From: an uncultured Sphingomonadales bacterium | GTDB lineage: Bacteria > Pseudomonadota > Alphaproteobacteria > Sphingomonadales > Sphingomonadaceae | DNA length: 44,503 bases | Assembly: GCA_903911985.1 (NCBI GenBank) | Contig: CAIWFP010000014.1 | Location: forward strand, 1 to 44,503 | Direction: 5' to 3' | Part shown: one piece after another, positions 1 through 44,503 of the stretch | Numbering within the stretch: position 1 is the first letter of the stretch | Layout of the letters: each line of letters starts with the position of its first letter | Translations under genes and position numbers: made by a program | The notes under the pieces: model-generated | Database searches by the model: none | What the model saw: the letters and a program-made list of their open reading frames with translations, nothing else | What the model was told of the DNA's origin: nothing

Positions 1-1
1 G

Positions 2-586
2 GCCAAGGCGGCCGGAATTTCCGAAGAAGCCATGCTGTACGACATGATGATGGAAAACGACGGCCAGGGCTTCATCTATGTCATCCTGGTCAACTATGGC
101 GATTACAACCTGAATTTCCTGCACGAACTGATGGACAACCCGACGGTGATTTCGGCCGGATCGGATGCCGGGGCGCATTGTGGGGCGATTTGCGATGCCG
201 CCATGCCGACCTTCATGCTCAGCCACTGGACCCGTGATCGCCGCGCCGGCCCAACCGTTGCGATCGAAAAAGTCGTCGAACGCCAGACCCGCGCCACCGC
301 CAGACTGTACGATCTGAATGACCGGGGCGTTCTGGCACCGGGCATGAAAGCCGATGTGAACGTGATCGACTATGCAAAGATCAACAGTTCGCGCCCCAAA
401 ATGGTCGCCGATCTGCCCGCGGGCGGGATGCGTCTGCTGCAAACCGCAACAGGGTACAAAATGACCATCGTCAGCGGTAAGGTGACGTTCGAAAACGGCA
501 TCGCCACCGGCGCGCTGCCGGGCAAACTGCTGCGCAGCGCACCCAATGCGTTTCAGCCCGCACCCGTGCACGAATTGGCAGGATAA
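2..586 (+). CDS. N-acyl-D-amino-acid deacylase family amidohydrolase, C-terminal part (5' end outside window)
   Basis: Frame open from window start. Motifs GSDAGAH, DRGVLAPGMKADVNVID, DLPAGGMRLLQTATGY and TGALPGKLLR are typical of the D-aminoacylase-like C-terminus. Confidence 0.8.
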   Translation, partial: AKAAGISEEAMLYDMMMENDGQGFIYVILVNYGDYNLNFLHELMDNPTVISAGSDAGAHCGAICDAAMPTFMLSHWTRDRRAGPTVAIEKVVERQTRATARLYDLNDRGVLAPGMKADVNVIDYAKINSSRPKMVADLPAGGMRLLQTATGYKMTIVSGKVTFENGIATGALPGKLLRSAPNAFQPAPVHELAG

Positions 587-594
587 TCATGAAA

Positions 595-619
595 AGGGGC
601 GCCGTTAGCCGGCGCCCCT
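595..619. terminator. GC-rich hairpin after amidohydrolase gene
   Basis: AGGGGCGCCG-ttagc-CGGCGCCCCT perfect 10-bp stem. U-tract is better on the minus strand. Confidence 0.55.
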
Positions 620-759
620 AATATCTGATCTCGGATCGATCCGGTCAGCACTTTCGCCAGATCATCTGGGCAGGACAGCAATCGCGAATGATCGCGATCA
701 AGCGTGATCATTTCGCAGGGCATTGCCGCGTGCCTGACGAGGAAGCCTTCGCATAAAAT

Positions 760-800
760 TCAACATATTTGTTGACTATCGGCTGAGGCACTTGTAACTT
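760..800 (+). promoter_or_regulatory. Operator A (TCAAC-N6-GTTGA) overlapping a sigma70-like promoter
   Basis: TCAACATATTTGTTGA at 760-775. TTGACT (772-777), 17-nt spacer, TAACTT (795-800). Confidence 0.7.
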
Positions 801-883
801 CTCAACATGTTAGCCTGGGTCTTATCGGCCAATTCACGGGCGGTGAGGTGCCTGCAGCCAGCGGCACAGGGGTGGAGATATCC

Positions 884-1330
884 GTGACGGACAGCGATCA
901 GATGAGCATGAATGCGCTCATGATTACACAGGAAACGCCGGTCGGGTATGCCTTGCAGCCGATCCGCAAAAAGGCCGCGATCCAGTTGATGGGATCGCGT
1001 TTGTGGGGGCGCTTCAATCCCAATCACTGGGATCCGGAATATGCCGCGGCGACTGGCTTGAAAGCGCCGATCCAGACCGGTGAGATGTCATCAGCCTATC
1101 TTGCCGAAATGTGCGTCAACCATTTTGGCGCAGCCGTGTTCGCAGGGGCGCGCATCGTGTGCAAATATGTCGCCGCAACACTGGCGGGGGAAGTCATCAC
1201 CACCCACGGCGTGGTCCGCGAAAAAATCGCCAAGGGCGATGGCTATCGCTTTGTCGTCGATATCTGGTGCGACAATGAGGCTGGCGAAAAGAAGACTGTG
1301 GGTTGGGTAGAGGTCGACGTCGGCGTCTGA
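884..1330 (+). CDS. MaoC-like hotdog-fold (R)-enoyl-CoA hydratase subunit
   Basis: NPNHWDPEYAAATGLKAPIQTG resembles the MaoC hydratase motif. GTG start chosen for the GGAG RBS just upstream (ATG at 902/908 are alternatives). Confidence 0.75.
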   Translation: MTDSDQMSMNALMITQETPVGYALQPIRKKAAIQLMGSRLWGRFNPNHWDPEYAAATGLKAPIQTGEMSSAYLAEMCVNHFGAAVFAGARIVCKYVAATLAGEVITTHGVVREKIAKGDGYRFVVDIWCDNEAGEKKTVGWVEVDVGV

Positions 1331-1363
1331 GCGCGACGCGCCGCAACGGAGATATTTTTCAAC

Positions 1364-1900
1364 ATGTCTGTAGAAATTACACAGGATCGCAGCCTGAGCC
1401 CGACAAGCCCGGTGCAAGCCGCGCAGACCCGCGCCTTCATTAAGAGTCTGGAACAGGAATGCCAGACCTATTGGGACATGGTGGAAATTGGCGACGAGTT
1501 GTCGCGCGATCTCCACATGACACCCGAGCTGATCATTCTCTATGCCGACGCAGTGGAGGATTTCAATCCGTGGTACGAAGCCTGGCGGATGAACACCTGG
1601 CAGATTTCCGGGGAATCGCCGTTCGGCGGAGCGATCGTTCCACCCTTGCTGGTTTCGCACTTTGTGCTGTCGGTCCAGTTTGATCATACCAAGCCGTTCG
1701 CGATCGGATCGATCCACACCTTTCACGATTCCGAAGTGATCAAGCCAATCATGATCGGCGCAACCGTGCGCATCACCACGCGGGCGATCGACAAGTACGA
1801 AAAGCGCGGGCGGCGCTATGTGCGGCATGCCGTGACGGTTACCGATGTTGCTGACGGCACGCTCTATTTTCGCGAAACGCGCGACATTCTCTCGCTGTAA
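1364..1900 (+). CDS. MaoC-like hotdog-fold protein (probable partner subunit)
   Basis: YADAVEDFNPWY, SPFGGAIVPP, SEVIKPIMIG and DKYEKRGRRYV fit FAS1-like/MaoC dehydratase features. Confidence 0.7.
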   Translation: MSVEITQDRSLSPTSPVQAAQTRAFIKSLEQECQTYWDMVEIGDELSRDLHMTPELIILYADAVEDFNPWYEAWRMNTWQISGESPFGGAIVPPLLVSHFVLSVQFDHTKPFAIGSIHTFHDSEVIKPIMIGATVRITTRAIDKYEKRGRRYVRHAVTVTDVADGTLYFRETRDILSL

Positions 1901-1911
1901 GGTCGGCCATC

Positions 1912-2340
1912 ATGCAAATCCCTGTGGCCGAGGGGCTGTTCGCGGTGAACGGGGCAGGCGTGCAACTGATCGGTACCCGCTGCTGTTCATGCGACACACT
2001 CTATTTCCCGCAGACCCCGGGTTGCCGAAACCCGTTGTGCCGTGACAAGCAGCTGGAGCAGGTCCTGCTGCCCGATCGTGGCACGCTCTACAGCTACACC
2101 GTGCAACGCTATCAGCCCCCTGCGTTGTTCGCGATGGATGCCTGGTCCCCTTATGCCCTGGGCCTGGTTGATCTTGGCCACGGCTTACGTGTGATGGGCA
2201 TGCTGGACGATGTGCCGCTCGACAAGATTGCCATCGGCATGGCGCTGAAGCTGTCACTGCGCACGCTCACCACCGATGAAAATGGTCAAAGCCGCGTGAC
2301 ATACGCCTTTGTGCCCGACACTACGAAGGATCACGCATGA
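1912..2340 (+). CDS. DUF35 / ChsH2-C-like Zn-ribbon + OB-fold protein
   Basis: CxxC..YFP..C...C zinc ribbon, GTLYSYT, PYALGLVDL..GLRVMG. Overlaps the thiolase start (ATGA). Confidence 0.85.
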   Translation: MQIPVAEGLFAVNGAGVQLIGTRCCSCDTLYFPQTPGCRNPLCRDKQLEQVLLPDRGTLYSYTVQRYQPPALFAMDAWSPYALGLVDLGHGLRVMGMLDDVPLDKIAIGMALKLSLRTLTTDENGQSRVTYAFVPDTTKDHA

Positions 2341-3530
2341 CCAAGCCTGTCCATGTGCTGGGCGCAGGCGCGCATCCGTGGGGCAAGTGGCCCAATCGAT
2401 CACAATTGCAACTGGCGATTGATGCGCTGGCCATGGCGATCGACGATGCCGGGCTGTCGTGGCCGGAAATCCAGGGCCTGGTCGCCGCCAGTTCGCGGTT
2501 TGAGGGCGGCATGGGCTGGGGCCTGCATGCCAACGAAGTGGTACAGGCGGTGGCCGAGCAAGGCATACCGTGTGTCAATGTCGGAGGTGCTTGCGCGGCG
2601 GGTGCAATAGCCTTTCAGACCGCGTACTCCATGATCGCGAGCGGGCAGTGCGATGTCGTAGCGGTGCTGGGCGCCGAGCGTATGCCCAAGGGATTCATCC
2701 CACGCCCGCCAGGCAGCCAGGATGACATCACCGACAGCGACTATCTGCGCTGGGTGGCGATGGGCGCGACCAATCCTGCCTATTGGGCGATCGAGGCCAA
2801 TCGCCGCAAACACGACTTTGGCACCACCGATGCAACGCTGGCCCAGGCGAGCGTACTGATGCGGCGCAACGCTGCCGGCAACCGGCTGGCGCGTTTCCGC
2901 AATCCAACCACAATTGACGAAGTCCTTGCCTCGCCGATGGTATCAGACCCCCTCCATCTCCTGGAGATCTGTCCGGTCAGCGATGGGGCCGCGGCCCTGA
3001 TCCTGGGATCGGAACAGTATGTGCAGCGATCGGGCAAGCGCCCCGTGCATGTTGCCGGGTGCGCCATCGCGACCGGCCAATTCGGCGATCCGGGTCGCCG
3101 CATCCCGACGATTTCCAGCACGGTCCGCGACGATGTTTCGCATACCAGCGAAGTGACCACGGCGGTTCAGCGTGCGCTTGCCATGGCCGGAATGGGCCCT
3201 AACGACATCGACATTCTGGAAATGGCCGACAACACGGCGTGGCATTTGCTGGCATGGCCCGAACTGTTCGGCTTTTACGAGGCAGGCCAGGGCGACTGGA
3301 TGCTGAACAATGGCAAGTTGGACATCGGTGGCGACCTCGCCGTCAACCCCAGCGGCGGCTTCCTCAGCTTTGGCGAAGCAACCACTGCGCAAGCCGTGCT
3401 GCAGGTGTGCGAACTGACGTGGCAATTGCGTGGCGAGGCGCAAGGGCATCAGGTGCCCGATGCGCGCGTCGGCATGTCGGCGGTGCTGGGCCTCGGCGCC
3501 AACGGCGGATCGGTGATTTTGAAAACCTGA
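2337..3530 (+). CDS. SCP2/Ltp-type thiolase-fold protein (lipid-transfer protein family)
   Basis: GAGAHPWGKW N-terminus, NVGGACAAG, CPVSDGAAA and VNPSGGFLSFGEA...QLRGEAQGHQVPDA. Coupled to the DUF35 gene. Confidence 0.85.
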   Translation: MTKPVHVLGAGAHPWGKWPNRSQLQLAIDALAMAIDDAGLSWPEIQGLVAASSRFEGGMGWGLHANEVVQAVAEQGIPCVNVGGACAAGAIAFQTAYSMIASGQCDVVAVLGAERMPKGFIPRPPGSQDDITDSDYLRWVAMGATNPAYWAIEANRRKHDFGTTDATLAQASVLMRRNAAGNRLARFRNPTTIDEVLASPMVSDPLHLLEICPVSDGAAALILGSEQYVQRSGKRPVHVAGCAIATGQFGDPGRRIPTISSTVRDDVSHTSEVTTAVQRALAMAGMGPNDIDILEMADNTAWHLLAWPELFGFYEAGQGDWMLNNGKLDIGGDLAVNPSGGFLSFGEATTAQAVLQVCELTWQLRGEAQGHQVPDARVGMSAVLGLGANGGSVILKT

Positions 3531-3554
3531 TCACCCCGGCTTTGCACCGCGCCC

Positions 3555-5153
3555 TTACACCTCGCGCAGTACAAAGCCCGCGTAATCGCGTTTGGCGACA
3601 TCCTGCAAAATGCGCCGATATCCCCTTACACCGCCCGAATAGGGCATGAAAACCTGCGGCTTGCCCGGCATTTCCGCGCCCATGTAGTACGATTGCGCCT
3701 TGGGATAGAGCGTCTCGAGCGACCGTTCGTTGACATGCACCACCCAGTCGGCCTGCGCGGCGTCGGTCACCTCGATCTCGTTCAGCCCGTTTTGTGCGCA
3801 ATGGCTGATGAGGCTGGCCAGCCAGTCAACCTGTTCTTCGGTCGATAGCAGGACATTGCTGAGCAACGACGGGCTGCCCGGGCCGCAAATGATGAACAGA
3901 TTGGGGAACTGCGCGACGCCAAGGCCAAGGTAGGTGCGCGGGCCAGCCGACCAGCTGGCCTGGAGCGTCGTGCCGTCGCGACCGGTGATCTGCGGCTTCA
4001 GCAACGACCCGGTGAAGGCATCGAAGCCGGTTGCATAGATCAGGATATCGACAGGATAGTCTTTCGCGCTGGTGCGAATGGCATCCGGGGTGATCGCCTC
4101 GATCGGTGTGGCTCGGATATCGACCAATTCGACATTGTCTCGACTGAACGTCTGATAAAAGCCGCTGTCGACCGAGGGGCGCCGCGAGGCAAACGGAAAG
4201 CCCTGCGGTGTCAGCTTTTCGCGCAAGACGGGATCTGGAACCAGTTCGGCAATTTTTGCGTGAATGAACGCGACCGCCGTGTCGTTGGATTCCTGGTTGA
4301 GCAGAATGTCTTTGTAGGCCAGTGCAAAACCGAAACCCAGCCGGTTCCAGGCCGCCTCGAACGTGCGAACCCGGTCGTCTTCGGGAACATCAAGCGCGGA
4401 TTGGCTGTTGGGCACAAAGCCAAGCCCACTTGGCGAATTGCGGGCGCGTTGGCGCCGCTCGGCATAGTTCGACTTGACGGTGCGATCTTCATCTTGGGTC
4501 ACCGGTGCGTTGGCGGCGGGAATTGAATAGTTTGCCGTGCGCTGGAACACGGTCAGCCGCCGCGCCTGACGCGCAATGACCGGGGTCATCTGCACACCCG
4601 ATGACCCGGTACCGATGATTGCCACTGATTTTCCGGTGAAATCAATGTGCTCGTGCGGCCATTGCGCACTGTAGATGATCCGCCCGGCAAATTGGTCCTG
4701 CCCCGGATACGTGGTCGGCTTGGGAGATGACAATTGCCCGACGGCCATGATCAGATATTGCGCATGCCACTCACGCCCATCCGCGGCCACGACGTGCCAT
4801 CGGGCCCGGTCTGCATCATACGTGGCAGAGGCCATCCGCGTGTTGAAACGGATATCACGTCGCAGATCAAAGCGTTCGGCGACATGATTGATATATTTCA
4901 AAATTTCCGGCTGAGTGGCGTAACGTTCGGTCCAGCACCATTCCTGTTCAAGCGCCGGCGAAAAGCTGTACGAATAGTCATAGCTCTCCACGTCGCAACG
5001 CGCGCCCGGATACTGATTGTGATACCATACGCCACCCACATCGGCAGAGGCTTCGAGCACGGTGGCGCGCAAGCCCTGTTCGCGAAGCGTGTACAAGGCG
5101 CGCAAACCAGCGAAACCGGCTCCCACGATCAGCACATCCACCGATTCAGACAT
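3555..5153 (-). CDS. Type I Baeyer-Villiger monooxygenase (BVMO-1)
   Basis: GAGFAG, GGVWYHNQYPGARCDVES, GTGSSG, FQRT and ATGFD motifs. Fingerprint variant FAGRIIYSAQWP. GGAGG RBS before ATG at 5153. Confidence 0.9.
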   Translation of the reverse strand: MSESVDVLIVGAGFAGLRALYTLREQGLRATVLEASADVGGVWYHNQYPGARCDVESYDYSYSFSPALEQEWCWTERYATQPEILKYINHVAERFDLRRDIRFNTRMASATYDADRARWHVVAADGREWHAQYLIMAVGQLSSPKPTTYPGQDQFAGRIIYSAQWPHEHIDFTGKSVAIIGTGSSGVQMTPVIARQARRLTVFQRTANYSIPAANAPVTQDEDRTVKSNYAERRQRARNSPSGLGFVPNSQSALDVPEDDRVRTFEAAWNRLGFGFALAYKDILLNQESNDTAVAFIHAKIAELVPDPVLREKLTPQGFPFASRRPSVDSGFYQTFSRDNVELVDIRATPIEAITPDAIRTSAKDYPVDILIYATGFDAFTGSLLKPQITGRDGTTLQASWSAGPRTYLGLGVAQFPNLFIICGPGSPSLLSNVLLSTEEQVDWLASLISHCAQNGLNEIEVTDAAQADWVVHVNERSLETLYPKAQSYYMGAEMPGKPQVFMPYSGGVRGYRRILQDVAKRDYAGFVLREV

Positions 5154-5203
5154 AAAACCTCCGCCGTGATACTGCGGCACTGCGTCTGGCCATTCGGCGA
5201 AAA

Positions 5204-5293
5204 AGTCAACAAACATGTTGACTAAAAATCGCGAAAAACTACATTTTTTCACTCTGCAATGGCATGGTAAGTGATAATCAACGTTTTCGTTGA
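5204..5293. promoter_or_regulatory. Two copies of operator A in divergent intergenic region
   Basis: AGTCAACAAACATGTTGACT (5204-5223) and TCAACGTTTTCGTTGA (5278-5293). Confidence 0.75.
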
Positions 5294-5373
5294 CATTTTG
5301 AATTACCTTTCCCAAGCATCAGATAGGGCACAGTCCGGTGCGTTCGCGACCGAAGCAGACAGGGGCAAATGGC

Positions 5374-7101
5374 GTGACAATCGGGATTGGTGCAAGGACT
5401 CGTGGCCCGGCCACTGCGCGGCAGGCTGCGCTCGCCGCCCGCTTTCCGACCTGGCAAGCCTGTCGACTGGATGAAATGCTCGACCGGGTCGCGCAGGTAT
5501 ATCCTGACCGCGCCTATATCATTACGGACACCCGGACCTGGACTTACGCCGAAGTCGCCCAGTGGTCACGACGTCTGGCGGCCGGATTGCGGGCGCAAGG
5601 CGTGACCGAAGGCGATCATGTCGCGCTGATCATGGCCAATGATCCTGCCTTCATCGCGCTCAAATTTGCCATTTCGCGCATCGGCGCCGTGGCCGTACCG
5701 ATCAACGTGCAGAACCGGCGCGATGAATTGTCCTATCTGCTGGCGCAATCCGATTGCGCCATGCTGATCACCATGGATGCCTTTCGCGACAATGACTTTT
5801 GCGCCATCCTTGATGAGTTGATGCCGGGCTGGGAAACGCAAGGCGGCGGTAAACACTATCCGCGCCTGAAGCGTGTGGCCCTGTTTCACACCGGCAGTCG
5901 CCCGTTGCGTGCCACAGCGCTGACTTTCAACAAACTGGCCTGCGACAGCACGAACAGCACAGCCGCGCCAGGCCGCACCCAAGCAACCGCAGTCTGCGAC
6001 ATCCTGTATACCTCTGGCACGACCGGAGCGCCCAAGGGGGTGATGCTGAGCCATGATCAGATGCTGCGTGCCGCTTATGGCAGCGCCTATGCGCGCGCCT
6101 TCGAAGACGGGCGTCGCATCCTGTTTTCACTGCCGCTGTACCATGTCTATGGCTATGTCGAAGGCATGCTGGCGGCCCTGTTTGTGGGCGGCGCGGTGAT
6201 TGTTCAGAGCCGGTTCGATGCCGTGGCCATGCTCACGGCGATAGAACGGCACCGGGCCACCGACTTGCTGCTGATCCCGACGATGACGCTTGCGCTGATC
6301 GATGCGGCGCAAACGGCACGCCATGATACAAGCTCGTTGCAAGGCGTGCTGTCATCGGGTGGGCGGGCGCCCGAACGCATCTGGCGGGCAATTACTGCCA
6401 CATTCGGCGATGTCGAGATCACCACCGGCTATGGCATGACCGAATGCACCGCCTCCACAACGGTCACCCGCCCGGATGACCCGGTGTCGCGCCTGATGAC
6501 CACCAACGGCCGACAACGCGATGTGGGCGTGGCGGGCGATCCCGACAGCGGCAATCGCCTCGTAACCTATCAGGTGCGCGACCCGTCCACCGGGGCGACA
6601 CTCCCGGATGACACCCCGGGCGAATTGGTGGCAAGGGGTCCGGGTGTAACCAGCGGCTATTACAACAAGCCTGCCGAAACCGCAGCGACGTTTACACCCG
6701 ATGGTTGGCTGCGCACCGGAGACCTCGGCACAATCGACAGCCAGGGCTATATCCGCCTGATCGGCCGCACCAAGGAATCCTATCGGTGCGGCGGAGAGCT
6801 GGTGCTGCCCACCGAAATCGAAGACCTGCTGACCTCCAGCAACGAGGTCCTCCAGGCGCATGTCGTGCCCATCCCCGACGAGATCATGGGCGAAATCGGC
6901 GTCGCCTTTGTTGAACTGGCGGCCGATGCGACCGCCACCCCGGACCAATTGCGCCAGCTGGTCGCCACCAGACTGGCGCGCTTCAAGGTGCCAAGACATA
7001 TCTTCATCATCAATGCCACCGATCTGCCGGTCACCGCATCCGGCCGGGTGCGCAAATTCCTGCTGGCCGAACACGCCGCGCAACGGGTGGCAAGCCTGTG
7101 A
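5374..7101 (+). CDS. AMP-dependent acyl-CoA synthetase/ligase
   Basis: ILYTSGTTGAPKG, GYGMTE, GWLRTGDLG and LPVTASGRVRK. Start uncertain (GTG 5338 or 5374). Confidence 0.9.
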   Translation: MTIGIGARTRGPATARQAALAARFPTWQACRLDEMLDRVAQVYPDRAYIITDTRTWTYAEVAQWSRRLAAGLRAQGVTEGDHVALIMANDPAFIALKFAISRIGAVAVPINVQNRRDELSYLLAQSDCAMLITMDAFRDNDFCAILDELMPGWETQGGGKHYPRLKRVALFHTGSRPLRATALTFNKLACDSTNSTAAPGRTQATAVCDILYTSGTTGAPKGVMLSHDQMLRAAYGSAYARAFEDGRRILFSLPLYHVYGYVEGMLAALFVGGAVIVQSRFDAVAMLTAIERHRATDLLLIPTMTLALIDAAQTARHDTSSLQGVLSSGGRAPERIWRAITATFGDVEITTGYGMTECTASTTVTRPDDPVSRLMTTNGRQRDVGVAGDPDSGNRLVTYQVRDPSTGATLPDDTPGELVARGPGVTSGYYNKPAETAATFTPDGWLRTGDLGTIDSQGYIRLIGRTKESYRCGGELVLPTEIEDLLTSSNEVLQAHVVPIPDEIMGEIGVAFVELAADATATPDQLRQLVATRLARFKVPRHIFIINATDLPVTASGRVRKFLLAEHAAQRVASL

Positions 7102-7868
7102 CCGCGCCTGATGCCCCCGCGCGCAGGGTCGCGCTGGTAACCGGTGCCGCACGCGGCATCGGCGCGGCGATTGCCGGGCGCCTGGCGCGTGACGGCCATG
7201 ACGTGGTCGTGCTGGACCTGGATGCCGATGCTTGCGCCGCGACCATCGCGACGGTTCATGCTTGCGGTCGGCAAGCGCTTGCGCTGGCTGCCGATGTGTC
7301 TGACGAACGGTCCGTGGCAATGGCCATCGAGGCGGCCACCGCAGCGCTTGGCGCGCCGACCATCCTGGTCAACAACGCCGGCGTGCTGCGCGACCGCACG
7401 GTCGCGAAAATGAGCCTGGACGACTGGGAAACGGTCATGGCGGTCAATCTGCGCGGCGCCTTTCTGCTGAGCCGTGCGGTACAACCGGGCATGCGTGATG
7501 CAAAATGGGGCCGGATCGTCAACCTGTCCAGCACCGCCGCGCTCGGCGCGTTTGGCGAGGCCAACTACGCGGCGGCCAAGGCCGGTATCCAGGGCTTTAC
7601 CCGGTCACTCGCGCTGGAACTGGGCCGGTACGGGATAACGGTGAACGCGGTGGCACCGGGGTTTGTCGCCACCGACATGACCCGCGCCGTGGCGGAACGC
7701 AACGGCATGACATTTGCGGCGATGGAACAGGAAATGCTCAAATCCATCGTCGTCGGGCGCGTCGGCGCGCCCGACGATATCGCCAATGCAGTTGCCTTTT
7801 TTACTGATGCGCGATCGGACTTTGTCACAGGACAAACACTTTATGTCGCGGGTGCGCCACGCGGGTAA
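7098..7868 (+). CDS. SDR family oxidoreductase (FabG-like)
   Basis: TGAARGIG, NNAG and YAAAK catalytic motif. Confidence 0.9.
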   Translation: MTAPDAPARRVALVTGAARGIGAAIAGRLARDGHDVVVLDLDADACAATIATVHACGRQALALAADVSDERSVAMAIEAATAALGAPTILVNNAGVLRDRTVAKMSLDDWETVMAVNLRGAFLLSRAVQPGMRDAKWGRIVNLSSTAALGAFGEANYAAAKAGIQGFTRSLALELGRYGITVNAVAPGFVATDMTRAVAERNGMTFAAMEQEMLKSIVVGRVGAPDDIANAVAFFTDARSDFVTGQTLYVAGAPRG

Positions 7869-7956
7869 AGGGATGGCGCAGCCACTTTGCGCCGGAGCCA
7901 TGTTTCGTTACAGATGTGGCGGTTGTTGCAGCATTGCGGCCACCCAAGGAGTTTAA

Positions 7957-8640
7957 ATGCCGAAAACCTTGAAAATGAGTGCTGACACCGCTCCCAAAAG
8001 CAAGATGGGGCAGCGCCGCACTGCTGCGCGGATGGAATCGAGTGCGATCCAGCAATTGCGCCGCAAGGAAATTGCCGAAGCCGCCGTGCGCGTGTTCAAC
8101 CGGCTGGGCTTTCAAAAAGCCACCATCAGCGCCGTTGCGGCCGAACTGAATATCGACCGGGCATCGGTCTATTATTACATTTCGTCAAAGGAAGAGCTGT
8201 TCGACGAAATCGTGCGCACCGTGGTCGAGCGCAACCTTGAAACCGTTCACCGTATCGAATTGAGCGATTTGCCGCCGCGCCGCAAATTGCGCGATGTCAT
8301 CACCACCCTGATGTCATCCTATGCCGAAAACTATCCATTGTTTTACATATATATCCGCGAAAATCTCAGCCAGGTCAGCGACCGGCGATCAGACTGGTCG
8401 CGCTATATGCGGGAACTGAACCGGAAAACCTCGGAATCGCTGATTGCGATCATCGAACAGGGCTATGCCGACAAGAGTTTCCGCAACGTCGGATCGGCCA
8501 AAGTGGTGGCCTATGGCGCGCTTGGCATCGTCGGATGGACGCATCGGTGGTTCCGGCCGGAAACCAGCGAAGTCAATGCCGAGGAAATCGGCAAGATCTA
8601 TGCGGAAATGATCCTGAACGGTCTGGAGAACCCCTATTAA
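7957..8640 (+). CDS. TetR/AcrR family regulator (KstR2-like C-terminus), TetR-1
   Basis: HTH IAEAAVRVFNRLGFQKATISAVAAELNIDRASVYYYISSKEELF. C-terminal GIVGWTHRWFRP. Confidence 0.9.
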   Translation: MPKTLKMSADTAPKSKMGQRRTAARMESSAIQQLRRKEIAEAAVRVFNRLGFQKATISAVAAELNIDRASVYYYISSKEELFDEIVRTVVERNLETVHRIELSDLPPRRKLRDVITTLMSSYAENYPLFYIYIRENLSQVSDRRSDWSRYMRELNRKTSESLIAIIEQGYADKSFRNVGSAKVVAYGALGIVGWTHRWFRPETSEVNAEEIGKIYAEMILNGLENPY

Positions 8641-8650
8641 GCACGGGCAC

Positions 8651-9391
8651 ATGACTGGACGTCTGGCCGGCAAACGCGCCATTGTTACGGGCGGCGGTCA
8701 AGGCATTGGCCGTGCCGCGGTCGAACTGTTTGCCGCCGAAGGCGCGCATGTGCTGGCGCTCGACCTGGCCGCAGCCGCGCTGGCCGATGTGCAACAGGCC
8801 TGTGGTTGCGATACACGCGTGGTCGATGTTACGCAGGCCGATGGGATCGGTGCGATCGTGCAGGAGGCCGGACCCGTTGATATCCTGTTCCTGTGCGCAG
8901 GATATGTCCCGATCGGGACGATCCTCGACAGTGACCCGCAACAATGGGACCGCGCCTTCGCCGTCAACGTCACCGCCATGTATCACATGATCCGCGCCGT
9001 ACTGCCCGGCATGCTGGTACGCCAGACCGGATCGATCATCACGATGTCGTCGGTGGCGGGTTCGGTGCGCGGCGTGCCCGATCGATGCGTCTATGCCGCA
9101 ACGAAAGCGGCGGTAATCGGCCTGACCAAGTCGGTTGCCGCCGATTTTGCGGGCCAGGGCATCCGCTGCAACGCCATCTGCCCCGGAACCATCGATACCG
9201 GCTCGCTCAATGCCCGTTTGCGCGAAACGACGGATTATCAGGCTGCGCGCGCGGCGGTGGTGGCACGCCAGCCGATGGGCAGAATGGGCACGGCTGCCGA
9301 AATTGCGCAGGCTGCGGTCTATCTCGCCAGCGATGAATCCCGTTTCACCACCGGTCAATGCCACATCATTGATGGCGGTTGGGCAAACTGA
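8651..9391 (+). CDS. SDR family oxidoreductase (BDH2-like)
   Basis: TGGGQGIG, YAATK, NAICPGTIDT and ARQPMGRMG..EIA. Confidence 0.88.
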   Translation: MTGRLAGKRAIVTGGGQGIGRAAVELFAAEGAHVLALDLAAAALADVQQACGCDTRVVDVTQADGIGAIVQEAGPVDILFLCAGYVPIGTILDSDPQQWDRAFAVNVTAMYHMIRAVLPGMLVRQTGSIITMSSVAGSVRGVPDRCVYAATKAAVIGLTKSVAADFAGQGIRCNAICPGTIDTGSLNARLRETTDYQAARAAVVARQPMGRMGTAAEIAQAAVYLASDESRFTTGQCHIIDGGWAN

Positions 9392-9425
9392 CCGGACCAT
9401 CATCATTTGGTGTCGAAGGGGCTTG

Positions 9426-9439
9426 ATACCAGCTGGTAT
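9426..9439. promoter_or_regulatory. Operator B (ATACC-N4-GGTAT)
   Basis: Perfect palindrome ATACCAGCTGGTAT. It sits within a possible TTGATA(9423)-N17-TATACC promoter upstream of the CaiB operon. Confidence 0.65.
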
Positions 9440-9538
9440 TGATATTATACCAATAAGGATGAAATCGCCAGACGCCGGTATCCGCATTGCAGGCGCCGAA
9501 CCAACGCCTGGCTGCCACGAACAAAAGGGATCAGGGAT

Positions 9539-10633
9539 TTGCCCAGCACCAGTGCCCCGGCATTCTTGCAGGGAATCAAGATACTTGACTTGTCCCAATA
9601 TATATCAGGCCCATTTGCCAGTCTTATGCTGGCGGATTTCGGCGCAGAGGTCATCAAGATCGAGCCACCCGCGGGCGACGCCATGCGCCAGCTCGGTCCA
9701 CGTTCACCAGACGGCGGCGCGCTGTACCATAGCGTGCTCAACGCGCAAAAATCAGTACTCCACCTCGATCTGAAAAGCGCGGCAGGGCTGGACCGGCTGC
9801 ACGCTCTGCTGGCGGATTGCGATGTCCTGATCGAGGGATTCCGTCCCGGCGCGATGGCCCGGCTGGGATTGTCGCATGACGATCTGAAAGCCAGGTATCC
9901 GCAATTGATCTATTGTTCGATCAGCGGTTATGGCGCCACCGGACCGCGCGCGCTGGACGCCGGTCATGATGGCAATTTCCTGGCTGGCAGCGGGATCATG
10001 GCACGCAATGGTGTCGATGCGCCGATCTTCTTTGATCCGCCGCTGGCCGACATGTCGGGCGGATTGCATGCGGCGATTGCCATTCTGGCCGCGCTGCACG
10101 GGCGCCAGGCAACGCAGCAGGGCACACACATCGATCTCGGGCTGGCCGATTCCCTGATGCCGTTGCAGCTTATGCAGGTTGCAGGCTGGTCGATCTATCG
10201 CACCGAAACGGCCCGCCAATCGACCTATCTAAACGGCGGGGCGGCCTATTATCAGATCTATGAAACGGCGGATCAGCGCCATATCATGGTCGGCGCGGTC
10301 GAACCGAAATTCTGGCGCAATTTGTGCGCGCTCGCCGGCCATGCCGAATGGATCGACCGGCAGGAAGATCCCTGCCCTCAGACCGATCTGCGCCTCGACG
10401 TTGCCCGCTATTTCCAGGGGTTGACGCTGGACGAGGCGATCGACCGCTTTGGCCGGTCCGACTGCTGCGTCAGCGCGGTGCATGACATGGGTGAAGCGCT
10501 GACCGACCCGCACCTGCTGGCGCGCGGTCTGGTGCAGTCTGGCCCCCAGGGGATGCAGACCGCGTTCCCTGCGCTGTTCGATGGCAAGCCCCTGCCGCTG
10601 CGCCGCCCGCCTGACCTTGGCGAGGCGCTCTGA
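9539..10633 (+). CDS. CaiB/BaiF family III CoA-transferase / racemase
   Basis: LQGIKILDLS, LADFGAEVIKIEPP.GD, EGFRPG, SISGYG.TGP and GHD. Confidence 0.9.
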   Translation: MPSTSAPAFLQGIKILDLSQYISGPFASLMLADFGAEVIKIEPPAGDAMRQLGPRSPDGGALYHSVLNAQKSVLHLDLKSAAGLDRLHALLADCDVLIEGFRPGAMARLGLSHDDLKARYPQLIYCSISGYGATGPRALDAGHDGNFLAGSGIMARNGVDAPIFFDPPLADMSGGLHAAIAILAALHGRQATQQGTHIDLGLADSLMPLQLMQVAGWSIYRTETARQSTYLNGGAAYYQIYETADQRHIMVGAVEPKFWRNLCALAGHAEWIDRQEDPCPQTDLRLDVARYFQGLTLDEAIDRFGRSDCCVSAVHDMGEALTDPHLLARGLVQSGPQGMQTAFPALFDGKPLPLRRPPDLGEAL

Positions 10634-10634
10634 C

Positions 10635-12260
10635 ATGGCGCAGAAAAGACCCCCGGCAACAGTCGATGCGCTGATTGTCGGCGCCGGGTTCGCCGGGCTG
10701 TACATGCTCCATTGCCTGCAGGCGCGGGGGTTTTCGGCGCATGTGATCGAGCTGGCCGATGACGTCGGCGGGGTGTGGCACTGGAACCGCTACCCCGGCG
10801 CGCGCTGCGATGTGCCGAGCCTGGAATATTCCTACTCGTTTTCCGACGACCTGGAACAGGAATGGCAGTGGACCGAACACTATGCCGGGCAAGCCGAAAT
10901 CCTGTCCTATCTGCGGCACGTGGCCAGCCGGTTTGACTTGCGCAAGGACATTTCGTTTTCAACCACGGTGCTGGCCGCGACCTTTGACGAAAGCGTGCAG
11001 CGCTGGACCGTGACCACCGACCGTGGCGACACCATATCCGCGCAGCATTGCGTGATGGCCACCGGATCACTGTCGGCCACGCGCCTGCCCGATCTTCCCG
11101 GCATTGCCGATTTTGCGGGAGAGATCTACCACACCGGGGCCTGGCCACACCATGATGTCGCATTTTCCGGCAAGCGCGTTGGCATAATTGGCACGGGGTC
11201 TTCGGGCGTGCAGGCCATACCCATGGTCGCGCGGGCTGCGGGAAACCTGACCGTGTTTCAGCGCACGCCGAACTTTGTCGTGCCTGCACACAACGGTCCG
11301 ATCGCCGCCGACCGGCGGAAGGATTGGCAGCAGAATTTTCGCGACTATCGCGCCAGGGCCAAACAGGTCGGCACGCTGTACGAATTCAGTGCAACCCCCG
11401 CCTTCGCCGTGTCGGACGACGTGCGCACCAGCGAATACCGCCGTCGCTGGGACAAGGGCGGGGTCAATTTCATGCACGCCTTCAGCGACCTGATGACCGA
11501 TCGCAAAGCCAACGAAACCGCCGCGGCCTTTGTCCGCGACCGGATCGGTGAGATCGTGCACGATCCGCTGGTGGCTGAACAGTTGTGCCCGCGCGACTAC
11601 CCCATCGGTACAAAGCGCATCTGTGTCGGCAGCCAGTACTACGAAACCTACAACCGCGACAACGTGACGCTGGTCAACTTGCGCGAAACGCCGGTCACGC
11701 AGATCAGTGTCGACGCCATCAGCACCGGCGCAGCGACCTATCCGATCGATGTACTGATCTGTGCGACGGGCTATGATGCCCTGACCGGCGCCCTGGCCCG
11801 CATCGACATTACCGGTTGCGAGGGCGAACGGCTGGCCGACAAATGGGCCGCCGGTCCGCGCAACTATCTTGGTCTGATGAGCGCCGGCTTTCCCAACCTG
11901 TTCATCGTGACCGGCCCGGGCAGCCCGTCGGTGCTGGTCAACATGGTGGTCGGCATCGAACACCATGTCGAATGGATTGCCAACTGCCTGACCGACCTGC
12001 GGGACCGTGCCGCGGCGTCGATCGTGCCTTTGCCGCAGGATGAGGACGGCTGGGTCCGCCACGTCAACGATGAAGCAGACAAGACACTGTTTCCTTTGGC
12101 AAATTCCTGGTATCTTGGCGCAAATATCCCGGGCAAGCCGCGCGTTTTTCTGCCCTTTGTCGGCGGGATTGGACGGTACCGAGCGATCTGTGATGAGGCC
12201 GCCCAGTCAGGCTATGCGGGCTTTGCAATTGCCCCTCAAAAACCCCGCAAGGACGCCTGA
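10635..12260 (+). CDS. Type I Baeyer-Villiger monooxygenase (BVMO-2)
   Basis: GAGFAG, WNRYPGARCD, fingerprint FAGEIYHTGAWP, GTGSSG, GTKRIC and SWYLGANIPGKPR. Confidence 0.93.
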   Translation: MAQKRPPATVDALIVGAGFAGLYMLHCLQARGFSAHVIELADDVGGVWHWNRYPGARCDVPSLEYSYSFSDDLEQEWQWTEHYAGQAEILSYLRHVASRFDLRKDISFSTTVLAATFDESVQRWTVTTDRGDTISAQHCVMATGSLSATRLPDLPGIADFAGEIYHTGAWPHHDVAFSGKRVGIIGTGSSGVQAIPMVARAAGNLTVFQRTPNFVVPAHNGPIAADRRKDWQQNFRDYRARAKQVGTLYEFSATPAFAVSDDVRTSEYRRRWDKGGVNFMHAFSDLMTDRKANETAAAFVRDRIGEIVHDPLVAEQLCPRDYPIGTKRICVGSQYYETYNRDNVTLVNLRETPVTQISVDAISTGAATYPIDVLICATGYDALTGALARIDITGCEGERLADKWAAGPRNYLGLMSAGFPNLFIVTGPGSPSVLVNMVVGIEHHVEWIANCLTDLRDRAAASIVPLPQDEDGWVRHVNDEADKTLFPLANSWYLGANIPGKPRVFLPFVGGIGRYRAICDEAAQSGYAGFAIAPQKPRKDA

Positions 12261-12262
12261 CG

Positions 12263-13183
12263 ATGGACCTTCACCCCATGCTGCAGGCCATGGTGGCCAA
12301 GGGCGCGCAGTTTCCGCCGCTCAGCAGCCTGACGCCGCAACAGATCCGCGCCGGTGATCTGGCTCGCTATGCCAAAGTGCCACGGCCGGACGTAGGCGAT
12401 GTTGAAGATCGCGCGATCGACGGCCCGCGCGGCGCCATTCGCATTCGCATCTATCGCCCTGACCTCGCGCCCGGTCACCCGGTCATCGTGTTCTTTCATG
12501 GCAGCGGGTTCGTCATCTGCAGCATCGATACACACGATGGCCTGTGCCGGCAGCTGTGCCGGCGCACCGGTGCCGTGGTGGTCTCGGTGGATTACCGCCT
12601 GGCCCCGGAAAACCCGTTCCCCGCCGGGCCCGATGATGCACTGGCCGCAACCCGCTGGGTTCATGGCCATGCTGCCAGTCTGGGCGCTGACCCTGCACGG
12701 CTGTTTCTGGCCGGCGACAGTGCGGGGGGCACGATGGCGCTGGTCACCGCAATCCGGTTGCGCGATGCCGGCGATGCCATCGTTGCCGGCCAGATCCTGA
12801 TGTATCCGGTCACAAACCATCCCGATCCGGCGCCACCGTCGTATGGCACGCGCGGCGCAGGATATGGCCTGTCGGGAGCCGACATGCACTATTTCTGGGG
12901 TCACTATCTCGCCAGTCCCGACGACGCCGCGCACCCGCATGCATCGCCTTTGCGCAACGCAAGTCTGGCCGGTCTGCCACCGACATACCTGATGATCGCG
13001 GAATATGATCCGTTGCGTGACGAAGCGCTGGCGCTGGCCGAACGCCTGACAACCGACGGCGGAGCCGTGACCTTGCGACACTATGACGACATGAACCACG
13101 GCTTCATGTCCTGGGTCGGCTTGCTCGATCGTGCCGACGAGGCGCTGGATGGCGCCTGCACCTGGCTGGCAGAACGGTCATGA
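12263..13183 (+). CDS. Alpha/beta hydrolase, family IV (HSL) esterase/lactonase
   Basis: HGSG (HGGG variant), GDSAGG nucleophile, DPLRDE and HGF. Confidence 0.9.
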   Translation: MDLHPMLQAMVAKGAQFPPLSSLTPQQIRAGDLARYAKVPRPDVGDVEDRAIDGPRGAIRIRIYRPDLAPGHPVIVFFHGSGFVICSIDTHDGLCRQLCRRTGAVVVSVDYRLAPENPFPAGPDDALAATRWVHGHAASLGADPARLFLAGDSAGGTMALVTAIRLRDAGDAIVAGQILMYPVTNHPDPAPPSYGTRGAGYGLSGADMHYFWGHYLASPDDAAHPHASPLRNASLAGLPPTYLMIAEYDPLRDEALALAERLTTDGGAVTLRHYDDMNHGFMSWVGLLDRADEALDGACTWLAERS

Positions 13184-14484
13184 CCCGGACCTTTGCCGTC
13201 ATTGGCGCCGGTGCTGGCGGGCTGTGCGCGGCGCGCCACCTGATCGCACAGGACATAGAGGTCGAAATTTTCGAACTGGGCTCACACATCGGTGGGCTGT
13301 GGGTTTACGAAAACGACAGCGGGATGAGCCCGGCCTATCAATCGCTGCACATCAATTCCGAAACCAAAGTCAGCACATTCACCGACTTTCCGTTTCCCGA
13401 CCCGGACATTCTCTATCCCGATCACGCGCAGATGGCGGACTATTTTGTCCGCTATGCCGATCATTTCGATCTGACGCGCAGGATCAGGTTCAGGCACGGC
13501 GTCCAGACGGTCGAACGCGTCGGTGCGCAATACCGGATAACCTTTCAATCGGGCGAATCCCGCCAGTTCGACGGGGTGGTGGTTGCGACCGGCCACCAGA
13601 GCGTGCCGCGCCACCCGCCCCAGGTTGCGGGTTTTGCCGGCACCTATCTGCATGCACACAGCTACCGAGTTCCCGCACCGTTTGCGGATCAGCGCGTGCT
13701 GGTGATCGGCCCGGGCAACAGCGGGGTCGATATTGCCGCAGATCTGTGCACGCATACAAAACTGACGACACTGTCGGCGCGGTCACCCGTGCTGATCATG
13801 CCACGCATGATGTTCGGCGCGCCCAATTCGCGCACCCTGCTCAAGCTGGAACAGCCGTTTCTGCCGTGGTCATGGCGGGTGTGGATCCGCACCCAATTGA
13901 CGCAGATATTCCATGGCAAAATGGAAAACTGGGGGTTCAGGACGCCAACAGGGCGGACGCATCCGATCAGCCACCCGACGCTGATTTCGCACATTGCCTG
14001 GCGCCGGATCGCGGTGAAGCCCGGGATTGCCGGGGTCAACGGGCATTCGGTGGTGTTTTCCGACGGGTGCGAGGAACACTTTGACGCGATCATCGCGGCC
14101 ACCGGTTACACCACCACGATCCCGTTTCTGGGCGATGACCTGTCACCGCTTTCACCCGGCAGCGCACAGCTGAAACTGTGGCAAAGGGTCGCGCATCCCG
14201 CGCACGACAGCCTGTATTTCATCGGCTTTTTCGATGTCACCGGGGGCAGCAACATCCGCATGATGGAAGACCAGGCCGCGTTCATCACCGCCATGGCAAC
14301 CGGCGCAGTGGCGCGGCCCGCCGAAGCGGAAATGAACGCCGCCATTGCCACCGAACAGGGGTGGATGGCTGGGCAATTTCCGCATTCGCCGCGTTACGGG
14401 CTGGAACTGGATCCGCGACGGTACCGATCGATGCTGGCGCGCAGTTATCGGCGCAACCGTGCCAAAAAGGGTGCGCGCGCGTGA
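13180..14484 (+). CDS. Flavin-containing monooxygenase (class B, FMO type)
   Basis: GAGAGG, FMO fingerprint FAGTYLHAHSY, GPGNSG and ATGY. Confidence 0.88.
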   Translation: MTRTFAVIGAGAGGLCAARHLIAQDIEVEIFELGSHIGGLWVYENDSGMSPAYQSLHINSETKVSTFTDFPFPDPDILYPDHAQMADYFVRYADHFDLTRRIRFRHGVQTVERVGAQYRITFQSGESRQFDGVVVATGHQSVPRHPPQVAGFAGTYLHAHSYRVPAPFADQRVLVIGPGNSGVDIAADLCTHTKLTTLSARSPVLIMPRMMFGAPNSRTLLKLEQPFLPWSWRVWIRTQLTQIFHGKMENWGFRTPTGRTHPISHPTLISHIAWRRIAVKPGIAGVNGHSVVFSDGCEEHFDAIIAATGYTTTIPFLGDDLSPLSPGSAQLKLWQRVAHPAHDSLYFIGFFDVTGGSNIRMMEDQAAFITAMATGAVARPAEAEMNAAIATEQGWMAGQFPHSPRYGLELDPRRYRSMLARSYRRNRAKKGARA

Positions 14485-14494
14485 CCACTCCGGC

Positions 14495-15154
14495 TTGCCT
14501 TGGCACACGCCTGTTGATAAACTCTCAATCAGGCATGGGGGCAGTGCAATTCTGATCAAGGACGAAGTTGCTGCGCTCAAACGCGAGCGCACGATCGAAG
14601 CAGCAGCCCTGCTGTTTTATGAGCATGGCTATGAGAAAACCACGATCGATGCCATCGCCATCCATATGGGGGTGACGAAGCCGTTCATTTACGCGCATTT
14701 CAAATCCAAGGCACAGTTGCTGGCGGAAATCTGCACACGCGGCGCAGCGATCTCGCTGCTGGCAATCAACGAAGCGCTAGCACTTGAGGTATCACAGATC
14801 GAAAAATTGCGCTATCTCGGTCGCCAGTTCGTGGTCGCAGTGCTGGAAAACCAACGCAATATCGCCGTGCTTACGCGCGAGGAGAAGCACCTCGACGGGC
14901 CTGATTTTGAACGGCTGAGCGGCCTGCGCCGCGAATTTGATCGCAAACTGGTGCAATTGCTCGACCACGGCGCAGCCGATGGCAGCTTTCACTTGCCCGA
15001 TACGCGCGTGGCCGCGCTGGCGATCGGCGGCCTTGTCAGCTGGGCCTATGTCTGGTTTCGACCGCATGGTCGCCTGACTATCGACGAGCTGGCAGGCACC
15101 ATTTCCGACCTGATCCTGGCCTTGGCCGGGGTCCGGGTGGAAACCCTGGCCTGA
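14495..15154 (+). CDS. TetR/AcrR family regulator (KstR2-like C-terminus), TetR-2; start uncertain
   Basis: HTH IEAAALLFYEHGYEKTTIDAIAIHMGVTKPFIYAHFKSK. C-terminal GLVSWAYVWFRPHGRL. No nearby in-frame ATG, so TTG 14495 is used. Confidence 0.8.
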   Translation: MPWHTPVDKLSIRHGGSAILIKDEVAALKRERTIEAAALLFYEHGYEKTTIDAIAIHMGVTKPFIYAHFKSKAQLLAEICTRGAAISLLAINEALALEVSQIEKLRYLGRQFVVAVLENQRNIAVLTREEKHLDGPDFERLSGLRREFDRKLVQLLDHGAADGSFHLPDTRVAALAIGGLVSWAYVWFRPHGRLTIDELAGTISDLILALAGVRVETLA

Positions 15155-15168
15155 CCGCAATCCCACAC

Positions 15169-15189
15169 CAGGTCGAACAGATCGACCTG
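15169..15189. terminator. Hairpin between convergent genes
   Basis: CAGGTCGA-acaga-TCGACCTG. No U-tract. Confidence 0.35.
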
Positions 15190-15290
15190 CGCCCGAAACC
15201 GTGCACGCGCGGGAGGGGAAAACGCCGGGGGGTCTGCGGCAATGGACCGCTCGCTCCTGGCCGGTAGTGCGGCATTGTCAGCGCGACACT

Positions 15291-16523
15291 TTACCGCGAT
15301 CGTGGCGGGCCCAGGCTGTCGCGCAAATGCGGATCGGCAATGTCGGCAATGCGCCGTGCCCGCTCGGTGAAATCGGTGGCACGGATATCGGCGATGCCGT
15401 GCTCGGTCACGATCACGTCCACATCGCTTTGCGCGGACGTGACATAGCCGCAGGCGATGCGGGGGACGATGCGGCTTTTGTCGCTGCGCTCGTTGGCGGA
15501 TGGCAGGGCAAGGATGGCAAGTCCGCCGGAGGAACGGCGTGCCGCCCGGAAATAGTCCGGCTGGCCACTGGAAGCACCGATATAGCGTTCGCCCAGAAAT
15601 TCGGCATTGACCTGGCCGCGCAAGTCAACCTCGATCCCGGAATTGATCGCCATGAACGGCGATCCTGCGATCGGTACCACAAGATCGGAGGGCATGGCGA
15701 AGCCCAGCACGCCATCCTCTGCCACCTTGCGGTAGAAACCGGCACTGCCAACCGCCAGCGACGCCAGGCATGATCCGGCATCGGTACGATCAATCGCGCC
15801 GGCCGACAGCAGGTGGTCAAACCATTCGCCGACCATGCCCGACCGGATGCGCAGCCCGCGCCGGTCTGCCAGGGCATGCGCAATCGCATCGGACAGCCGC
15901 CCGATACCCAGTTGCACGGTGGCGCCATCGGGCACCAGCCGGGCAACATGCGCGGCGATCTGCGCCTGCACGCCACCAACCGGTTCGGCCGGCCATTCGG
16001 GCAAGGGTGTATCGCTGTGCAGCGCAACCACCACTTCGCTGGCATGGAGGCGGCAGTGGTTGCGCGTAACCGGAATGCGCGCGTTCACTTCGACCACAAC
16101 CACCCGTGCCACGCGCGTCGCTTCCCAGACATAGTCGGCGGTGAAACCAAGGCTGTGGAAACCGTCCGCATCGGCTGGTGAGACCTGCAATAGGACCACA
16201 TCGACAGGCAAGGCCTGCGACACAAGTGCCGCGCTCAATTGCGACATCGAAAACGGAATGACGCGCGCACCGTCACGGGCGAGAAGCGGCCCCATCGCGC
16301 CGAGGCCACAATACGTGGTCACCGCCAGATCGGCAGGCACCCCGGACTTCCACGCCGGATTGTGCGAAAATCCGCAGAACACCGACAGCCGGGCCAGTCG
16401 CGGCGCAACGTCGAACAGGGCTGTGACCAGCCCGATCGGCTCCGCCGTCGCCTGCCCCACGATCACCCTGTCGCCCGGACGCAGATGGTCCATCAAAACG
16501 TCGACGGGATGATGCGTGTTCAC
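15291..16523 (-). CDS. Acetyl-CoA hydrolase/transferase family (4-hydroxybutyrate CoA-transferase-like)
   Basis: LLQVSPADADGFHSLG, VPDGATVQLGIG, INSGIEVDLRGQVNAE, GQPDYFRAA and VIVTEHGIAD. Confidence 0.85.
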   Translation of the reverse strand: MNTHHPVDVLMDHLRPGDRVIVGQATAEPIGLVTALFDVAPRLARLSVFCGFSHNPAWKSGVPADLAVTTYCGLGAMGPLLARDGARVIPFSMSQLSAALVSQALPVDVVLLQVSPADADGFHSLGFTADYVWEATRVARVVVVEVNARIPVTRNHCRLHASEVVVALHSDTPLPEWPAEPVGGVQAQIAAHVARLVPDGATVQLGIGRLSDAIAHALADRRGLRIRSGMVGEWFDHLLSAGAIDRTDAGSCLASLAVGSAGFYRKVAEDGVLGFAMPSDLVVPIAGSPFMAINSGIEVDLRGQVNAEFLGERYIGASSGQPDYFRAARRSSGGLAILALPSANERSDKSRIVPRIACGYVTSAQSDVDVIVTEHGIADIRATDFTERARRIADIADPHLRDSLGPPRSR

Positions 16524-16535
16524 GGACCGGTGGCC

Positions 16536-17663
16536 TTATGCCGCGCCCGGCTTGATTGCGAGATGGTCGGGCAGCCGGCCGGCAATCGTCAGCGTCATGC
16601 TGCCGGTGCCATGGCTGGTTTCGCCATCGCGCGCCACTGTGATCGCCACCGGCTGGATGCGGTGCCAGTGTTCCTTTGCCGTGCCATCGGGATAGACGAC
16701 CTTCGCCGGATGCGAGACGTCCCAGCTGTCATGTTCCAGCACCAGTTCACCGCGCCAGGCGCCCAGACCGCGCCCATCGTTGAAACCGCCGCTATAGCCC
16801 AGCCCCTGCATTGCCACCGCCGACCCTTGCGCCAGCACATCGATCTGCAGGGTCGCGCCATTTTCCAGCGCGACTGCCAGGCTGGCCGTACGAAATCGGC
16901 GTGTGCCCTCGTGCAGGTCCACTTCCAGCGTAACATCGGCCACCGCGCTGGTGTGATGCGTTGCGCGATCGGTGATCACGCCCGTGGTGTACGGCGCATC
17001 ATCGCCGCGCCGTTGCAGCAGGATGGTGCCGCTGAGTGTATCTGTCGAAAAGAACAGGAAGGACATCACATGGCCCTTGTCCGCCAGCGCCAGCTTTGGC
17101 CCGGTCACCGGTTCGGGCACGCCCATCCCGCGCCGCACCCCCCACGAATGGTCCCGGCACGACCACCACCGGTCGAATTCAATCCGGTTGCCGGCAATTT
17201 CCAGATATCCGCTGGCCACGCCGATCTGGTCGAACCGGCGATAATCCTCGACCGTGCGGGATTGCAGACGGGTGTAGTGGGGATGTTCTTCGCGCGCCGG
17301 CTCCACGCATTCCCAGCGGATATGGCCATGCAGCGTGGCCTCACCCGGTTCGATCCGGATATCGAACGATTTCAGCGGTTCGATCGGCTGGATACGGATC
17401 GGGCCGCAAACGGTTTCGACGCTGCCACCAAGCGAACGCGAAACGCGCAGATTGTGCTGTTTGCCATCGACGATCATCACCACCGCCGCATCGAGCACAT
17501 TCATGTTGCGATAGGCACCCATCGTCACCTGGATCGCCACGCGCCCGTCGCCCGAATAGATCGCAAACCAGTACCGGTCGAAAAACCGGGGATCGCTGGT
17601 CCACACATGGTCAAACGTGGTTGGCAACTGGTGCCACAGGGTATCGTCCATAGCGGTCAGCAT
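16536..17663 (-). CDS. Conserved hypothetical protein, aromatic/beta-rich (possibly AttH/tocopherol-cyclase-like fold)
   Basis: 375-aa ORF with typical codon usage in a tightly coupled operon. Motifs SDPRFFDRYWF and RDHSWGVR. Confidence 0.7.
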   Translation of the reverse strand: MLTAMDDTLWHQLPTTFDHVWTSDPRFFDRYWFAIYSGDGRVAIQVTMGAYRNMNVLDAAVVMIVDGKQHNLRVSRSLGGSVETVCGPIRIQPIEPLKSFDIRIEPGEATLHGHIRWECVEPAREEHPHYTRLQSRTVEDYRRFDQIGVASGYLEIAGNRIEFDRWWSCRDHSWGVRRGMGVPEPVTGPKLALADKGHVMSFLFFSTDTLSGTILLQRRGDDAPYTTGVITDRATHHTSAVADVTLEVDLHEGTRRFRTASLAVALENGATLQIDVLAQGSAVAMQGLGYSGGFNDGRGLGAWRGELVLEHDSWDVSHPAKVVYPDGTAKEHWHRIQPVAITVARDGETSHGTGSMTLTIAGRLPDHLAIKPGAA

Positions 17664-17666
17664 AAG

Positions 17667-18131
17667 TCAGGTCCTGGCAGAAGATGGGGCGGACGGCGCG
17701 ACGGTCGGCACATACCGCATGGGCACGCGTGAAGCCCGTTCGATCATGAAGCGTTCAACCGCAGCACGCATGGCCAGGGACAGATCGGGGCAGACCACCG
17801 CTTCGGCCAGCAGGCCGCGCAACAGGCCGTTGTGCCCATCAAGCGCGGCCGGATCATCGATATCGGTTGGCGGCGCTGCATGTGCGGCAGCGATACGTGA
17901 CACAAGCTCTGGTGGCAGGGCGGGACACAGCGAAACCAGCAGGTGCAGCGTAGCGGCGTTGTCAGCCCGCAGAAATCCGGCAACCTTTGGCTGCGCTTCG
18001 GCCAACATGCGCAAATTCGCGATCAGATTGTCGAGAATGGTCCGCGCCAGCGGGTCCGCCACGCACGGCGCAACCACCGTTCCCAGAATGCGGCAGGTGC
18101 CGTGCAGCTGTTCTTCGACGGTCGGTCTCAA
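17667..18131 (-). CDS. Small helical hypothetical protein (possible LvaB/DUF6285-like kinase partner)
   Basis: TTG start overlaps the kinase stop (TTGA), giving MRPTVEEQLHGTCRILGTVVAP. Function inferred from position only. Confidence 0.6.
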   Translation of the reverse strand: MRPTVEEQLHGTCRILGTVVAPCVADPLARTILDNLIANLRMLAEAQPKVAGFLRADNAATLHLLVSLCPALPPELVSRIAAAHAAPPTDIDDPAALDGHNGLLRGLLAEAVVCPDLSLAMRAAVERFMIERASRVPMRYVPTVAPSAPSSART

Positions 18132-19159
18132 CGCAACCCCTCCATCATCGTCAGCATCGGCCGAAACAACCATGACGGCGTCTGAAACACCCGGTCATAG
18201 CGCCCGGCGACGAATTCACTGACCGCGGTCAGCTGGATCACCGCCAGTTTCCAGCACGAAAACAGGTTCCACCAGGTTAGCTCAGCCTCGCTGACGGCGT
18301 GGCCGGTCAAGCGCGCATAGGCCTCGACAATCTGTGCACGTTCCCAATGGCCGGCGATCTGGTGTTCGCGTCTGCGTACCGGATTGGTGATCCAGCCAAG
18401 GTCTTCCAGCGGATCGCCCAGATGCGCGGTTTCCCAATCCAGCTTGGCGGTGATGCGATTTCCTTCGACCAGCGCATTGCCGGGTTTGAAATCGCCATGG
18501 ACAAGGACAATCGCCCGGGCAGCCGGGGCGGTACGCGCCAGGCCGGCCAGGATGTAATCGAGCTCGGGATGCGGTTCGAGCTGTACCCGGCGATATTCGG
18601 TTTCCCACCGGGTCAGTTCATGGCGCGATGGCATTCCCGCTGGCAGGCCAAGCGTATCGCCCAGGCCCTGTGCCTGCCAGTCCACCGCCTGGATATCGAC
18701 CAGCAGGTCGAGAAACGCACGCGCCAGGCCCAGCCGCTCTGCCAGTGGCCGATCGCCGTTAAGCACCATGTAATCGCAATGCCCGGCCACGCGCTCCATC
18801 ACCACCGCGGGCGCGCCCAGGAACCGGCCATCCGGGTCCATCCAGTGCACCTTGGGCGCGGCCACGGCGCTTGGCTCCAGCGCCTTGAGAATGGCGAATT
18901 CGCACGTGCGCTCGGTCTTGAGCAGAGTTCCGGCGGCGTCGCGCATCAGCATCAACCGATGCGCGTGATGGCCATCCGCGTCGGTCCAGCTGGCATCCAG
19001 CGACCAGTTTTCGCGCGACAGGCCGCCCGCCGACCGGGTCAGACCGGAAAACCGGATGTCGCGCGCAGAGGGCATTGCGTGCTGCATCAACTGATGCAGG
19101 CCGGTGCTGACCCGCCCGGCCACGTCCTGCGCGGTGTCGGGCAAAGCCGCGTTCGTCAT
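18128..19159 (-). CDS. APH-family phosphotransferase (ACAD10/11 N-terminal / LvaA-like)
   Basis: GGLSRE, VMERVAG, LVHGDFKPGN and LDWETAHLGDPLEDLGW. Confidence 0.88.
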   Translation of the reverse strand: MTNAALPDTAQDVAGRVSTGLHQLMQHAMPSARDIRFSGLTRSAGGLSRENWSLDASWTDADGHHAHRLMLMRDAAGTLLKTERTCEFAILKALEPSAVAAPKVHWMDPDGRFLGAPAVVMERVAGHCDYMVLNGDRPLAERLGLARAFLDLLVDIQAVDWQAQGLGDTLGLPAGMPSRHELTRWETEYRRVQLEPHPELDYILAGLARTAPAARAIVLVHGDFKPGNALVEGNRITAKLDWETAHLGDPLEDLGWITNPVRRREHQIAGHWERAQIVEAYARLTGHAVSEAELTWWNLFSCWKLAVIQLTAVSEFVAGRYDRVFQTPSWLFRPMLTMMEGLR

Positions 19160-19167
19160 GGGCAGGG

Positions 19168-20052
19168 TCAAAAGACTGCAACCGGAGTGAGCGGGCTGCC
19201 CGTGCCGCCGACGATGGGCAAGGGTGCCGCCACAAACAGGAATTGCGCCACGCCGGTCTGCGCCAACGGTTCCAGCACCAGACCTTCGAGCAGGGTGATC
19301 CCGTAATCGCGGATCAGGCGCTGATGCACGGGGAACACCGTTCCGGCAGGAAAGGGCATCGCCTCTATCGCGAAGTTGTCGGCGCCGACCATGGCCACGC
19401 CCGATTGGGCCAGCCACAGTGCAGCCTCGACATCGATGCCCGGTTCGACGTTGAAATTCACCTCGCGCTGCGGCACGCCCTTTTGCGCTTCCTGCCAGCC
19501 GGTGCGGATCAGCACGGCATCGCCCTGGCGCAGGGTGATCCCCGCCAATTGAGCGGCGCGTTCCAGTTCACCCCGTCCGATCGATTGGCCAGGCAGCAGC
19601 GGCGCGCCATGCAGCGCGACGATGTCGAGCAGCACGCCGCGGGTGACAATCGGCGGCACTTTGTCGATGCCGCAACGCTTCGCGCCGGTCGTGCTGGTCG
19701 TGCCCGTGCCGGGATGGCCGTTGTAAAGCTGATCATCGCACCAGACATGACACAGTGCATCCAGATGCGTGCCGACATGCAGGGCCATGATCACCGTATC
19801 ATCGGCGAACTGGAACCCGCCCCTGGCCGGCGCACCACCGGCATAGTCACCGCCGTCACGCGTCATGAAATGCTGCAAACCCGGCCGCAACGCTGGAACG
19901 GGGGTGTTTTTCGACAAGGGCTGCGCCAGCGACAGCACCCTGCCCTGCCGCACCAGTCCAGCGGCCAGCACGACATCAGCCGGGGTAACCAGATTGAGTG
20001 CGCCGATCTCGTCCTGATCGCCCCACTGCCCCCATGCTTCACGCGACATCAT
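19168..20052 (-). CDS. Cyclase family metal-dependent hydrolase (kynurenine formamidase-like)
   Basis: WGQWGDQDEIGALN, HVGTHLDALCH, TRGVLLD, GDAVLIRTGW and GGTGSPLTPVA. Confidence 0.88.
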   Translation of the reverse strand: MMSREAWGQWGDQDEIGALNLVTPADVVLAAGLVRQGRVLSLAQPLSKNTPVPALRPGLQHFMTRDGGDYAGGAPARGGFQFADDTVIMALHVGTHLDALCHVWCDDQLYNGHPGTGTTSTTGAKRCGIDKVPPIVTRGVLLDIVALHGAPLLPGQSIGRGELERAAQLAGITLRQGDAVLIRTGWQEAQKGVPQREVNFNVEPGIDVEAALWLAQSGVAMVGADNFAIEAMPFPAGTVFPVHQRLIRDYGITLLEGLVLEPLAQTGVAQFLFVAAPLPIVGGTGSPLTPVAVF

Positions 20053-21638
20053 GCTTCTCCGGCGCTGGTGACGGCTGCCAGGGCATCGTCCTTGAGGGCG
20101 TTGCGCATCAGTTTGCCGGTTACGGTGGTCGGCAGCCCGGTGCGAAACAGGATAAGATCGGGCGCCTTGTAGGTTGAGGCAAGCGCCCGGCAGTGTTCGA
20201 TCAGGTCCGCTGCGGTCGGGGACGCACCCGCGATGGGCACCACGGTGGCAACGATGATTTCGCCGCGCCGCGCATCGGGCACGCCAACCACCCCGGCCTG
20301 CGCCACCAGCGGGTGTTGCAACAACACGTCTTCCACCTCGGCGGGGGACACATTGATGCCCGCGCGCTTGATCATTTCCGAATGCCGGCCGCAGAACACC
20401 AATTCGCCCGCGTCCGTCAGAAATCCGATGTCGCCGGTGCGGTACCAGCCATCGGCCGTGAACACATCGGCGTTGAGCGCGGCGCTTTTGCCACCATAGC
20501 CGGGCATCAGGTAACCGGCCACTTCGATCAGGCCCTGTTCGCCCGCTGCAACCGGGACGGTGCTTGCCGCATCGATGATCCGCACGCTGACCCCGGGCAG
20601 CGGGGGGCCCTGACAATGCGCACGGCGGTCAAGCGGCCATTCGGCCGGGGTGACGCAGCAATTGCCATAGGTTTCGCTCGAGCCATAAATGTTGCAGATC
20701 TGCGCGGCGCCAAGCCCGGTTGCGGTGCTGATGATATCCTGCGGCGTGCCGGTGGTCAGCCCGGTGCGCAGGCTGGCCGTGCGCGCGGGTGCAAAGGCTG
20801 GTTCTGCGATCATCGCGGCGGTCATCGGCGGCAGGGTATAGATCGCCGTGCAGCCATGCTGTTCGATCAGCGCAAGCGCTGCAGCCGGCTCGAACCGGTC
20901 CTGCAGAACCATGGTCGCGCCATGCGTCAGGATCGCCGGAAGCGCGTTGGCCGACCCATAGGCCCAGAACAGCGGAACCGACACGTGCACGCGATCCTGT
21001 GCGGTCAGCCCCATGCGTTCACCAATCGCAAAACCGTTTTCGATCAGACCGCCATGCGCCAGCCGTACGGCCTTTGGCGTGCTGGTCGAACCCGAAGTGT
21101 AAAGGATCAGCGCATCGTCGCCGGGCTGCGCCGCATGCTCCACCGGCCCGGCACCGGCGTGTTGCAGTACGTCTTCATAGCGGCGCCAGGGTGCGGGCGC
21201 CTCCCCTTCCCCGACCAGAATCCGGTGATCGAGCACGAGGCCCGTCTCCGCGATCACGGTCGCCACGCTGGCAATGAAGTCTTCCCGGGCAAAGCCGGCC
21301 ACCGCAAACAGCGTGCGAACACCCGCATCCGCCAGAATAAAGCCGATTTCGCGTGGTTTTGACCAAGTGCTGATCGGTACGAGGGTCGCGCCGACCGCCT
21401 GCGCGCCGAAAGCGATCTCAAGCCATTCGACACAGTTGCTCATCAGCACGCCGACCCGGTCGCCTGCCTTCACACCCTGCGCGAGCATGGCTTTGGCCAC
21501 ACGGTCGGCCCTACTGGCCAACCCGGCATACGTCATGATCGCTTGATCGGCGATAACGGCGGGATGCTGCGGATGCACGCCTGCCATTTCGGCCAGCACC
21601 CCGGGCAAAGTGCGACTGTGCGGAAGGATCATGGACAT
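20049..21638 (-). CDS. AMP-dependent acyl-CoA synthetase/ligase
   Basis: ILYTSGSTSTPK, YGSSET, GWYRTGDIG and LPTTVTGK. Start coupled to the BVMO-3 stop. Confidence 0.9.
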   Translation of the reverse strand: MSMILPHSRTLPGVLAEMAGVHPQHPAVIADQAIMTYAGLASRADRVAKAMLAQGVKAGDRVGVLMSNCVEWLEIAFGAQAVGATLVPISTWSKPREIGFILADAGVRTLFAVAGFAREDFIASVATVIAETGLVLDHRILVGEGEAPAPWRRYEDVLQHAGAGPVEHAAQPGDDALILYTSGSTSTPKAVRLAHGGLIENGFAIGERMGLTAQDRVHVSVPLFWAYGSANALPAILTHGATMVLQDRFEPAAALALIEQHGCTAIYTLPPMTAAMIAEPAFAPARTASLRTGLTTGTPQDIISTATGLGAAQICNIYGSSETYGNCCVTPAEWPLDRRAHCQGPPLPGVSVRIIDAASTVPVAAGEQGLIEVAGYLMPGYGGKSAALNADVFTADGWYRTGDIGFLTDAGELVFCGRHSEMIKRAGINVSPAEVEDVLLQHPLVAQAGVVGVPDARRGEIIVATVVPIAGASPTAADLIEHCRALASTYKAPDLILFRTGLPTTVTGKLMRNALKDDALAAVTSAGEA

Positions 21639-23254
21639 CACCGGATCACGAACCCGCGGTAGCCGTCCCGGGCAATTTCGTTGCATATTTGGGTGTAAGT
21701 GCCCAGCCCGCCAATATAGGGCAGAAACACGCGCGGCTTGCCCGGCACATTGGCCCCCATGTACCAGCTGTTGGCCTGCACGTGCAGCGTCTGGGCGGCG
21801 ATGTCCGCAACATGCGCCACCCATTCGTCTTCGGCCGCTAGCTCCGGCTCGATCAGATCGGCCCCGGTGCGTGCCATCGTGCCCAGGCAATCGGCCACCC
21901 ATTCAACATGCTGTTCGATCGACATCACCACGTTGGTCAGGATCGACGGACTGCCGGGCCCGGTGATCGTGAACAGGTTGGGATAGTCCGCCACCATGAT
22001 GCCGAGATAGCTTTTGGGCCCGTCGCGCCACTTGTCCTTCAACCCCACGCCGCTGCGGCCGATGATATCGATGCGGGTCAACGATCCGGTCACCGCATCA
22101 TAGCCCGTGGCAAACACGATACTGTCGAACGCATGGTCTGCGGCACTGGTGGCAATGCCGGTGGTGGTGATCCGGGTGATCGGGGTGGCGCGCACATCAA
22201 CCAGCGTGACATTCGGCCGATTGAACATGGCATAGTAGTCGGTATCGACACAGATGCGCTTTGTGCCGATCGCGTGGTCAGTCGGCATCAGCAGCGCGGC
22301 CTTGTCCCAGTCCTGCACAATCGACCCGATCTTGTTGCGCACATAGTCGGCGGCGATATCGTTGGCCGCCTTGTCGCGGAACATATCGTTGAAACAATGT
22401 GTAAAATTGGCACCACCCCGGGCCCAGCGCGCATCCAGTTCGGCCTGGCGTTCCGCTGCGGTCATGTCGAACGCGCTGCGCTGGCTGTAATCATACAACG
22501 CACCTGATCGCGACGCCTTGGCCGCTGCACGATGGCGCGGATAGTGCTTTTTCCATTCATCCTGCACCGATCGCGGCAAAGGCTGGTTCCATGCCGGGAT
22601 GCTGAAATTGGGGGTGCGTTGAAACACGGTCAGTTCCGCAGCCTCGGCCGCAATCATCGGCGCCACCTGTATGCCTGACGATCCGGTGCCGATCACCGCC
22701 ACCCGCTGCCCGGTAAAATCGACCGGTTGATGCGGCCATTGGCCGGTGTGATACCATTGGCCCGCGAAATCATCCAACCCGGCAAAATCCGGCTTGCGCG
22801 GCGCGGAAAGCGCGCCAGTGGCCAGGATGCAATAGCGCGCGGTGGCCGTTTCGCCCGTGTCGGTGGTGACGATCCACATGCCCTGATCAGGGTCAAAGCG
22901 GGCCGATTGTATCCAGGTGTTGAAATGGATCTCGCGGCGCAGGTCAAAGCGATCGGCGACATGATCCAGATAGCGCAGGATTTCGGGCTGCGCCGGATAA
23001 CGCTCGCTCCATTCCCATTCCTGCTGCAATTCATCGGAGAACGAGAACGAATATTCCAGGCTTGGAACATCACACCGCGCGCCGGGATAGCGGTTCCAGT
23101 ACCACGTACCGCCCACGCTATCGCCGCCTTCGAAGCACTGCGCGCTCAGGCCCAGCTCGCGCAATTTGTGCAGCATGTAGAGGCCGGCAAAGCCTGCACC
23201 AACGACGATCGCATCATGGTGCGGACGGTTCGGAATTGACGTGACATTCGACAT
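21638..23254 (-). CDS. Type I Baeyer-Villiger monooxygenase (BVMO-3)
   Basis: GAGFAG, WNRYPGARCD, FAGQWYHTGQWP, GTGSSG, GTKRIC and SWYMGANVPGKPR. Confidence 0.93.
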   Translation of the reverse strand: MSNVTSIPNRPHHDAIVVGAGFAGLYMLHKLRELGLSAQCFEGGDSVGGTWYWNRYPGARCDVPSLEYSFSFSDELQQEWEWSERYPAQPEILRYLDHVADRFDLRREIHFNTWIQSARFDPDQGMWIVTTDTGETATARYCILATGALSAPRKPDFAGLDDFAGQWYHTGQWPHQPVDFTGQRVAVIGTGSSGIQVAPMIAAEAAELTVFQRTPNFSIPAWNQPLPRSVQDEWKKHYPRHRAAAKASRSGALYDYSQRSAFDMTAAERQAELDARWARGGANFTHCFNDMFRDKAANDIAADYVRNKIGSIVQDWDKAALLMPTDHAIGTKRICVDTDYYAMFNRPNVTLVDVRATPITRITTTGIATSAADHAFDSIVFATGYDAVTGSLTRIDIIGRSGVGLKDKWRDGPKSYLGIMVADYPNLFTITGPGSPSILTNVVMSIEQHVEWVADCLGTMARTGADLIEPELAAEDEWVAHVADIAAQTLHVQANSWYMGANVPGKPRVFLPYIGGLGTYTQICNEIARDGYRGFVIR

Positions 23255-23288
23255 TTGTCAGGTATACAAAACTCATTGGATCATTTCA

Positions 23289-23302
23289 ATACTGGCTGGT
23301 AA
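23289..23302. promoter_or_regulatory. Operator B, degenerate copy in divergent BVMO-3/SDR spacer
   Basis: ATACTGGCTGGTAA, two mismatches to ATACC-N4-GGTAT, in an AT-rich 83-bp spacer. Confidence 0.5.
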
Positions 23303-23337
23303 GTTTTTTCGGTACTCCTCGCTGGCATGGGACGAAC

Positions 23338-24108
23338 ATGGATACAGTGACAGGCAAAGTGGCGGTTGTAACAGGCGCCGGAGCCGGCATCGGCCGGGCA
23401 GTGGCGATCCGCCTGGCCAGGGCAGGCTGCGCGGTCGGCCTGATCGATCTGGACCCGGCCGGGCTGGCCCAAACCCGGGATCTGGTCGAAGCCATCGATG
23501 GGCATGCGGCATGTGCGATTGCCGATGTTTCGTTGCGTGAAGACGTCGACGCTGGTCTGCAGGCACTCGCCACAAGCCTGGGGCCGGTAGATATTCTGGT
23601 CAACAACGCCGGAATCCTGAACACTTGCGGGTTTCTCGAAATCACCGATGCTCAATGGCGCCGGACGTTTGCCATCAATCTCGATGGTGCGTTCTTCTGT
23701 TGTCAGGCCGTGCTGGGCAGCATGGTCGCGCGCGGATCGGGATGCGTGATCAACATGGCGTCGTGGACGGGCAAGCAAGGGGTCGCACAGCATGCGGCCT
23801 ATGGCGCGACCAAAGCCGCGCTGATCAACCTCACCCAAAGCCTGGCGGCGGAATTCGGGCCACAGGGAATCCGCGTGCACGCCGTCTGCCCAGGCATCAT
23901 TGTCGATACCGAGATGCGCGCCGCCGCCGAGGAACGCAATCGCGCACAAGGCCTGCCCGCGATGGAAACCCGGGTGCAGGCAGTGCCGTTGCGGCGCGGC
24001 GGCATGCCGTCCGAAGTGGCCGAGCTGGTCGCGTTTCTTGCTTCGGATGCGGCCGGCTATATGACCGGACAGGCCATCAATGTGACCGGCGGATTGTGGA
24101 TGAACTGA
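23338..24108 (+). CDS. SDR family oxidoreductase (possible secondary alcohol dehydrogenase)
   Basis: TGAGAGIG, NNAG, YGATK and TGQAINVTGG. Confidence 0.9.
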   Translation: MDTVTGKVAVVTGAGAGIGRAVAIRLARAGCAVGLIDLDPAGLAQTRDLVEAIDGHAACAIADVSLREDVDAGLQALATSLGPVDILVNNAGILNTCGFLEITDAQWRRTFAINLDGAFFCCQAVLGSMVARGSGCVINMASWTGKQGVAQHAAYGATKAALINLTQSLAAEFGPQGIRVHAVCPGIIVDTEMRAAAEERNRAQGLPAMETRVQAVPLRRGGMPSEVAELVAFLASDAAGYMTGQAINVTGGLWMN

Positions 24109-24164
24109 CCTGTGCCAGCCCACCGCTGGCGCGTGACTGCCCCGGTGCTACGAAGGATACCACA

Positions 24165-25085
24165 ATGGCCATCGATCCCTGTTACCACGACATGCTGGCT
24201 GGTCCGAACAGCGCCATGGTGCCGCCGCCGGCTGGCCTGACGCTCGACGCCTATCGCGCGCTGATCGAAACGCCGTTGCTCGACACGCCCGGCGCAGCAG
24301 TGCACCGGACCGTCGACCGCCAGATCGTGCTGGCCGACCGCACGATAGCGGCGCGTCTCCATTACCCGACCGGCGATACCGCCCTGCCCGTGATCGTGTT
24401 CTTTCATGGCGGTGGATTTGTGCTGTGCTCGATCAACAGCCACGACGCGATGTGCCGCGATCTGGCGGTCATGACCGGCGCGGTGGTCGTATCGGTGGAT
24501 TACCGGCGGGCGCCCGAAACTCCGTTTCCCGGGCCGCTGAACGATTGCCACGACGCTCTCGTCTGGGTGAGCGAGCATGCCGGCGAACTTGGTATCGATT
24601 CCGCGCGCATCGCCCTGTGCGGCGACAGCGCCGGTGGCAACCTGACCATTGCCACCGCGCTGCTGGCGCGCGATCGCGGGCCGCAGCTTCGCCATCTGGG
24701 CGTGATCTACCCGATGATCGACCCGGATTGCGGGTTTCCCTCGATCACCGCGCAAGCCGCAGGGCCGGTGCTCAGCCAGGATATCATCGCCTGGTTCTGG
24801 GATTGCTATCTGGGCAGCAGCGGCGATCGCCGCGACCCCCGCGTGGCAGTGCTGCATGCCGATTTGCGCGATCTGCCCCCGTCAACGGTGCTGACCGCTG
24901 AATACGATCCGCTGCGCGACGAAGGTGAAGCATTTGCCCGCGCCTTGCGCGCAGCGGGCAATGCCACGATCACCCGCCGTTATCTGGGCATGGCGCACGG
25001 GTTTTTCAGCATGCCCGGGCTAACCCCGATCGCGGCCCACGCCATGACCGACCTGGCGCAAGATCTGCGCGCCGCGCTGGCATGA
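24165..25085 (+). CDS. Alpha/beta hydrolase, family IV (HSL) esterase
   Basis: HGGGF, GDSAGG, DPLRDEG and HGF. AAGGA RBS before ATG 24165. Confidence 0.9.
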   Translation: MAIDPCYHDMLAGPNSAMVPPPAGLTLDAYRALIETPLLDTPGAAVHRTVDRQIVLADRTIAARLHYPTGDTALPVIVFFHGGGFVLCSINSHDAMCRDLAVMTGAVVVSVDYRRAPETPFPGPLNDCHDALVWVSEHAGELGIDSARIALCGDSAGGNLTIATALLARDRGPQLRHLGVIYPMIDPDCGFPSITAQAAGPVLSQDIIAWFWDCYLGSSGDRRDPRVAVLHADLRDLPPSTVLTAEYDPLRDEGEAFARALRAAGNATITRRYLGMAHGFFSMPGLTPIAAHAMTDLAQDLRAALA

Positions 25086-25093
25086 AACCGGCG

Positions 25094-25120
25094 TGCGCGA
25101 TGCGTTTACCGCATCGCGCA
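25094..25120. terminator. Hairpin between convergent esterase and ALDH
   Basis: TGCGCGATGCG-tttac-CGCATCGCGCA 11-bp stem, flanked by GAAACC/GGTTTC. Confidence 0.6.
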
Positions 25121-25125
25121 AGGTT

Positions 25126-26538
25126 TCAGGCAAGCACCGCCTTTGAGCGGTTGATGATTTTGGCCTGGGTGAATTCGGCCAGCCCCAGCTCCGACATTTC
25201 GGTGCCGACGCCCGACATTTTTGCGCCGGAAAACGGAATGTCCGGGTCGAAATCGGCGTGCTGGTTGATCCACACCGATCCGGAATCGAGTTGATCGGCC
25301 ACTTGTTGCGCGCGGACGGCATCGTTTGACCACACCGAATTGCCCAGCCCGAATTCGCTGGCATTGGCCCGCGCAATCGCGCCGGCGACATCGTCATAGC
25401 GCAGCACCGGCAGCACCGGGCCAAACTGCTCCTCGCGCACCAGCCGGGCGTCATCGCCAATATCGCGCACGATCGTGGGATTGATGAAAAAGCCTGGGCC
25501 TGCGGGACAATCGCCACCGGCAATGATCAGGCCCTCGTCCCGGGATTCATCGATCAAGGCCCTGACCTTGTCGTACTGCATGCGGTTCTGCACCGGCCCC
25601 AGCTGCGTGCCCTGTTCCAGCCCCGGTCCGACGATCCGGTTTTTCGCAATATCGGCCAGCCGGTCGCACATCGCATCATATTGGCTGTCGTGGACATAGA
25701 GGCGCTTGATCGCGATGCACAGCTGGCCATTGTTGGCAAAGGCGGCGTCGAACAGTTTGGGGGCGACCACATCGGGATCGCAATCGTCAAGAACGATGGC
25801 GGAATCGTTGCCGCCCAGCTCAAGCGTCAGGCGTTTCAGACTGGCGGCGCTCGATGCCATGACTTTTGTGCCGGTCGCGGTCGACCCGGTAAAAGTGACT
25901 TTGCGCACTTTGGGATGCGCGGTCAGCACGTGGCCCAGATCGTTGTGGTCGGTCACGATATTCAGCACACCGGCCGGAATGATGTCCTTGACCAGCGCGC
26001 CGAACAACAATGTGGTCAGTGGGGTGGTCGGTGCGGGCTTCAGCACCACCGTGTTGCCGGTAATGAGCGCTGCACCCAGCTTGTTGGTGCCGGTCAGCAA
26101 TGGAAAATTCCAGGGCACGATCGCCGCAACCACGCCCAAGGGCACGCGATGCAGTTCGACACGCCGTGTTTCGCTGTCTTCGCGCACTTCGACCGGCAGG
26201 CGCGCATTGGCGTAGTTGCGCATGAACCATGCCGCGCCGCCCACTTCGGCCCGTGCATCAGCCAGTGGCTTGCCCTGCTCGCTGGTCAGCAGGCGCGCAA
26301 GTGCCTCAAGATTGGCCTCGATCACATCGGCAATGCGGACCATGATCGCGCTGCGGTCCTCGACCGGCGTGGCGGCCCAGGCGGGAAATGCCGCTGCGGC
26401 CGCAGCCACTGCCTGTTCGACTTGTGCCTCGGACGCGCAGGCGCAGGTTGCAAACAACGCACCCGTGGCCGGATCGACCACATCCAGAGTCCGGTCGCCG
26501 GAAACCAGCTTGCCGTCGATCAGCAGGTCATATGTCAT
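25126..26538 (-). CDS. NAD(P)-dependent aldehyde dehydrogenase
   Basis: PWNFP, FTGSTATG, LELGGND, catalytic GQLCIA and EEQFGPVLP. Confidence 0.93.
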   Translation of the reverse strand: MTYDLLIDGKLVSGDRTLDVVDPATGALFATCACASEAQVEQAVAAAAAAFPAWAATPVEDRSAIMVRIADVIEANLEALARLLTSEQGKPLADARAEVGGAAWFMRNYANARLPVEVREDSETRRVELHRVPLGVVAAIVPWNFPLLTGTNKLGAALITGNTVVLKPAPTTPLTTLLFGALVKDIIPAGVLNIVTDHNDLGHVLTAHPKVRKVTFTGSTATGTKVMASSAASLKRLTLELGGNDSAIVLDDCDPDVVAPKLFDAAFANNGQLCIAIKRLYVHDSQYDAMCDRLADIAKNRIVGPGLEQGTQLGPVQNRMQYDKVRALIDESRDEGLIIAGGDCPAGPGFFINPTIVRDIGDDARLVREEQFGPVLPVLRYDDVAGAIARANASEFGLGNSVWSNDAVRAQQVADQLDSGSVWINQHADFDPDIPFSGAKMSGVGTEMSELGLAEFTQAKIINRSKAVLA

Positions 26539-26565
26539 GCCGTGGTCCTTGGTGATGTGACGGGA

Positions 26566-28707
26566 TCAGTTGCCATTAACGGCCAGATTGCGCGCACGGG
26601 CCGCAACATAGCCCCGCACCGCCTCGGCATCGGCCGGCGTCAGCCATTTTTTGAAACTGACCATGCCGTTGTCGGACAACGCCCCGCCGATAACCACCTG
26701 GTTCCACCCGGCCTTGCTGGCCAGCAATGGATCGCGCCGCAAATCCGGCACTACGCCGGATGACCGCGCTGTTCCGCCATGGCAAACTGAGCAGGTTTCT
26801 TCGTAAATATGCCCGCCGCGTGCCAGGGTCTTGGCCGACCAGGTCGATTTCACCACCACCGCCGGAGCGGGGGCGACGTGATCGACATGATAGGCGGCGT
26901 CGCCACCCAGAGCGAACACCAGCAGACGACCATTGGGCCGGGGTCCGGCATTGTCCGCCAGTGCGGCGCCAATACCATAGCCACCGCCATATCCGGCCAT
27001 CACCGCAACATATTGACGACCATTCACCGCATAGGTGACGGGCGGCGCCATGATGCCGATTTCGGCATCAAACGACCACAGCTTCTGCCCCTTGTCGGCG
27101 GTATAGGCATTGACCGTGCCGCGCGAGGTACCCTGAAACACCAGATTCCCGGCGGTCGCCAGTACGCCGCCATTCCACGGGCCATCGTATTGCACCCGCC
27201 ACGCTTCCTTTTGCGTGATCGGGTTCCATGCGGCGAGATGCCCCTTGAGCATGGCGCGCACGGCTTTGAGCTGCGCCGTCTTGTTTGGCAGCGTGTTCGC
27301 ACCCAGTTCGATCCCCAGGTTCCAGCCGCCGTCACGTTTGATGAACGGGTGATCGGATTTGTAGAGCATCGGCACTTCCTGCGCCGGAATATAGGCCAAC
27401 CCGGTCTGCGGGCTGAACGCCATCGGCTGCCAGTTGTGCGCGCCCTGCCCCGATGGCAGCGAGACAAACGGTCCCTTGGCATAACGCGCATTCGGCGTTT
27501 CGTTCGGGCGGCCGGTGGCCATGTCGATGCCGGTGGTCCAGGTTTGCGTCGCGTAATTGTTGGCCGAAATCAGCCGGCCATTGGCGCGGTCTATAACGTA
27601 GAAAAAACCGTTTTTCGGCGCCTGCATCAGGATTTTGCGATTCTGCCCGCCGATGTTCAGATCGCTGAGGATGACCGATTGGGTCTGGTCGAAATCCCAC
27701 ACCTCTCCCGGTGAGCCACCATAGTGCCATTTGTAGGCACCGGTGTCGGCATCAACCGCAACGATGGAATCAAGAAACAGGTTGTCGCCCTTGTCCGCCG
27801 ACCGCGTGCGCCGATCCCAGGGCGTGCCGTTACCGACGCCAAAAATGACCTGGTTGAATTCCTGATCATAGACAATCGTGTCCCACACCGGACCGCCGCC
27901 GCCCAGCTTGCCGTAATCGCCGGCCCAGGTTGCCTGCATCTTTGGGATCACCGCATCCGAAGCTGCGCCATCAGCGGGCGCACCCTTGGCCGGAGGAACG
28001 GTGTAGAAGCGCCAGGCCAGTTTGCCGGAATTGGCATCATAGGCACTGATATACCCGCGCACGCCATATTCGCCGCCGCCATTGCCGATCAGCACGCGGC
28101 CCTTCGCAATGCGCGGCGCGCCGGTGATGGTATAGGGTTTCGACTGGTCGACGGTGACGGTGGACCATACCGGTGATCCGGTTTTAGCGTCGAGCGCGAT
28201 CAACCGCCCGTCGAGTGTACCAAAGTAAAACTTGCCTTCGAACAGGACCCCGCCGCGGTTGACGACATCGCAGCAAGCCTTGAACCCGGTCTCTCCGGGA
28301 ACCTTGGGGTCATAGGACCACAGCACATTGCCGCTGGTAGCATCGAAGGCATAGACCTTTGACCAAGATGTGGTGGTGTAGAGTACGCCATCTTGAACCA
28401 GCGGCGTCGCTTCCATCCCCCGCGCGGTGTCGAATTCATGACTCCACGCCAGGCCCAGACCGGCGGCGTTTTGCGCGTTGATCGCGGTCAGCGGGCTAAA
28501 CCGGGTTTCTTCGCTATTACCACCATAGGTTGTCCAGTTGGCAAAGCTCGGGGGTGCTGGCACGGGTGACGGTGTTGGCGTTGGTGCAACGACCACTTCA
28601 GCCATGGGTTTGGCGCCGGGCGCGGCGCTGTTCATGGCGCCTTGCGCCGCGCATCCCATCAACATCATAACTGCTGCAACGCTTGCCACTCTTCGCATCC
28701 GGACCAC
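26566..28707 (-). CDS. PQQ-dependent quinohemoprotein alcohol dehydrogenase (type II, C-terminal cytochrome c)
   Basis: Signal/lipobox-like LMGC, ACCDVVNRG vicinal cysteines, GNGGGEYGVRG, GAHNWQPM, CSVCH heme site and GMVSF. Confidence 0.92.
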   Translation of the reverse strand: MVRMRRVASVAAVMMLMGCAAQGAMNSAAPGAKPMAEVVVAPTPTPSPVPAPPSFANWTTYGGNSEETRFSPLTAINAQNAAGLGLAWSHEFDTARGMEATPLVQDGVLYTTTSWSKVYAFDATSGNVLWSYDPKVPGETGFKACCDVVNRGGVLFEGKFYFGTLDGRLIALDAKTGSPVWSTVTVDQSKPYTITGAPRIAKGRVLIGNGGGEYGVRGYISAYDANSGKLAWRFYTVPPAKGAPADGAASDAVIPKMQATWAGDYGKLGGGGPVWDTIVYDQEFNQVIFGVGNGTPWDRRTRSADKGDNLFLDSIVAVDADTGAYKWHYGGSPGEVWDFDQTQSVILSDLNIGGQNRKILMQAPKNGFFYVIDRANGRLISANNYATQTWTTGIDMATGRPNETPNARYAKGPFVSLPSGQGAHNWQPMAFSPQTGLAYIPAQEVPMLYKSDHPFIKRDGGWNLGIELGANTLPNKTAQLKAVRAMLKGHLAAWNPITQKEAWRVQYDGPWNGGVLATAGNLVFQGTSRGTVNAYTADKGQKLWSFDAEIGIMAPPVTYAVNGRQYVAVMAGYGGGYGIGAALADNAGPRPNGRLLVFALGGDAAYHVDHVAPAPAVVVKSTWSAKTLARGGHIYEETCSVCHGGTARSSGVVPDLRRDPLLASKAGWNQVVIGGALSDNGMVSFKKWLTPADAEAVRGYVAARARNLAVNGN

Positions 28708-28736
28708 CCATGCTTGTTTGTGTGTTTATGTCCCTC

Positions 28737-28786
28737 AAAAACCGAAAAAGATCTGCTGCCCGTTCGGGACAACAAATCTTTTTCGG
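28737..28786 (-). terminator. Intrinsic terminator-like hairpin between TonB receptor and ADH
   Basis: Minus strand CCGAAAAAGATTTGTTGTCC-cgaac-GGGCAGCAGATCTTTTTCGG (20-bp stem with G-U pairs) followed by TTTTT. Confidence 0.65.
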
Positions 28787-28799
28787 CGTAAGGTATTTA

Positions 28800-31313
28800 T
28801 CAGAACTTCATCGAGAATTCCGCACCGAACGTGCGCGGAGCAGCCCGGATGAAATAGTCACTGCCATACGAACCCTCGACGTTGATCGCGTTGGGGTAAT
28901 AGACTTTGTCGGTGAGGTTCTTAACGTAAGCGGCCAGGCTGTAATGATCGGTCTTGTACGAAATCCGGCCATTGATCAGCCAGTAGTCGCCACCACCCTG
29001 GCGGATCGGACCCTTGCCCTGGTTGACGCTGGAACCGTTGGCACCGACATAGTTATAGCCACCGAAAACGTCGTAGTAATAGTGGCCGGTATAGCTGGTG
29101 TCGGCGTGCAGCGTCACGGTACCCGTGGCGGTTTTCAGAACCTTCCAGTCAGCACCGATGTTGGCCGAAACCTTGCTAGCGTAAGGGAACGGATTGCCAC
29201 CGACATCGATGTTGCCGCCCGCAGTCGAAATACAGTTGCCCTGCTGCGGCGGCGTTCTGCCAATCGCACCGGACGGGCAGTTAGCATGATCGAACTTACT
29301 GTCCAGCACGCCCAGGCTGGCCGTCAGGTGCAGCGTGTCGGTTGCGGCAAATTCCAGATCCGCATCGAGACCGGTTTCCTTACCGTCGAGGTTGATGAGG
29401 AAGGTCACCGAGCTGGGATCAAGCAGTTGCTGTTGCTGGTTCTTGTAGGTGTAGTGGAACACCGAAGCATTGAACTGCAGTCGGTTATCAAAGAAGCGGC
29501 TCTTCACACCGAATTCAAACGCGTCCACGGTTTCAGGCCGCACGAAATAGACCTGCTTGGCAGACTGGAAAGCCAGACCGTTGTACGTGCCACCGCGATA
29601 ACCACGGCTGTAGCTGGCATAGGCCAACACGCGATCGGCCAACTGGTAATCTACAATCGCACGCCCGGTCAGGCTCGAAGACTTGTCGCGCCGGTTGAGC
29701 GGATTGGCGGCGCCCGGCGAAACACCAATGGTATAGTTGCCCGCCGCATAGTCGGACACCGTGTAGAGCCGTGCCGCGCCGGTACCGTCGTAGAACGTGG
29801 TCAGCGCGTCCAGATAGCCGAAGTGGTCGTTCGTGTAACGAAGCCCGGCGGTCAGCTTCAGCTTGCTGGTAACCGCATAGCTGCCTTCACCGTAGATTGC
29901 CGCAGAGGTACGCTCCTGCGTGTAGTTCTGCGTGGCATCCAGCGGCGTGATCAGGCCGTCACCGGTCAGACCACCAGGATTGAAATGAGTCAGCGGATTG
30001 CCAACCGCAGCATTTACGCCAGCAAGGAAGTCATAGAAGTGCGGCGTGTTGTTGGTCACGATACGGTCGTAACCGTAATAGACGCCGCCGATCAGCTTCA
30101 ACTGGTCGCCGGTATAATCGATGCGCAAGTCTTGGTTGAAGCTTTTCGATTTTGATTCGTAGCCGATGGCGCAGACAGGGTAAGGTGTACCGTCGCAATC
30201 GATGGTCGGTAGCAGGCCAAAGTGGGTCTGGTCATATTCGGTCGACGAGATCAGCTTGACCCGATCAGCCAGGTCGATCTTTGCCGAAAGCACCGCGCCA
30301 AACGTCTTGACGACCGCAGTACCGATCTGGTCGTCCTTGATCTGCAGCGTGCTCAGCCCGCTTCCAGACGCGCTGTAGGCCTGCGGAAACAGCTTGGACA
30401 GGTCGTGCCCATTGCCAAACAGCGTTGATGCCAGCGGCGTGTAGAAAAACGCTAGTGCCGAATTGGCAAGGCTGATGGTGTCGTCGGTCAGCGAAGGGCC
30501 GTGGTTCTGCGGCGAATCTTGACCACCGCTCGACTGGCTGGCATACAGTTTCAGGCTTAGGTCGACACCCGGCGACGGGCGAAATCGGATCTGGCCACGT
30601 AGGCCAAAGCTCTCGGCGCCGCCTGGTGAAATGCCACCGGGATAGACGTTCTTGATGTAGGGATTTGCCTTCACGTAGTTGCCGGCAATACGAATGCCAA
30701 GCACATCTTCGATCGGCGTAAGCTCGATCGCGCCTTCGGCACTGCGGCGGTTGTATGAACCATAGCCGACGGTCAGATAGCCGTTCTGGCCATGCAGCGA
30801 AGGTTTGTTGGTGTTGAAATTGATCGCGCCGCCAGTGGTGTTGCGGCCATAGAGAGTGCCCTGAGGGCCACGCACCACTTCGACTTGCGCCAGATCATAC
30901 AGCTGCTGACCTTGGGCAGCGCGGAACGACTGATAGACTTCATCGACGTAAACCCCGACCGGCGACGCGGCGTTGGAGTTGTATTCGGTGCCTACACCCA
31001 CGCCACGCAGCGTGAAATTCGGCTGGGTTTCACCATAGGCCGAGCTGACCTGCAGGTTGGGAATCGAGTTGTTCATGTCGGCGGTCGAAAACACGCCCTG
31101 CGATTTCAACTTGTCCGACGAGATCGCCGTAACCGAAACCGGCACCTTCTGCAGGTTTTCGCTTCTGCGCGTGGCGGTAACGATAATTTCGGCAAGCCCG
31201 CCGGGCGCAGCCGGTGCTGCCACCTCGGCCGGAGCAGCCGCCTGCGCCATTGCCGGCAGCGGCATGGCGCAGCCGCACATGATCGCAATTTTTACAACAG
31301 TAGCCCGCTTCAT
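28800..31313 (-). CDS. TonB-dependent outer membrane receptor
   Basis: Signal peptide, EIIVTATRRSENLQKVPVSVTA TonB box/plug, VEVVRGPQGTLYGRNTTGGAIN and C-terminal PRTFGAEFSMKF. Confidence 0.95.
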   Translation of the reverse strand: MKRATVVKIAIMCGCAMPLPAMAQAAAPAEVAAPAAPGGLAEIIVTATRRSENLQKVPVSVTAISSDKLKSQGVFSTADMNNSIPNLQVSSAYGETQPNFTLRGVGVGTEYNSNAASPVGVYVDEVYQSFRAAQGQQLYDLAQVEVVRGPQGTLYGRNTTGGAINFNTNKPSLHGQNGYLTVGYGSYNRRSAEGAIELTPIEDVLGIRIAGNYVKANPYIKNVYPGGISPGGAESFGLRGQIRFRPSPGVDLSLKLYASQSSGGQDSPQNHGPSLTDDTISLANSALAFFYTPLASTLFGNGHDLSKLFPQAYSASGSGLSTLQIKDDQIGTAVVKTFGAVLSAKIDLADRVKLISSTEYDQTHFGLLPTIDCDGTPYPVCAIGYESKSKSFNQDLRIDYTGDQLKLIGGVYYGYDRIVTNNTPHFYDFLAGVNAAVGNPLTHFNPGGLTGDGLITPLDATQNYTQERTSAAIYGEGSYAVTSKLKLTAGLRYTNDHFGYLDALTTFYDGTGAARLYTVSDYAAGNYTIGVSPGAANPLNRRDKSSSLTGRAIVDYQLADRVLAYASYSRGYRGGTYNGLAFQSAKQVYFVRPETVDAFEFGVKSRFFDNRLQFNASVFHYTYKNQQQQLLDPSSVTFLINLDGKETGLDADLEFAATDTLHLTASLGVLDSKFDHANCPSGAIGRTPPQQGNCISTAGGNIDVGGNPFPYASKVSANIGADWKVLKTATGTVTLHADTSYTGHYYYDVFGGYNYVGANGSSVNQGKGPIRQGGGDYWLINGRISYKTDHYSLAAYVKNLTDKVYYPNAINVEGSYGSDYFIRAAPRTFGAEFSMKF

Positions 31314-31376
31314 ATCCGACTCTCCCTTGCCCCGGCGCTGTGGTCTCGCGCACGCAAACGCCCGCTCCCGTCGCAG

Positions 31377-31572
31377 TCAACAGAGATGTAGATTAAGGCG
31401 ATCCATACTGTCAATAGCTGAAAGGTACCCAATCATACCCACTGGTATTTTAGCCTCTACTAGCCCAGGTGAAGCCCTCTTGATCCCTTTCCGGGTATTC
31501 CCGACACCAACGGCACCCACGCAGGCATCACCGTACCAAACGCCCGGAAATTGTTATCAACACATTTGTTGA
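31377..31572. promoter_or_regulatory. Divergent control region with operator A x2 and operator B
   Basis: TCAACAGAGATGTAGA (31377-31392), ATACCCACTGGTAT (31435-31448) and TCAACACATTTGTTGA (31557-31572). Confidence 0.7.
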
Positions 31573-31656
31573 CTTCTTCGAGGCCGCGCCATACCGAAAC
31601 ACGACGCCGGAGCGTCACGAAACTCTGGTGGCAACGTTAGGCGGACCTGACCGGAT

Positions 31657-33612
31657 ATGACCAAGACCCATGCACCGGCGCCGGATCACGGCTGGTTGCT
31701 GGCAGCATTGGCAGCAGCCAATGTGCCGACGCTGGCCTGTGTTCTGGTCCATCTGACCGGGGATTGTCGCTGGATCGGTCCGCGCTATGCCCCAAGCCGC
31801 ATCCGCGGGCTGGATGACAATGACACCGGCGGATTTTCCGATGAAATCCAGGCCGAGATCCGGGATGCGGTGCATGATGCGCTGGTGGCGTGGTTCGATG
31901 GCCGCCCGCCTGCGCTGCCGGAACCGTCAGACCAGCTGTTGCTGGAGATGATGAGCGTCTCGCTGGGCGAAGACGTGCCTGACAATTACATCACGATGAT
32001 CCGCCAGGATCTGGGCCTTGCTTCGTTTGCGCCATCCTGCCCAGCCGCGGTTGCAACGCCCGTTCCCGAAGGTTTTACGGCGCTGATCATCGGCGCAGGG
32101 ATATCCGGGATTTGCGCCGCCATCGAATTTGCCAAGGCCGGCATTCCCTATGTGATTGTCGAACGGCGGCCGGCGCTTGGCGGGGTATGGTTCGACAACC
32201 GCTATCCGGGCGCGGCCTGCGATGTGCCAAGCCATCTCTATTCCTATTCCTTCGCACCCTATGACTGGTCGCGCTATTTCGCCGGCAGCCGCGAAATTCA
32301 TGCCTATCTCGAACATGTTGCCGATGCGTTTGATGTGCGCCGCCACATCCGTTTCGGAACCGAGGTTGAATCCGCACGGTATTGCGCCGACACCGCTACC
32401 TGGGCGGCAGAGGCTATCGACAGCGACGGCAACCGCGAAACGCTGACCGCCAGGATTCTTCTGAGCTGCGTTGGCGCTTTCAACAAGCCGCGCATCCCTG
32501 CCGTTGAAGGAATGGACAGCTTCACCGGACCAAGCGTCCATACCGGCCAATATCCTGACGCTGGCCTCGATCTTGCCGGGCGCGATGTGGTGCTGGTGGG
32601 CAACGGCGCCAGCGCCATGCAGGTCGCCCCCGCAATTGTCGATCAGGTCCGTTCGCTGACGATCATCCAGCGCTCTGCGCAGTGGGCGGCACCCTTTCCC
32701 AAATTCGGCCAGGACATTCCCGACCCTGTCAAGCGCCTGATCCGCGAAGTGCCGCTTTATCGGCAATGGTACCGTTTGCGGCTGAACTGGGCATTCAACG
32801 ACAAGCTGTACGAGGCGCTGCAGCAGGATCCGTCGTGGGATGGACAGGGCCGGTCGATCAATGCCATCAACGACAGCCACCGCAAGGCGCTGACCGGATA
32901 TATCAAAGCCGAGCTTGGCAATGCACAACATCTGCTGCCCGATGTGCTGCCGCAATATCCGCCGTTCGGCAAACGGATGCTGCTGGACAACGGCTGGTTT
33001 CGCACGCTGGCGCGGGACAATGTCAAACCTGTCATGGCCGGCGTTAGCAAAGTCCTGCCCGATGCCGTGGTGACGACCGACGGCGGCGTCCATCATGCCG
33101 ACGTGATCATCTGGGCCACCGGTTTCGACGTGGTCAACCTGCTGGCGCCGATGAAGGTGACCGGCCTTGGCGGGCGTGAACTGCACGACGATTGGGACGG
33201 CGACAATGCGCGAGCCTATCTTGGCACAGTGGTGCCGGGCTATCCCAACTTCTTCTGTCTTTATGGCCCGAACACGCAATTTGGCCATGGCGGCAGCCTG
33301 ATCACGGTGCTCGAACGGCAGATGCACTATGTCATGTCACTGCTGCACCAGATGCTGGCGCACGGTATCGAGACCGTCGATGTCCGTCGCGATGTGCACG
33401 ACGCCTACAACGCCAAAGTCGATGCCACCCATGCCCGGATGGTGTGGACTTATCCCGGCGTCGAAACCTACTACAAGAATTCCCGGGGACGCGTGGTGGT
33501 CAACAACCCGTTCCGCGTGCTGGAATTCTGGCGCATGACCGAAACGGCAGACTTGTCCGAATACGAAGTGGCCCATGCCACGTCGACGGATCATGCGGGG
33601 GCGGCCGCATGA
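31657..33612 (+). CDS. Baeyer-Villiger monooxygenase with N-terminal extension (HAPMO-like; BVMO-4)
   Basis: About 140-aa N-terminal extension (ANVPTL..VLVHLTGD), GAGISG, NRYPGAACD, FTGPSVHTGQYP, GNGASA, YPPFGKRMLLDNGW and YYKNSRGRV. Confidence 0.88.
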   Translation: MTKTHAPAPDHGWLLAALAAANVPTLACVLVHLTGDCRWIGPRYAPSRIRGLDDNDTGGFSDEIQAEIRDAVHDALVAWFDGRPPALPEPSDQLLLEMMSVSLGEDVPDNYITMIRQDLGLASFAPSCPAAVATPVPEGFTALIIGAGISGICAAIEFAKAGIPYVIVERRPALGGVWFDNRYPGAACDVPSHLYSYSFAPYDWSRYFAGSREIHAYLEHVADAFDVRRHIRFGTEVESARYCADTATWAAEAIDSDGNRETLTARILLSCVGAFNKPRIPAVEGMDSFTGPSVHTGQYPDAGLDLAGRDVVLVGNGASAMQVAPAIVDQVRSLTIIQRSAQWAAPFPKFGQDIPDPVKRLIREVPLYRQWYRLRLNWAFNDKLYEALQQDPSWDGQGRSINAINDSHRKALTGYIKAELGNAQHLLPDVLPQYPPFGKRMLLDNGWFRTLARDNVKPVMAGVSKVLPDAVVTTDGGVHHADVIIWATGFDVVNLLAPMKVTGLGGRELHDDWDGDNARAYLGTVVPGYPNFFCLYGPNTQFGHGGSLITVLERQMHYVMSLLHQMLAHGIETVDVRRDVHDAYNAKVDATHARMVWTYPGVETYYKNSRGRVVVNNPFRVLEFWRMTETADLSEYEVAHATSTDHAGAAA

Positions 33613-34373
33613 CCGTGCCGGTCGAAATCGAATACCACGGCGCGACGCTGGTGATCGCCATCAACCGTCCGGCGCAACGCAACGCGGTGAATCAGGCCGT
33701 GTCGCTGGCCATCGCCGCGGCACTCGACACGCTCGATGCCGATCCGGCCCTGCGGGTGGGCATCATTACCGGGCGTGGCACATCGTTTTGTGCAGGGATG
33801 GATCTGCGCGCCTTTGTCGAGGGCGAACGCCCGGAAATGCCAGGTCGGGGATTTGCCGGCATTACCGAGGCACCGCCGAAAAAGCCGGTGATCGCAGCGG
33901 TTGAAGGCTTTGCCCTGGCCGGCGGATGCGAACTGGCGCTGGCCTGCGACCTGATCGTCGCGGCGCAGGATGCGTGGTTTGGCCTGCCCGAAGTGATGCG
34001 CGGGCTGGTTGCCGGTTCCGGCGGGCTGATCCGCCTGCCCCGCCGCATCCCCCCTGCGATTGCGCTGGAATATGCGCTGACCGGCGCGCGGATGGACGCC
34101 ACCACCGCCCAAGGCTGGGGCCTGGTCAATCGGCTGACCCCACCCGGGCAGGCGCTGACCGGGGCGCTGGCACTGGCGGCGCAAATCGCCGCCAACGCTC
34201 CGCTCAGCGTCGCCATGACCAAGCGCATCGTGCATGAATCCGCCAGCTGGGATGCCGATCAGCTGTGGGACACCCAACGCGCGCTGGTGGAGCCGGTGCT
34301 GGCATCGCGCGATGCTATCGAAGGGTCGCGTGCATTTGCCGAAAAACGTGATCCTGTTTGGAGTGGAACATGA
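33609..34373 (+). CDS. Enoyl-CoA hydratase / crotonase
   Basis: INRPAQRNAVN, FCAGMDL, GGCELAL and FGLPEV (both catalytic Glu). ATGA overlap. Confidence 0.92.
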   Translation: MTVPVEIEYHGATLVIAINRPAQRNAVNQAVSLAIAAALDTLDADPALRVGIITGRGTSFCAGMDLRAFVEGERPEMPGRGFAGITEAPPKKPVIAAVEGFALAGGCELALACDLIVAAQDAWFGLPEVMRGLVAGSGGLIRLPRRIPPAIALEYALTGARMDATTAQGWGLVNRLTPPGQALTGALALAAQIAANAPLSVAMTKRIVHESASWDADQLWDTQRALVEPVLASRDAIEGSRAFAEKRDPVWSGT

Positions 34374-35215
34374 CCAGATCAGTCGCGGTTGTCGGCGGCG
34401 GCACCATGGGTGTCGGCATCATCTATGTGTCGGCGCTGGCCGGTAGCGATGTGGTGTTTGTCGAACCCGATGCAGCGCGCGCCGCTGCGGTCGTGCGCAC
34501 GGTGGCCGACACCGCCGCCGCTGCGGTCACGCGCGGCAAGATAAACGTCGATGGTGCTGCGGCACTGTCGCAGCGGATCACCGGGCTGGCCGCGATCGAG
34601 GCGCTGCCCGCCGGACTTGATCTGGTGATCGAAACCGTTCCCGAACGGCTGGAGCTGAAGCTGGACGTGCTGGCGCGCATCGCCGCGCGCGCACCTGCGC
34701 TGATCGGCACCAACACCAGCGCGCTGTCGATCGACCGGCTGGCCGCCGCTTTGCCTGACCCCACGATGTTTCTGGGCATGCACTTTTTCAATCCGGTATG
34801 GTCGATCAAGCTGGTCGAGCTGGTTCAGGGCGCCGCCACTGCGCCGGTCGCGCTGGATCTGGCGCGGAGCTTTGTTGCGCACATTGGCAAGGAATCGCTG
34901 ACCGTGCGCGATGTGCCGGGCTTTGCCACCAGCCGGCTCGACCTGATTGCCAGCCTTGAAGCGATGCGCATGCTGGAAAGCGGGGTGGCCAGCGCGGCGG
35001 ACATCGATCGTGCCGCAGTGGTCGCCTATTGCCATCCGGTGGGGCCGCTGCGACTGAGCGATATTGTCGGGCTGGATGTCCGGCTGGATATCGCCCGCAC
35101 GCTGGAGGCGGCGCACGGGCCGCGTTTTGCCCCGCCACAGATTTTGATCGAGATGGTTGCCGGGGGCAAACTCGGCGCGAAATCCGGACAGGGCTTTTTC
35201 ACCTGGCCGGAATGA
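34370..35215 (+). CDS. 3-hydroxyacyl-CoA dehydrogenase
   Basis: GGGTMG, ETVPE.LELK, NTSAL, GMHFFNP and GKLGAKSGQGFF. Confidence 0.92.
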   Translation: MTRSVAVVGGGTMGVGIIYVSALAGSDVVFVEPDAARAAAVVRTVADTAAAAVTRGKINVDGAAALSQRITGLAAIEALPAGLDLVIETVPERLELKLDVLARIAARAPALIGTNTSALSIDRLAAALPDPTMFLGMHFFNPVWSIKLVELVQGAATAPVALDLARSFVAHIGKESLTVRDVPGFATSRLDLIASLEAMRMLESGVASAADIDRAAVVAYCHPVGPLRLSDIVGLDVRLDIARTLEAAHGPRFAPPQILIEMVAGGKLGAKSGQGFFTWPE

Positions 35216-35240
35216 TTTTTGGTTTTTTGGGAGACGATTG

Positions 35241-36422
35241 ATGTCAGCACCGTCGCTGTTTGAGTCCACGTTGGTCGATACCGCCGACCATCACCGCGAT
35301 CTGCGCGAAAGCGTGCGCAAACTGGTCAGCAAATTCGGCCGCAAATACTTTCAGCAGGTCGTCAACGCCGGTGAAAAACCGGTGGAACTGTGGAACGCCC
35401 TGGGTGAAGCCGGGTTTCTGGGCGTGCACATTGCCGAACAACACGGCGGCGGTGGCGGCGGTCTGTCCGAACTCAATGTGGTGATCGAAGAGGTTGCGGC
35501 CAACGGCTGCCCGATGTTGCAGATGGTGATCAATTCGATCACCGCGCCGATCATCGCCGGGTGTGGCACCGACGCACACAAGCGCGACTGGTTGCCGGGC
35601 ATCGCCAATGGCACGCGCCGGATGTCGTTCGCGATTACCGAACCCGACGCCGGATCGAACACCCACAAAGTCACCACCAACGCCCAGCGCACCAGCACCG
35701 GGTGGGTGATCAACGGCGCAAAATACTGGACATCCGCTCTGGATGAGGCTGATGCGGTGATGGTGGTGGCGCGCGACGGGGACCCGGTGCCGGATGGACA
35801 ACGGGCCGGCCTGTCGCTGTTTATTGTTCCCGCTGATGCCCCGGGCATTTCCAAAACCCGCATCGACAGTGCACTGCGCAGTTCGGAAAAGCAGTTTTCG
35901 GTGTTTTTCGATAATGTCGAAATTCCCGAATCCGCGCTGGTCGGCACGCCTGGCGCCGGGCTGCATCAGGTGTTTACCGGGCTGAACCCCGAACGCGTCG
36001 CCGCCGCTGCGGTCAACAACGGCATTGCGCGGTTCGCGATCGCGCAGGCCACACAATATTGCAAGGACCGATCGGTGTGGAAAACCCCGATCGGCGCGCA
36101 CCAGGGCGTCGCGCATCCGCTGGCCGAGGCCTATATCAACGTGCAGGCCGCGCGCCTGTTGACCGCGCGTGCTGCGCAACTGTGTGACGGAGGCGAAGAT
36201 GCCGCCGAAACCGCCAACATGGCCAAATTTGCCGCCGCCGAAGCATCGCTGAAAGCGCTCGACCAGGCGATTCAGGTGCATGGTGGCAATGGCCTGTCGA
36301 ACGAATATGGTCTGTCGGACCTGTGGTTCATCGCGCGCCTGCACCGCACCGCGCCGGTCAGCCGTGAAATGATCCTGAACTATGTTGCCCAGCACAGCCT
36401 TGGCCTGCCCAAGAGCTATTAA
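35241..36422 (+). CDS. Acyl-CoA dehydrogenase
   Basis: FAITEPDAGS, INGAKYWTS, LNPER, PIGAHQGVAHPLA and QVHGGNG. Confidence 0.93.
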   Translation: MSAPSLFESTLVDTADHHRDLRESVRKLVSKFGRKYFQQVVNAGEKPVELWNALGEAGFLGVHIAEQHGGGGGGLSELNVVIEEVAANGCPMLQMVINSITAPIIAGCGTDAHKRDWLPGIANGTRRMSFAITEPDAGSNTHKVTTNAQRTSTGWVINGAKYWTSALDEADAVMVVARDGDPVPDGQRAGLSLFIVPADAPGISKTRIDSALRSSEKQFSVFFDNVEIPESALVGTPGAGLHQVFTGLNPERVAAAAVNNGIARFAIAQATQYCKDRSVWKTPIGAHQGVAHPLAEAYINVQAARLLTARAAQLCDGGEDAAETANMAKFAAAEASLKALDQAIQVHGGNGLSNEYGLSDLWFIARLHRTAPVSREMILNYVAQHSLGLPKSY

Positions 36423-36438
36423 CCGGAAACCGAGCGCC

Positions 36439-37962
36439 ATGGTGCCGACCCTGCCCGATCTGTTGCGACATTTCGCCCGCACGACACCAGCGGCGCCGTG
36501 CGTGTCGTTCGGACAGGAAACGCTCGACTTCCTGGCGCTTGAGCGGCGCAGCAACCGGGTTGCCGCATTGCTGCACGACCATGGCGTAAACCCGGGGGAC
36601 CGCGTGGCATTCATCGCGCGCAACCTGCCCGAACATTATGAACTGTTCTATGGTTGTGCGAGGGCGGGAGCGATCTTGTTACCGCTCAACTGGCGCCTGT
36701 CGCCGGGCGAAGTTGCCCAGATCATCAATGACGCACAGCCCGCGCTGATACTGGTCGCAGATGAATTTCTGCCCCTGCTCAAAGAAACGCAGACCGCCTG
36801 CCCGGTCATCGTGTCAGATCGCGAATATGTCATCATGCGCGATGCCACATCGGCTGCCGAACAGGGCCGCACCATCGCCCGCGACGATGTGGCGCTGATC
36901 CTTTACACCTCTGGCACCACCGGTCAGCCCAAGGGCGTCGTGCTGACCCACGGCAACCTGGCGCTGGTGGATCGTATGGCGCGCGAAAAGTGGGGCTTTT
37001 CCTCCGCCAGCGTCAACCTGGTGGCGCTGCCGTTGTTTCACATTGGCGGCATCGGCTATGGCATGATGGCGCTCAGCCAGGGCGGGCACAGCGTGATCGT
37101 GCAGCAACCCTCGCCCGAAGCCGTGATCGCCAGCATCCACCAGCACCACATCACGCACTTGTTCCTTGTGCCGGCCGTTCTGCAGACACTGCTCGATGCG
37201 CCGGGCGTCGACACCATGGACCTGACGAGCGTGCAACGCATTATGTACGGGGCCGCACCGATCACCGAACAATTGGTCAAGCGCGCAATCAGGGTGTTCG
37301 GCTGCCAGTTCAACCATGCCTATGGCATGACCGAGACGGCCGGAACGGTCATCACGTCAGAGCCTGCAGACCATGATCCGGGCGGCCCGCTGGCGCATCG
37401 CTTGCGTTCATGCGGCAGGCCGGTTCCGTGGGTGGAGCTGGATCTGGTTGATCCGACTACCGGGGCCAGCGTGGCCACCGGCGAAGTCGGTGAAGTGTGT
37501 GTGCGATCACCGATGATCATGGCAGGCTATTGGCAAAAGCCATCTGAAACACTGGCCGCGAAAAATGCCGATGGTTGGCTGAAAACCGGCGATGCGGCAC
37601 TGATGGATGTGGACGGCTATGTCTATCTGCAGGACCGGTACAAGGACATGATCATTTCCGGCGGGGAAAATATCTATCCCACCGAAATCGAGAATGTTCT
37701 CAACAATCTGCCCGGCGTTTCCGAAGTCGCGGTCATCGGCGTGCCCCATGACAAATGGGGCGAAACGCCCTGCGCCTGCATCGTGCCGACCGGCGATGCC
37801 GCGTTGACCGAGAGTGCTGTGGTGGCGTTCGCACGTGACCACCTGGCGCATTACAAATGCCCGACCAAAGTCGTGTTTGTGCGCAGCCTGCCGCGCACCG
37901 CCGCGGGCAAGGTGATGAAGCGCGCAATGCGCGGCGAAGCATGGATCAAGGATCACACATGA
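36439..37962 (+). CDS. Long-chain fatty acid-CoA ligase
   Basis: LYTSGTTGQPKG, YGMTET, GWLKTGD, DRYKDMIISGGENIYP and LPRTAAGK. Confidence 0.92.
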   Translation: MVPTLPDLLRHFARTTPAAPCVSFGQETLDFLALERRSNRVAALLHDHGVNPGDRVAFIARNLPEHYELFYGCARAGAILLPLNWRLSPGEVAQIINDAQPALILVADEFLPLLKETQTACPVIVSDREYVIMRDATSAAEQGRTIARDDVALILYTSGTTGQPKGVVLTHGNLALVDRMAREKWGFSSASVNLVALPLFHIGGIGYGMMALSQGGHSVIVQQPSPEAVIASIHQHHITHLFLVPAVLQTLLDAPGVDTMDLTSVQRIMYGAAPITEQLVKRAIRVFGCQFNHAYGMTETAGTVITSEPADHDPGGPLAHRLRSCGRPVPWVELDLVDPTTGASVATGEVGEVCVRSPMIMAGYWQKPSETLAAKNADGWLKTGDAALMDVDGYVYLQDRYKDMIISGGENIYPTEIENVLNNLPGVSEVAVIGVPHDKWGETPCACIVPTGDAALTESAVVAFARDHLAHYKCPTKVVFVRSLPRTAAGKVMKRAMRGEAWIKDHT

Positions 37963-38765
37963 CGGATGGCCTGCACCCTTCGGCCCGGCTGCTGCGCGGC
38001 TTTGCCACCGATTTCCTGACTTGCCATGACCCGGCCGTGGTGCCCCGGATCATGGACCCGGCCTATCAACTGAACATTGGCGGGCACGTGCTGGCGGGCC
38101 GCGACCACGCCTATGCGCCGGCAACCGTGGCCCAGCTTGACCAGTTTCCGGGGCTGATCGTGACCGTGCACGATGTGCTGGTCGGGCCGGATATGGTGGC
38201 GATGCGGTTCACCGAACATGGCGTTTCGCGCAAGCATGCCCCCCATGCCGCAGCATGGGGCGGGGTGACGCTGTTTCAGATCGAAAATGGCCGGCTGCGC
38301 CATGGCTGGGCCGAAGAGGACTATTTTGCGCGCAAGCGGCAATTGGCCAGCGGCGTGTGCGATCTGATCCGGCCACCGGCATCTGCGCCATGGGATACGC
38401 CCTGCCTTGCGCCCGACCTGCAGGCCGAAGCGGTTGCACGCACCTGGCTGGAAGACCCGCGATCCTGCCTCGACGGCGAAATGGTGGAAACGATCGACTG
38501 CCATGGGCCGCTCGCCACAGCGCTGATCGCGCCACTGCATGTGCAGATCAACGCAGCGTTGTCCGCCGGACCGCGCGTGGCTTTCCAGATCGACGTGCAT
38601 GGTGCTTATGCTGGCGGATTTGACGACATCCCGACGGACCATGTCGGCTACCCCGTTATCCTGCGGTTCGCCGGCCTGCTGGACACCGCCGGCAATCGCG
38701 TGACCCGCGCACAGATAGTAGCCGACCGCCTTGGCCTGCAGCGCAGCCTGCTGGGTGCGCGATGA
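37959..38765 (+). CDS. SnoaL/NTF2-like ester-cyclase family protein (probable tandem domains)
   Basis: FPGLIVTVHDVLVGPDMVAMRFTEHG and GVTLFQIENGRL. Second half has GPRVAFQIDVHGAY. Overlaps both neighbours. Confidence 0.65.
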   Translation: MTDGLHPSARLLRGFATDFLTCHDPAVVPRIMDPAYQLNIGGHVLAGRDHAYAPATVAQLDQFPGLIVTVHDVLVGPDMVAMRFTEHGVSRKHAPHAAAWGGVTLFQIENGRLRHGWAEEDYFARKRQLASGVCDLIRPPASAPWDTPCLAPDLQAEAVARTWLEDPRSCLDGEMVETIDCHGPLATALIAPLHVQINAALSAGPRVAFQIDVHGAYAGGFDDIPTDHVGYPVILRFAGLLDTAGNRVTRAQIVADRLGLQRSLLGAR

Positions 38766-39688
38766 GCAAGATCATCATCACCTGCGCGGTCACCGGCGGC
38801 GCGCACACACCGACAATGTCGCCTGCCCTGCCGGTAACGCCGCAGGATATCGCCGATCAGGCCATTGCGGCCGCCGAGGCCGGCGCGGCAATCCTGCATC
38901 TGCACGCGCGCGTGCCGGAAACTGGCGCGCCGACCGGCGATCCTGATATCTATGCACGGTTCTTGCCGGTCATCCGCCAGCGCACCGATGCCGTGGTCAA
39001 CATCACCACCGGAGGATCGGCAACGATGCCGATGGCCGATCGCCTGGCGGCGGCCAAACGCTTTCGCCCGGAAATGTGTTCGCTCAACATGGGGTCGATG
39101 AACTTTGCGTTCTTTCCGGCAGCGCAGCGGATCACCACGTGGAAACACGACTGGGAACAGGCCTATGTGGTCAATTCCGACGACTATATCTTCCGCAACA
39201 CCTTTCGCGATATCGCGTATATCCTGGAAACGCTGGGCGATGCCGGCACCCGGTTCGAACACGAATGCTATGACCTGAGCCACTTGTACAATCTGGCGCA
39301 TTTCGTCGATCGTGGCTTGGTCAAGCCACCGTTCTTCATCCAGATGATCTTCGGCATTCTGGGCGGTATCGGCCCTGATCTTGAAAATCTGATGTTCATG
39401 AAATCGACCGCCGACCGGCTGTTTGGCCGCGATTCATTTCAATGGTCGGTTCTCGCCGCCGGCCGGCACCAGATGCCGTTCCTGACCCAGGCCGCGCTGA
39501 TGGGTGGCCATGTGCGCGTGGGTCTGGAAGACAGCCTGTTCATCGCGCGCGGCGAGCTCGCCACATCGAATGCCCAACAGGTGGAAAAGATCGTGCGCAT
39601 CATTCGTGATATGGGCCACGAACCGGCCACACCCGCCGAGGCGCGCGCAATGCTGAACCTGAAGGGCAACGATCGGGTGGAGTTCTAG
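38762..39688 (+). CDS. Beta-keto acid cleavage enzyme (BKACE/DUF849)
   Basis: KIIITCAVTG, AGAAILHLHAR, PEMCSLNMGS, EHECYD and GGHVRVGLED. Confidence 0.93.
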   Translation: MSKIIITCAVTGGAHTPTMSPALPVTPQDIADQAIAAAEAGAAILHLHARVPETGAPTGDPDIYARFLPVIRQRTDAVVNITTGGSATMPMADRLAAAKRFRPEMCSLNMGSMNFAFFPAAQRITTWKHDWEQAYVVNSDDYIFRNTFRDIAYILETLGDAGTRFEHECYDLSHLYNLAHFVDRGLVKPPFFIQMIFGILGGIGPDLENLMFMKSTADRLFGRDSFQWSVLAAGRHQMPFLTQAALMGGHVRVGLEDSLFIARGELATSNAQQVEKIVRIIRDMGHEPATPAEARAMLNLKGNDRVEF

Positions 39689-39690
39689 CC

Positions 39691-40467
39691 ATGGCACGCA
39701 CGATCATCGATCTGTCGATCTATCTGGAAAATGACGTCATTTCCGATCCGCCGCCCTATCGACCGAAAATCACCTACGTCGATCACCGCACGTCGGTGCC
39801 CGATCTGATCGGATTTTTTCCCGGATTGACCGAGGGCGATCTACCCGATGGCGAAGCCTGGGCGATCGAAAAGGTGGAACTGATCACCCACAACGGCACG
39901 CATCTCGACGCGCCGTATCATTTTGCTTCGACCATGAACAAGGGCGAGCGCGCGATCACCATCGATGAAGTGGCGCTGGACTGGTGCTTTCAACCCGGTG
40001 TGAAGCTGGACTTCACACGGTTTGCCGATGGCTACGTGGTGACCGCCGATGACGTCGCGGCAGAGCTTGCGCGCATTGGTCACACGCTGTCACCGCTGGA
40101 AATCGTCGTGGTCAACACCGCCGCCGGCAAACGCTATGGGCAGGACGACTATGTCACGGCCGGGTGCGGCATGGGCTATGAAGCCACGATGTACCTGCTC
40201 GAACGCGGCGTGCGGTTGACCGGAACCGACGGATGGAGCTGGGATGCGCCATTCGTCCACACCCGCGAACGCTATGAAGCGACCGGCAATGCCGGGCTGA
40301 TCTGGGAAGGCCACAAGGCCGGGCGAGACATCGGCTATTGCCACCTGGAAAAGCTGCACAATCTGGAAGTGCTGCCCCCCACCGGCTTTCTGGTGTCGTG
40401 CTTTCCCATGAAGATCCGCGCTGCCTCAGCAGGATGGACGCGCGCGGTCGCCATCCTCGACACCTGA
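39691..40467 (+). CDS. Cyclase family metal-dependent hydrolase
   Basis: HNGTHLDAPYHF, GTDGWSWDAP, EKLHNL and ASAGWTRAVA. Confidence 0.9.
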   Translation: MARTIIDLSIYLENDVISDPPPYRPKITYVDHRTSVPDLIGFFPGLTEGDLPDGEAWAIEKVELITHNGTHLDAPYHFASTMNKGERAITIDEVALDWCFQPGVKLDFTRFADGYVVTADDVAAELARIGHTLSPLEIVVVNTAAGKRYGQDDYVTAGCGMGYEATMYLLERGVRLTGTDGWSWDAPFVHTRERYEATGNAGLIWEGHKAGRDIGYCHLEKLHNLEVLPPTGFLVSCFPMKIRAASAGWTRAVAILDT

Positions 40468-40548
40468 TTTGCGGCATACGTCGGCGGCAGCACGGGCGTC
40501 GCCGATCCATTTGAAGTCCTTTGAGCGCCTGAAATCGGAGCTGGTTTA

Positions 40549-41727
40549 ATGAAAGACATATTCATCGTTTCGGGCGCTCGTACCGCGATCGGCACGTTTG
40601 GCGGCGGCCTAGCCTCATTGCGCCCGGCTGAACTTGCCACCATCGTCATCCGCGAAGCGATGGCGCGGGCCGGTCTGGCCCCGGACATGATCGAAAATGT
40701 GGTGATCGGCACGGTTGTCCCGACCCAACCCAAGGATGCCTATATCAGCCGGGTGGCGGCGGTTAACGCCGGCATCCCCATCGAAACACCAGCGATGAAC
40801 GTCAACCGACTGTGCGGATCAGGGCTGCAGGCGATCATCTCTGCGGCACAGGGAATAGCGCTTGGCGAACAGGCGATCGCCATCGGCGGGGGCGCCGAAA
40901 GCATGTCGAACGCGCCACACATGGTCCTGACAGCGCGCAACGGGCAGCGCATGGGCGATCAGGTGATGATGGACGTCATGCTGGGGGCGTTGCATGACCC
41001 GTTCGAAAATTTCCATATGGGCATAACCGCCGAAAATGTGGCCGAACGCTGCGACATTTCGCGTGAAATGCAGGACGCGCTGGCAGTCGAAAGCCATCGC
41101 CGGGCCTATGCGGCGATCACCAGCGGCTATTTCAGCGAGCAGATCGTCGCGTGCGAGATCTCGACACGCAAGGGCGTGACGGTGTTCGATACCGATGAGC
41201 ATGTTCGCCCTGACGCAAGTCTCGATGCCATGGCCGCGCTGAAGCCGGTGTTCAAAAAGGGCGGGACGGTTACCGCCGGCAACGCCAGCGGCATCAACGA
41301 CGGCGCTGCAGCGGTTGTCCTGGCCAGCGGCGAAGCCATTGCGCGGCACGGGTTGCGCCCGCTCGCGCGAATTCTGGGTTGGGGTCATGCCGGGGTTGAA
41401 CCCCAGGTTATGGGCCTGGGCCCGGTCAAGGCGGTGCCGATTGCACTGGCCAGAGCCGGACTGACGCTCGACCAGATCGATGTCATCGAATCCAATGAGG
41501 CCTTTGCGGCGCAAGCCTGCGGCGTTGCCCAGCAGCTCGGCTTTGATCCGGTCAAAACCAATCCCAATGGATCAGGCATTTCACTGGGCCACCCGATCGG
41601 CGCTACCGGAGCGATCCTGACGATCAAGGCCGCATACGAATTGCGCCGAACAGGCGCCCGCTATGGCCTGGTTACGATGTGCATCGGTGGCGGCCAGGGC
41701 ATCGCCATGGTCATTGAACGGGCATGA
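40549..41727 (+). CDS. bktB: Acetyl-CoA C-acyltransferase (beta-ketothiolase, BktB-like)
   Basis: RTAIGTFGG, NRLCGSGLQA, NEAFAAQA, NPNGSGISLGHPIGATG and MCIGGGQG. Closely resembles my recollection of Cupriavidus BktB. Confidence 0.85.
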   Translation: MKDIFIVSGARTAIGTFGGGLASLRPAELATIVIREAMARAGLAPDMIENVVIGTVVPTQPKDAYISRVAAVNAGIPIETPAMNVNRLCGSGLQAIISAAQGIALGEQAIAIGGGAESMSNAPHMVLTARNGQRMGDQVMMDVMLGALHDPFENFHMGITAENVAERCDISREMQDALAVESHRRAYAAITSGYFSEQIVACEISTRKGVTVFDTDEHVRPDASLDAMAALKPVFKKGGTVTAGNASGINDGAAAVVLASGEAIARHGLRPLARILGWGHAGVEPQVMGLGPVKAVPIALARAGLTLDQIDVIESNEAFAAQACGVAQQLGFDPVKTNPNGSGISLGHPIGATGAILTIKAAYELRRTGARYGLVTMCIGGGQGIAMVIERA

Positions 41728-41917
41728 ACCCCGCGATGCCAGACTATGCCGCAGCACCGTGCGACGCAGTCAGGTTGCGTGCGCCACACAACAAACTTGC
41801 TTTTGACTGTTTCACGCCGCCGCAAACAACATGCGCGCCGCATCCCTAATCCACTCCCAATGGGCAAGCTTGTCCATCAAGCCCTTCGGAATCCGTCCGG
41901 CACCATAGAGCGCCCCC

Positions 41918-42012
41918 GCCTCCTGCTTGAACTCCTCCGAATGCTTCATCATCTCGTCGGTCTCCTGTTGCGAGCCTAAAACGCTCTGGTGACCGGGCCA
42001 AAACCGTTTACA
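41918..42012 (-). mobile_element. IS3-family left end and truncated OrfA
   Basis: Minus strand begins TGTAAACGGTTTTGGCCCGGTC (TG terminus), then an AGGAG RBS and MMKHSEEFKQEA, typical of IS3 OrfA starts. Similarity is lost after that. Confidence 0.6.
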
Positions 42013-42209
42013 AGTCCAAGAAAGCATTTGAGGTCAGCGGTGATCGCTGTCTTGGTGGCTGGCGCCATAACCGCTACCGCCGCTTCGAGAGCGAGCGCGT
42101 TCGCACTGCGCGTGTCGAGCAGCGCGCCAAAGCGACGCAGTACCAGATCAACCGAGGACGGGAACGGCTGATCCTCAGGTCCGAGCATGTCGTTTTCGGG
42201 TGATTTCAT
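42013..42209 (-). pseudogene. Possible tyrosine recombinase N-terminal fragment truncated by the IS end
   Basis: MKSPEND...ALEAAVAVMAPATKTAITADLKCFL resembles the start of a Cre-like SAM domain. The frame runs directly into the IS terminus. Confidence 0.4.
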
Positions 42210-42430
42210 GGGGCGATTCTGGGCAAAAACGGCCCTTTCGGCAAGCATGGATTTACCATAATGTCCGACTATGGAAACACGCGCAGAGGTGGAGCGGCGA
42301 CGCAGATAGCCAAACGCAATGGCACCAAATGGAATGGAGCAGTGGTCGAGTTTCGCCAAAATCGCTCTCAAAAACGGCTCCTAGAATCGGTTGGCCGCAT
42401 ATCCGGAGCTCCTCGTCGCAGGACCTAAAT

Positions 42431-42669
42431 TGGGGGTATCTTTGGGGGTACCGAGAGGGGGTATCGGATTTTTAGCTATATAAATCCGTTATTTATTGGA
42501 ATTTCAAAATCCCTCCTCCGCTACTTTACCGCATCCAAACAATGTACAACTAAGGCCACTGAAATCCGACATCGTCTTTCTTTATTTAGTAAAAAAGCGT
42601 GCTGACGTACAGAAATTGCTGAGTGTGTCCACGTGCAGCCAGGCGGGCTTAGGGGGTATTTTGGGGGTA
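42431..42669 (+). repeat. GGGGGTA direct repeats (integrase arm-type sites)
   Basis: TGGGGGTA 42431, TGGGGGTA 42443, AGGGGGTA 42456, AGGGGGTA 42651 and TGGGGGTA 42662 in AT-rich DNA. Confidence 0.6.
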
Positions 42670-42935
42670 TTGATATTGTCGGCGCTCTGATCTCGTATGA
42701 TCACAACGCAACTAATAGAATATCTGAACGGGGTGAATTTCCAGCCTGTCGCCGATTGCGGAATTGACCCACCGAGCAAAAATGTCCAGCTTGAACCACT
42801 CATCGCAAAAAGGCTTCATTTGGACGCACAATGGAACCGAACCGCGTTTAAATTCCGTTGTGATGGTATTTTTGATGGATATCCCAACATCAAGCGGTGA
42901 ATAAAATATTATATTTCAACTTATTACAAACGCAT

Positions 42936-42957
42936 TTCGATTCCGTCCCCGGCACCA
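42936..42957 (+). mobile_element. Degenerate tRNA 3' end, probable attR of a genomic island
   Basis: TTCGATTCCGTCCCCGGCACCA = T-loop, T-stem, acceptor strand (1 nt short) and ACCA. No 5' tRNA half upstream. Sharp AT-to-GC switch at this point. Confidence 0.7.
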
Positions 42958-42995
42958 CTTCCCTGATCACCAGCAACCGCTGAAACTTGTCGCCA

Positions 42996-43055
42996 CAATG
43001 CCGGGCTTGCCAATACCGATCTGGCCAATGCCGATCTGGCCAATGCCGGGCTTGC
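42996..43055 (+). repeat. 15-bp tandem repeat x4 (A-B-B-A)
   Basis: CAATGCCGGGCTTGC, CAATACCGATCTGGC, CAATGCCGATCTGGC, CAATGCCGGGCTTGC. Confidence 0.8.
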
Positions 43056-43109
43056 CAAGCCGGTGGCAATGTTGTCCCCTCCGCCCGCAACAGCGATGGC
43101 GGAAGAAAC

Positions 43110-43817
43110 ATGGCACCCAGCCCGGATCACATCAGCGCCGAACACCACAGCCGGACCATCTCGGTGCCGCGCGGGTCCAGCCTGTTTTTCCCGGGCGACA
43201 GCTGCTCGGGCTTTGTCGTGGTGCATGCCGGCACCATCGTGGTCACCCTCACCGCCGAGAACGGTCGCGAGATTGTCCTCTACCGGGTCGGCCCGGGCAA
43301 CATCTGCCTGCAAACCTTCGGCTGTCTGGTCAATGGCGGCACCTACAGCGCGCAAGGGTCGGCCGAAACGGACCTGACAATCGAGATGATTCCCGCCGGT
43401 GATTTCGAGGCCCGCATGGCGGGTGATCCCCTGTTTCGCCGGGATCTGCTGGTGGCGGTGGCCTCGCGCTTTGGCGATCTGGAGCGGCTGGTGGCTGATG
43501 TCGCCCTGTCCAGCATCGCGCTGCGCCTCGCCCGCGCCCTGCTCCGGCTGGCCGACGGGCAGAGGGCGGACGGGCAGGGCGCGGACGGACGGCTGGCGGA
43601 CGGACGGCTGGTCGACGGACTGGGGGCCGACGGACAGTGGGGGGTCAACACCACCCACGAGGCACTGGCGAGCGAGATCGGCTCCGCACGCGAGGTGGTC
43701 AGCCGGCATCTGGCCCTGATGGCGCGCGACGGGCTGATCGAGACGACACGTGGCCACATCGCCCTGCTGGACGTTCAGGCCCTGCGCGCGCTGGCCCAGG
43801 AGGCGGCTCCGGCCTGA
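43110..43817 (+). CDS. Crp/Fnr family transcriptional regulator
   Basis: LFFPGDSC, ENGREIVLYRVGPGNIC, HTH THEALASEIGSAREVVSRHL and RGHIALLD. Confidence 0.88.
   Translation: MAPSPDHISAEHHSRTISVPRGSSLFFPGDSCSGFVVVHAGTIVVTLTAENGREIVLYRVGPGNICLQTFGCLVNGGTYSAQGSAETDLTIEMIPAGDFEARMAGDPLFRRDLLVAVASRFGDLERLVADVALSSIALRLARALLRLADGQRADGQGADGRLADGRLVDGLGADGQWGVNTTHEALASEIGSAREVVSRHLALMARDGLIETTRGHIALLDVQALRALAQEAAPA
43551..43640 (+). repeat. In-frame 15-bp tandem repeat x6 within Crp/Fnr gene
   Basis: Encodes ADGQR-ADGQG-ADGRL-ADGRL-VDGLG-ADGQW. Confidence 0.8.
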
Positions 43818-43865
43818 CCCTCTCCCCGCCTGTCTTTCTCGCCGCCCGGGCATTTTTGCCGCCGC

Positions 43866-43878
43866 GTGACTATGTCAC
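43866..43878. promoter_or_regulatory. GTGAC-N3-GTCAC palindrome, candidate site for the adjacent Crp/Fnr
   Basis: GTGACTATGTCAC about 57 nt upstream of the DUF2892 start, with Crp-like half-sites. Confidence 0.45.
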
Positions 43879-43935
43879 AGACATAGGCCCCATGCGGGCG
43901 CAAAGCGGTTGCACCCCATCAGGAGGAGAACAACA

Positions 43936-44127
43936 ATGACTCGCAATGAAGGCACTTTCGACCGCGTGGCGCGCGTAATTCTGGGCGTGGTTCTGCTCGC
44001 GCTGGTGTTTGTTGGCCCGCACACGCCCTGGGGCTGGGTGGGTCTGGTGCCGCTGGTCACCGGGCTGGTGGGCATGTGCCCGCTCTATTCCCTTCTCGGC
44101 ATCCGCACCTGCGGGGTGAAACGATAG
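43936..44127 (+). CDS. DUF2892 (YgaP-like) inner membrane protein
   Basis: [17 protein letters not shown]...[33 protein letters not shown]. Confidence 0.9.
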
Positions 44128-44186
44128 AGCAACCCTTCGCCCCGCACGGCCCTGTGGCTAATCCGCCGGGGCATGCGGGGCACAGG

Positions 44187-44215
44187 TTGAAGGCGCGCGC
44201 GGTTGCGCCTATAGG
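44187..44215 (+). promoter_or_regulatory. sigma70-like promoter upstream of purC
   Basis: TTGAAG-N17-TATAGG. Confidence 0.45.
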
Positions 44216-44378
44216 CACAAACAGGCCCCGGCCCGGCGGAGCAGTCTCTCACAGGCTGCACCCGTCTGCCGGGGCTTGTCGTTTCCGCCTTATGGGCGCC
44301 TTTGGCTTTGCCGGGCGCGGGCGGGAAGGACCGCCTGCACCACCCCGGCCCCTTCGGCCAGAATCTGAGGATTTGCCC

Positions 44379-44503
44379 ATGTCCCGTCGCCGCCAGATCT
44401 ACGAAGGCAAGGCCAAGATCCTCTATGAGGGCCCCGAGCCTGGCACCATCATCCAGTATTTCAAGGATGACGCGACCGCCTTCAACGCCCAGAAAAAGGG
44501 CAC
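44379..44503 (+). CDS. purC: SAICAR synthetase, 5' part (runs off window)
   Basis: [41 protein letters not shown] is the canonical PurC N-terminus. GAGG RBS. Confidence 0.95.

Follow-up and report, generated by a model that had tools for sequence, protein, structure and literature searches.

A tRNA-integrated island in a sphingomonad that may encode an undescribed degradation route for a branched ring compound

Gene content of the window

The window is a stretch of 44,503 nucleotides from an uncultured Sphingomonadales bacterium. Gene families were assigned by Pfam and NCBIfam profile scans and the features are collected in Table 1. The sequence-only reading had described a catabolic island with five class B flavin monooxygenases, and five FMO-like genes were confirmed; six FMO/BVMO-family genes were found in the genome, all located on the island. 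The two esterases, three AMP-binding CoA ligases, PQQ-ADH, ALDH, TonB receptor, beta-oxidation genes, BKACE and two cyclases were also confirmed. Of the two CoA transferases claimed, CaiB stood, but the second, an acetyl-CoA hydrolase/transferase-family protein with 4-hydroxybutyrate CoA-transferases as nearest relatives, has Gly at the position of the catalytic Glu, and all 12 of 12 orthologues have Gly or Thr there.

Other catalytic residues also depart from their families. In the thiolase-fold protein the N-terminal Cys is retained and both thiolase His are replaced (Ala, Glu), likewise in all nine orthologue matches checked. Tyr replaces His in the BVMO1 fingerprint, where orthologues vary between the two. 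The quinohaemoprotein ADH carries the CC and CxxCH motifs (best PDB match 1kv9, E 7.6e-206), and BKACE passed the 3,5-dioxohexanoate:acetyl-CoA acetone transferase equivalog with a score of 522 against a cut-off of 430.

Table 1. Features of the window and of the upstream end of the island on contig C43
Feature	Position	Strand	Remarks
attL, tRNA-Phe	G000, C43, 7361-7436
Amidohydrolase C-terminal part (Amidohydro_3)	2..586	+	N-terminal part on C43, 34902-36226
M1, exact	760..775		Likely TetR1 site
MaoC-like (hot-dog) hydratase subunits, two	848-1330, 1364-1900	+
M1, 1 mismatch	1359
DUF35/ChsH2 OB-fold protein	1912-2340	+
SCP2-thiolase-fold protein, PRK06059	2337-3530	+
BVMO1, PAMO/STMO-type, FMO-like (PF00743)	3555..5150	-
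M1 pair	5206-5221, 5278-5293		Exact and two mismatches; divergent BVMO1/CoA-ligase-1 promoter
CoA ligase 1, SDR1, TetR1 (TetR_C_24), SDR2	5338..9391	+
M2, exact	9426..9439		Likely TetR2 site
CaiB CoA-transferase	9539-10633	+	First gene of operon-like run 9539..15154
BVMO2 (PF00743)	10635-12260	+	Same run
Esterase 1 (Abhydrolase_3)	12263-13183	+	Same run
FMO (PF00743)	13180-14484	+	Same run
TetR2	about 14471-15154	+	Same run
4-hydroxybutyrate CoA-transferase-fold protein	15291..16523	-
Rv3169-family protein	16536..17663	-	25-phosphosteroid lyase-like predicted fold
154-aa all-helical protein	17667..18131	-	Predicted kinase binder (LvaB-like role)
APH-family kinase	18128..19159	-
Cyclase-family hydrolase 1	19168-20049	-
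CoA ligase 2	20049-21638	-
BVMO3 (PF00743)	21638-23254	-	Best PDB match PAMO, E 6e-189
SDR3, esterase 2 (Abhydrolase_3)	23338..25085	+
ALDH	25126-26538	-
Type II quinohaemoprotein ADH	26566-28707	-
TonB-dependent receptor	28800-31313	-
Divergent promoter	31377..31572		M1 at 31377, 31557; M2 at 31435
BVMO4 (PF00743), 651 aa, N-terminal extension	31657-33612	+	Starts block 31657..41727
Enoyl-CoA hydratase, 3-hydroxyacyl-CoA dehydrogenase, acyl-CoA dehydrogenase, CoA ligase 3	within 31657..41727	+
SnoaL-domain protein, BKACE, cyclase 2, BktB thiolase	within 31657..41727	+
Mobile-element debris, IS3-like fragment	41780..42669
attR, displaced tRNA-Phe(GAA) 3' end	42936..42957	+	1-nt deletion
crp-family regulator, small membrane protein, purC start	42987..44503	+	Host flank outside island, GC 0.667

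Boundaries and integration

The window is part of an island of about 71.6 kb (72 kb) integrated at a tRNA-Phe. Its start shares an overlap of exactly 141 nt with contig C43, which carries the tRNA-Phe followed by an integrase (phrog_1, E 3e-20) truncated at the start of an IS3 element, and the size of the element follows from these features. The attR sequence is the tRNA-Phe(GAA) 3' end in the form usual for the genus, minus one G, and the GC content is 0.61-0.62 within the island versus 0.675 and 0.667 in the flanks. Integration and acquisition were thus corroborated. The tRNA-derived end proposed earlier for an island at 1..42957 was confirmed, but the start lies about 29 kb further upstream, on C43, in a half of mostly cargo that does not accompany the pathway in distant relatives. 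In the proposed crp-DUF2892-purC flank (DUF2892 being that reading's label for the small membrane protein), purC is the conserved flank and crp-DUF2892 is not. The mobile-element debris holds two tandem GGGGTA motifs (42433, 42653). A degenerate tRNA-Ser-like 3' end, recognised by eye near 42505-42525, may mark where an earlier island ended.

Operator motifs

Two shared operator motifs had been proposed. M1 (TCAACA-N4-TGTTGA) was well above chance, with seven matches at up to two mismatches against 1.03 expected, a count reached by 0 of 100 shuffles; three copies are exact, compared with none in the other 2.56 Mb, and six of the seven precede or coincide with gene starts (one, at 29149, is intragenic). 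M2 (ATACC-N4-GGTAT) was graded weaker, because its two matches compare with 0.24 expected and one of 100 shuffles reached two. A copy of M2 with 0-1 mismatch is nevertheless kept at the same position upstream of CaiB in related loci. The two TetR_C_24 repressors likely control the cluster through M1 and M2.

Conservation and mobility

Nearly complete counterparts of the gene block are present in other bacteria, and many of these come from freshwater. As expected from the sequence-only reading, the modules are co-conserved: 33 of 35 window genes occur together in three related sphingomonad genomes (G865-G867, the best full matches and close kin), 28 in G870, and 26 in G869, a Sterolibacteriaceae genome that is not alphaproteobacterial. 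Shared genes are 54-89% identical and co-located in rearranged order. At least ten window genes were present in 11 of 38 FMO-centred loci. The distribution is patchy, with FMO orthologues in 0 of 400 phylum genomes and BKACE orthologues in 24 of the 375 genus genomes. Within the cluster P450s occur in G867 and G869, and several relatives have a luciferase-like monooxygenase along with the lower module.

Cargo 96-99% identical, in permuted order and without host flanks, was observed in other runs (X3, X4/X5 and X8), and the gene set therefore moves. The tRNA end, displaced 3' fragment, integrase beside the tRNA and GC shift are those of tRNA-integrated islands with a tyrosine integrase. Unlike in such islands, the integrase is cut short at the IS3 element and the cargo is found permuted elsewhere without these ends, so movement was likely IS- or circle-mediated.

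The gene set is also modular, since a subset of 14-17 genes without the FMO block (MaoC-DUF35-thiolase, BVMO1, ligase 1, SDR1, TetR1 and ECH-HADH-ACAD-ligase 3-SnoaL-BKACE-cyclase 2) is found on its own in five further genomes or records (pSFD01, G324, G165, G1132, G1062). For this reason the single pathway proposed earlier is graded as likely and no higher. Nine-gene subsets (G903, G1002) and FMO subsets of 5-6 genes (Rhodococcus opacus DSM 44186, Jatrophihabitantaceae and Rhodospirillales loci) occur as well. These separate subsets, together with two regulators and two motifs, would fit a co-travelling toolbox, in which at least two peripheral pathways, each with its own substrate, surround one shared lower module. 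Such a toolbox is unlikely: despite inversions, the full set has remained together (G865-G867, G870, G072 and the Sterolibacteriaceae genome), the promoter at 31377-31572 is common to M1 and M2, and M1 sites in relatives precede genes of both tiers.

A predicted kinase, partner and lyase module

The part of the island most informative for the chemistry, a kinase/partner/phospho-lyase module, was missed by the earlier reading. The predicted structure of the Rv3169-family protein matched 25-phosphosteroid lyase (25-PSL) in Foldseek (E 6e-20). The VIA comparison gave Z 31.7 at 21% identity (rmsd 3.2, 305 aligned; next family Z 19.8), and with identities of 21-23% the sharing is at fold level only. 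The protein is likely a phosphate-eliminating lyase. In the kinase the HGD and D-W-E motifs are intact. Kinase domains of the ACAD10/11 type are close counterparts, and the protein matched that of ACAD11 (8v3v, E 1e-8) as well as 3dxp. The predicted complex of kinase and small partner scored 0.86, against 0.00 for the best of three controls; runs agreed in at least 93% of contacts and the partner pLDDT was at least 89. The mark for this score was reached by 116 of 157 solved pairs and 2 of 215 mismatched pairs. Together the three proteins would likely act as an ATP-driven dehydratase.

No match to the DUF6285 HMM, which we take to be the LvaB family, was found among 66 partner homologues. As in LvaAB(CDE) of the Pseudomonas putida levulinate pathway, an APH kinase is followed by a small protein, on the island a predicted binder, and the island also has a 4-hydroxyacyl-CoA-type neighbour gene. 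In contrast to LvaABCDE, no LvaC-like ACAD adjoins; the PSL-fold protein takes that place. According to passages of PMC6692424, LvaAB phosphorylate 4-hydroxyvaleryl-CoA and LvaA interacts with LvaB.

The 25-hydroxysteroid kinase (25-HSK) and 25-PSL of Sterolibacterium denitrificans (PDB 9fzn, 9g2i, 9g4c; PMC8449060, PMC11061730) may share with the island the logic of phosphoester-based, ATP-dependent dehydration. They serve anaerobic sterol side-chain oxidation, whereas the island has an O2-dependent BVMO context without steroid ring genes. Passages of PMC8449060 state that 25-HSK favours tertiary alcohols and that its kinase and lyase genes are not neighbours; those of the island are adjacent, and its kinase, unlike 25-HSK, has a predicted small partner. 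Elsewhere in the genome 24 APH matches and three DUF7064 genes were found, so such genes near related clusters are weak evidence. In the 80 kb examined of G869 the orthologous kinase-lyase block is absent while most other genes are kept, and a distantly related APH/DUF7065 pair is located close by.

Steroids or fragments of them (hydroxylated side chains, 20-keto steroids, C/D-ring remnants) are quite improbable substrates despite the lyase fold, the closeness of BVMO3 to steroid monooxygenase (E 1e-179), the Sterolibacteriaceae carrier (a MAG) and a MaoC-DUF35-thiolase-fold layout that we take to resemble ChsH1/ChsH2/Ltp2. BVMO3 is still nearer to PAMO, and archaeal and BbsB/SCP2 thiolases outscore 6ok1 as matches of the thiolase-fold protein. 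Steroid ring genes are absent among the scanned island genes, and KshA_C was not found in the host genome (75% complete), which leaves the earlier suggestion of a steroid-like substrate without host support.

Proposed pathway and substrate

The alcohol-ketone-ester logic of SDR, BVMO, esterase and CoA genes holds. We estimate at about 50% that this co-conserved mobile gene set degrades an oxygenated, methyl-branched alicyclic compound, the best guess being an oxygenated terpenoid or apocarotenoid. The substrate would enter through the TonB receptor, and its alcohols would be oxidised by the quinohaemoprotein ADH, SDRs and ALDH. The BVMOs and FMO could then repeatedly insert oxygen beside substituted carbons (Baeyer-Villiger ring opening), the esterases and cyclase-family hydrolases could cleave the ester or lactone, and CoA activation would follow. 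A hydroxyl inaccessible to oxidation, either tertiary or on C4 of an acyl-CoA, may be phosphorylated by the two-subunit LvaAB-like kinase, and the 25-PSL-like enzyme may eliminate phosphate to give an enoyl-CoA. The putative lower module (ACAD/ECH/HADH, the MaoC pair with the DUF35-thiolase-fold C-C cleaving enzyme, BKACE and cyclase 2) would yield acetyl-CoA and acetoacetate.

Scanning of the island genes found no ring-cleavage dioxygenase or Rieske oxygenase, an absence that speaks against an aromatic core; the one Rieske match adjoins a nitrite-reductase fragment and reads as nirD. The window has no P450 or other C-H hydroxylase, so plain hydrocarbon terpenes would need genes from elsewhere, as would probably geosmin or 2-methylisoborneol.

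The FMO, two cyclases and amidohydrolase fit a nitrogen-containing ring (alkaloid, cyclic amine, lactam) equally well: the FMO would oxidise N, the cyclase-family and amidohydrolase enzymes would hydrolyse amides, and the skeleton would enter the BVMO/CoA route. The FMO has an FMO-type fingerprint and FMOs as closest solved structures, cyclase 2 shows a distant relationship to isatin hydrolases (E 7e-7), FMO, cyclase 1 and ligase 2 make up the core in common with actinobacterial loci, and a hydantoinase pair adjoins an FMO homologue on a Methylobacterium plasmid. Such a substrate is still unlikely. FMO-type enzymes are capable of Baeyer-Villiger reactions, and the cyclase family consists of metal hydrolases of general scope; aminotransferase, amine oxidase and demethylase are absent among the window genes, and of the genomes read G869 alone has the amidohydrolase with the cluster.

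A known xenobiotic route in new hosts, for sulfophenylcarboxylate (LAS) or aryl-alkyl ketones through an acetophenone-type BVMO and esterase, is very improbable. The BVMO-esterase pairs and the long, N-extended BVMO4 presumably resemble SAPMO/HAPMO systems. However, identities of 40-53% to actinobacterial orthologues, a deep divergence across phyla, argue for an old natural substrate, the conserved set is without aromatic ring-cleavage or desulfonation genes, and literature searches gave no match. In favour of such a route, the pSFD01 host came from industrial cooling water, according to passages of PMC7273453.

For the preferred terpenoid-type route, too, no matching published pathway was found in the literature, in agreement with the earlier reading, and the route likely is undescribed. 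The camphor (cam), limonene (lim) and cineole pathways likewise use SDR, BVMO, lactone hydrolysis, CoA ligases and beta-oxidation. They have one or two class B monooxygenases compared with five to six on the island, where BKACE, kinase-lyase and quinohaemoprotein ADH are additional; the window also differs from them in lacking a P450. For the limonene cluster of S. yanoikuyae A-TP, compared by description only, bioRxiv 10.1101/2025.04.30.651573 describes a lactonase and a single named BVMO. For abscisic acid in Rhodococcus sp. P1Y, passages of PMC9599779 propose loss of C2 to a methyl ketone and a BVMO step to a tertiary-alcohol acid. These passages name no genes and the likeness (Rhodococcus sp. 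P1Y, Novosphingobium P6W) is one of chemistry only, but this side-chain shortening is chemistry that the island gene set could perform.

Extent and gene content of the island

The genome to which the window belongs (G000) comprises 2.6 Mb in 520 contigs and is 75% complete, and the window is its entire contig C14. Searches with Pfam and NCBIfam confirmed the genes listed in an earlier, sequence-only reading at their positions, and gave 35 whole genes (848-41727), preceded by the end of an amidohydrolase gene. As an inventory that list was incomplete, since a module of kinase, partner and lyase (16536-19159) had been missed. C43, the contig holding the left half of the island, ends with exactly the 141 nt that open the window, within one amidohydrolase gene, and this stretch was absent from every other contig of G000. 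The join of C43 and the window rests on the overlap and on the tRNA-Phe/purC geography, without a spanning read. All six PF00743 matches in G000 were located on the island, five in the window and one on C43.

The element measures 71,606 nt, and its GC content of 0.61-0.62 is below that of the flanks (0.675 and 0.667) and of the remaining genome (0.65). On C43 the integrase frame is followed by IS3 pieces, a cut nitrite-reductase fragment and about 20 further catabolic genes. Since the frame breaks off where IS3 begins, the integrase is probably non-functional. ARAGORN found no tRNA within the window and Rfam nothing at its right end, so the att site there is a fragment only. With an intact tRNA-Phe at one end, its 3' fragment at the other and an integrase adjoining, the earlier proposal of an island ending at a tRNA-derived att site was borne out. 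Among 21 genus genomes, purC follows tRNA-Phe on the same strand in five (5.8, 7, 16, 46 and 110 kb apart), lies upstream of it in one and is on a different contig in 15. The exact empty junction was seen in none of these 21 relatives, and crp and its small neighbouring gene were absent from the three tRNA-Phe/purC intervals fetched. The stretch between tRNA-Phe and purC is thus variable among these genomes.

Coordinates of the features discussed (in the window unless a contig or locus is named)
Feature	Location	Strand	Remark
tRNA-Phe(GAA), intact	C43:7361-7436		island left end
Tyrosine-integrase frame	C43:7662-8705		phrog_1 integrase match, E 3e-20
Genes of the left half	C43:9694-26723		loci L016, L017
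BVMO1	3555-5150	-	
BVMO2	10635-12260	+	
FMO	13180-14484	+	
CoA-transferase-fold protein	15291-16523	-	
Putative lyase	16536-17663	-	
Partner protein	17667-18131	-	
Kinase	18128-19159	-	
BVMO3	21638-23254	-	
BVMO4	31657-33612	+	
tRNA-Ser-like remnant region	42292-42524		includes first GGGGTA motif
attR	42936-42957		common genus form of tRNA-Phe 3' end minus one G
Repeat insertion, crp-family gene	43560-43640		
Second purC 5' end	C111:12282-13076		
In-cluster P450, genome G867	L135:1765-3006		
In-cluster P450, genome G869	L143:5802-8040		with ferredoxin-reductase-like gene

Conservation of the gene set

A search of species genomes with the FMO gave 38 loci, mostly titled Novosphingobium, Sphingorhabdus or Sphingomonadales. 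At least ten window genes were present within 10 kb on each side in 11 of the 38, many of the remaining loci being short contigs. Ten of these 11 were Sphingomonadales-type MAGs in window order and one was a rearranged Sterolibacteriaceae MAG. Wider stretches were compared in 17 genomes or loci hand-picked from earlier matches, counting matches of at least 40% identity: 33 of the 35 window genes were found in G865, G866 and G867, which are close kin, 28 in G870, 26 in G869 and, within 40 kb, 20 in G072. Smaller portions travel separately. A subset of 14-17 genes lacking the FMO block occurs on plasmid pSFD01 and in G324, G165, G1132 and G1062, nine genes occur in G903 and G1002, and five or six FMO-block genes in Rhodococcus opacus DSM 44186 and in Jatrophihabitantaceae and Rhodospirillales loci. 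The gene set is thus modular. It is also rare: no FMO orthologue was found in 400 genomes of the phylum and a BKACE orthologue in 24 of 375 of the genus, and the left 20 kb matched seven of ten such BKACE carriers and not the other three.

The left half of the island contains the cut nitrite-reductase fragment with a Rieske gene, two more TonB receptors, CaiB, two HpcH/citrate-lyase-like genes, an NtaA/DmoA-family and a second luciferase-like monooxygenase, a GST, an ALDH and a fifth BVMO. It accompanies the pathway in near-identical carriers, and in distant ones only the GST does; in G865-G867, G869, G870 and G072 the GST lies within the cluster, and the other C43 genes mostly do not. A valine/isobutyrate-type operon adjoins BVMO1 in G865-G867, and was left out as evidence because these genomes are kin. 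Cytochrome P450 genes inside the cluster of G867 and G869 are possible substrate-range extensions.

In the plasmid search the lower module (from the MaoC pair and thiolase fold to BKACE and cyclase 2) was found on pSFD01 only, with distant FMO homologues on four records and distant lyase homologues on 23. pSFD01, from Sphingopyxis sp. FD7 (L121, L122), carries two to three partial copies of the module, with ribB, a flavin reductase-like gene, IS elements and a protocatechuate 4,5-cleavage cluster as neighbours.

Near-identical copies and mobility

DNA nearly identical to the island was present in at least 20 runs from 11 studies among the matches listed, mostly lake or freshwater metagenomes and none of them RNA runs; two may be the source of G000 itself. 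In the four runs compared in detail (of which X4 and X5 gave almost equal figures and may be one data set) the cargo was covered at 96-99% identity from C43:9724 through window 40505-40632, and no long match was obtained for the host flanks, the integrase or most of bktB. A 67,744-nt contig of run X8 and a 3,494-nt contig of X3, whose records in the two comparisons were matched by equal length and depth, lead from the cyclase-2 end of the window through about 2.5 kb of other sequence to C43:9724. Relative to G000 this order is circularly permuted, which suggests that the cargo passes through a circular or IS-mediated intermediate. The sole metagenome match to the 20-nt junction pattern (L161) was unrelated DNA.

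Up to about 20 contigs encode proteins identical to those of the island. In EukProt, records labelled Dinobryon pediforme hold runs of island genes at 95-100% identity, and probably derive from a companion bacterium contaminating the algal assembly. Four of these records (P0244, P0259, P0294, P0310) are chimeric predictions, each extending over several island genes.

Operators and regulators

Motif M1 (TCAACA-N4-TGTTGA) was found seven times when up to two mismatches were allowed, 1.03 matches being expected; three were exact, and no exact copy was found in the remaining 2.56 Mb of G000. M2 (ATACC-N4-GGTAT) gave two matches against 0.24 expected (1 of 100 shuffles). Both motifs recur at corresponding promoters of relatives. 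pSFD01 has exact M1 sites and TetR1 and, in the stretches examined, no TetR2 orthologue, and exact M2 is restricted to TetR2 carriers (G866, G867, G072); we therefore infer that TetR1 pairs with M1 and TetR2 with M2. Against this pairing, five of the other lower-module carriers show M1 at one mismatch only, and G865 and G870 lack exact M2. The two candidate TetR-operator pairs could be used directly as reporters for finding the inducer.

The island is real and well bounded. As a BVMO/CoA catabolic cluster it is of a known kind, and its predicted dehydration step is unusual. That its cargo is a conserved, mobile and co-regulated catabolic gene set is given a probability of about 0.85.

A putative kinase-lyase module

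The lyase gene encodes 375 residues of the Rv3169 family. Its structural model (pLDDT 77) matched 25-phosphosteroid lyase (PSL) in Foldseek at E 6e-20 and TM 0.66-0.70, and in the VIA comparison at Z 31.7 (rmsd 3.2, 305 aligned residues, 21-23% identity), the next family scoring 19.8. By this model the protein has the PSL double-barrel fold. The upstream kinase, of the APH family, has intact catalytic motifs. Complex prediction with the adjacent 154-residue helical protein gave a score of 0.86, compared to 0.00 for the best of three controls, with contact agreement of at least 93% and partner pLDDT of at least 89; the mark used for complex scores was reached by 116 of 157 solved and 2 of 215 mismatched pairs. 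The kinase is thus predicted to carry a small bound partner, as LvaAB-type kinases do. According to PMC6692424, LvaA of Pseudomonas putida interacts with the small LvaB, and together they phosphorylate 4-hydroxyvaleryl-CoA. A kinase and a lyase of S. denitrificans dehydrate tertiary steroid alcohols via a phosphoester, as described in PMC8449060 and PMC11061730.

The best fold match of the partner (Z 7.8) reflected a common helical arrangement and was rejected as an assignment. The HMM of DUF6285, which we take to be the family label of LvaB, had no match among 66 partner homologues and none in G000. Homologue P0229 had an Atlas feature match (score 0.88) to a cluster with 13% DUF6285, which serves as a lead only. 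APH-family and DUF7064 genes are common in G000, with 24 and three matches; two of the DUF7064 matches are on C250, a contig that also carries part of a TonB receptor gene. Distant APH and DUF7064/DUF7065 genes adjoin the lower module in six genomes (L137, L145, L146, L154, L155, L158), for which orthology to the window pair is not claimed; comparing the lyase alignment with one such distant DUF7064/7065 protein by HH gave no significant match (probability 1.9). In the part of G869 examined, the orthologous kinase-lyase block was absent. No paper on the DUF7064/DUF7065/Rv3169 family was found in the literature searched.

A steroid substrate would be in keeping with the PSL fold. No steroid ring genes were found on the island, and no KshA_C in the 75%-complete G000; this alternative is considered very unlikely. 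If the kinase-lyase step is true, aerobic catabolism would have in ATP-driven removal of unoxidisable hydroxyls a tool of general use, and a second tested context would become available for families of the Rv3168/Rv3169 type.

Enzymes with altered active sites

Type I BVMOs are characterized by two GxGxxG motifs, GGxWxxNxYPGxxCD, a catalytic Arg and the fingerprint FxGxxxHxxxW. The two GxGxxG motifs, GGxWxxNxYPGxxCD and the Arg are present in BVMO1-4 and the C43 BVMO, which by these core motifs would all be type I enzymes. The fingerprint is canonical in BVMO2 and BVMO3; Tyr replaces Trp in BVMO4 and His in BVMO1, and in the orthologues of BVMO1 this residue is either His or Tyr. The island is a source of five or six uncharacterised class B flavin monooxygenases.

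The CoA-transferase-fold protein is nearest to 4-hydroxybutyrate CoA-transferases. The catalytic Glu of this Family I, presumably position 238 of 3gk7, is replaced by Gly, as it is in five distant paralogues, and all 12 of the 12 orthologues have Gly or Thr there. With this residue missing, the protein probably acts on a CoA ester in some other way. The thiolase-fold protein, adjoining DUF35 and the MaoC pair, retains its Cys, and both His (HDxF and GHP motifs; positions compared with 7yvy, 7pxp and 6hsj) are changed to Ala and Glu, a loss seen in nine of nine orthologue matches. Its C-C cleavage chemistry would consequently be non-canonical. It matched the Ltp2-DUF35 aldolase 6ok1 at E 3e-29, an aldolase type that uses catalytic tyrosines. 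Together with the PSL-fold lyase, these are three enzymes with rebuilt active sites or unassigned roles. BKACE scored 522.1 against the equivalog NF053538 (3,5-dioxohexanoate:acetyl-CoA acetone transferase; cut-off 430). The alcohol dehydrogenase has all features of a type II quinohaemoprotein, namely the PQQ propeller, the vicinal Cys pair and the C-terminal CxxCH haem domain. By sequence, the SnoaL protein is related to no solved structure, and a role as epoxide hydrolase is a conjecture.

Proposed pathway and substrate

After uptake, alcohols and aldehydes would be oxidised, oxygen would be inserted repeatedly, esters or lactones would be hydrolysed and the acids activated with CoA. The non-oxidisable hydroxyl would then be removed, with branch-point cleavage and a BKACE step. 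Neither aromatic ring cleavage nor a C-H hydroxylase was found among the island genes scanned, which, with the lack of steroid ring genes, fits an already oxygenated, methyl-branched alicyclic substrate. Terpenoids and apocarotenoids would be the obvious natural class in fresh water, and the chances of the full pathway with this substrate class are judged about even. A published case of such chemistry, with no genes named, is the shortening of ABA by Rhodococcus P1Y (PMC9599779). Geosmin and 2-methylisoborneol were ranked low as substrates because no C-H hydroxylase belongs to the conserved set.

Two other readings concern the same genes. The island could be a toolbox for several substrates, which appears unlikely, or it could degrade a nitrogen-containing ring, which appears distinctly unlikely. 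A known xenobiotic route is highly improbable: the literature searched, with most subscription journals and closed supplements outside it, and the plasmid records gave no characterised cluster of such make-up, in agreement with the sequence-only reading, which had recognised no characterised pathway. The consulted parts of the S. yanoikuyae A-TP preprint, the NetSyn preprint and PMC7273453 link no substrate to this gene set. As the 35-gene set is conserved across classes, freshwater-enriched and recently transferred, it points to a natural lake compound, for whose breakdown route no printed description was found.

Within the terpenoid/apocarotenoid class, lake sphingomonads beside algae might consume carotenoid-breakdown lactones of the loliolide/dihydroactinidiolide type, or related apocarotenoids. 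Opening of such a lactone gives a 4-hydroxy acid with a tertiary hydroxyl, a case in which an LvaAB-like kinase would have to work with a 25-PSL-like lyase; the BVMOs would dismantle the trimethylcyclohexane ring. The ecological hints are the freshwater runs and the Dinobryon pediforme-labelled copies, with no others, and this specific proposal is regarded as quite improbable. If true, it would be, to our knowledge, the first genetic route for the carotenoid-breakdown lactone carbon pool and the first case of phosphorylation-elimination within an oxygenase pathway.

Other features of the assembly

The tmRNA of G000 is of the permuted type; from this and from the titles of the related loci, we take the host to be a sphingomonad. 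Repeats in the window were ruled out as structural repeats and represent similarity between paralogues. A second purC 5' end on contig C111 has 94% DNA identity to window 44379-44503 and different upstream sequence, unlike uvrC, maf and rne of C43, which are single copy; the bin may therefore mix two close populations. The tRNA-Ser-like remnant region matches the end of a 6-kb X8 contig without a single difference, and may mark where an older island that came from a different host ended. Within the HTH region of the crp-family gene lies a short insertion made of low-complexity repeats (ADG-type units).

Follow-up and report, generated by a model that had tools for sequence, protein, structure and literature searches.

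The window analysed here, a stretch of 44,503 nucleotides from an uncultured Sphingomonadales bacterium (contig CAIWFP010000014.1), carries several predicted catabolic units and the gene of a TetR-type regulator, TetR-1 (Table 1). The core operon encodes a long Baeyer-Villiger monooxygenase (BVMO), an enoyl-CoA hydratase, a 3-hydroxyacyl-CoA dehydrogenase, an acyl-CoA dehydrogenase and a CoA ligase, followed by a SnoaL-like protein, a beta-keto acid cleavage enzyme, a cyclase-family hydrolase and the thiolase BktB. The unit at 848-3530 may constitute a hydratase/retro-aldolase-like module; its second MaoC-like protein has no Pfam match and is named from its position and from the context given in the original prediction. 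TetR-1 displays the features of its family, a TetR_N helix-turn-helix and a helical ligand domain, and the arrangement typical of TetR-type local systems, a palindrome at the promoters of neighbouring genes and often at that of the regulator gene itself, is likewise present.

Table 1. Putative operators, promoter, regulator and predicted target units in the window.
Feature	Position	Strand	Remarks
Operator, exact	760..775		33.8 bits, genome rank 1; precedes maoC-maoC-chsH2-ltp unit; right half over predicted -35 (772-777)
Predicted sigma-70 promoter TTGACT-17-TAACTT	772..800	+	moderate match (5/6 + 3/6)
Predicted target unit: MaoC-like, second MaoC-like, ChsH2/DUF35, PRK06059 lipid-transfer-type thiolase	848..3530	+	
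GTAGA-variant site over maoC2 ATG	1359..1374		22.0 bits; least certain
Predicted target: type I Baeyer-Villiger monooxygenase, steroid/phenylacetone monooxygenase-like	3555..5153	-	
Operator, exact, divergent bvmo/fadD region	5206..5221		overlaps predicted promoter 5218-5245
Operator, exact, second site of divergent bvmo/fadD region	5278..5293		tandem with 5206 site
Predicted target unit: acyl-CoA ligase, SDR, tetR-1, SDR	5374..9391	+	
TetR-1 (TetR_N + TetR_C_24)	7957..8640	+	recognition helix DRASVYYY; likely cognate repressor
Predicted target unit: TonB-dependent receptor, PQQ alcohol dehydrogenase with cytochrome c, aldehyde dehydrogenase	25126..31313	-	
GTAGA-variant operator	31377..31392		64 bp before TonB receptor ATG
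Operator, exact, before core operon	31557..31572		overlaps predicted TTGACT-17-TACCGA (31569-31597)
Core conserved target operon, predicted	31657..41727	+	long BVMO to thiolase BktB

The original prediction named six copies of the palindrome TCAAC-N6-GTTGA, four exact and two ending in GTAGA, and all six are found where it placed them. Four exact copies compare with 0.04 expected, and the six obtained with one mismatch allowed, by which the GTAGA variants join, with 0.92; none of 100 shuffles reached four or six, respectively. Among ~18,000 word/spacer tests, this was the top spaced palindrome of the window (p ~1e-6). The 2.64-Mb host genome (75% complete) contains six exact copies, four inside the window and two elsewhere with GC-rich spacers. 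A matrix trained only on other genomes (75 distinct foreign sites) ranked the six sites of the window 1 to 6 in the host genome (33.8-21.6 bits; next 19.3), the operator sites thus being restricted to the island and not spread genome-wide. The refined operator comprises 18 bp, RTCAACR-N4-YGTTGAY. As proposed, the sites occupy intergenic or start-codon positions: five are intergenic, and the one at 1359 overlaps the ATG at 1364. A mechanical open reading frame (3555-5315) covers the sites at 5206 and 5278, yet homology begins at Met 5153; these two form a tandem pair ~72 bp apart that is retained in relatives. An identical variant occupies the place corresponding to the 31377 site in loci L002, L009, L010, L011 and L056. 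The weakest of the six is that at 1359, which is missing from 9/9 orthologous maoC2 starts examined.

The overlap of the right half-site with a -35 element is supported family-wide, as TA occurs at spacer 16-18 after TTGA in 42 of the 75 sites, compared to 9-20 in control windows. The predicted promoter at 772-800, which had been called clean, is a moderate match and was not called by the consensus scan; the sole promoter called was TTGACT-16-TACATT at 5218-5245. A TetR repressor seated on a -35 box is a textbook mechanism, and since the right half usually lies over the sigma-70 -35 box, repression would probably occur by occlusion of the polymerase. TTGA in each half, together with the calling of the 5278 site as a terminator-like hairpin, might also be taken to indicate mere paired divergent -35 boxes or a small stem-loop instead of a protein operator. 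This is extremely improbable, as the 6-bp spacing is fixed, the palindrome is present before single, non-divergent units, and a change of the outer base to A/G in one clade spoils TTGA while the palindrome is still kept.

The TetR-1 family is widespread (57 genome loci; 728 proteins at E<=1e-30), its carriers including Steroidobacteraceae and Caenibius and, among cultured bacteria, Sphingomonas faeni, S. rubra, S. psychrolutea, Aquisediminimonas sediminicola and Sphingopyxis FD7. Among 55 loci with a TetR-1 orthologue, 43 have the canonical operator, in 85 exact copies altogether, a count that overstates independence because the loci are related and some overlap; L001 and L056, which are 98-100% identical to the window, were left out of all locus counts. 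In the same loci, spacers of 2-5 and 7-12 gave only 0-7 sites each, and 22 control loci with distant TetRs gave two. An operator lies no more than 450 bp upstream of tetR-1 in 27/55 loci, with differing neighbours and shuffled gene order, and all three genome-wide sites of G042, G043, G044, G047 and G050, as well as three of four in G051, are located within ~11 kb of tetR-1. In a random draw of 40 relatives without a TetR-1 orthologue (best match 1e-15), there were 0-7 scattered sites per genome, with means of 0.9 (same genus) and 2.1 (same order) versus 4.1, so that only clustering discriminates; the site of G020, near which no recognisable regulon genes reside, was counted as background. The operator is missing from two loci with a DRAS helix, L008 and the short L051, and from the entire genome of G060. 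An operator that accompanies a single repressor gene through dozens of related genomes is likely to be the binding site of that repressor. Autoregulation of tetR-1, as suggested originally, would be indirect here: the 5206/5278 pair lies 2.7 kb away, with tetR-1 downstream of it in a fadD-sdr-tetR-1 unit, and no site directly precedes the gene in this genome (checked via the near-identical L001).

Of the 19 TetR_N genes in the host genome, tetR-1 alone encodes a DRASVYYY-type helix, and changes in this helix coincide with changes in the operator. Loci with a DRA[ST] helix have the canonical site in 41/43 cases and an [AG]-variant in three. In the DRS[TSA] clade (seven tree rows, support 91/97, and the partial L054), the canonical site is found in 0/8 loci and the variant [AG]CAAC…GTTG[TC] in 8/8; L024, L045, L048 and L052 were set apart in this comparison (truncated, DRES, or outside the clade), and the tree was built without L024, L052 and L054, which are too short. 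Within G059, 7/9 variant sites lie in the 22 kb around its DRST regulator and 2/3 canonical sites at a DRAT paralogue. Similarly, paralogues that are ~35% identical and have a DRA[ST] helix are accompanied by the canonical site at unrelated clusters. Mixed T/G sites occur in L033, L035 and L037, and one TCTAC-type site each in L040 and L049. A DRSS helix is still combined with degenerate TCAAC sites in L048 and in one TetR from an FD7 plasmid; thus, an Ala-to-Ser exchange by itself does not account for the site switch. The switch of helix and site is, moreover, no more than one evolutionary event.

Linkage and co-change support the original view of TetR-1 as the likely binder, and we predict that TetR-1 very probably binds the palindrome. 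Alternatively, the binder might be TetR-2 (14549-15154), either of two LysR regulators encoded on the neighbouring contig, or some global regulator, with TetR-1 merely co-travelling; the genes of TetR-2 and LysR share the island with the operator, and another regulator could be missing from a genome that is 75% complete. We consider this very improbable. A TetR-2 orthologue is present in just 5 of 30 TetR-1 genomes, and the six genomes with clustered sites named above contain neither a further subfamily member nor, at E<=1e-20, a match to TetR-2. The block from caiB to tetR-2 has a palindrome of another kind, ATACC-N4-GGTAT, located ahead of caiB in the window (9426) and in five loci with this block (L003, which stops before tetR-2, L004, L007, L055 and L082), with one further copy in L009. 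Moreover, no other regulator family is recurrent among the locus protein clusters (42 representatives scanned), the sites are confined to the island, and the operator changes where the helix of TetR-1 changes.

From comparative sequence evidence, RTCAACR-N4-YGTTGAY is very probably the operator of TetR-1, and TetR-1 a PfmR/KstR2-fold repressor of the breakdown genes of the island. A TetR-1 dimer would bind over the -35 boxes of the island promoters and shut off the genes for uptake, Baeyer-Villiger oxidation and acyl-CoA breakdown together with tetR-1, until a pathway intermediate, for which an acyl-CoA is a somewhat favoured candidate, releases it. The closest folds are PfmR, Tfu 3dcf and KstR2. 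PfmR of Thermus thermophilus (PDB 3vpr) matches TetR-1 best in sequence and fold (E 4e-19; TM 0.62-0.74), but is only 26% identical and has the helix KAALYHH. AibR of Myxococcus xanthus, a structural match with 18-20% identity, is, in the accessible text of PMC5389471, likewise an acyl-CoA-sensing TetR with an 18-bp inverted repeat, but has a different operator, controls a biosynthetic operon and binds DNA only with its ligand; this precedent counts against a scheme of repressor release. EdcR of Caenibius tardaugens is, according to the available portion of PMC8700777, a sphingomonad TetR that represses a catabolic cluster through a palindrome present at several of its promoters; the published operator, TnnCnnTACnAnTnGTAnnGnnA, differs from the present motif and lies over the -10 box in an estrogen pathway, whereas the present site lies over the -35 box.

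KstR2 of Mycobacterium/Rhodococcus (HIP-CoA-responsive; PDB 4w97, 2ibd) shares the TetR_C_24 fold and the control of acyl-CoA genes, here predicted, but is 22-27% identical to TetR-1 and has another recognition helix. Of the helix-8 Arg/Trp pair, which we take to be a KstR2 feature, the Trp is conserved (W194 in TetR-1), while the Arg of 'IRDTTW' is replaced by the invariant Gly190. The operator described here spans 16-18 bp with a 6-bp spacer, compared to the 14-bp KstR2 motif quoted in the original prediction, and the stated difference from the KstR and KstR2 sites was confirmed, there being no window matches to TnnAACnnGTTnnA (KstR) or AnCAAGnnCTTGnT (KstR2) as quoted there. TetR-1 might nevertheless regulate the degradation of steroid-derived intermediates as a proteobacterial KstR2 analogue. 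Such a role would fit the TetR_C_24 domain, KstR2 among the top folds, the JGI auto-label 'cholesterol catabolism regulator' on many orthologues, the ChsH2/MaoC/thiolase module with a steroid-monooxygenase-like BVMO, and the carriers among Steroidobacteraceae and Caenibius. It is, however, unlikely: identity to KstR2 is 22%, with the helix SGSLYHH versus RASVYYY and no KstR2 site; 0/37 scanned window proteins passed steroid-specific NCBIfam cut-offs (FadD3, CasG, EchA19, steroid thiolase); no IpdAB-type CoA-transferase family occurs among the scanned window and locus proteins; and paralogue clusters encode camphor-type enzymes. No HIP catabolic genes (fadD3, ipdAB, echA20) were found among the scanned proteins (FadD3 model below cut-off, no IpdAB family), the host genome being 75% complete.

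In paralogous clusters, the same operator precedes a CYP101D2-like P450 (718 bits to 3NV5) and a diketocamphane-monooxygenase homologue (E 4e-111), as well as a Zn-ADH, a flavin reductase and a CoA ligase. Based on these camphor-type upper enzymes, catabolism of an alicyclic monoterpenoid (camphor-type), a ring-shaped terpene from plants, is the best guess for the substrate class, with about an even chance of being correct. The side chain would be activated and then shortened or cut by retro-aldol cleavage, a BVMO would lactonise the ring ketone, the PQQ dehydrogenase and aldehyde dehydrogenase would oxidise the opened alcohol, and beta-oxidation with beta-keto-acid cleavage would finish the branched diacid. 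For the CAM plasmid of Pseudomonas putida, the available text of PMC6027186 describes CamR and the uncharacterised CamS/U/V as TetR repressors of camphor-type catabolic genes. The paralogous clusters resemble CAM in their camC/camD/camE/camF-like genes (cam content per the accessible parts of reviews), but the window is devoid of upper-pathway genes, CamR/S/U/V were compared by description only, and no CAM record was among the plasmid matches. CYP101, hydroxycamphor dehydrogenase and diketocamphane monooxygenase were not found in the 75% complete host genome, where the best matches reach 40%, 32% and 27%, and the first BVMO of the window is nearer to steroid/phenylacetone monooxygenase than to OTEMO.

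It is possible, if doubtful, that TetR-1 instead governs the breakdown of a different class of alicyclic or branched acids, such as cycloalkyl/naphthenic acids, jasmonate- or ionone-type norisoprenoids or labdanoid fragments, and that camphor is left to the paralogue. The camphor upper genes are absent from most carriers: a CYP101D2-like gene (>=66%) is lacking in 22 of 30 TetR-1 genomes, two of which have a 55-56% relative. In addition, the enzymes are of a general kind that would suit any ring ketone bearing an acyl side chain, and the P450 in window-like clusters shares only 48-56% identity with its CYP101D2-like counterparts. On the other hand, the operator is shared with the camphor-type cluster, which is physically linked in three genomes (G057, G058, G061), its upper-pathway genes lying within ~10-20 kb of tetR-1, and CYP101D2-like genes occur in 8/30 carriers versus 1/40 relatives. 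That one relative, G021, was dismissed as a counter-example (site and CYP101D2, no TetR-1), as its paralogue is truncated where the contig ends. A link to the Ambrox pathway found no support; its Sphingomonas genes are dispersed according to the available text of PMC13599519, and its CamC-1 is, by eye, not close to the P450 of the L006 cluster.

The regulon is of ordinary TetR type and apparently undescribed; a literature search, outside whose coverage lay most subscription papers and RegPrecise, found no description of operator or regulon, and an Atlas search returned generic TetR clusters only. It might tentatively be speculated that TCAAC-N6-GTTGA defines an undescribed TetR subfamily for bicyclic-monoterpenoid catabolism in freshwater and leaf sphingomonads and Steroidobacteraceae, that the core operon is the lower camphor pathway from the level of ring-opened trimethylpimelyl-CoA to isobutyryl-CoA, and that lineage rewiring of helix and operator (TCAAC to [AG]CAAC) insulates the lower from the upper regulon. 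If so, the rewired pair would be a natural orthogonal repressor-operator pair within one cell. According to the accessible text of PMC6027186, the later reactions of camphor degradation are poorly characterised, and the regulon supplies candidate genes for them. The rules of TetR recognition could be tested on this natural switch of helix and operator, which might also yield a biosensor pair. For Sphingopyxis FD7, no phenotype was found in the one published account located. The operator, the regulator and the gene list are at hand for a widespread catabolic regulon, which also occurs on plasmid pSFD01.

All four exact copies of Operator A (TCAAC-N6-GTTGA) and both GTAGA variants of the original prediction were found where it had placed them, five of the six between genes and the remaining one covering the ATG at 1364. 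Operator A is the top-ranked spaced palindrome of the window, with four exact copies against 0.04 expected from background and six with at most one mismatch against 0.92. The genome (G000; 2.64 Mb in 520 contigs, 75% complete) holds six exact copies, four of them within the window, and a matrix of foreign sites placed the six window sites at ranks 1 to 6. The site at 1359 has no counterpart at nine of nine orthologous starts, and its score in the matrix scan is not equalled anywhere in the genome outside the window; we lean towards regarding it as functional.

A genome scan with TetR-1 yielded 57 loci with orthologues at 55-100% identity, and 22 loci with distant TetRs of Bacillota that served as controls. 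With two near-identical records omitted, 85 exact sites occur in 43 of 55 orthologue loci, which are related, partly overlapping and thus not independent trials; alternative spacers gave 0-7 matches in the same loci, and the control loci gave two. The consensus of 75 distinct sites is RTCAACR-N4-YGTTGAY, and the flanks are AT-rich, exceeding the respective locus at 78 of the 85 sites. Gene order is strongly rearranged among the loci, and still Operator A precedes the same first genes, recurrently the long BVMO (Baeyer-Villiger monooxygenase), a TonB receptor, maoC, a bvmo/fadD pair and tetR-1, the last with a site within 450 bp on its upstream side in 27/55 loci. Operator A is genuine and well conserved. 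At the caiB and bvmo3/sdr3 promoters, some relatives carry Operator A and the window does not (loci L007, L018, L082, L083 and L096 compared), putatively a rewiring of the regulon between lineages.

Table. Coordinates of features discussed in the text
Feature	Position	Strand	Remark
Operator A, exact	760; 5206; 5278; 31557		start positions
Operator A, GTAGA variants	1359; 31377		start positions
First promoter	772-800		TTGACT-17-TAACTT
Half-site-like TCAACATGTT	800-811		directly past predicted -10 of first promoter
Promoter called by scan	5218-5245
Gap before fadD	5293-5374		relatives: enoyl-CoA hydratase between operator pair and fadD, missing here
TetR-1	7957-8640	+
caiB promoter	9400-9540
ATACC-N4-GGTAT, exact	9426-9439; 31435-31448
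TetR-2	14549-15154
Gap past tetR-2	15154-15291		some relatives: MFS, CYP101-like and TonB genes, missing here
Block without Operator A	16536-19417		Rv3169-family protein, 168-aa unknown, APH-like phosphotransferase
bvmo3/sdr3 promoter	23255-23338
ATACC-N4-GGTAT, variant	23289-23302
Core operon	31657-41727	+	long BVMO to thiolase BktB
Low-GC right end of island	41900-42930		GGGGGTAT repeats, transposase-like remnant

Linkage, clustering and the co-change of recognition helix and site all back the proposal that TetR-1 binds Operator A, and it is very likely, on comparative grounds, the repressor acting there. TetR-2 orthologues (at least 62%) occur in only 5/30 TetR-1 genomes, and 16/30 lack any match at E<=1e-20. 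In six of these 16 (G042, G043, G044, G047, G050, G051), TetR-1 is the sole subfamily member found, and 18 of the 19 sites counted across whole genomes fall no farther than about 11 kb from tetR-1. Relatives without TetR-1 also have 0-7 sites, mostly dispersed, so that the signal lies in clustering and not in count. Among the 19 TetRs of G000, TetR-1 alone has the helix DRASxYYY, and paralogues that are about 35% identical and have retained DRA[ST] are found with the same operator at other clusters. For TetR-2, a second palindrome, ATACC-N4-GGTAT, appears to be a better candidate operator than Operator A: both exact copies in G000 lie inside the window, and it recurs upstream of caiB, in the caiB-to-tetR-2 block, in L003, L004, L007, L055 and L082, together with Operator A in L007 and L082.

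In the DRS[TSA] clade (support 91/97 for seven rows; partial locus L054 added), the canonical site is found in 0/8 loci and [AG]CAAC-N6-GTTG[TC] in 8/8 (13 sites), a switch that represents one event; DRA[ST] loci carry 76 canonical sites in 41/43 and three variant sites. A DRA[T] paralogue is present in 4/4 DRST genomes searched versus 2/26 other TetR-1 genomes, and in G059 the two motifs are largely split between the clusters of its two regulators. Degenerate TCAAC sites are retained with DRSS outside the clade (L048 and one FD7 copy), and mixed-type sites occur in some loci. The co-change may represent an interesting natural specificity switch.

The predicted first promoter, previously called clean, is a moderate match, and the promoter scan called a single other one (Table). 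The predicted overlap with the -35 element is borne out more generally: a TA lies at spacer 16-18 past TTGA at 42/75 sites, compared with 9-20 in shifted windows, and an A at -11 peaks at spacer 17 (42/83 orientations). This spacing indicates that the operator usually covers the -35 box, which TetR-1 would then occlude, causing repression. Autoregulation would be indirect in G000, where no copy of Operator A directly precedes tetR-1, and control would run through the fadD-sdr-tetR-1 unit, an order retained in many relatives. The TetR-1 model (pLDDT 83) folds as an ordinary TetR, with PfmR, 3dcf and KstR2 as its nearest structures, and has an additional N-terminal basic stretch (R20 nearly, R21 fully invariant) that, it might be speculated, contacts the AT-rich flanks. 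Related folds and the ligases among predicted targets suggest acyl-CoA as candidate effector.

KstR2, EdcR and CamR are likewise local TetR repressors of catabolic clusters. As originally claimed, Operator A matches neither the KstR nor the KstR2 operator, nor does it match that of EdcR; KstR2 also differs in recognition helix and gene content, and the automatic label 'cholesterol catabolism regulator' on TetR-1 orthologues is not supported. No description of Operator A or its regulon was found in the literature, with incomplete coverage; within that coverage, the regulon is undescribed, though of a familiar type.

The window is a catabolic island (GC 62% versus 65% for the genome) with four BVMOs, an FMO, three acyl-CoA ligases, beta-oxidation enzymes, a MaoC/ChsH2/thiolase module, a PQQ dehydrogenase, an ALDH, a TonB receptor, a beta-keto-acid cleavage enzyme and two TetRs, its nearest homologues being from Sphingomonadales and Steroidobacteraceae, which makes a sphingomonad the probable host. 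No entry enzyme was found in the window. In G052, G053, G057, G058, G059 and the outside genome G021, Operator A precedes a camphor-type cluster of a CYP101D2-like P450, Zn-ADH, two luciferase-like monooxygenases (one at E 4e-111 to 3,6-diketocamphane monooxygenase), CoA ligase and, in most, flavin reductase. CYP101D2 (PDB 3NV5) is described as a camphor hydroxylase (PMC9655578), and these clusters match the upper part of camphor degradation in P. putida, a route that one account describes as poorly characterised in its later steps (PMC6027186). Upper-pathway genes lie about 10-20 kb from tetR-1 in G057, G058 and G061; a CYP101D2-like gene (at least 66%) occurs in 8/30 carriers and 1/40 relatives, and G000 has none at this level (best 40%). 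The shared operator and this linkage thus point to an alicyclic-monoterpenoid ring-cleavage product, common to several entry routes, as the substrate of the core operon, a reading about as likely as not, with other alicyclic acids and fragments of steroids as possible alternatives. The regulon offers a testable link to terpenoid degradation. In L085, L087, L090, L092 and L097, ribBA and flavin reductase accompany luciferase-like monooxygenase clusters, which suggests co-regulated flavin supply.

The mobilizable plasmid pSFD01 of Sphingopyxis sp. FD7 (L096/L097) carries the regulon twice, amid IS elements and beside lig protocatechuate genes; it has eight sites and three copies of tetR-1, one of them broken, and the arrangement supports horizontal spread. 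Contig C43 of G000 (L098, L099) overlaps the window start by 141 bp and adds about 25 kb to the island, with LLM, BVMO, CaiB, HpcH aldolases, two LysR and TonB receptors, bordered by integrase-core fragments; the matrix scan found no Operator A site above 11 bits there. At 5374, the likely GTG start shares bases with a reading frame of three codons, ATG-GCG-TGA. At the right end of the island, GC falls to 50% (42001-43000), and the sequence features listed in the Table make a mobile-element scar likely.

Follow-up and report, generated by a model that had tools for sequence, protein, structure and literature searches.

Hydroxyl groups in positions beyond removal by crotonases block beta-oxidation. 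Two ATP-dependent solutions were considered here, the Lva/ACAD10-ACAD11 systems, in which a kinase and a flavoenzyme act on CoA esters, and the 25-HSK/25-PSL pair, in which an anaerobe employs a kinase and a lyase on a free steroid. Two-step dehydration by a kinase and a C-O lyase exists in Sterolibacterium denitrificans as part of anaerobic sterol degradation, as described in the accessible part of the source (PMC8449060), and 25-phosphosteroid lyase (25-PSL) is available for comparison as PDB 9FZN, 9G2I and 9G4C. The dehydration chemistry itself has thus a precedent, and the 'new chemistry' that an earlier note on the present DNA had anticipated is so far unsupported in the strict sense. The window analysed here, a stretch of 44,503 nucleotides from an uncultured Sphingomonadales bacterium, encodes a conserved unit of kinase, small protein and lyase, for which ATP-dependent dehydration, phosphorylation followed by elimination and probably on an acyl-CoA, is the function that we favour as reasonably probable.

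As read from the window, seven co-directional ORFs on the minus strand fill the whole segment 15291-23254 (Table 1), and their families were confirmed with Pfam and NCBIfam. The frames overlap by 1 nt between BVMO and ligase and by 4 nt between ligase and cyclase-family hydrolase, which is followed after 8 nt by the kinase; a 4-nt overlap (TTGA) translationally couples the small protein to the kinase, while gaps of 3 nt and 12 nt separate the 375-aa protein from the small protein and the CoA transferase, respectively. GC3 is 0.70-0.77 across all seven frames. Record 25 of X8, a contig from another run, covers the stretch in full, differing by 95 substitutions and by a single 1-nt gap located outside the ORFs, and a second contig of another run (X10, record 1) covers positions 15000-23105; as contigs of other runs span it, the operon is not an assembly artefact. 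The seven ORFs are real and tightly coupled and form a predicted operon, so that frames, junctions, family matches and independent contigs bear out the single minus-strand unit of seven genes described earlier. Likewise borne out is the statement that the operon contains no LvaC-like ACAD, as none is found among the seven ORFs; one ACAD is encoded 12 kb away within the same island (35157-36422).

Table 1. Genes of the predicted operon, with positions counted in the window.
Product	Coordinates	Strand	Length	Family match or remark
BVMO, type I	21638..23254	-	538 aa	FMO-like Pfam
Acyl-CoA ligase, AMP-binding	20049..21638	-	529 aa	PF00501 + PF13193
Cyclase-family (KynB-like) metallohydrolase	19168..20052	-	~294 aa	PF04199 E 7.6e-26
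APH-fold small-molecule kinase	18128..19159	-	343 aa counted from ATG	PF01636
Small protein	17667..18131	-	154 aa	TTG start, GGAGG upstream
Rv3169-family protein, predicted C-O lyase	16536..17663	-	375 aa	NF053593
Cat1-family (acetyl-CoA hydrolase/transferase) protein	15291..16523	-	410 aa	PF13336/PF02550

The 375-aa protein, listed as unknown in the earlier note, is in fact a homologue of 25-PSL. It scores 263 bits against NCBIfam NF053593 (Rv3169 family), above the cut-off of 150, and matches PDB 9FZN in sequence with E 1e-27, while its structure model (pLDDT 84.8), a predicted double beta-barrel of the AttH/CrtC type, aligns with 25-PSL at TM 0.79 in Foldseek and at Z 37.7 (rmsd 2.7, 340 residues aligned, 22% identity). 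The family profile gives 25-PSL 372 bits over positions 2-369, and the profile of the protein's own clade matches the N-terminal half of 25-PSL only. D171, the Asp of the RD(R/H)SWG motif kept in 48/48 close and 87/88 diverse members, is in the alignment the counterpart of D176 of 25-PSL, which is mutated in PDB 9G4C, and R177 of 25-PSL corresponds to His172. Within the printed alignment D176N is the sole difference between 9FZN and 9G4C, and since 9G4C is the D176N variant containing phosphate and the alkene product, D176 is probably catalytic, to judge from PDB entry and titles; a literature search found no description of the 25-PSL mechanism. Full-length homology to 25-PSL by sequence and fold makes the 375-aa protein very likely a phosphate-eliminating C-O lyase, a predicted activity which supports the earlier suggestion that it performs the elimination step. 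The profile of the lyase family, of which Rv3169 is a member, matched 1,859 clusters at 50% identity.

Seventy homologous loci were compared, related loci among them, so that the counts are not independent. Kinase, small protein and 375-aa protein do co-occur elsewhere, the opposite of what the earlier note had named as refuting its reading, being adjacent in 57/70 loci, with the small protein immediately upstream of the lyase in 59/70. A CoA transferase directly follows the lyase in 52/70 loci, of family I in 43 and of family III in nine, and is missing downstream of five of the 51 triads with enough downstream DNA. Because this position is taken by CoA transferases from two families that are unrelated, the substrate of the kinase/lyase unit is probably a CoA ester. 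Within the genus an Rv3169-family gene is located at most 800 nt from an APH kinase in 18/18 loci (the window itself included), outside the genus in 12/17, and Rv3169-family genes partner several different kinase clades. The kinase/lyase unit is patchily distributed (5/151 genus genomes), occurs in freshwater members of the Alpha-, Beta- and Gammaproteobacteria and of the Actinomycetota and is directly testable, as cultured carriers exist with Piscinibacter sakaiensis 201-F6 and Nocardioides jensenii JCM 1364.

In the mechanism that we propose, the kinase would add phosphate to a hydroxyl group that a crotonase cannot remove because it is too remote from the thioester or too hindered. Loss of this phosphate, catalysed by the 375-aa lyase via Asp171, would then leave a C=C bond, the substrate probably being an acyl-CoA, and beta-oxidation enzymes encoded in the island would take up the unsaturated product. 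The island mostly comprises import and catabolic genes, encoding a TonB receptor, a PQQ dehydrogenase, an ALDH and esterases, with an ACAD, a hydratase, a hydroxyacyl-CoA dehydrogenase, a thiolase and a 3,5-dioxohexanoate cleavage enzyme as further members. More speculatively, in sphingomonads the ligase may activate a ketoacid, into which the BVMO inserts oxygen before the cyclase-family hydrolase cleaves the ester or lactone to the hydroxy-acid.

The CoA transferase matches 3GK7, of the Cat1 fold, with E 1e-50 and carries the QXGhG loop as QLGIG. Where 3GK7 reads HSEM the operon protein reads RSGM, with the consequence that Gly229 replaces the catalytic Glu238; Gly occupies this position in 44/44 aligned rows, some of which are duplicate loci, and the subfamily conserves Arg227 where His is usual. 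Of the initial label '4-hydroxybutyrate-type CoA transferase', fold and loop are retained whereas the catalytic Glu is absent, and an ordinary 4-hydroxybutyrate CoA transferase is so far unsupported, with this residue (E238 of 3GK7) missing. Since an unrelated paralogue on contig C239 equally possesses Gly for Glu, the change is not specific to the pathway. As far as described (PMC11659651), ThnP, which belongs to the Cat1 family and transfers CoA intramolecularly in anaerobic naphthalene degradation, likewise combines the Cat1 fold and the QXGhG loop with Gly replacing the catalytic Glu238, although nothing in the operon protein obviously corresponds to its alternative Glu269, as judged by offset and with ThnP taken by description (PMC11659651). 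By analogy, the operon protein is a candidate intramolecular CoA transferase, and its lack of Glu hints at a hydroxy-diacid CoA ester.

Extending the proposal in this direction yields a route by which hydroxy-dicarboxylic acids from Baeyer-Villiger ring opening would be processed with CoA but without flavin; as a whole it is tentative and rather unlikely. In this route, an Lva-style two-subunit kinase would act on a hydroxy-diacyl-CoA, a lyase of the 25-PSL family would replace the LvaC/ACAD10 flavoenzyme, and the Glu-less Cat1 protein may, in a ThnP-like manner and more speculatively, move CoA between the carboxyls of the dicarboxylic intermediate, whereupon beta-oxidation could continue. A literature search found neither a phospho-lyase of the 25-PSL fold acting on acyl-CoA nor an aerobe with an intramolecular CoA transferase of family I. 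The BVMO scores 632 bits with PAMO, 602 with steroid monooxygenase, 470 with CHMO and 436 with OTEMO in the PDB, thus nearer to PAMO/steroid monooxygenase than to the lactone-forming CHMO, values from which the substrate range is not readable. It takes its operon position in 5/70 loci, all sphingomonad-type, and is present in the operon of all four other kinase-bearing genus members, one of them cut by the contig end. As the BVMO is confined to sphingomonad-type loci and closer to PAMO/steroid monooxygenase, the lactone origin earlier ascribed to the hydroxy acids is unproven and so far unsupported. Homologues of the ligase (at least 40% identity) occur in 12/70 loci and those of the cyclase-family hydrolase (at least 55% identity), by sequence a candidate ester/lactone or C-C ring opener, in 19/70.

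The kinase has an intact active site of the APH/ACAD10 type (R73, E87, HGD223xK225xxN228, D241WE243), the motifs of which are conserved in 35 homologues and the equivalent residues of which are described as essential in the C. thermarum ACAD10 kinase (PMC13596139, in part). PDB matches were 9O56, 3DXP, ACAD11 8V3V, Rv3168 3ATS and 9FSG, the best being of the ACAD10/11 type. An assignment to the 25-HSK/Rv3168 type with its WGDA[R/K] loop fails, as the catalytic loop is HGDFKPGN compared with WGDARPGN in 9FSG and WGDARVGN in 3ATS. The profile of the operon-kinase clade gives 9FSG, which we take to be 25-HSK, 77 bits versus 185 bits with the WGDA-clade profile. In a quick tree, LvaA not being among the sequences, the operon kinase falls into a clade apart (SH-aLRT 100), which lies on the same side as the DUF6285-partnered kinases (93). 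The small protein has no Pfam match, its 35 members have no consistent match and none to DUF6285, presumably the LvaB type of small partner, and a PDB search gave no meaningful match; by hhalign, with E 1.5e-4 at a probability of 51%, the small protein is remotely similar to DUF6285 members, and sequences matched by both profiles bridge the two. Being analogous to LvaB, it is likely a kinase partner or subunit. The designation of the pair as 'LvaA/LvaB-like' is weakly upheld, with a remote DUF6285 likeness of the small protein and, in a comparison without the LvaA/LvaB sequences, a separate kinase clade of ambiguous sister group.

Among the alternatives, dehydration of a free tertiary alcohol that carries no CoA, for example the hydroxy-isopropyl group of a terpenoid or steroid, as by 25-HSK/25-PSL and with the CoA genes serving other steps, survives best and is nevertheless unlikely. 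The sole characterised member of the lyase family works in this way, according to PDB titles and the accessible part of PMC8449060. A tertiary phosphoester would be the easiest flavin-free elimination, and close lyase relatives partner 25-HSK-like kinases without an adjacent CoA transferase; in Myxococcota-type loci, lyases about 50% identical to the operon lyase are divergent to kinases whose profile is best on 9FSG (185 bits). An AU test (LG+G4) permits grouping of the kinase with the WGDA type (25-HSK/Rv3168-like; p 0.40), but the HGDFKPGN loop, the small partner in place of a kinase active as a monomer and the CoA transferases of two unrelated families behind the lyase argue for the CoA-ester reading.

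Quite improbable is the classic Lva route, whereby the kinase pair would produce a 4-phosphoacyl-CoA, an ACAD encoded elsewhere would remove the phosphate and the 375-aa protein would be a hydratase, isomerase or cyclase. The ACAD10/11-type kinase matches and the DUF6285-like small protein are consistent with it, the AU test equally permits grouping with GGQSNPT-type kinases (p 0.28), and the lyase fold is found also in hydratases and Diels-Alderases (kievitone hydratase and pericyclases, Z 20-22); the next-best fold reaches, however, Z 21.9 as opposed to 37.7 for 25-PSL, with which the 375-aa protein has RD(H/R)SWG, H11, Q146 and arginines in common. Although the genome of the window encodes ACADs that share 34-38% identity with one linked to DUF6285 and a conventional-type (LCAD-like) ACAD is found in 18/70 loci, an ACAD at least 40% identical to the DUF6285-linked type, our stand-in for LvaC, occurs in 0/70, and the constant neighbour of the kinase is the lyase, not an ACAD. 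In DUF6285 loci an ACAD lies beside 11 of the 25 listed kinases, and since the ACAD's place is taken by a DUF7064/7065 lyase-like gene at one locus (L174), ACAD and lyase look interchangeable.

Least probable is the reading in which the unit serves tailoring or detoxification instead of catabolism. An internal nucleophile would then displace the phosphate of the phospho-intermediate (substitution or cyclisation), or an alkene would be hydrated, with phosphorylation as the trap. In its favour are cyclases and hydratases within the lyase fold, the patchy distribution and the full reversibility of 25-HSK, and against it an island dominated by import and catabolic genes and an essentially irreversible elimination in S. 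denitrificans (both enzymatic properties as far as described in PMC8449060).

If the conserved unit dehydrates by phosphorylation and elimination as we favour, a testable function would be assigned to a large unnamed family including Rv3169, phospho-elimination would reach oxygenase-rich catabolism in lakes, and, besides a flavin-free dehydration biocatalyst, an alternative to the known levulinate route that needs no flavin would become available.

Among known systems, Rv3168-Rv3169 of Mycobacterium tuberculosis is similar in that it combines, in an operon linked to TetR, an APH kinase gene with one of the Rv3169 family (PMC5340868; PDB 3ATS), the family whose NF053593 cut-off the operon lyase passes, but Rv3168 is a WGDAR-type kinase, and the accessible part of the source describes no small partner, CoA transferase or function (PMC5340868). 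With Pseudomonas putida lva and mammalian ACAD10/ACAD11, as far as described (PMC11342911, PMC6692424), the operon shares CoA-activation genes, a kinase of the APH type to which a small protein is coupled and, in our proposal, a phosphorylated hydroxyacyl-CoA that undergoes elimination. In contrast to lva, a predicted flavin-free lyase stands in place of an LvaC-type flavoprotein, the small protein has 154 aa compared with about 12 kDa described for LvaB and no Pfam DUF6285 match, and the kinase is of a separate clade, LvaA/LvaB being compared by description. With 25-HSK/25-PSL it has in common an APH-fold kinase, a homologous lyase of the same fold (Z 37.7, D176 equivalent to D171), at only 22% identity, and the proposed logic of phosphorylation then elimination. 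The S. denitrificans genes are, according to the accessible text, not adjacent and provide a monomeric kinase for a free tertiary steroid alcohol in an anaerobic host (PMC8449060), whereas the operon genes are coupled, include an additional small partner and CoA transferase and are surrounded by oxygenases; the kinase motif is HGD versus WGDAR of 9FSG, and the operon lyase would probably act on an acyl-CoA as opposed to a tertiary, non-CoA phosphoester. The unit consequently looks like a hybrid of Lva/ACAD10-ACAD11 and 25-HSK/25-PSL.

Seven minus-strand open reading frames lie within 15291-23254 as the earlier note had claimed, with junctions that overlap or leave gaps of at most 12 nt, and family scans of the operon recover a BVMO, an AMP-binding ligase, a PF04199 cyclase, a PF01636 kinase and an acetyl-CoA hydrolase/transferase. 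The window is one entire contig of a genome that is 75% complete; among the four runs compared, out of 24 listed freshwater runs, one contig carries the whole operon stretch and another 8.1 kb of it. Promoter, terminator and repeat scans gave only chance-level signals.

Features of the window with their positions
Feature	Position	Strand	Remarks
Kinase	start ATG 19159	minus	
Small protein	start TTG 18131	minus	154 aa; start overlaps the kinase stop
BKACE enzyme	38762-39688	plus	NCBIfam 3,5-dioxohexanoate:acetyl-CoA acetone transferase, 522 bits, cut-off 430

The 375-aa protein can no longer be called unknown, a reading that was dropped in view of its membership in the Rv3169 family (NCBIfam NF053593, 263 bits, cut-off 150) and its homology to the 25-phosphosteroid lyase (25-PSL) of Sterolibacterium denitrificans, which it matches in a PDB search with an E value of 1e-27. 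The structural model, with a pLDDT of 84.8 from an alignment of 48 homologues and of 30 without alignment, matches 25-PSL end to end (Foldseek TM 0.79; Z 37.7, rmsd 2.7, 340 residues, 22% identity). As a profile of 88 diverse family members spans 25-PSL (372 bits, positions 2-369) and the profile of the narrower clade covers just its N-terminal half, the window lyase represents a distinct subfamily. The alignments as printed show D176N as the difference between the 25-PSL entries 9FZN and 9G4C, and the title of 9G4C records bound phosphate and alkene product, from which we infer that D176 is catalytic. The corresponding D171 is kept in 48/48 close and 87/88 diverse members, with D6, H11, N53, R73, Q146, R170, S173, W174 and R177 also conserved. 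According to PMC8449060, the dehydration of 25-hydroxysteroids in S. denitrificans is shared between two enzymes, a kinase and a C-O lyase, the lyase being called putative in PMC11061730; no publication on the structure of 25-PSL came up in a literature search.

The operon most likely encodes a module in which the kinase and its small partner would phosphorylate a hydroxyacyl-CoA in an ATP-dependent manner, the lyase would complete the dehydration of the phosphorylated compound, the CoA transferase encoded downstream would handle the CoA and, in sphingomonads, the ligase, BVMO and cyclase would supply the substrate. We hold this reading as a whole with moderate confidence; kinase-lyase dehydration as such, be the substrate a CoA ester or a free tertiary alcohol, is likely.

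Close homologues of the lyase were found at 70 loci (L001-L070) in a scan of GTDB genomes; these loci, related rather than independent, belong to Sphingomonadales, Burkholderiales, other Gammaproteobacteria, Actinomycetota and Myxococcota. Cultured strains among the carriers are Piscinibacter sakaiensis 201-F6 (L017) and Nocardioides jensenii JCM 1364 (L055). The genes for kinase, small protein and lyase recur as an adjacent and co-directional triad at 57 of them, with three loci ending short on the upstream side, so that the co-occurrence anticipated in the earlier note is found elsewhere; a de-duplicated count of 54/56 for L001-L070, from the survey of Rv3169-family genes beside APH kinases, was set aside, and counts are given here for all 70 loci. 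Directly 3' of the lyase lies a CoA-transferase homologue at 52 loci (family I in 43, family III in nine), neither family being present in 5/51 triads with sufficient downstream DNA. A dehydration of a free tertiary alcohol, as by 25-PSL and the 25-hydroxysteroid kinase (25-HSK), has its model in the homologous lyase; these CoA-transferase neighbours speak against it, and it is unlikely. Other genes among the 70 loci encode an LCAD-like ACAD (18), an SCP-x/Ltp2-like thiolase (21), a cyclase (19) and a ligase (12); automatic clusterings of the open reading frames were noisy and served only for choosing neighbours. The operon does lack an LvaC-like ACAD, as stated earlier, and no ACAD at least 40% identical to a DUF6285-linked ACAD occurs at any of the 70 loci; that a remote ACAD performs the elimination while the 375-aa protein has another role is improbable.

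The kinase clade is patchy in its own genus, with 5/151 genomes including that of the window. All four other carriers show the order BVMO-ligase-cyclase-kinase-small protein-lyase inside a collinear island, two of them being cut by contig ends and one being the same contig as L012. Distant Rv3169-family genes adjoin APH kinases at 18/18 loci of the genus, the window counted, and at 12/17 others, against a background of 24 APH matches per 2.6 Mb in the window's own genome. In one distant lyase subfamily the small protein also has a homologue, with the order of the genes altered.

Variation among the loci takes several forms. At L054, L057-L061, L065 and L069, lyases about 50% identical to that of the window are arranged divergently with a kinase of the WGDA type; 9FSG and Rv3168 score best against the profile of this kinase. 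Small protein and CoA transferase are absent, and the lyase has switched its kinase partner. In betaproteobacterial loci (L003, L017-L022, L025, L027-L029, L038 and others) the triad is flanked by a TctC receptor, a family III CoA transferase and an LCAD-like ACAD, with a thiolase-C and OB-fold pair, an FMO and a TetR regulator in addition, which points to a TTT-imported carboxylate and perhaps also to a retro-aldol reaction. Within the genus of the window an Rv3169-family gene is coupled to an EcKL-type kinase (L071, L072, L076, L078, L082), often near riboflavin and enolase genes; it is common, with 17/41 genomes above cut-off, and its location looks like a housekeeping one. The lyase family is strongly expanded in three small genomes of one genus (G161, G166 and G167, loci L137-L173; the genus of the Sterolibacteriaceae record L041), with 11-18 matches each, many of them kinase-adjacent. 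Further APH kinases of the window's own genome adjoin weak Rv3169/DUF7064-type matches (G000:C250, L102; G000:C484, L098) and are probably parts of additional kinase-lyase modules. The record titles of L020, L027 and L048 (Akkermansia, Bordetella parapertussis and Klebsiella pneumoniae) are probably wrong, the loci fitting Comamonadaceae or other environmental clades.

The kinase possesses all residues that PMC13596139 gives as essential in the ACAD10 kinase of C. thermarum, which we infer to be PDB entry 9O56. Its catalytic loop reads HGDFKPGN, where Rv3168 (3ATS) and 9FSG have WGDAR. A role in aminoglycoside resistance was rejected (APH(3') score 27 bits, cut-off 205). In quick trees, one of them of 104 rows cleared of duplicates and rows below 280 aa, and all built without authentic LvaA, LvaB, LvaC, 25-HSK, 25-PSL and ThnP sequences, the kinase falls into its own clade (18 representatives, SH-aLRT 100). 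This clade groups with kinases that have DUF6285 or similar small partners, which a branch of 93 parts from the WGDA-type and the GGQSNPT-type kinases, the latter presumably 'ACAD10-type'. AU tests (LG+G4, 56 selected rows) reject neither a WGDA-type (p 0.40) nor a GGQSNPT-type grouping (p 0.28), so that the placement beside the DUF6285-partnered kinases is tentative.

Pfam and PDB searches with the small protein gave nothing meaningful. DUF6285 is the family to which LvaB presumably belongs. Against full-length DUF6285 members hhalign produced a weak alignment (probability 51%, E 1.5e-4), against N-terminally truncated pieces a probability of 3%, and bridging sequences are matched by both profiles; a search of the window's own genome, 75% complete, found no DUF6285. 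LvaB, a 12-kDa protein, pulls down with LvaA according to PMC6692424. At DUF6285 loci an ACAD is adjacent for 11/25 listed kinases and at one, L174, a DUF7064/7065 lyase-like gene takes that place, as one would predict were the elimination carried out by either an ACAD or a lyase. A literature search on DUF6285, DUF7064 and DUF7065 found no paper.

The Cat1-family protein has 4-hydroxybutyrate CoA transferases as closest relatives (3GK7, E 1e-50); the assignment as an ordinary enzyme of that type was nevertheless dropped, as HSE238M of 3GK7 aligns to RSG229M and the catalytic Glu is replaced by Gly in 44/44 aligned rows, a few from duplicated loci. According to PMC11659651, E238 is the active-site residue, and ThnP, a Cat1 enzyme with Gly there, transfers CoA from one carboxyl group of a diacid to the other and accepts none from external donors; the remaining intramolecular transferases in its list belong to family III. 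This ThnP-like Gly, together with family III as intramolecular type and as replacement of the Cat1 gene in the nine loci, suggests a dicarboxylic substrate; a hydroxy-diacyl-CoA route with intramolecular CoA transfer is a tentative proposal. A second, unrelated Cat1-family paralogue of the same genome (G000:C239, 2471-1452) also carries Gly (HSGL) at this position, which counts against the dicarboxylic substrate, and glutamate-less Cat1 proteins, which thus occur outside this operon as well, may form a wider group.

For the lactone that the earlier note had the BVMO make, no specific support emerged. The enzyme resembles phenylacetone and steroid monooxygenases, which typically convert open-chain ketones to esters, more closely than CHMO or OTEMO. 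A BVMO at least 50% identical occurs at 11 loci and in operon position at only five (5/46 with at least 7 kb upstream), all Sphingomonadales. With 5/70, the idea that the module requires a BVMO was dropped; a lactone origin is possible and, most loci having no BVMO in the operon, not general. Two HSL-type esterases lie elsewhere in the island. The whole window (1-44503) forms one catabolic island, collinear in large parts with the four genus relatives, which besides these esterases holds four BVMOs, an FMO, three CoA ligases, two cyclases, a MaoC/MaoC/OB-fold/lipid-transfer thiolase set (ChsH/Ltp2-like), beta-oxidation genes, a PQQ dehydrogenase, an ALDH, a TonB receptor, two TetR and a Crp regulator. 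The second cyclase adjoins the BKACE gene and is about 90% conserved in relatives; the pair is a possible clue to the island substrate.

Next to 25-PSL, the folds ranking closest to the lyase model are AttH, pericyclases and kievitone hydratase (Z 20-22), and substitution, cyclisation or hydration as the fate of the phospho-intermediate is very improbable. Among the papers returned by a literature search, none joins an HGD-type kinase and its partner to a lyase of the 25-PSL family and a Cat1 protein that lacks the glutamate. With 25-HSK/25-PSL the operon shares the presumed working principle and the lyase family, but its kinase differs in type from 25-HSK. It resembles Lva in the kinase-plus-partner layout and the CoA context, but has no LvaC-type ACAD. 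The same two families are combined in the TetR-repressed Rv3168-Rv3169 operon of Mycobacterium tuberculosis, as described in PMC5340868.
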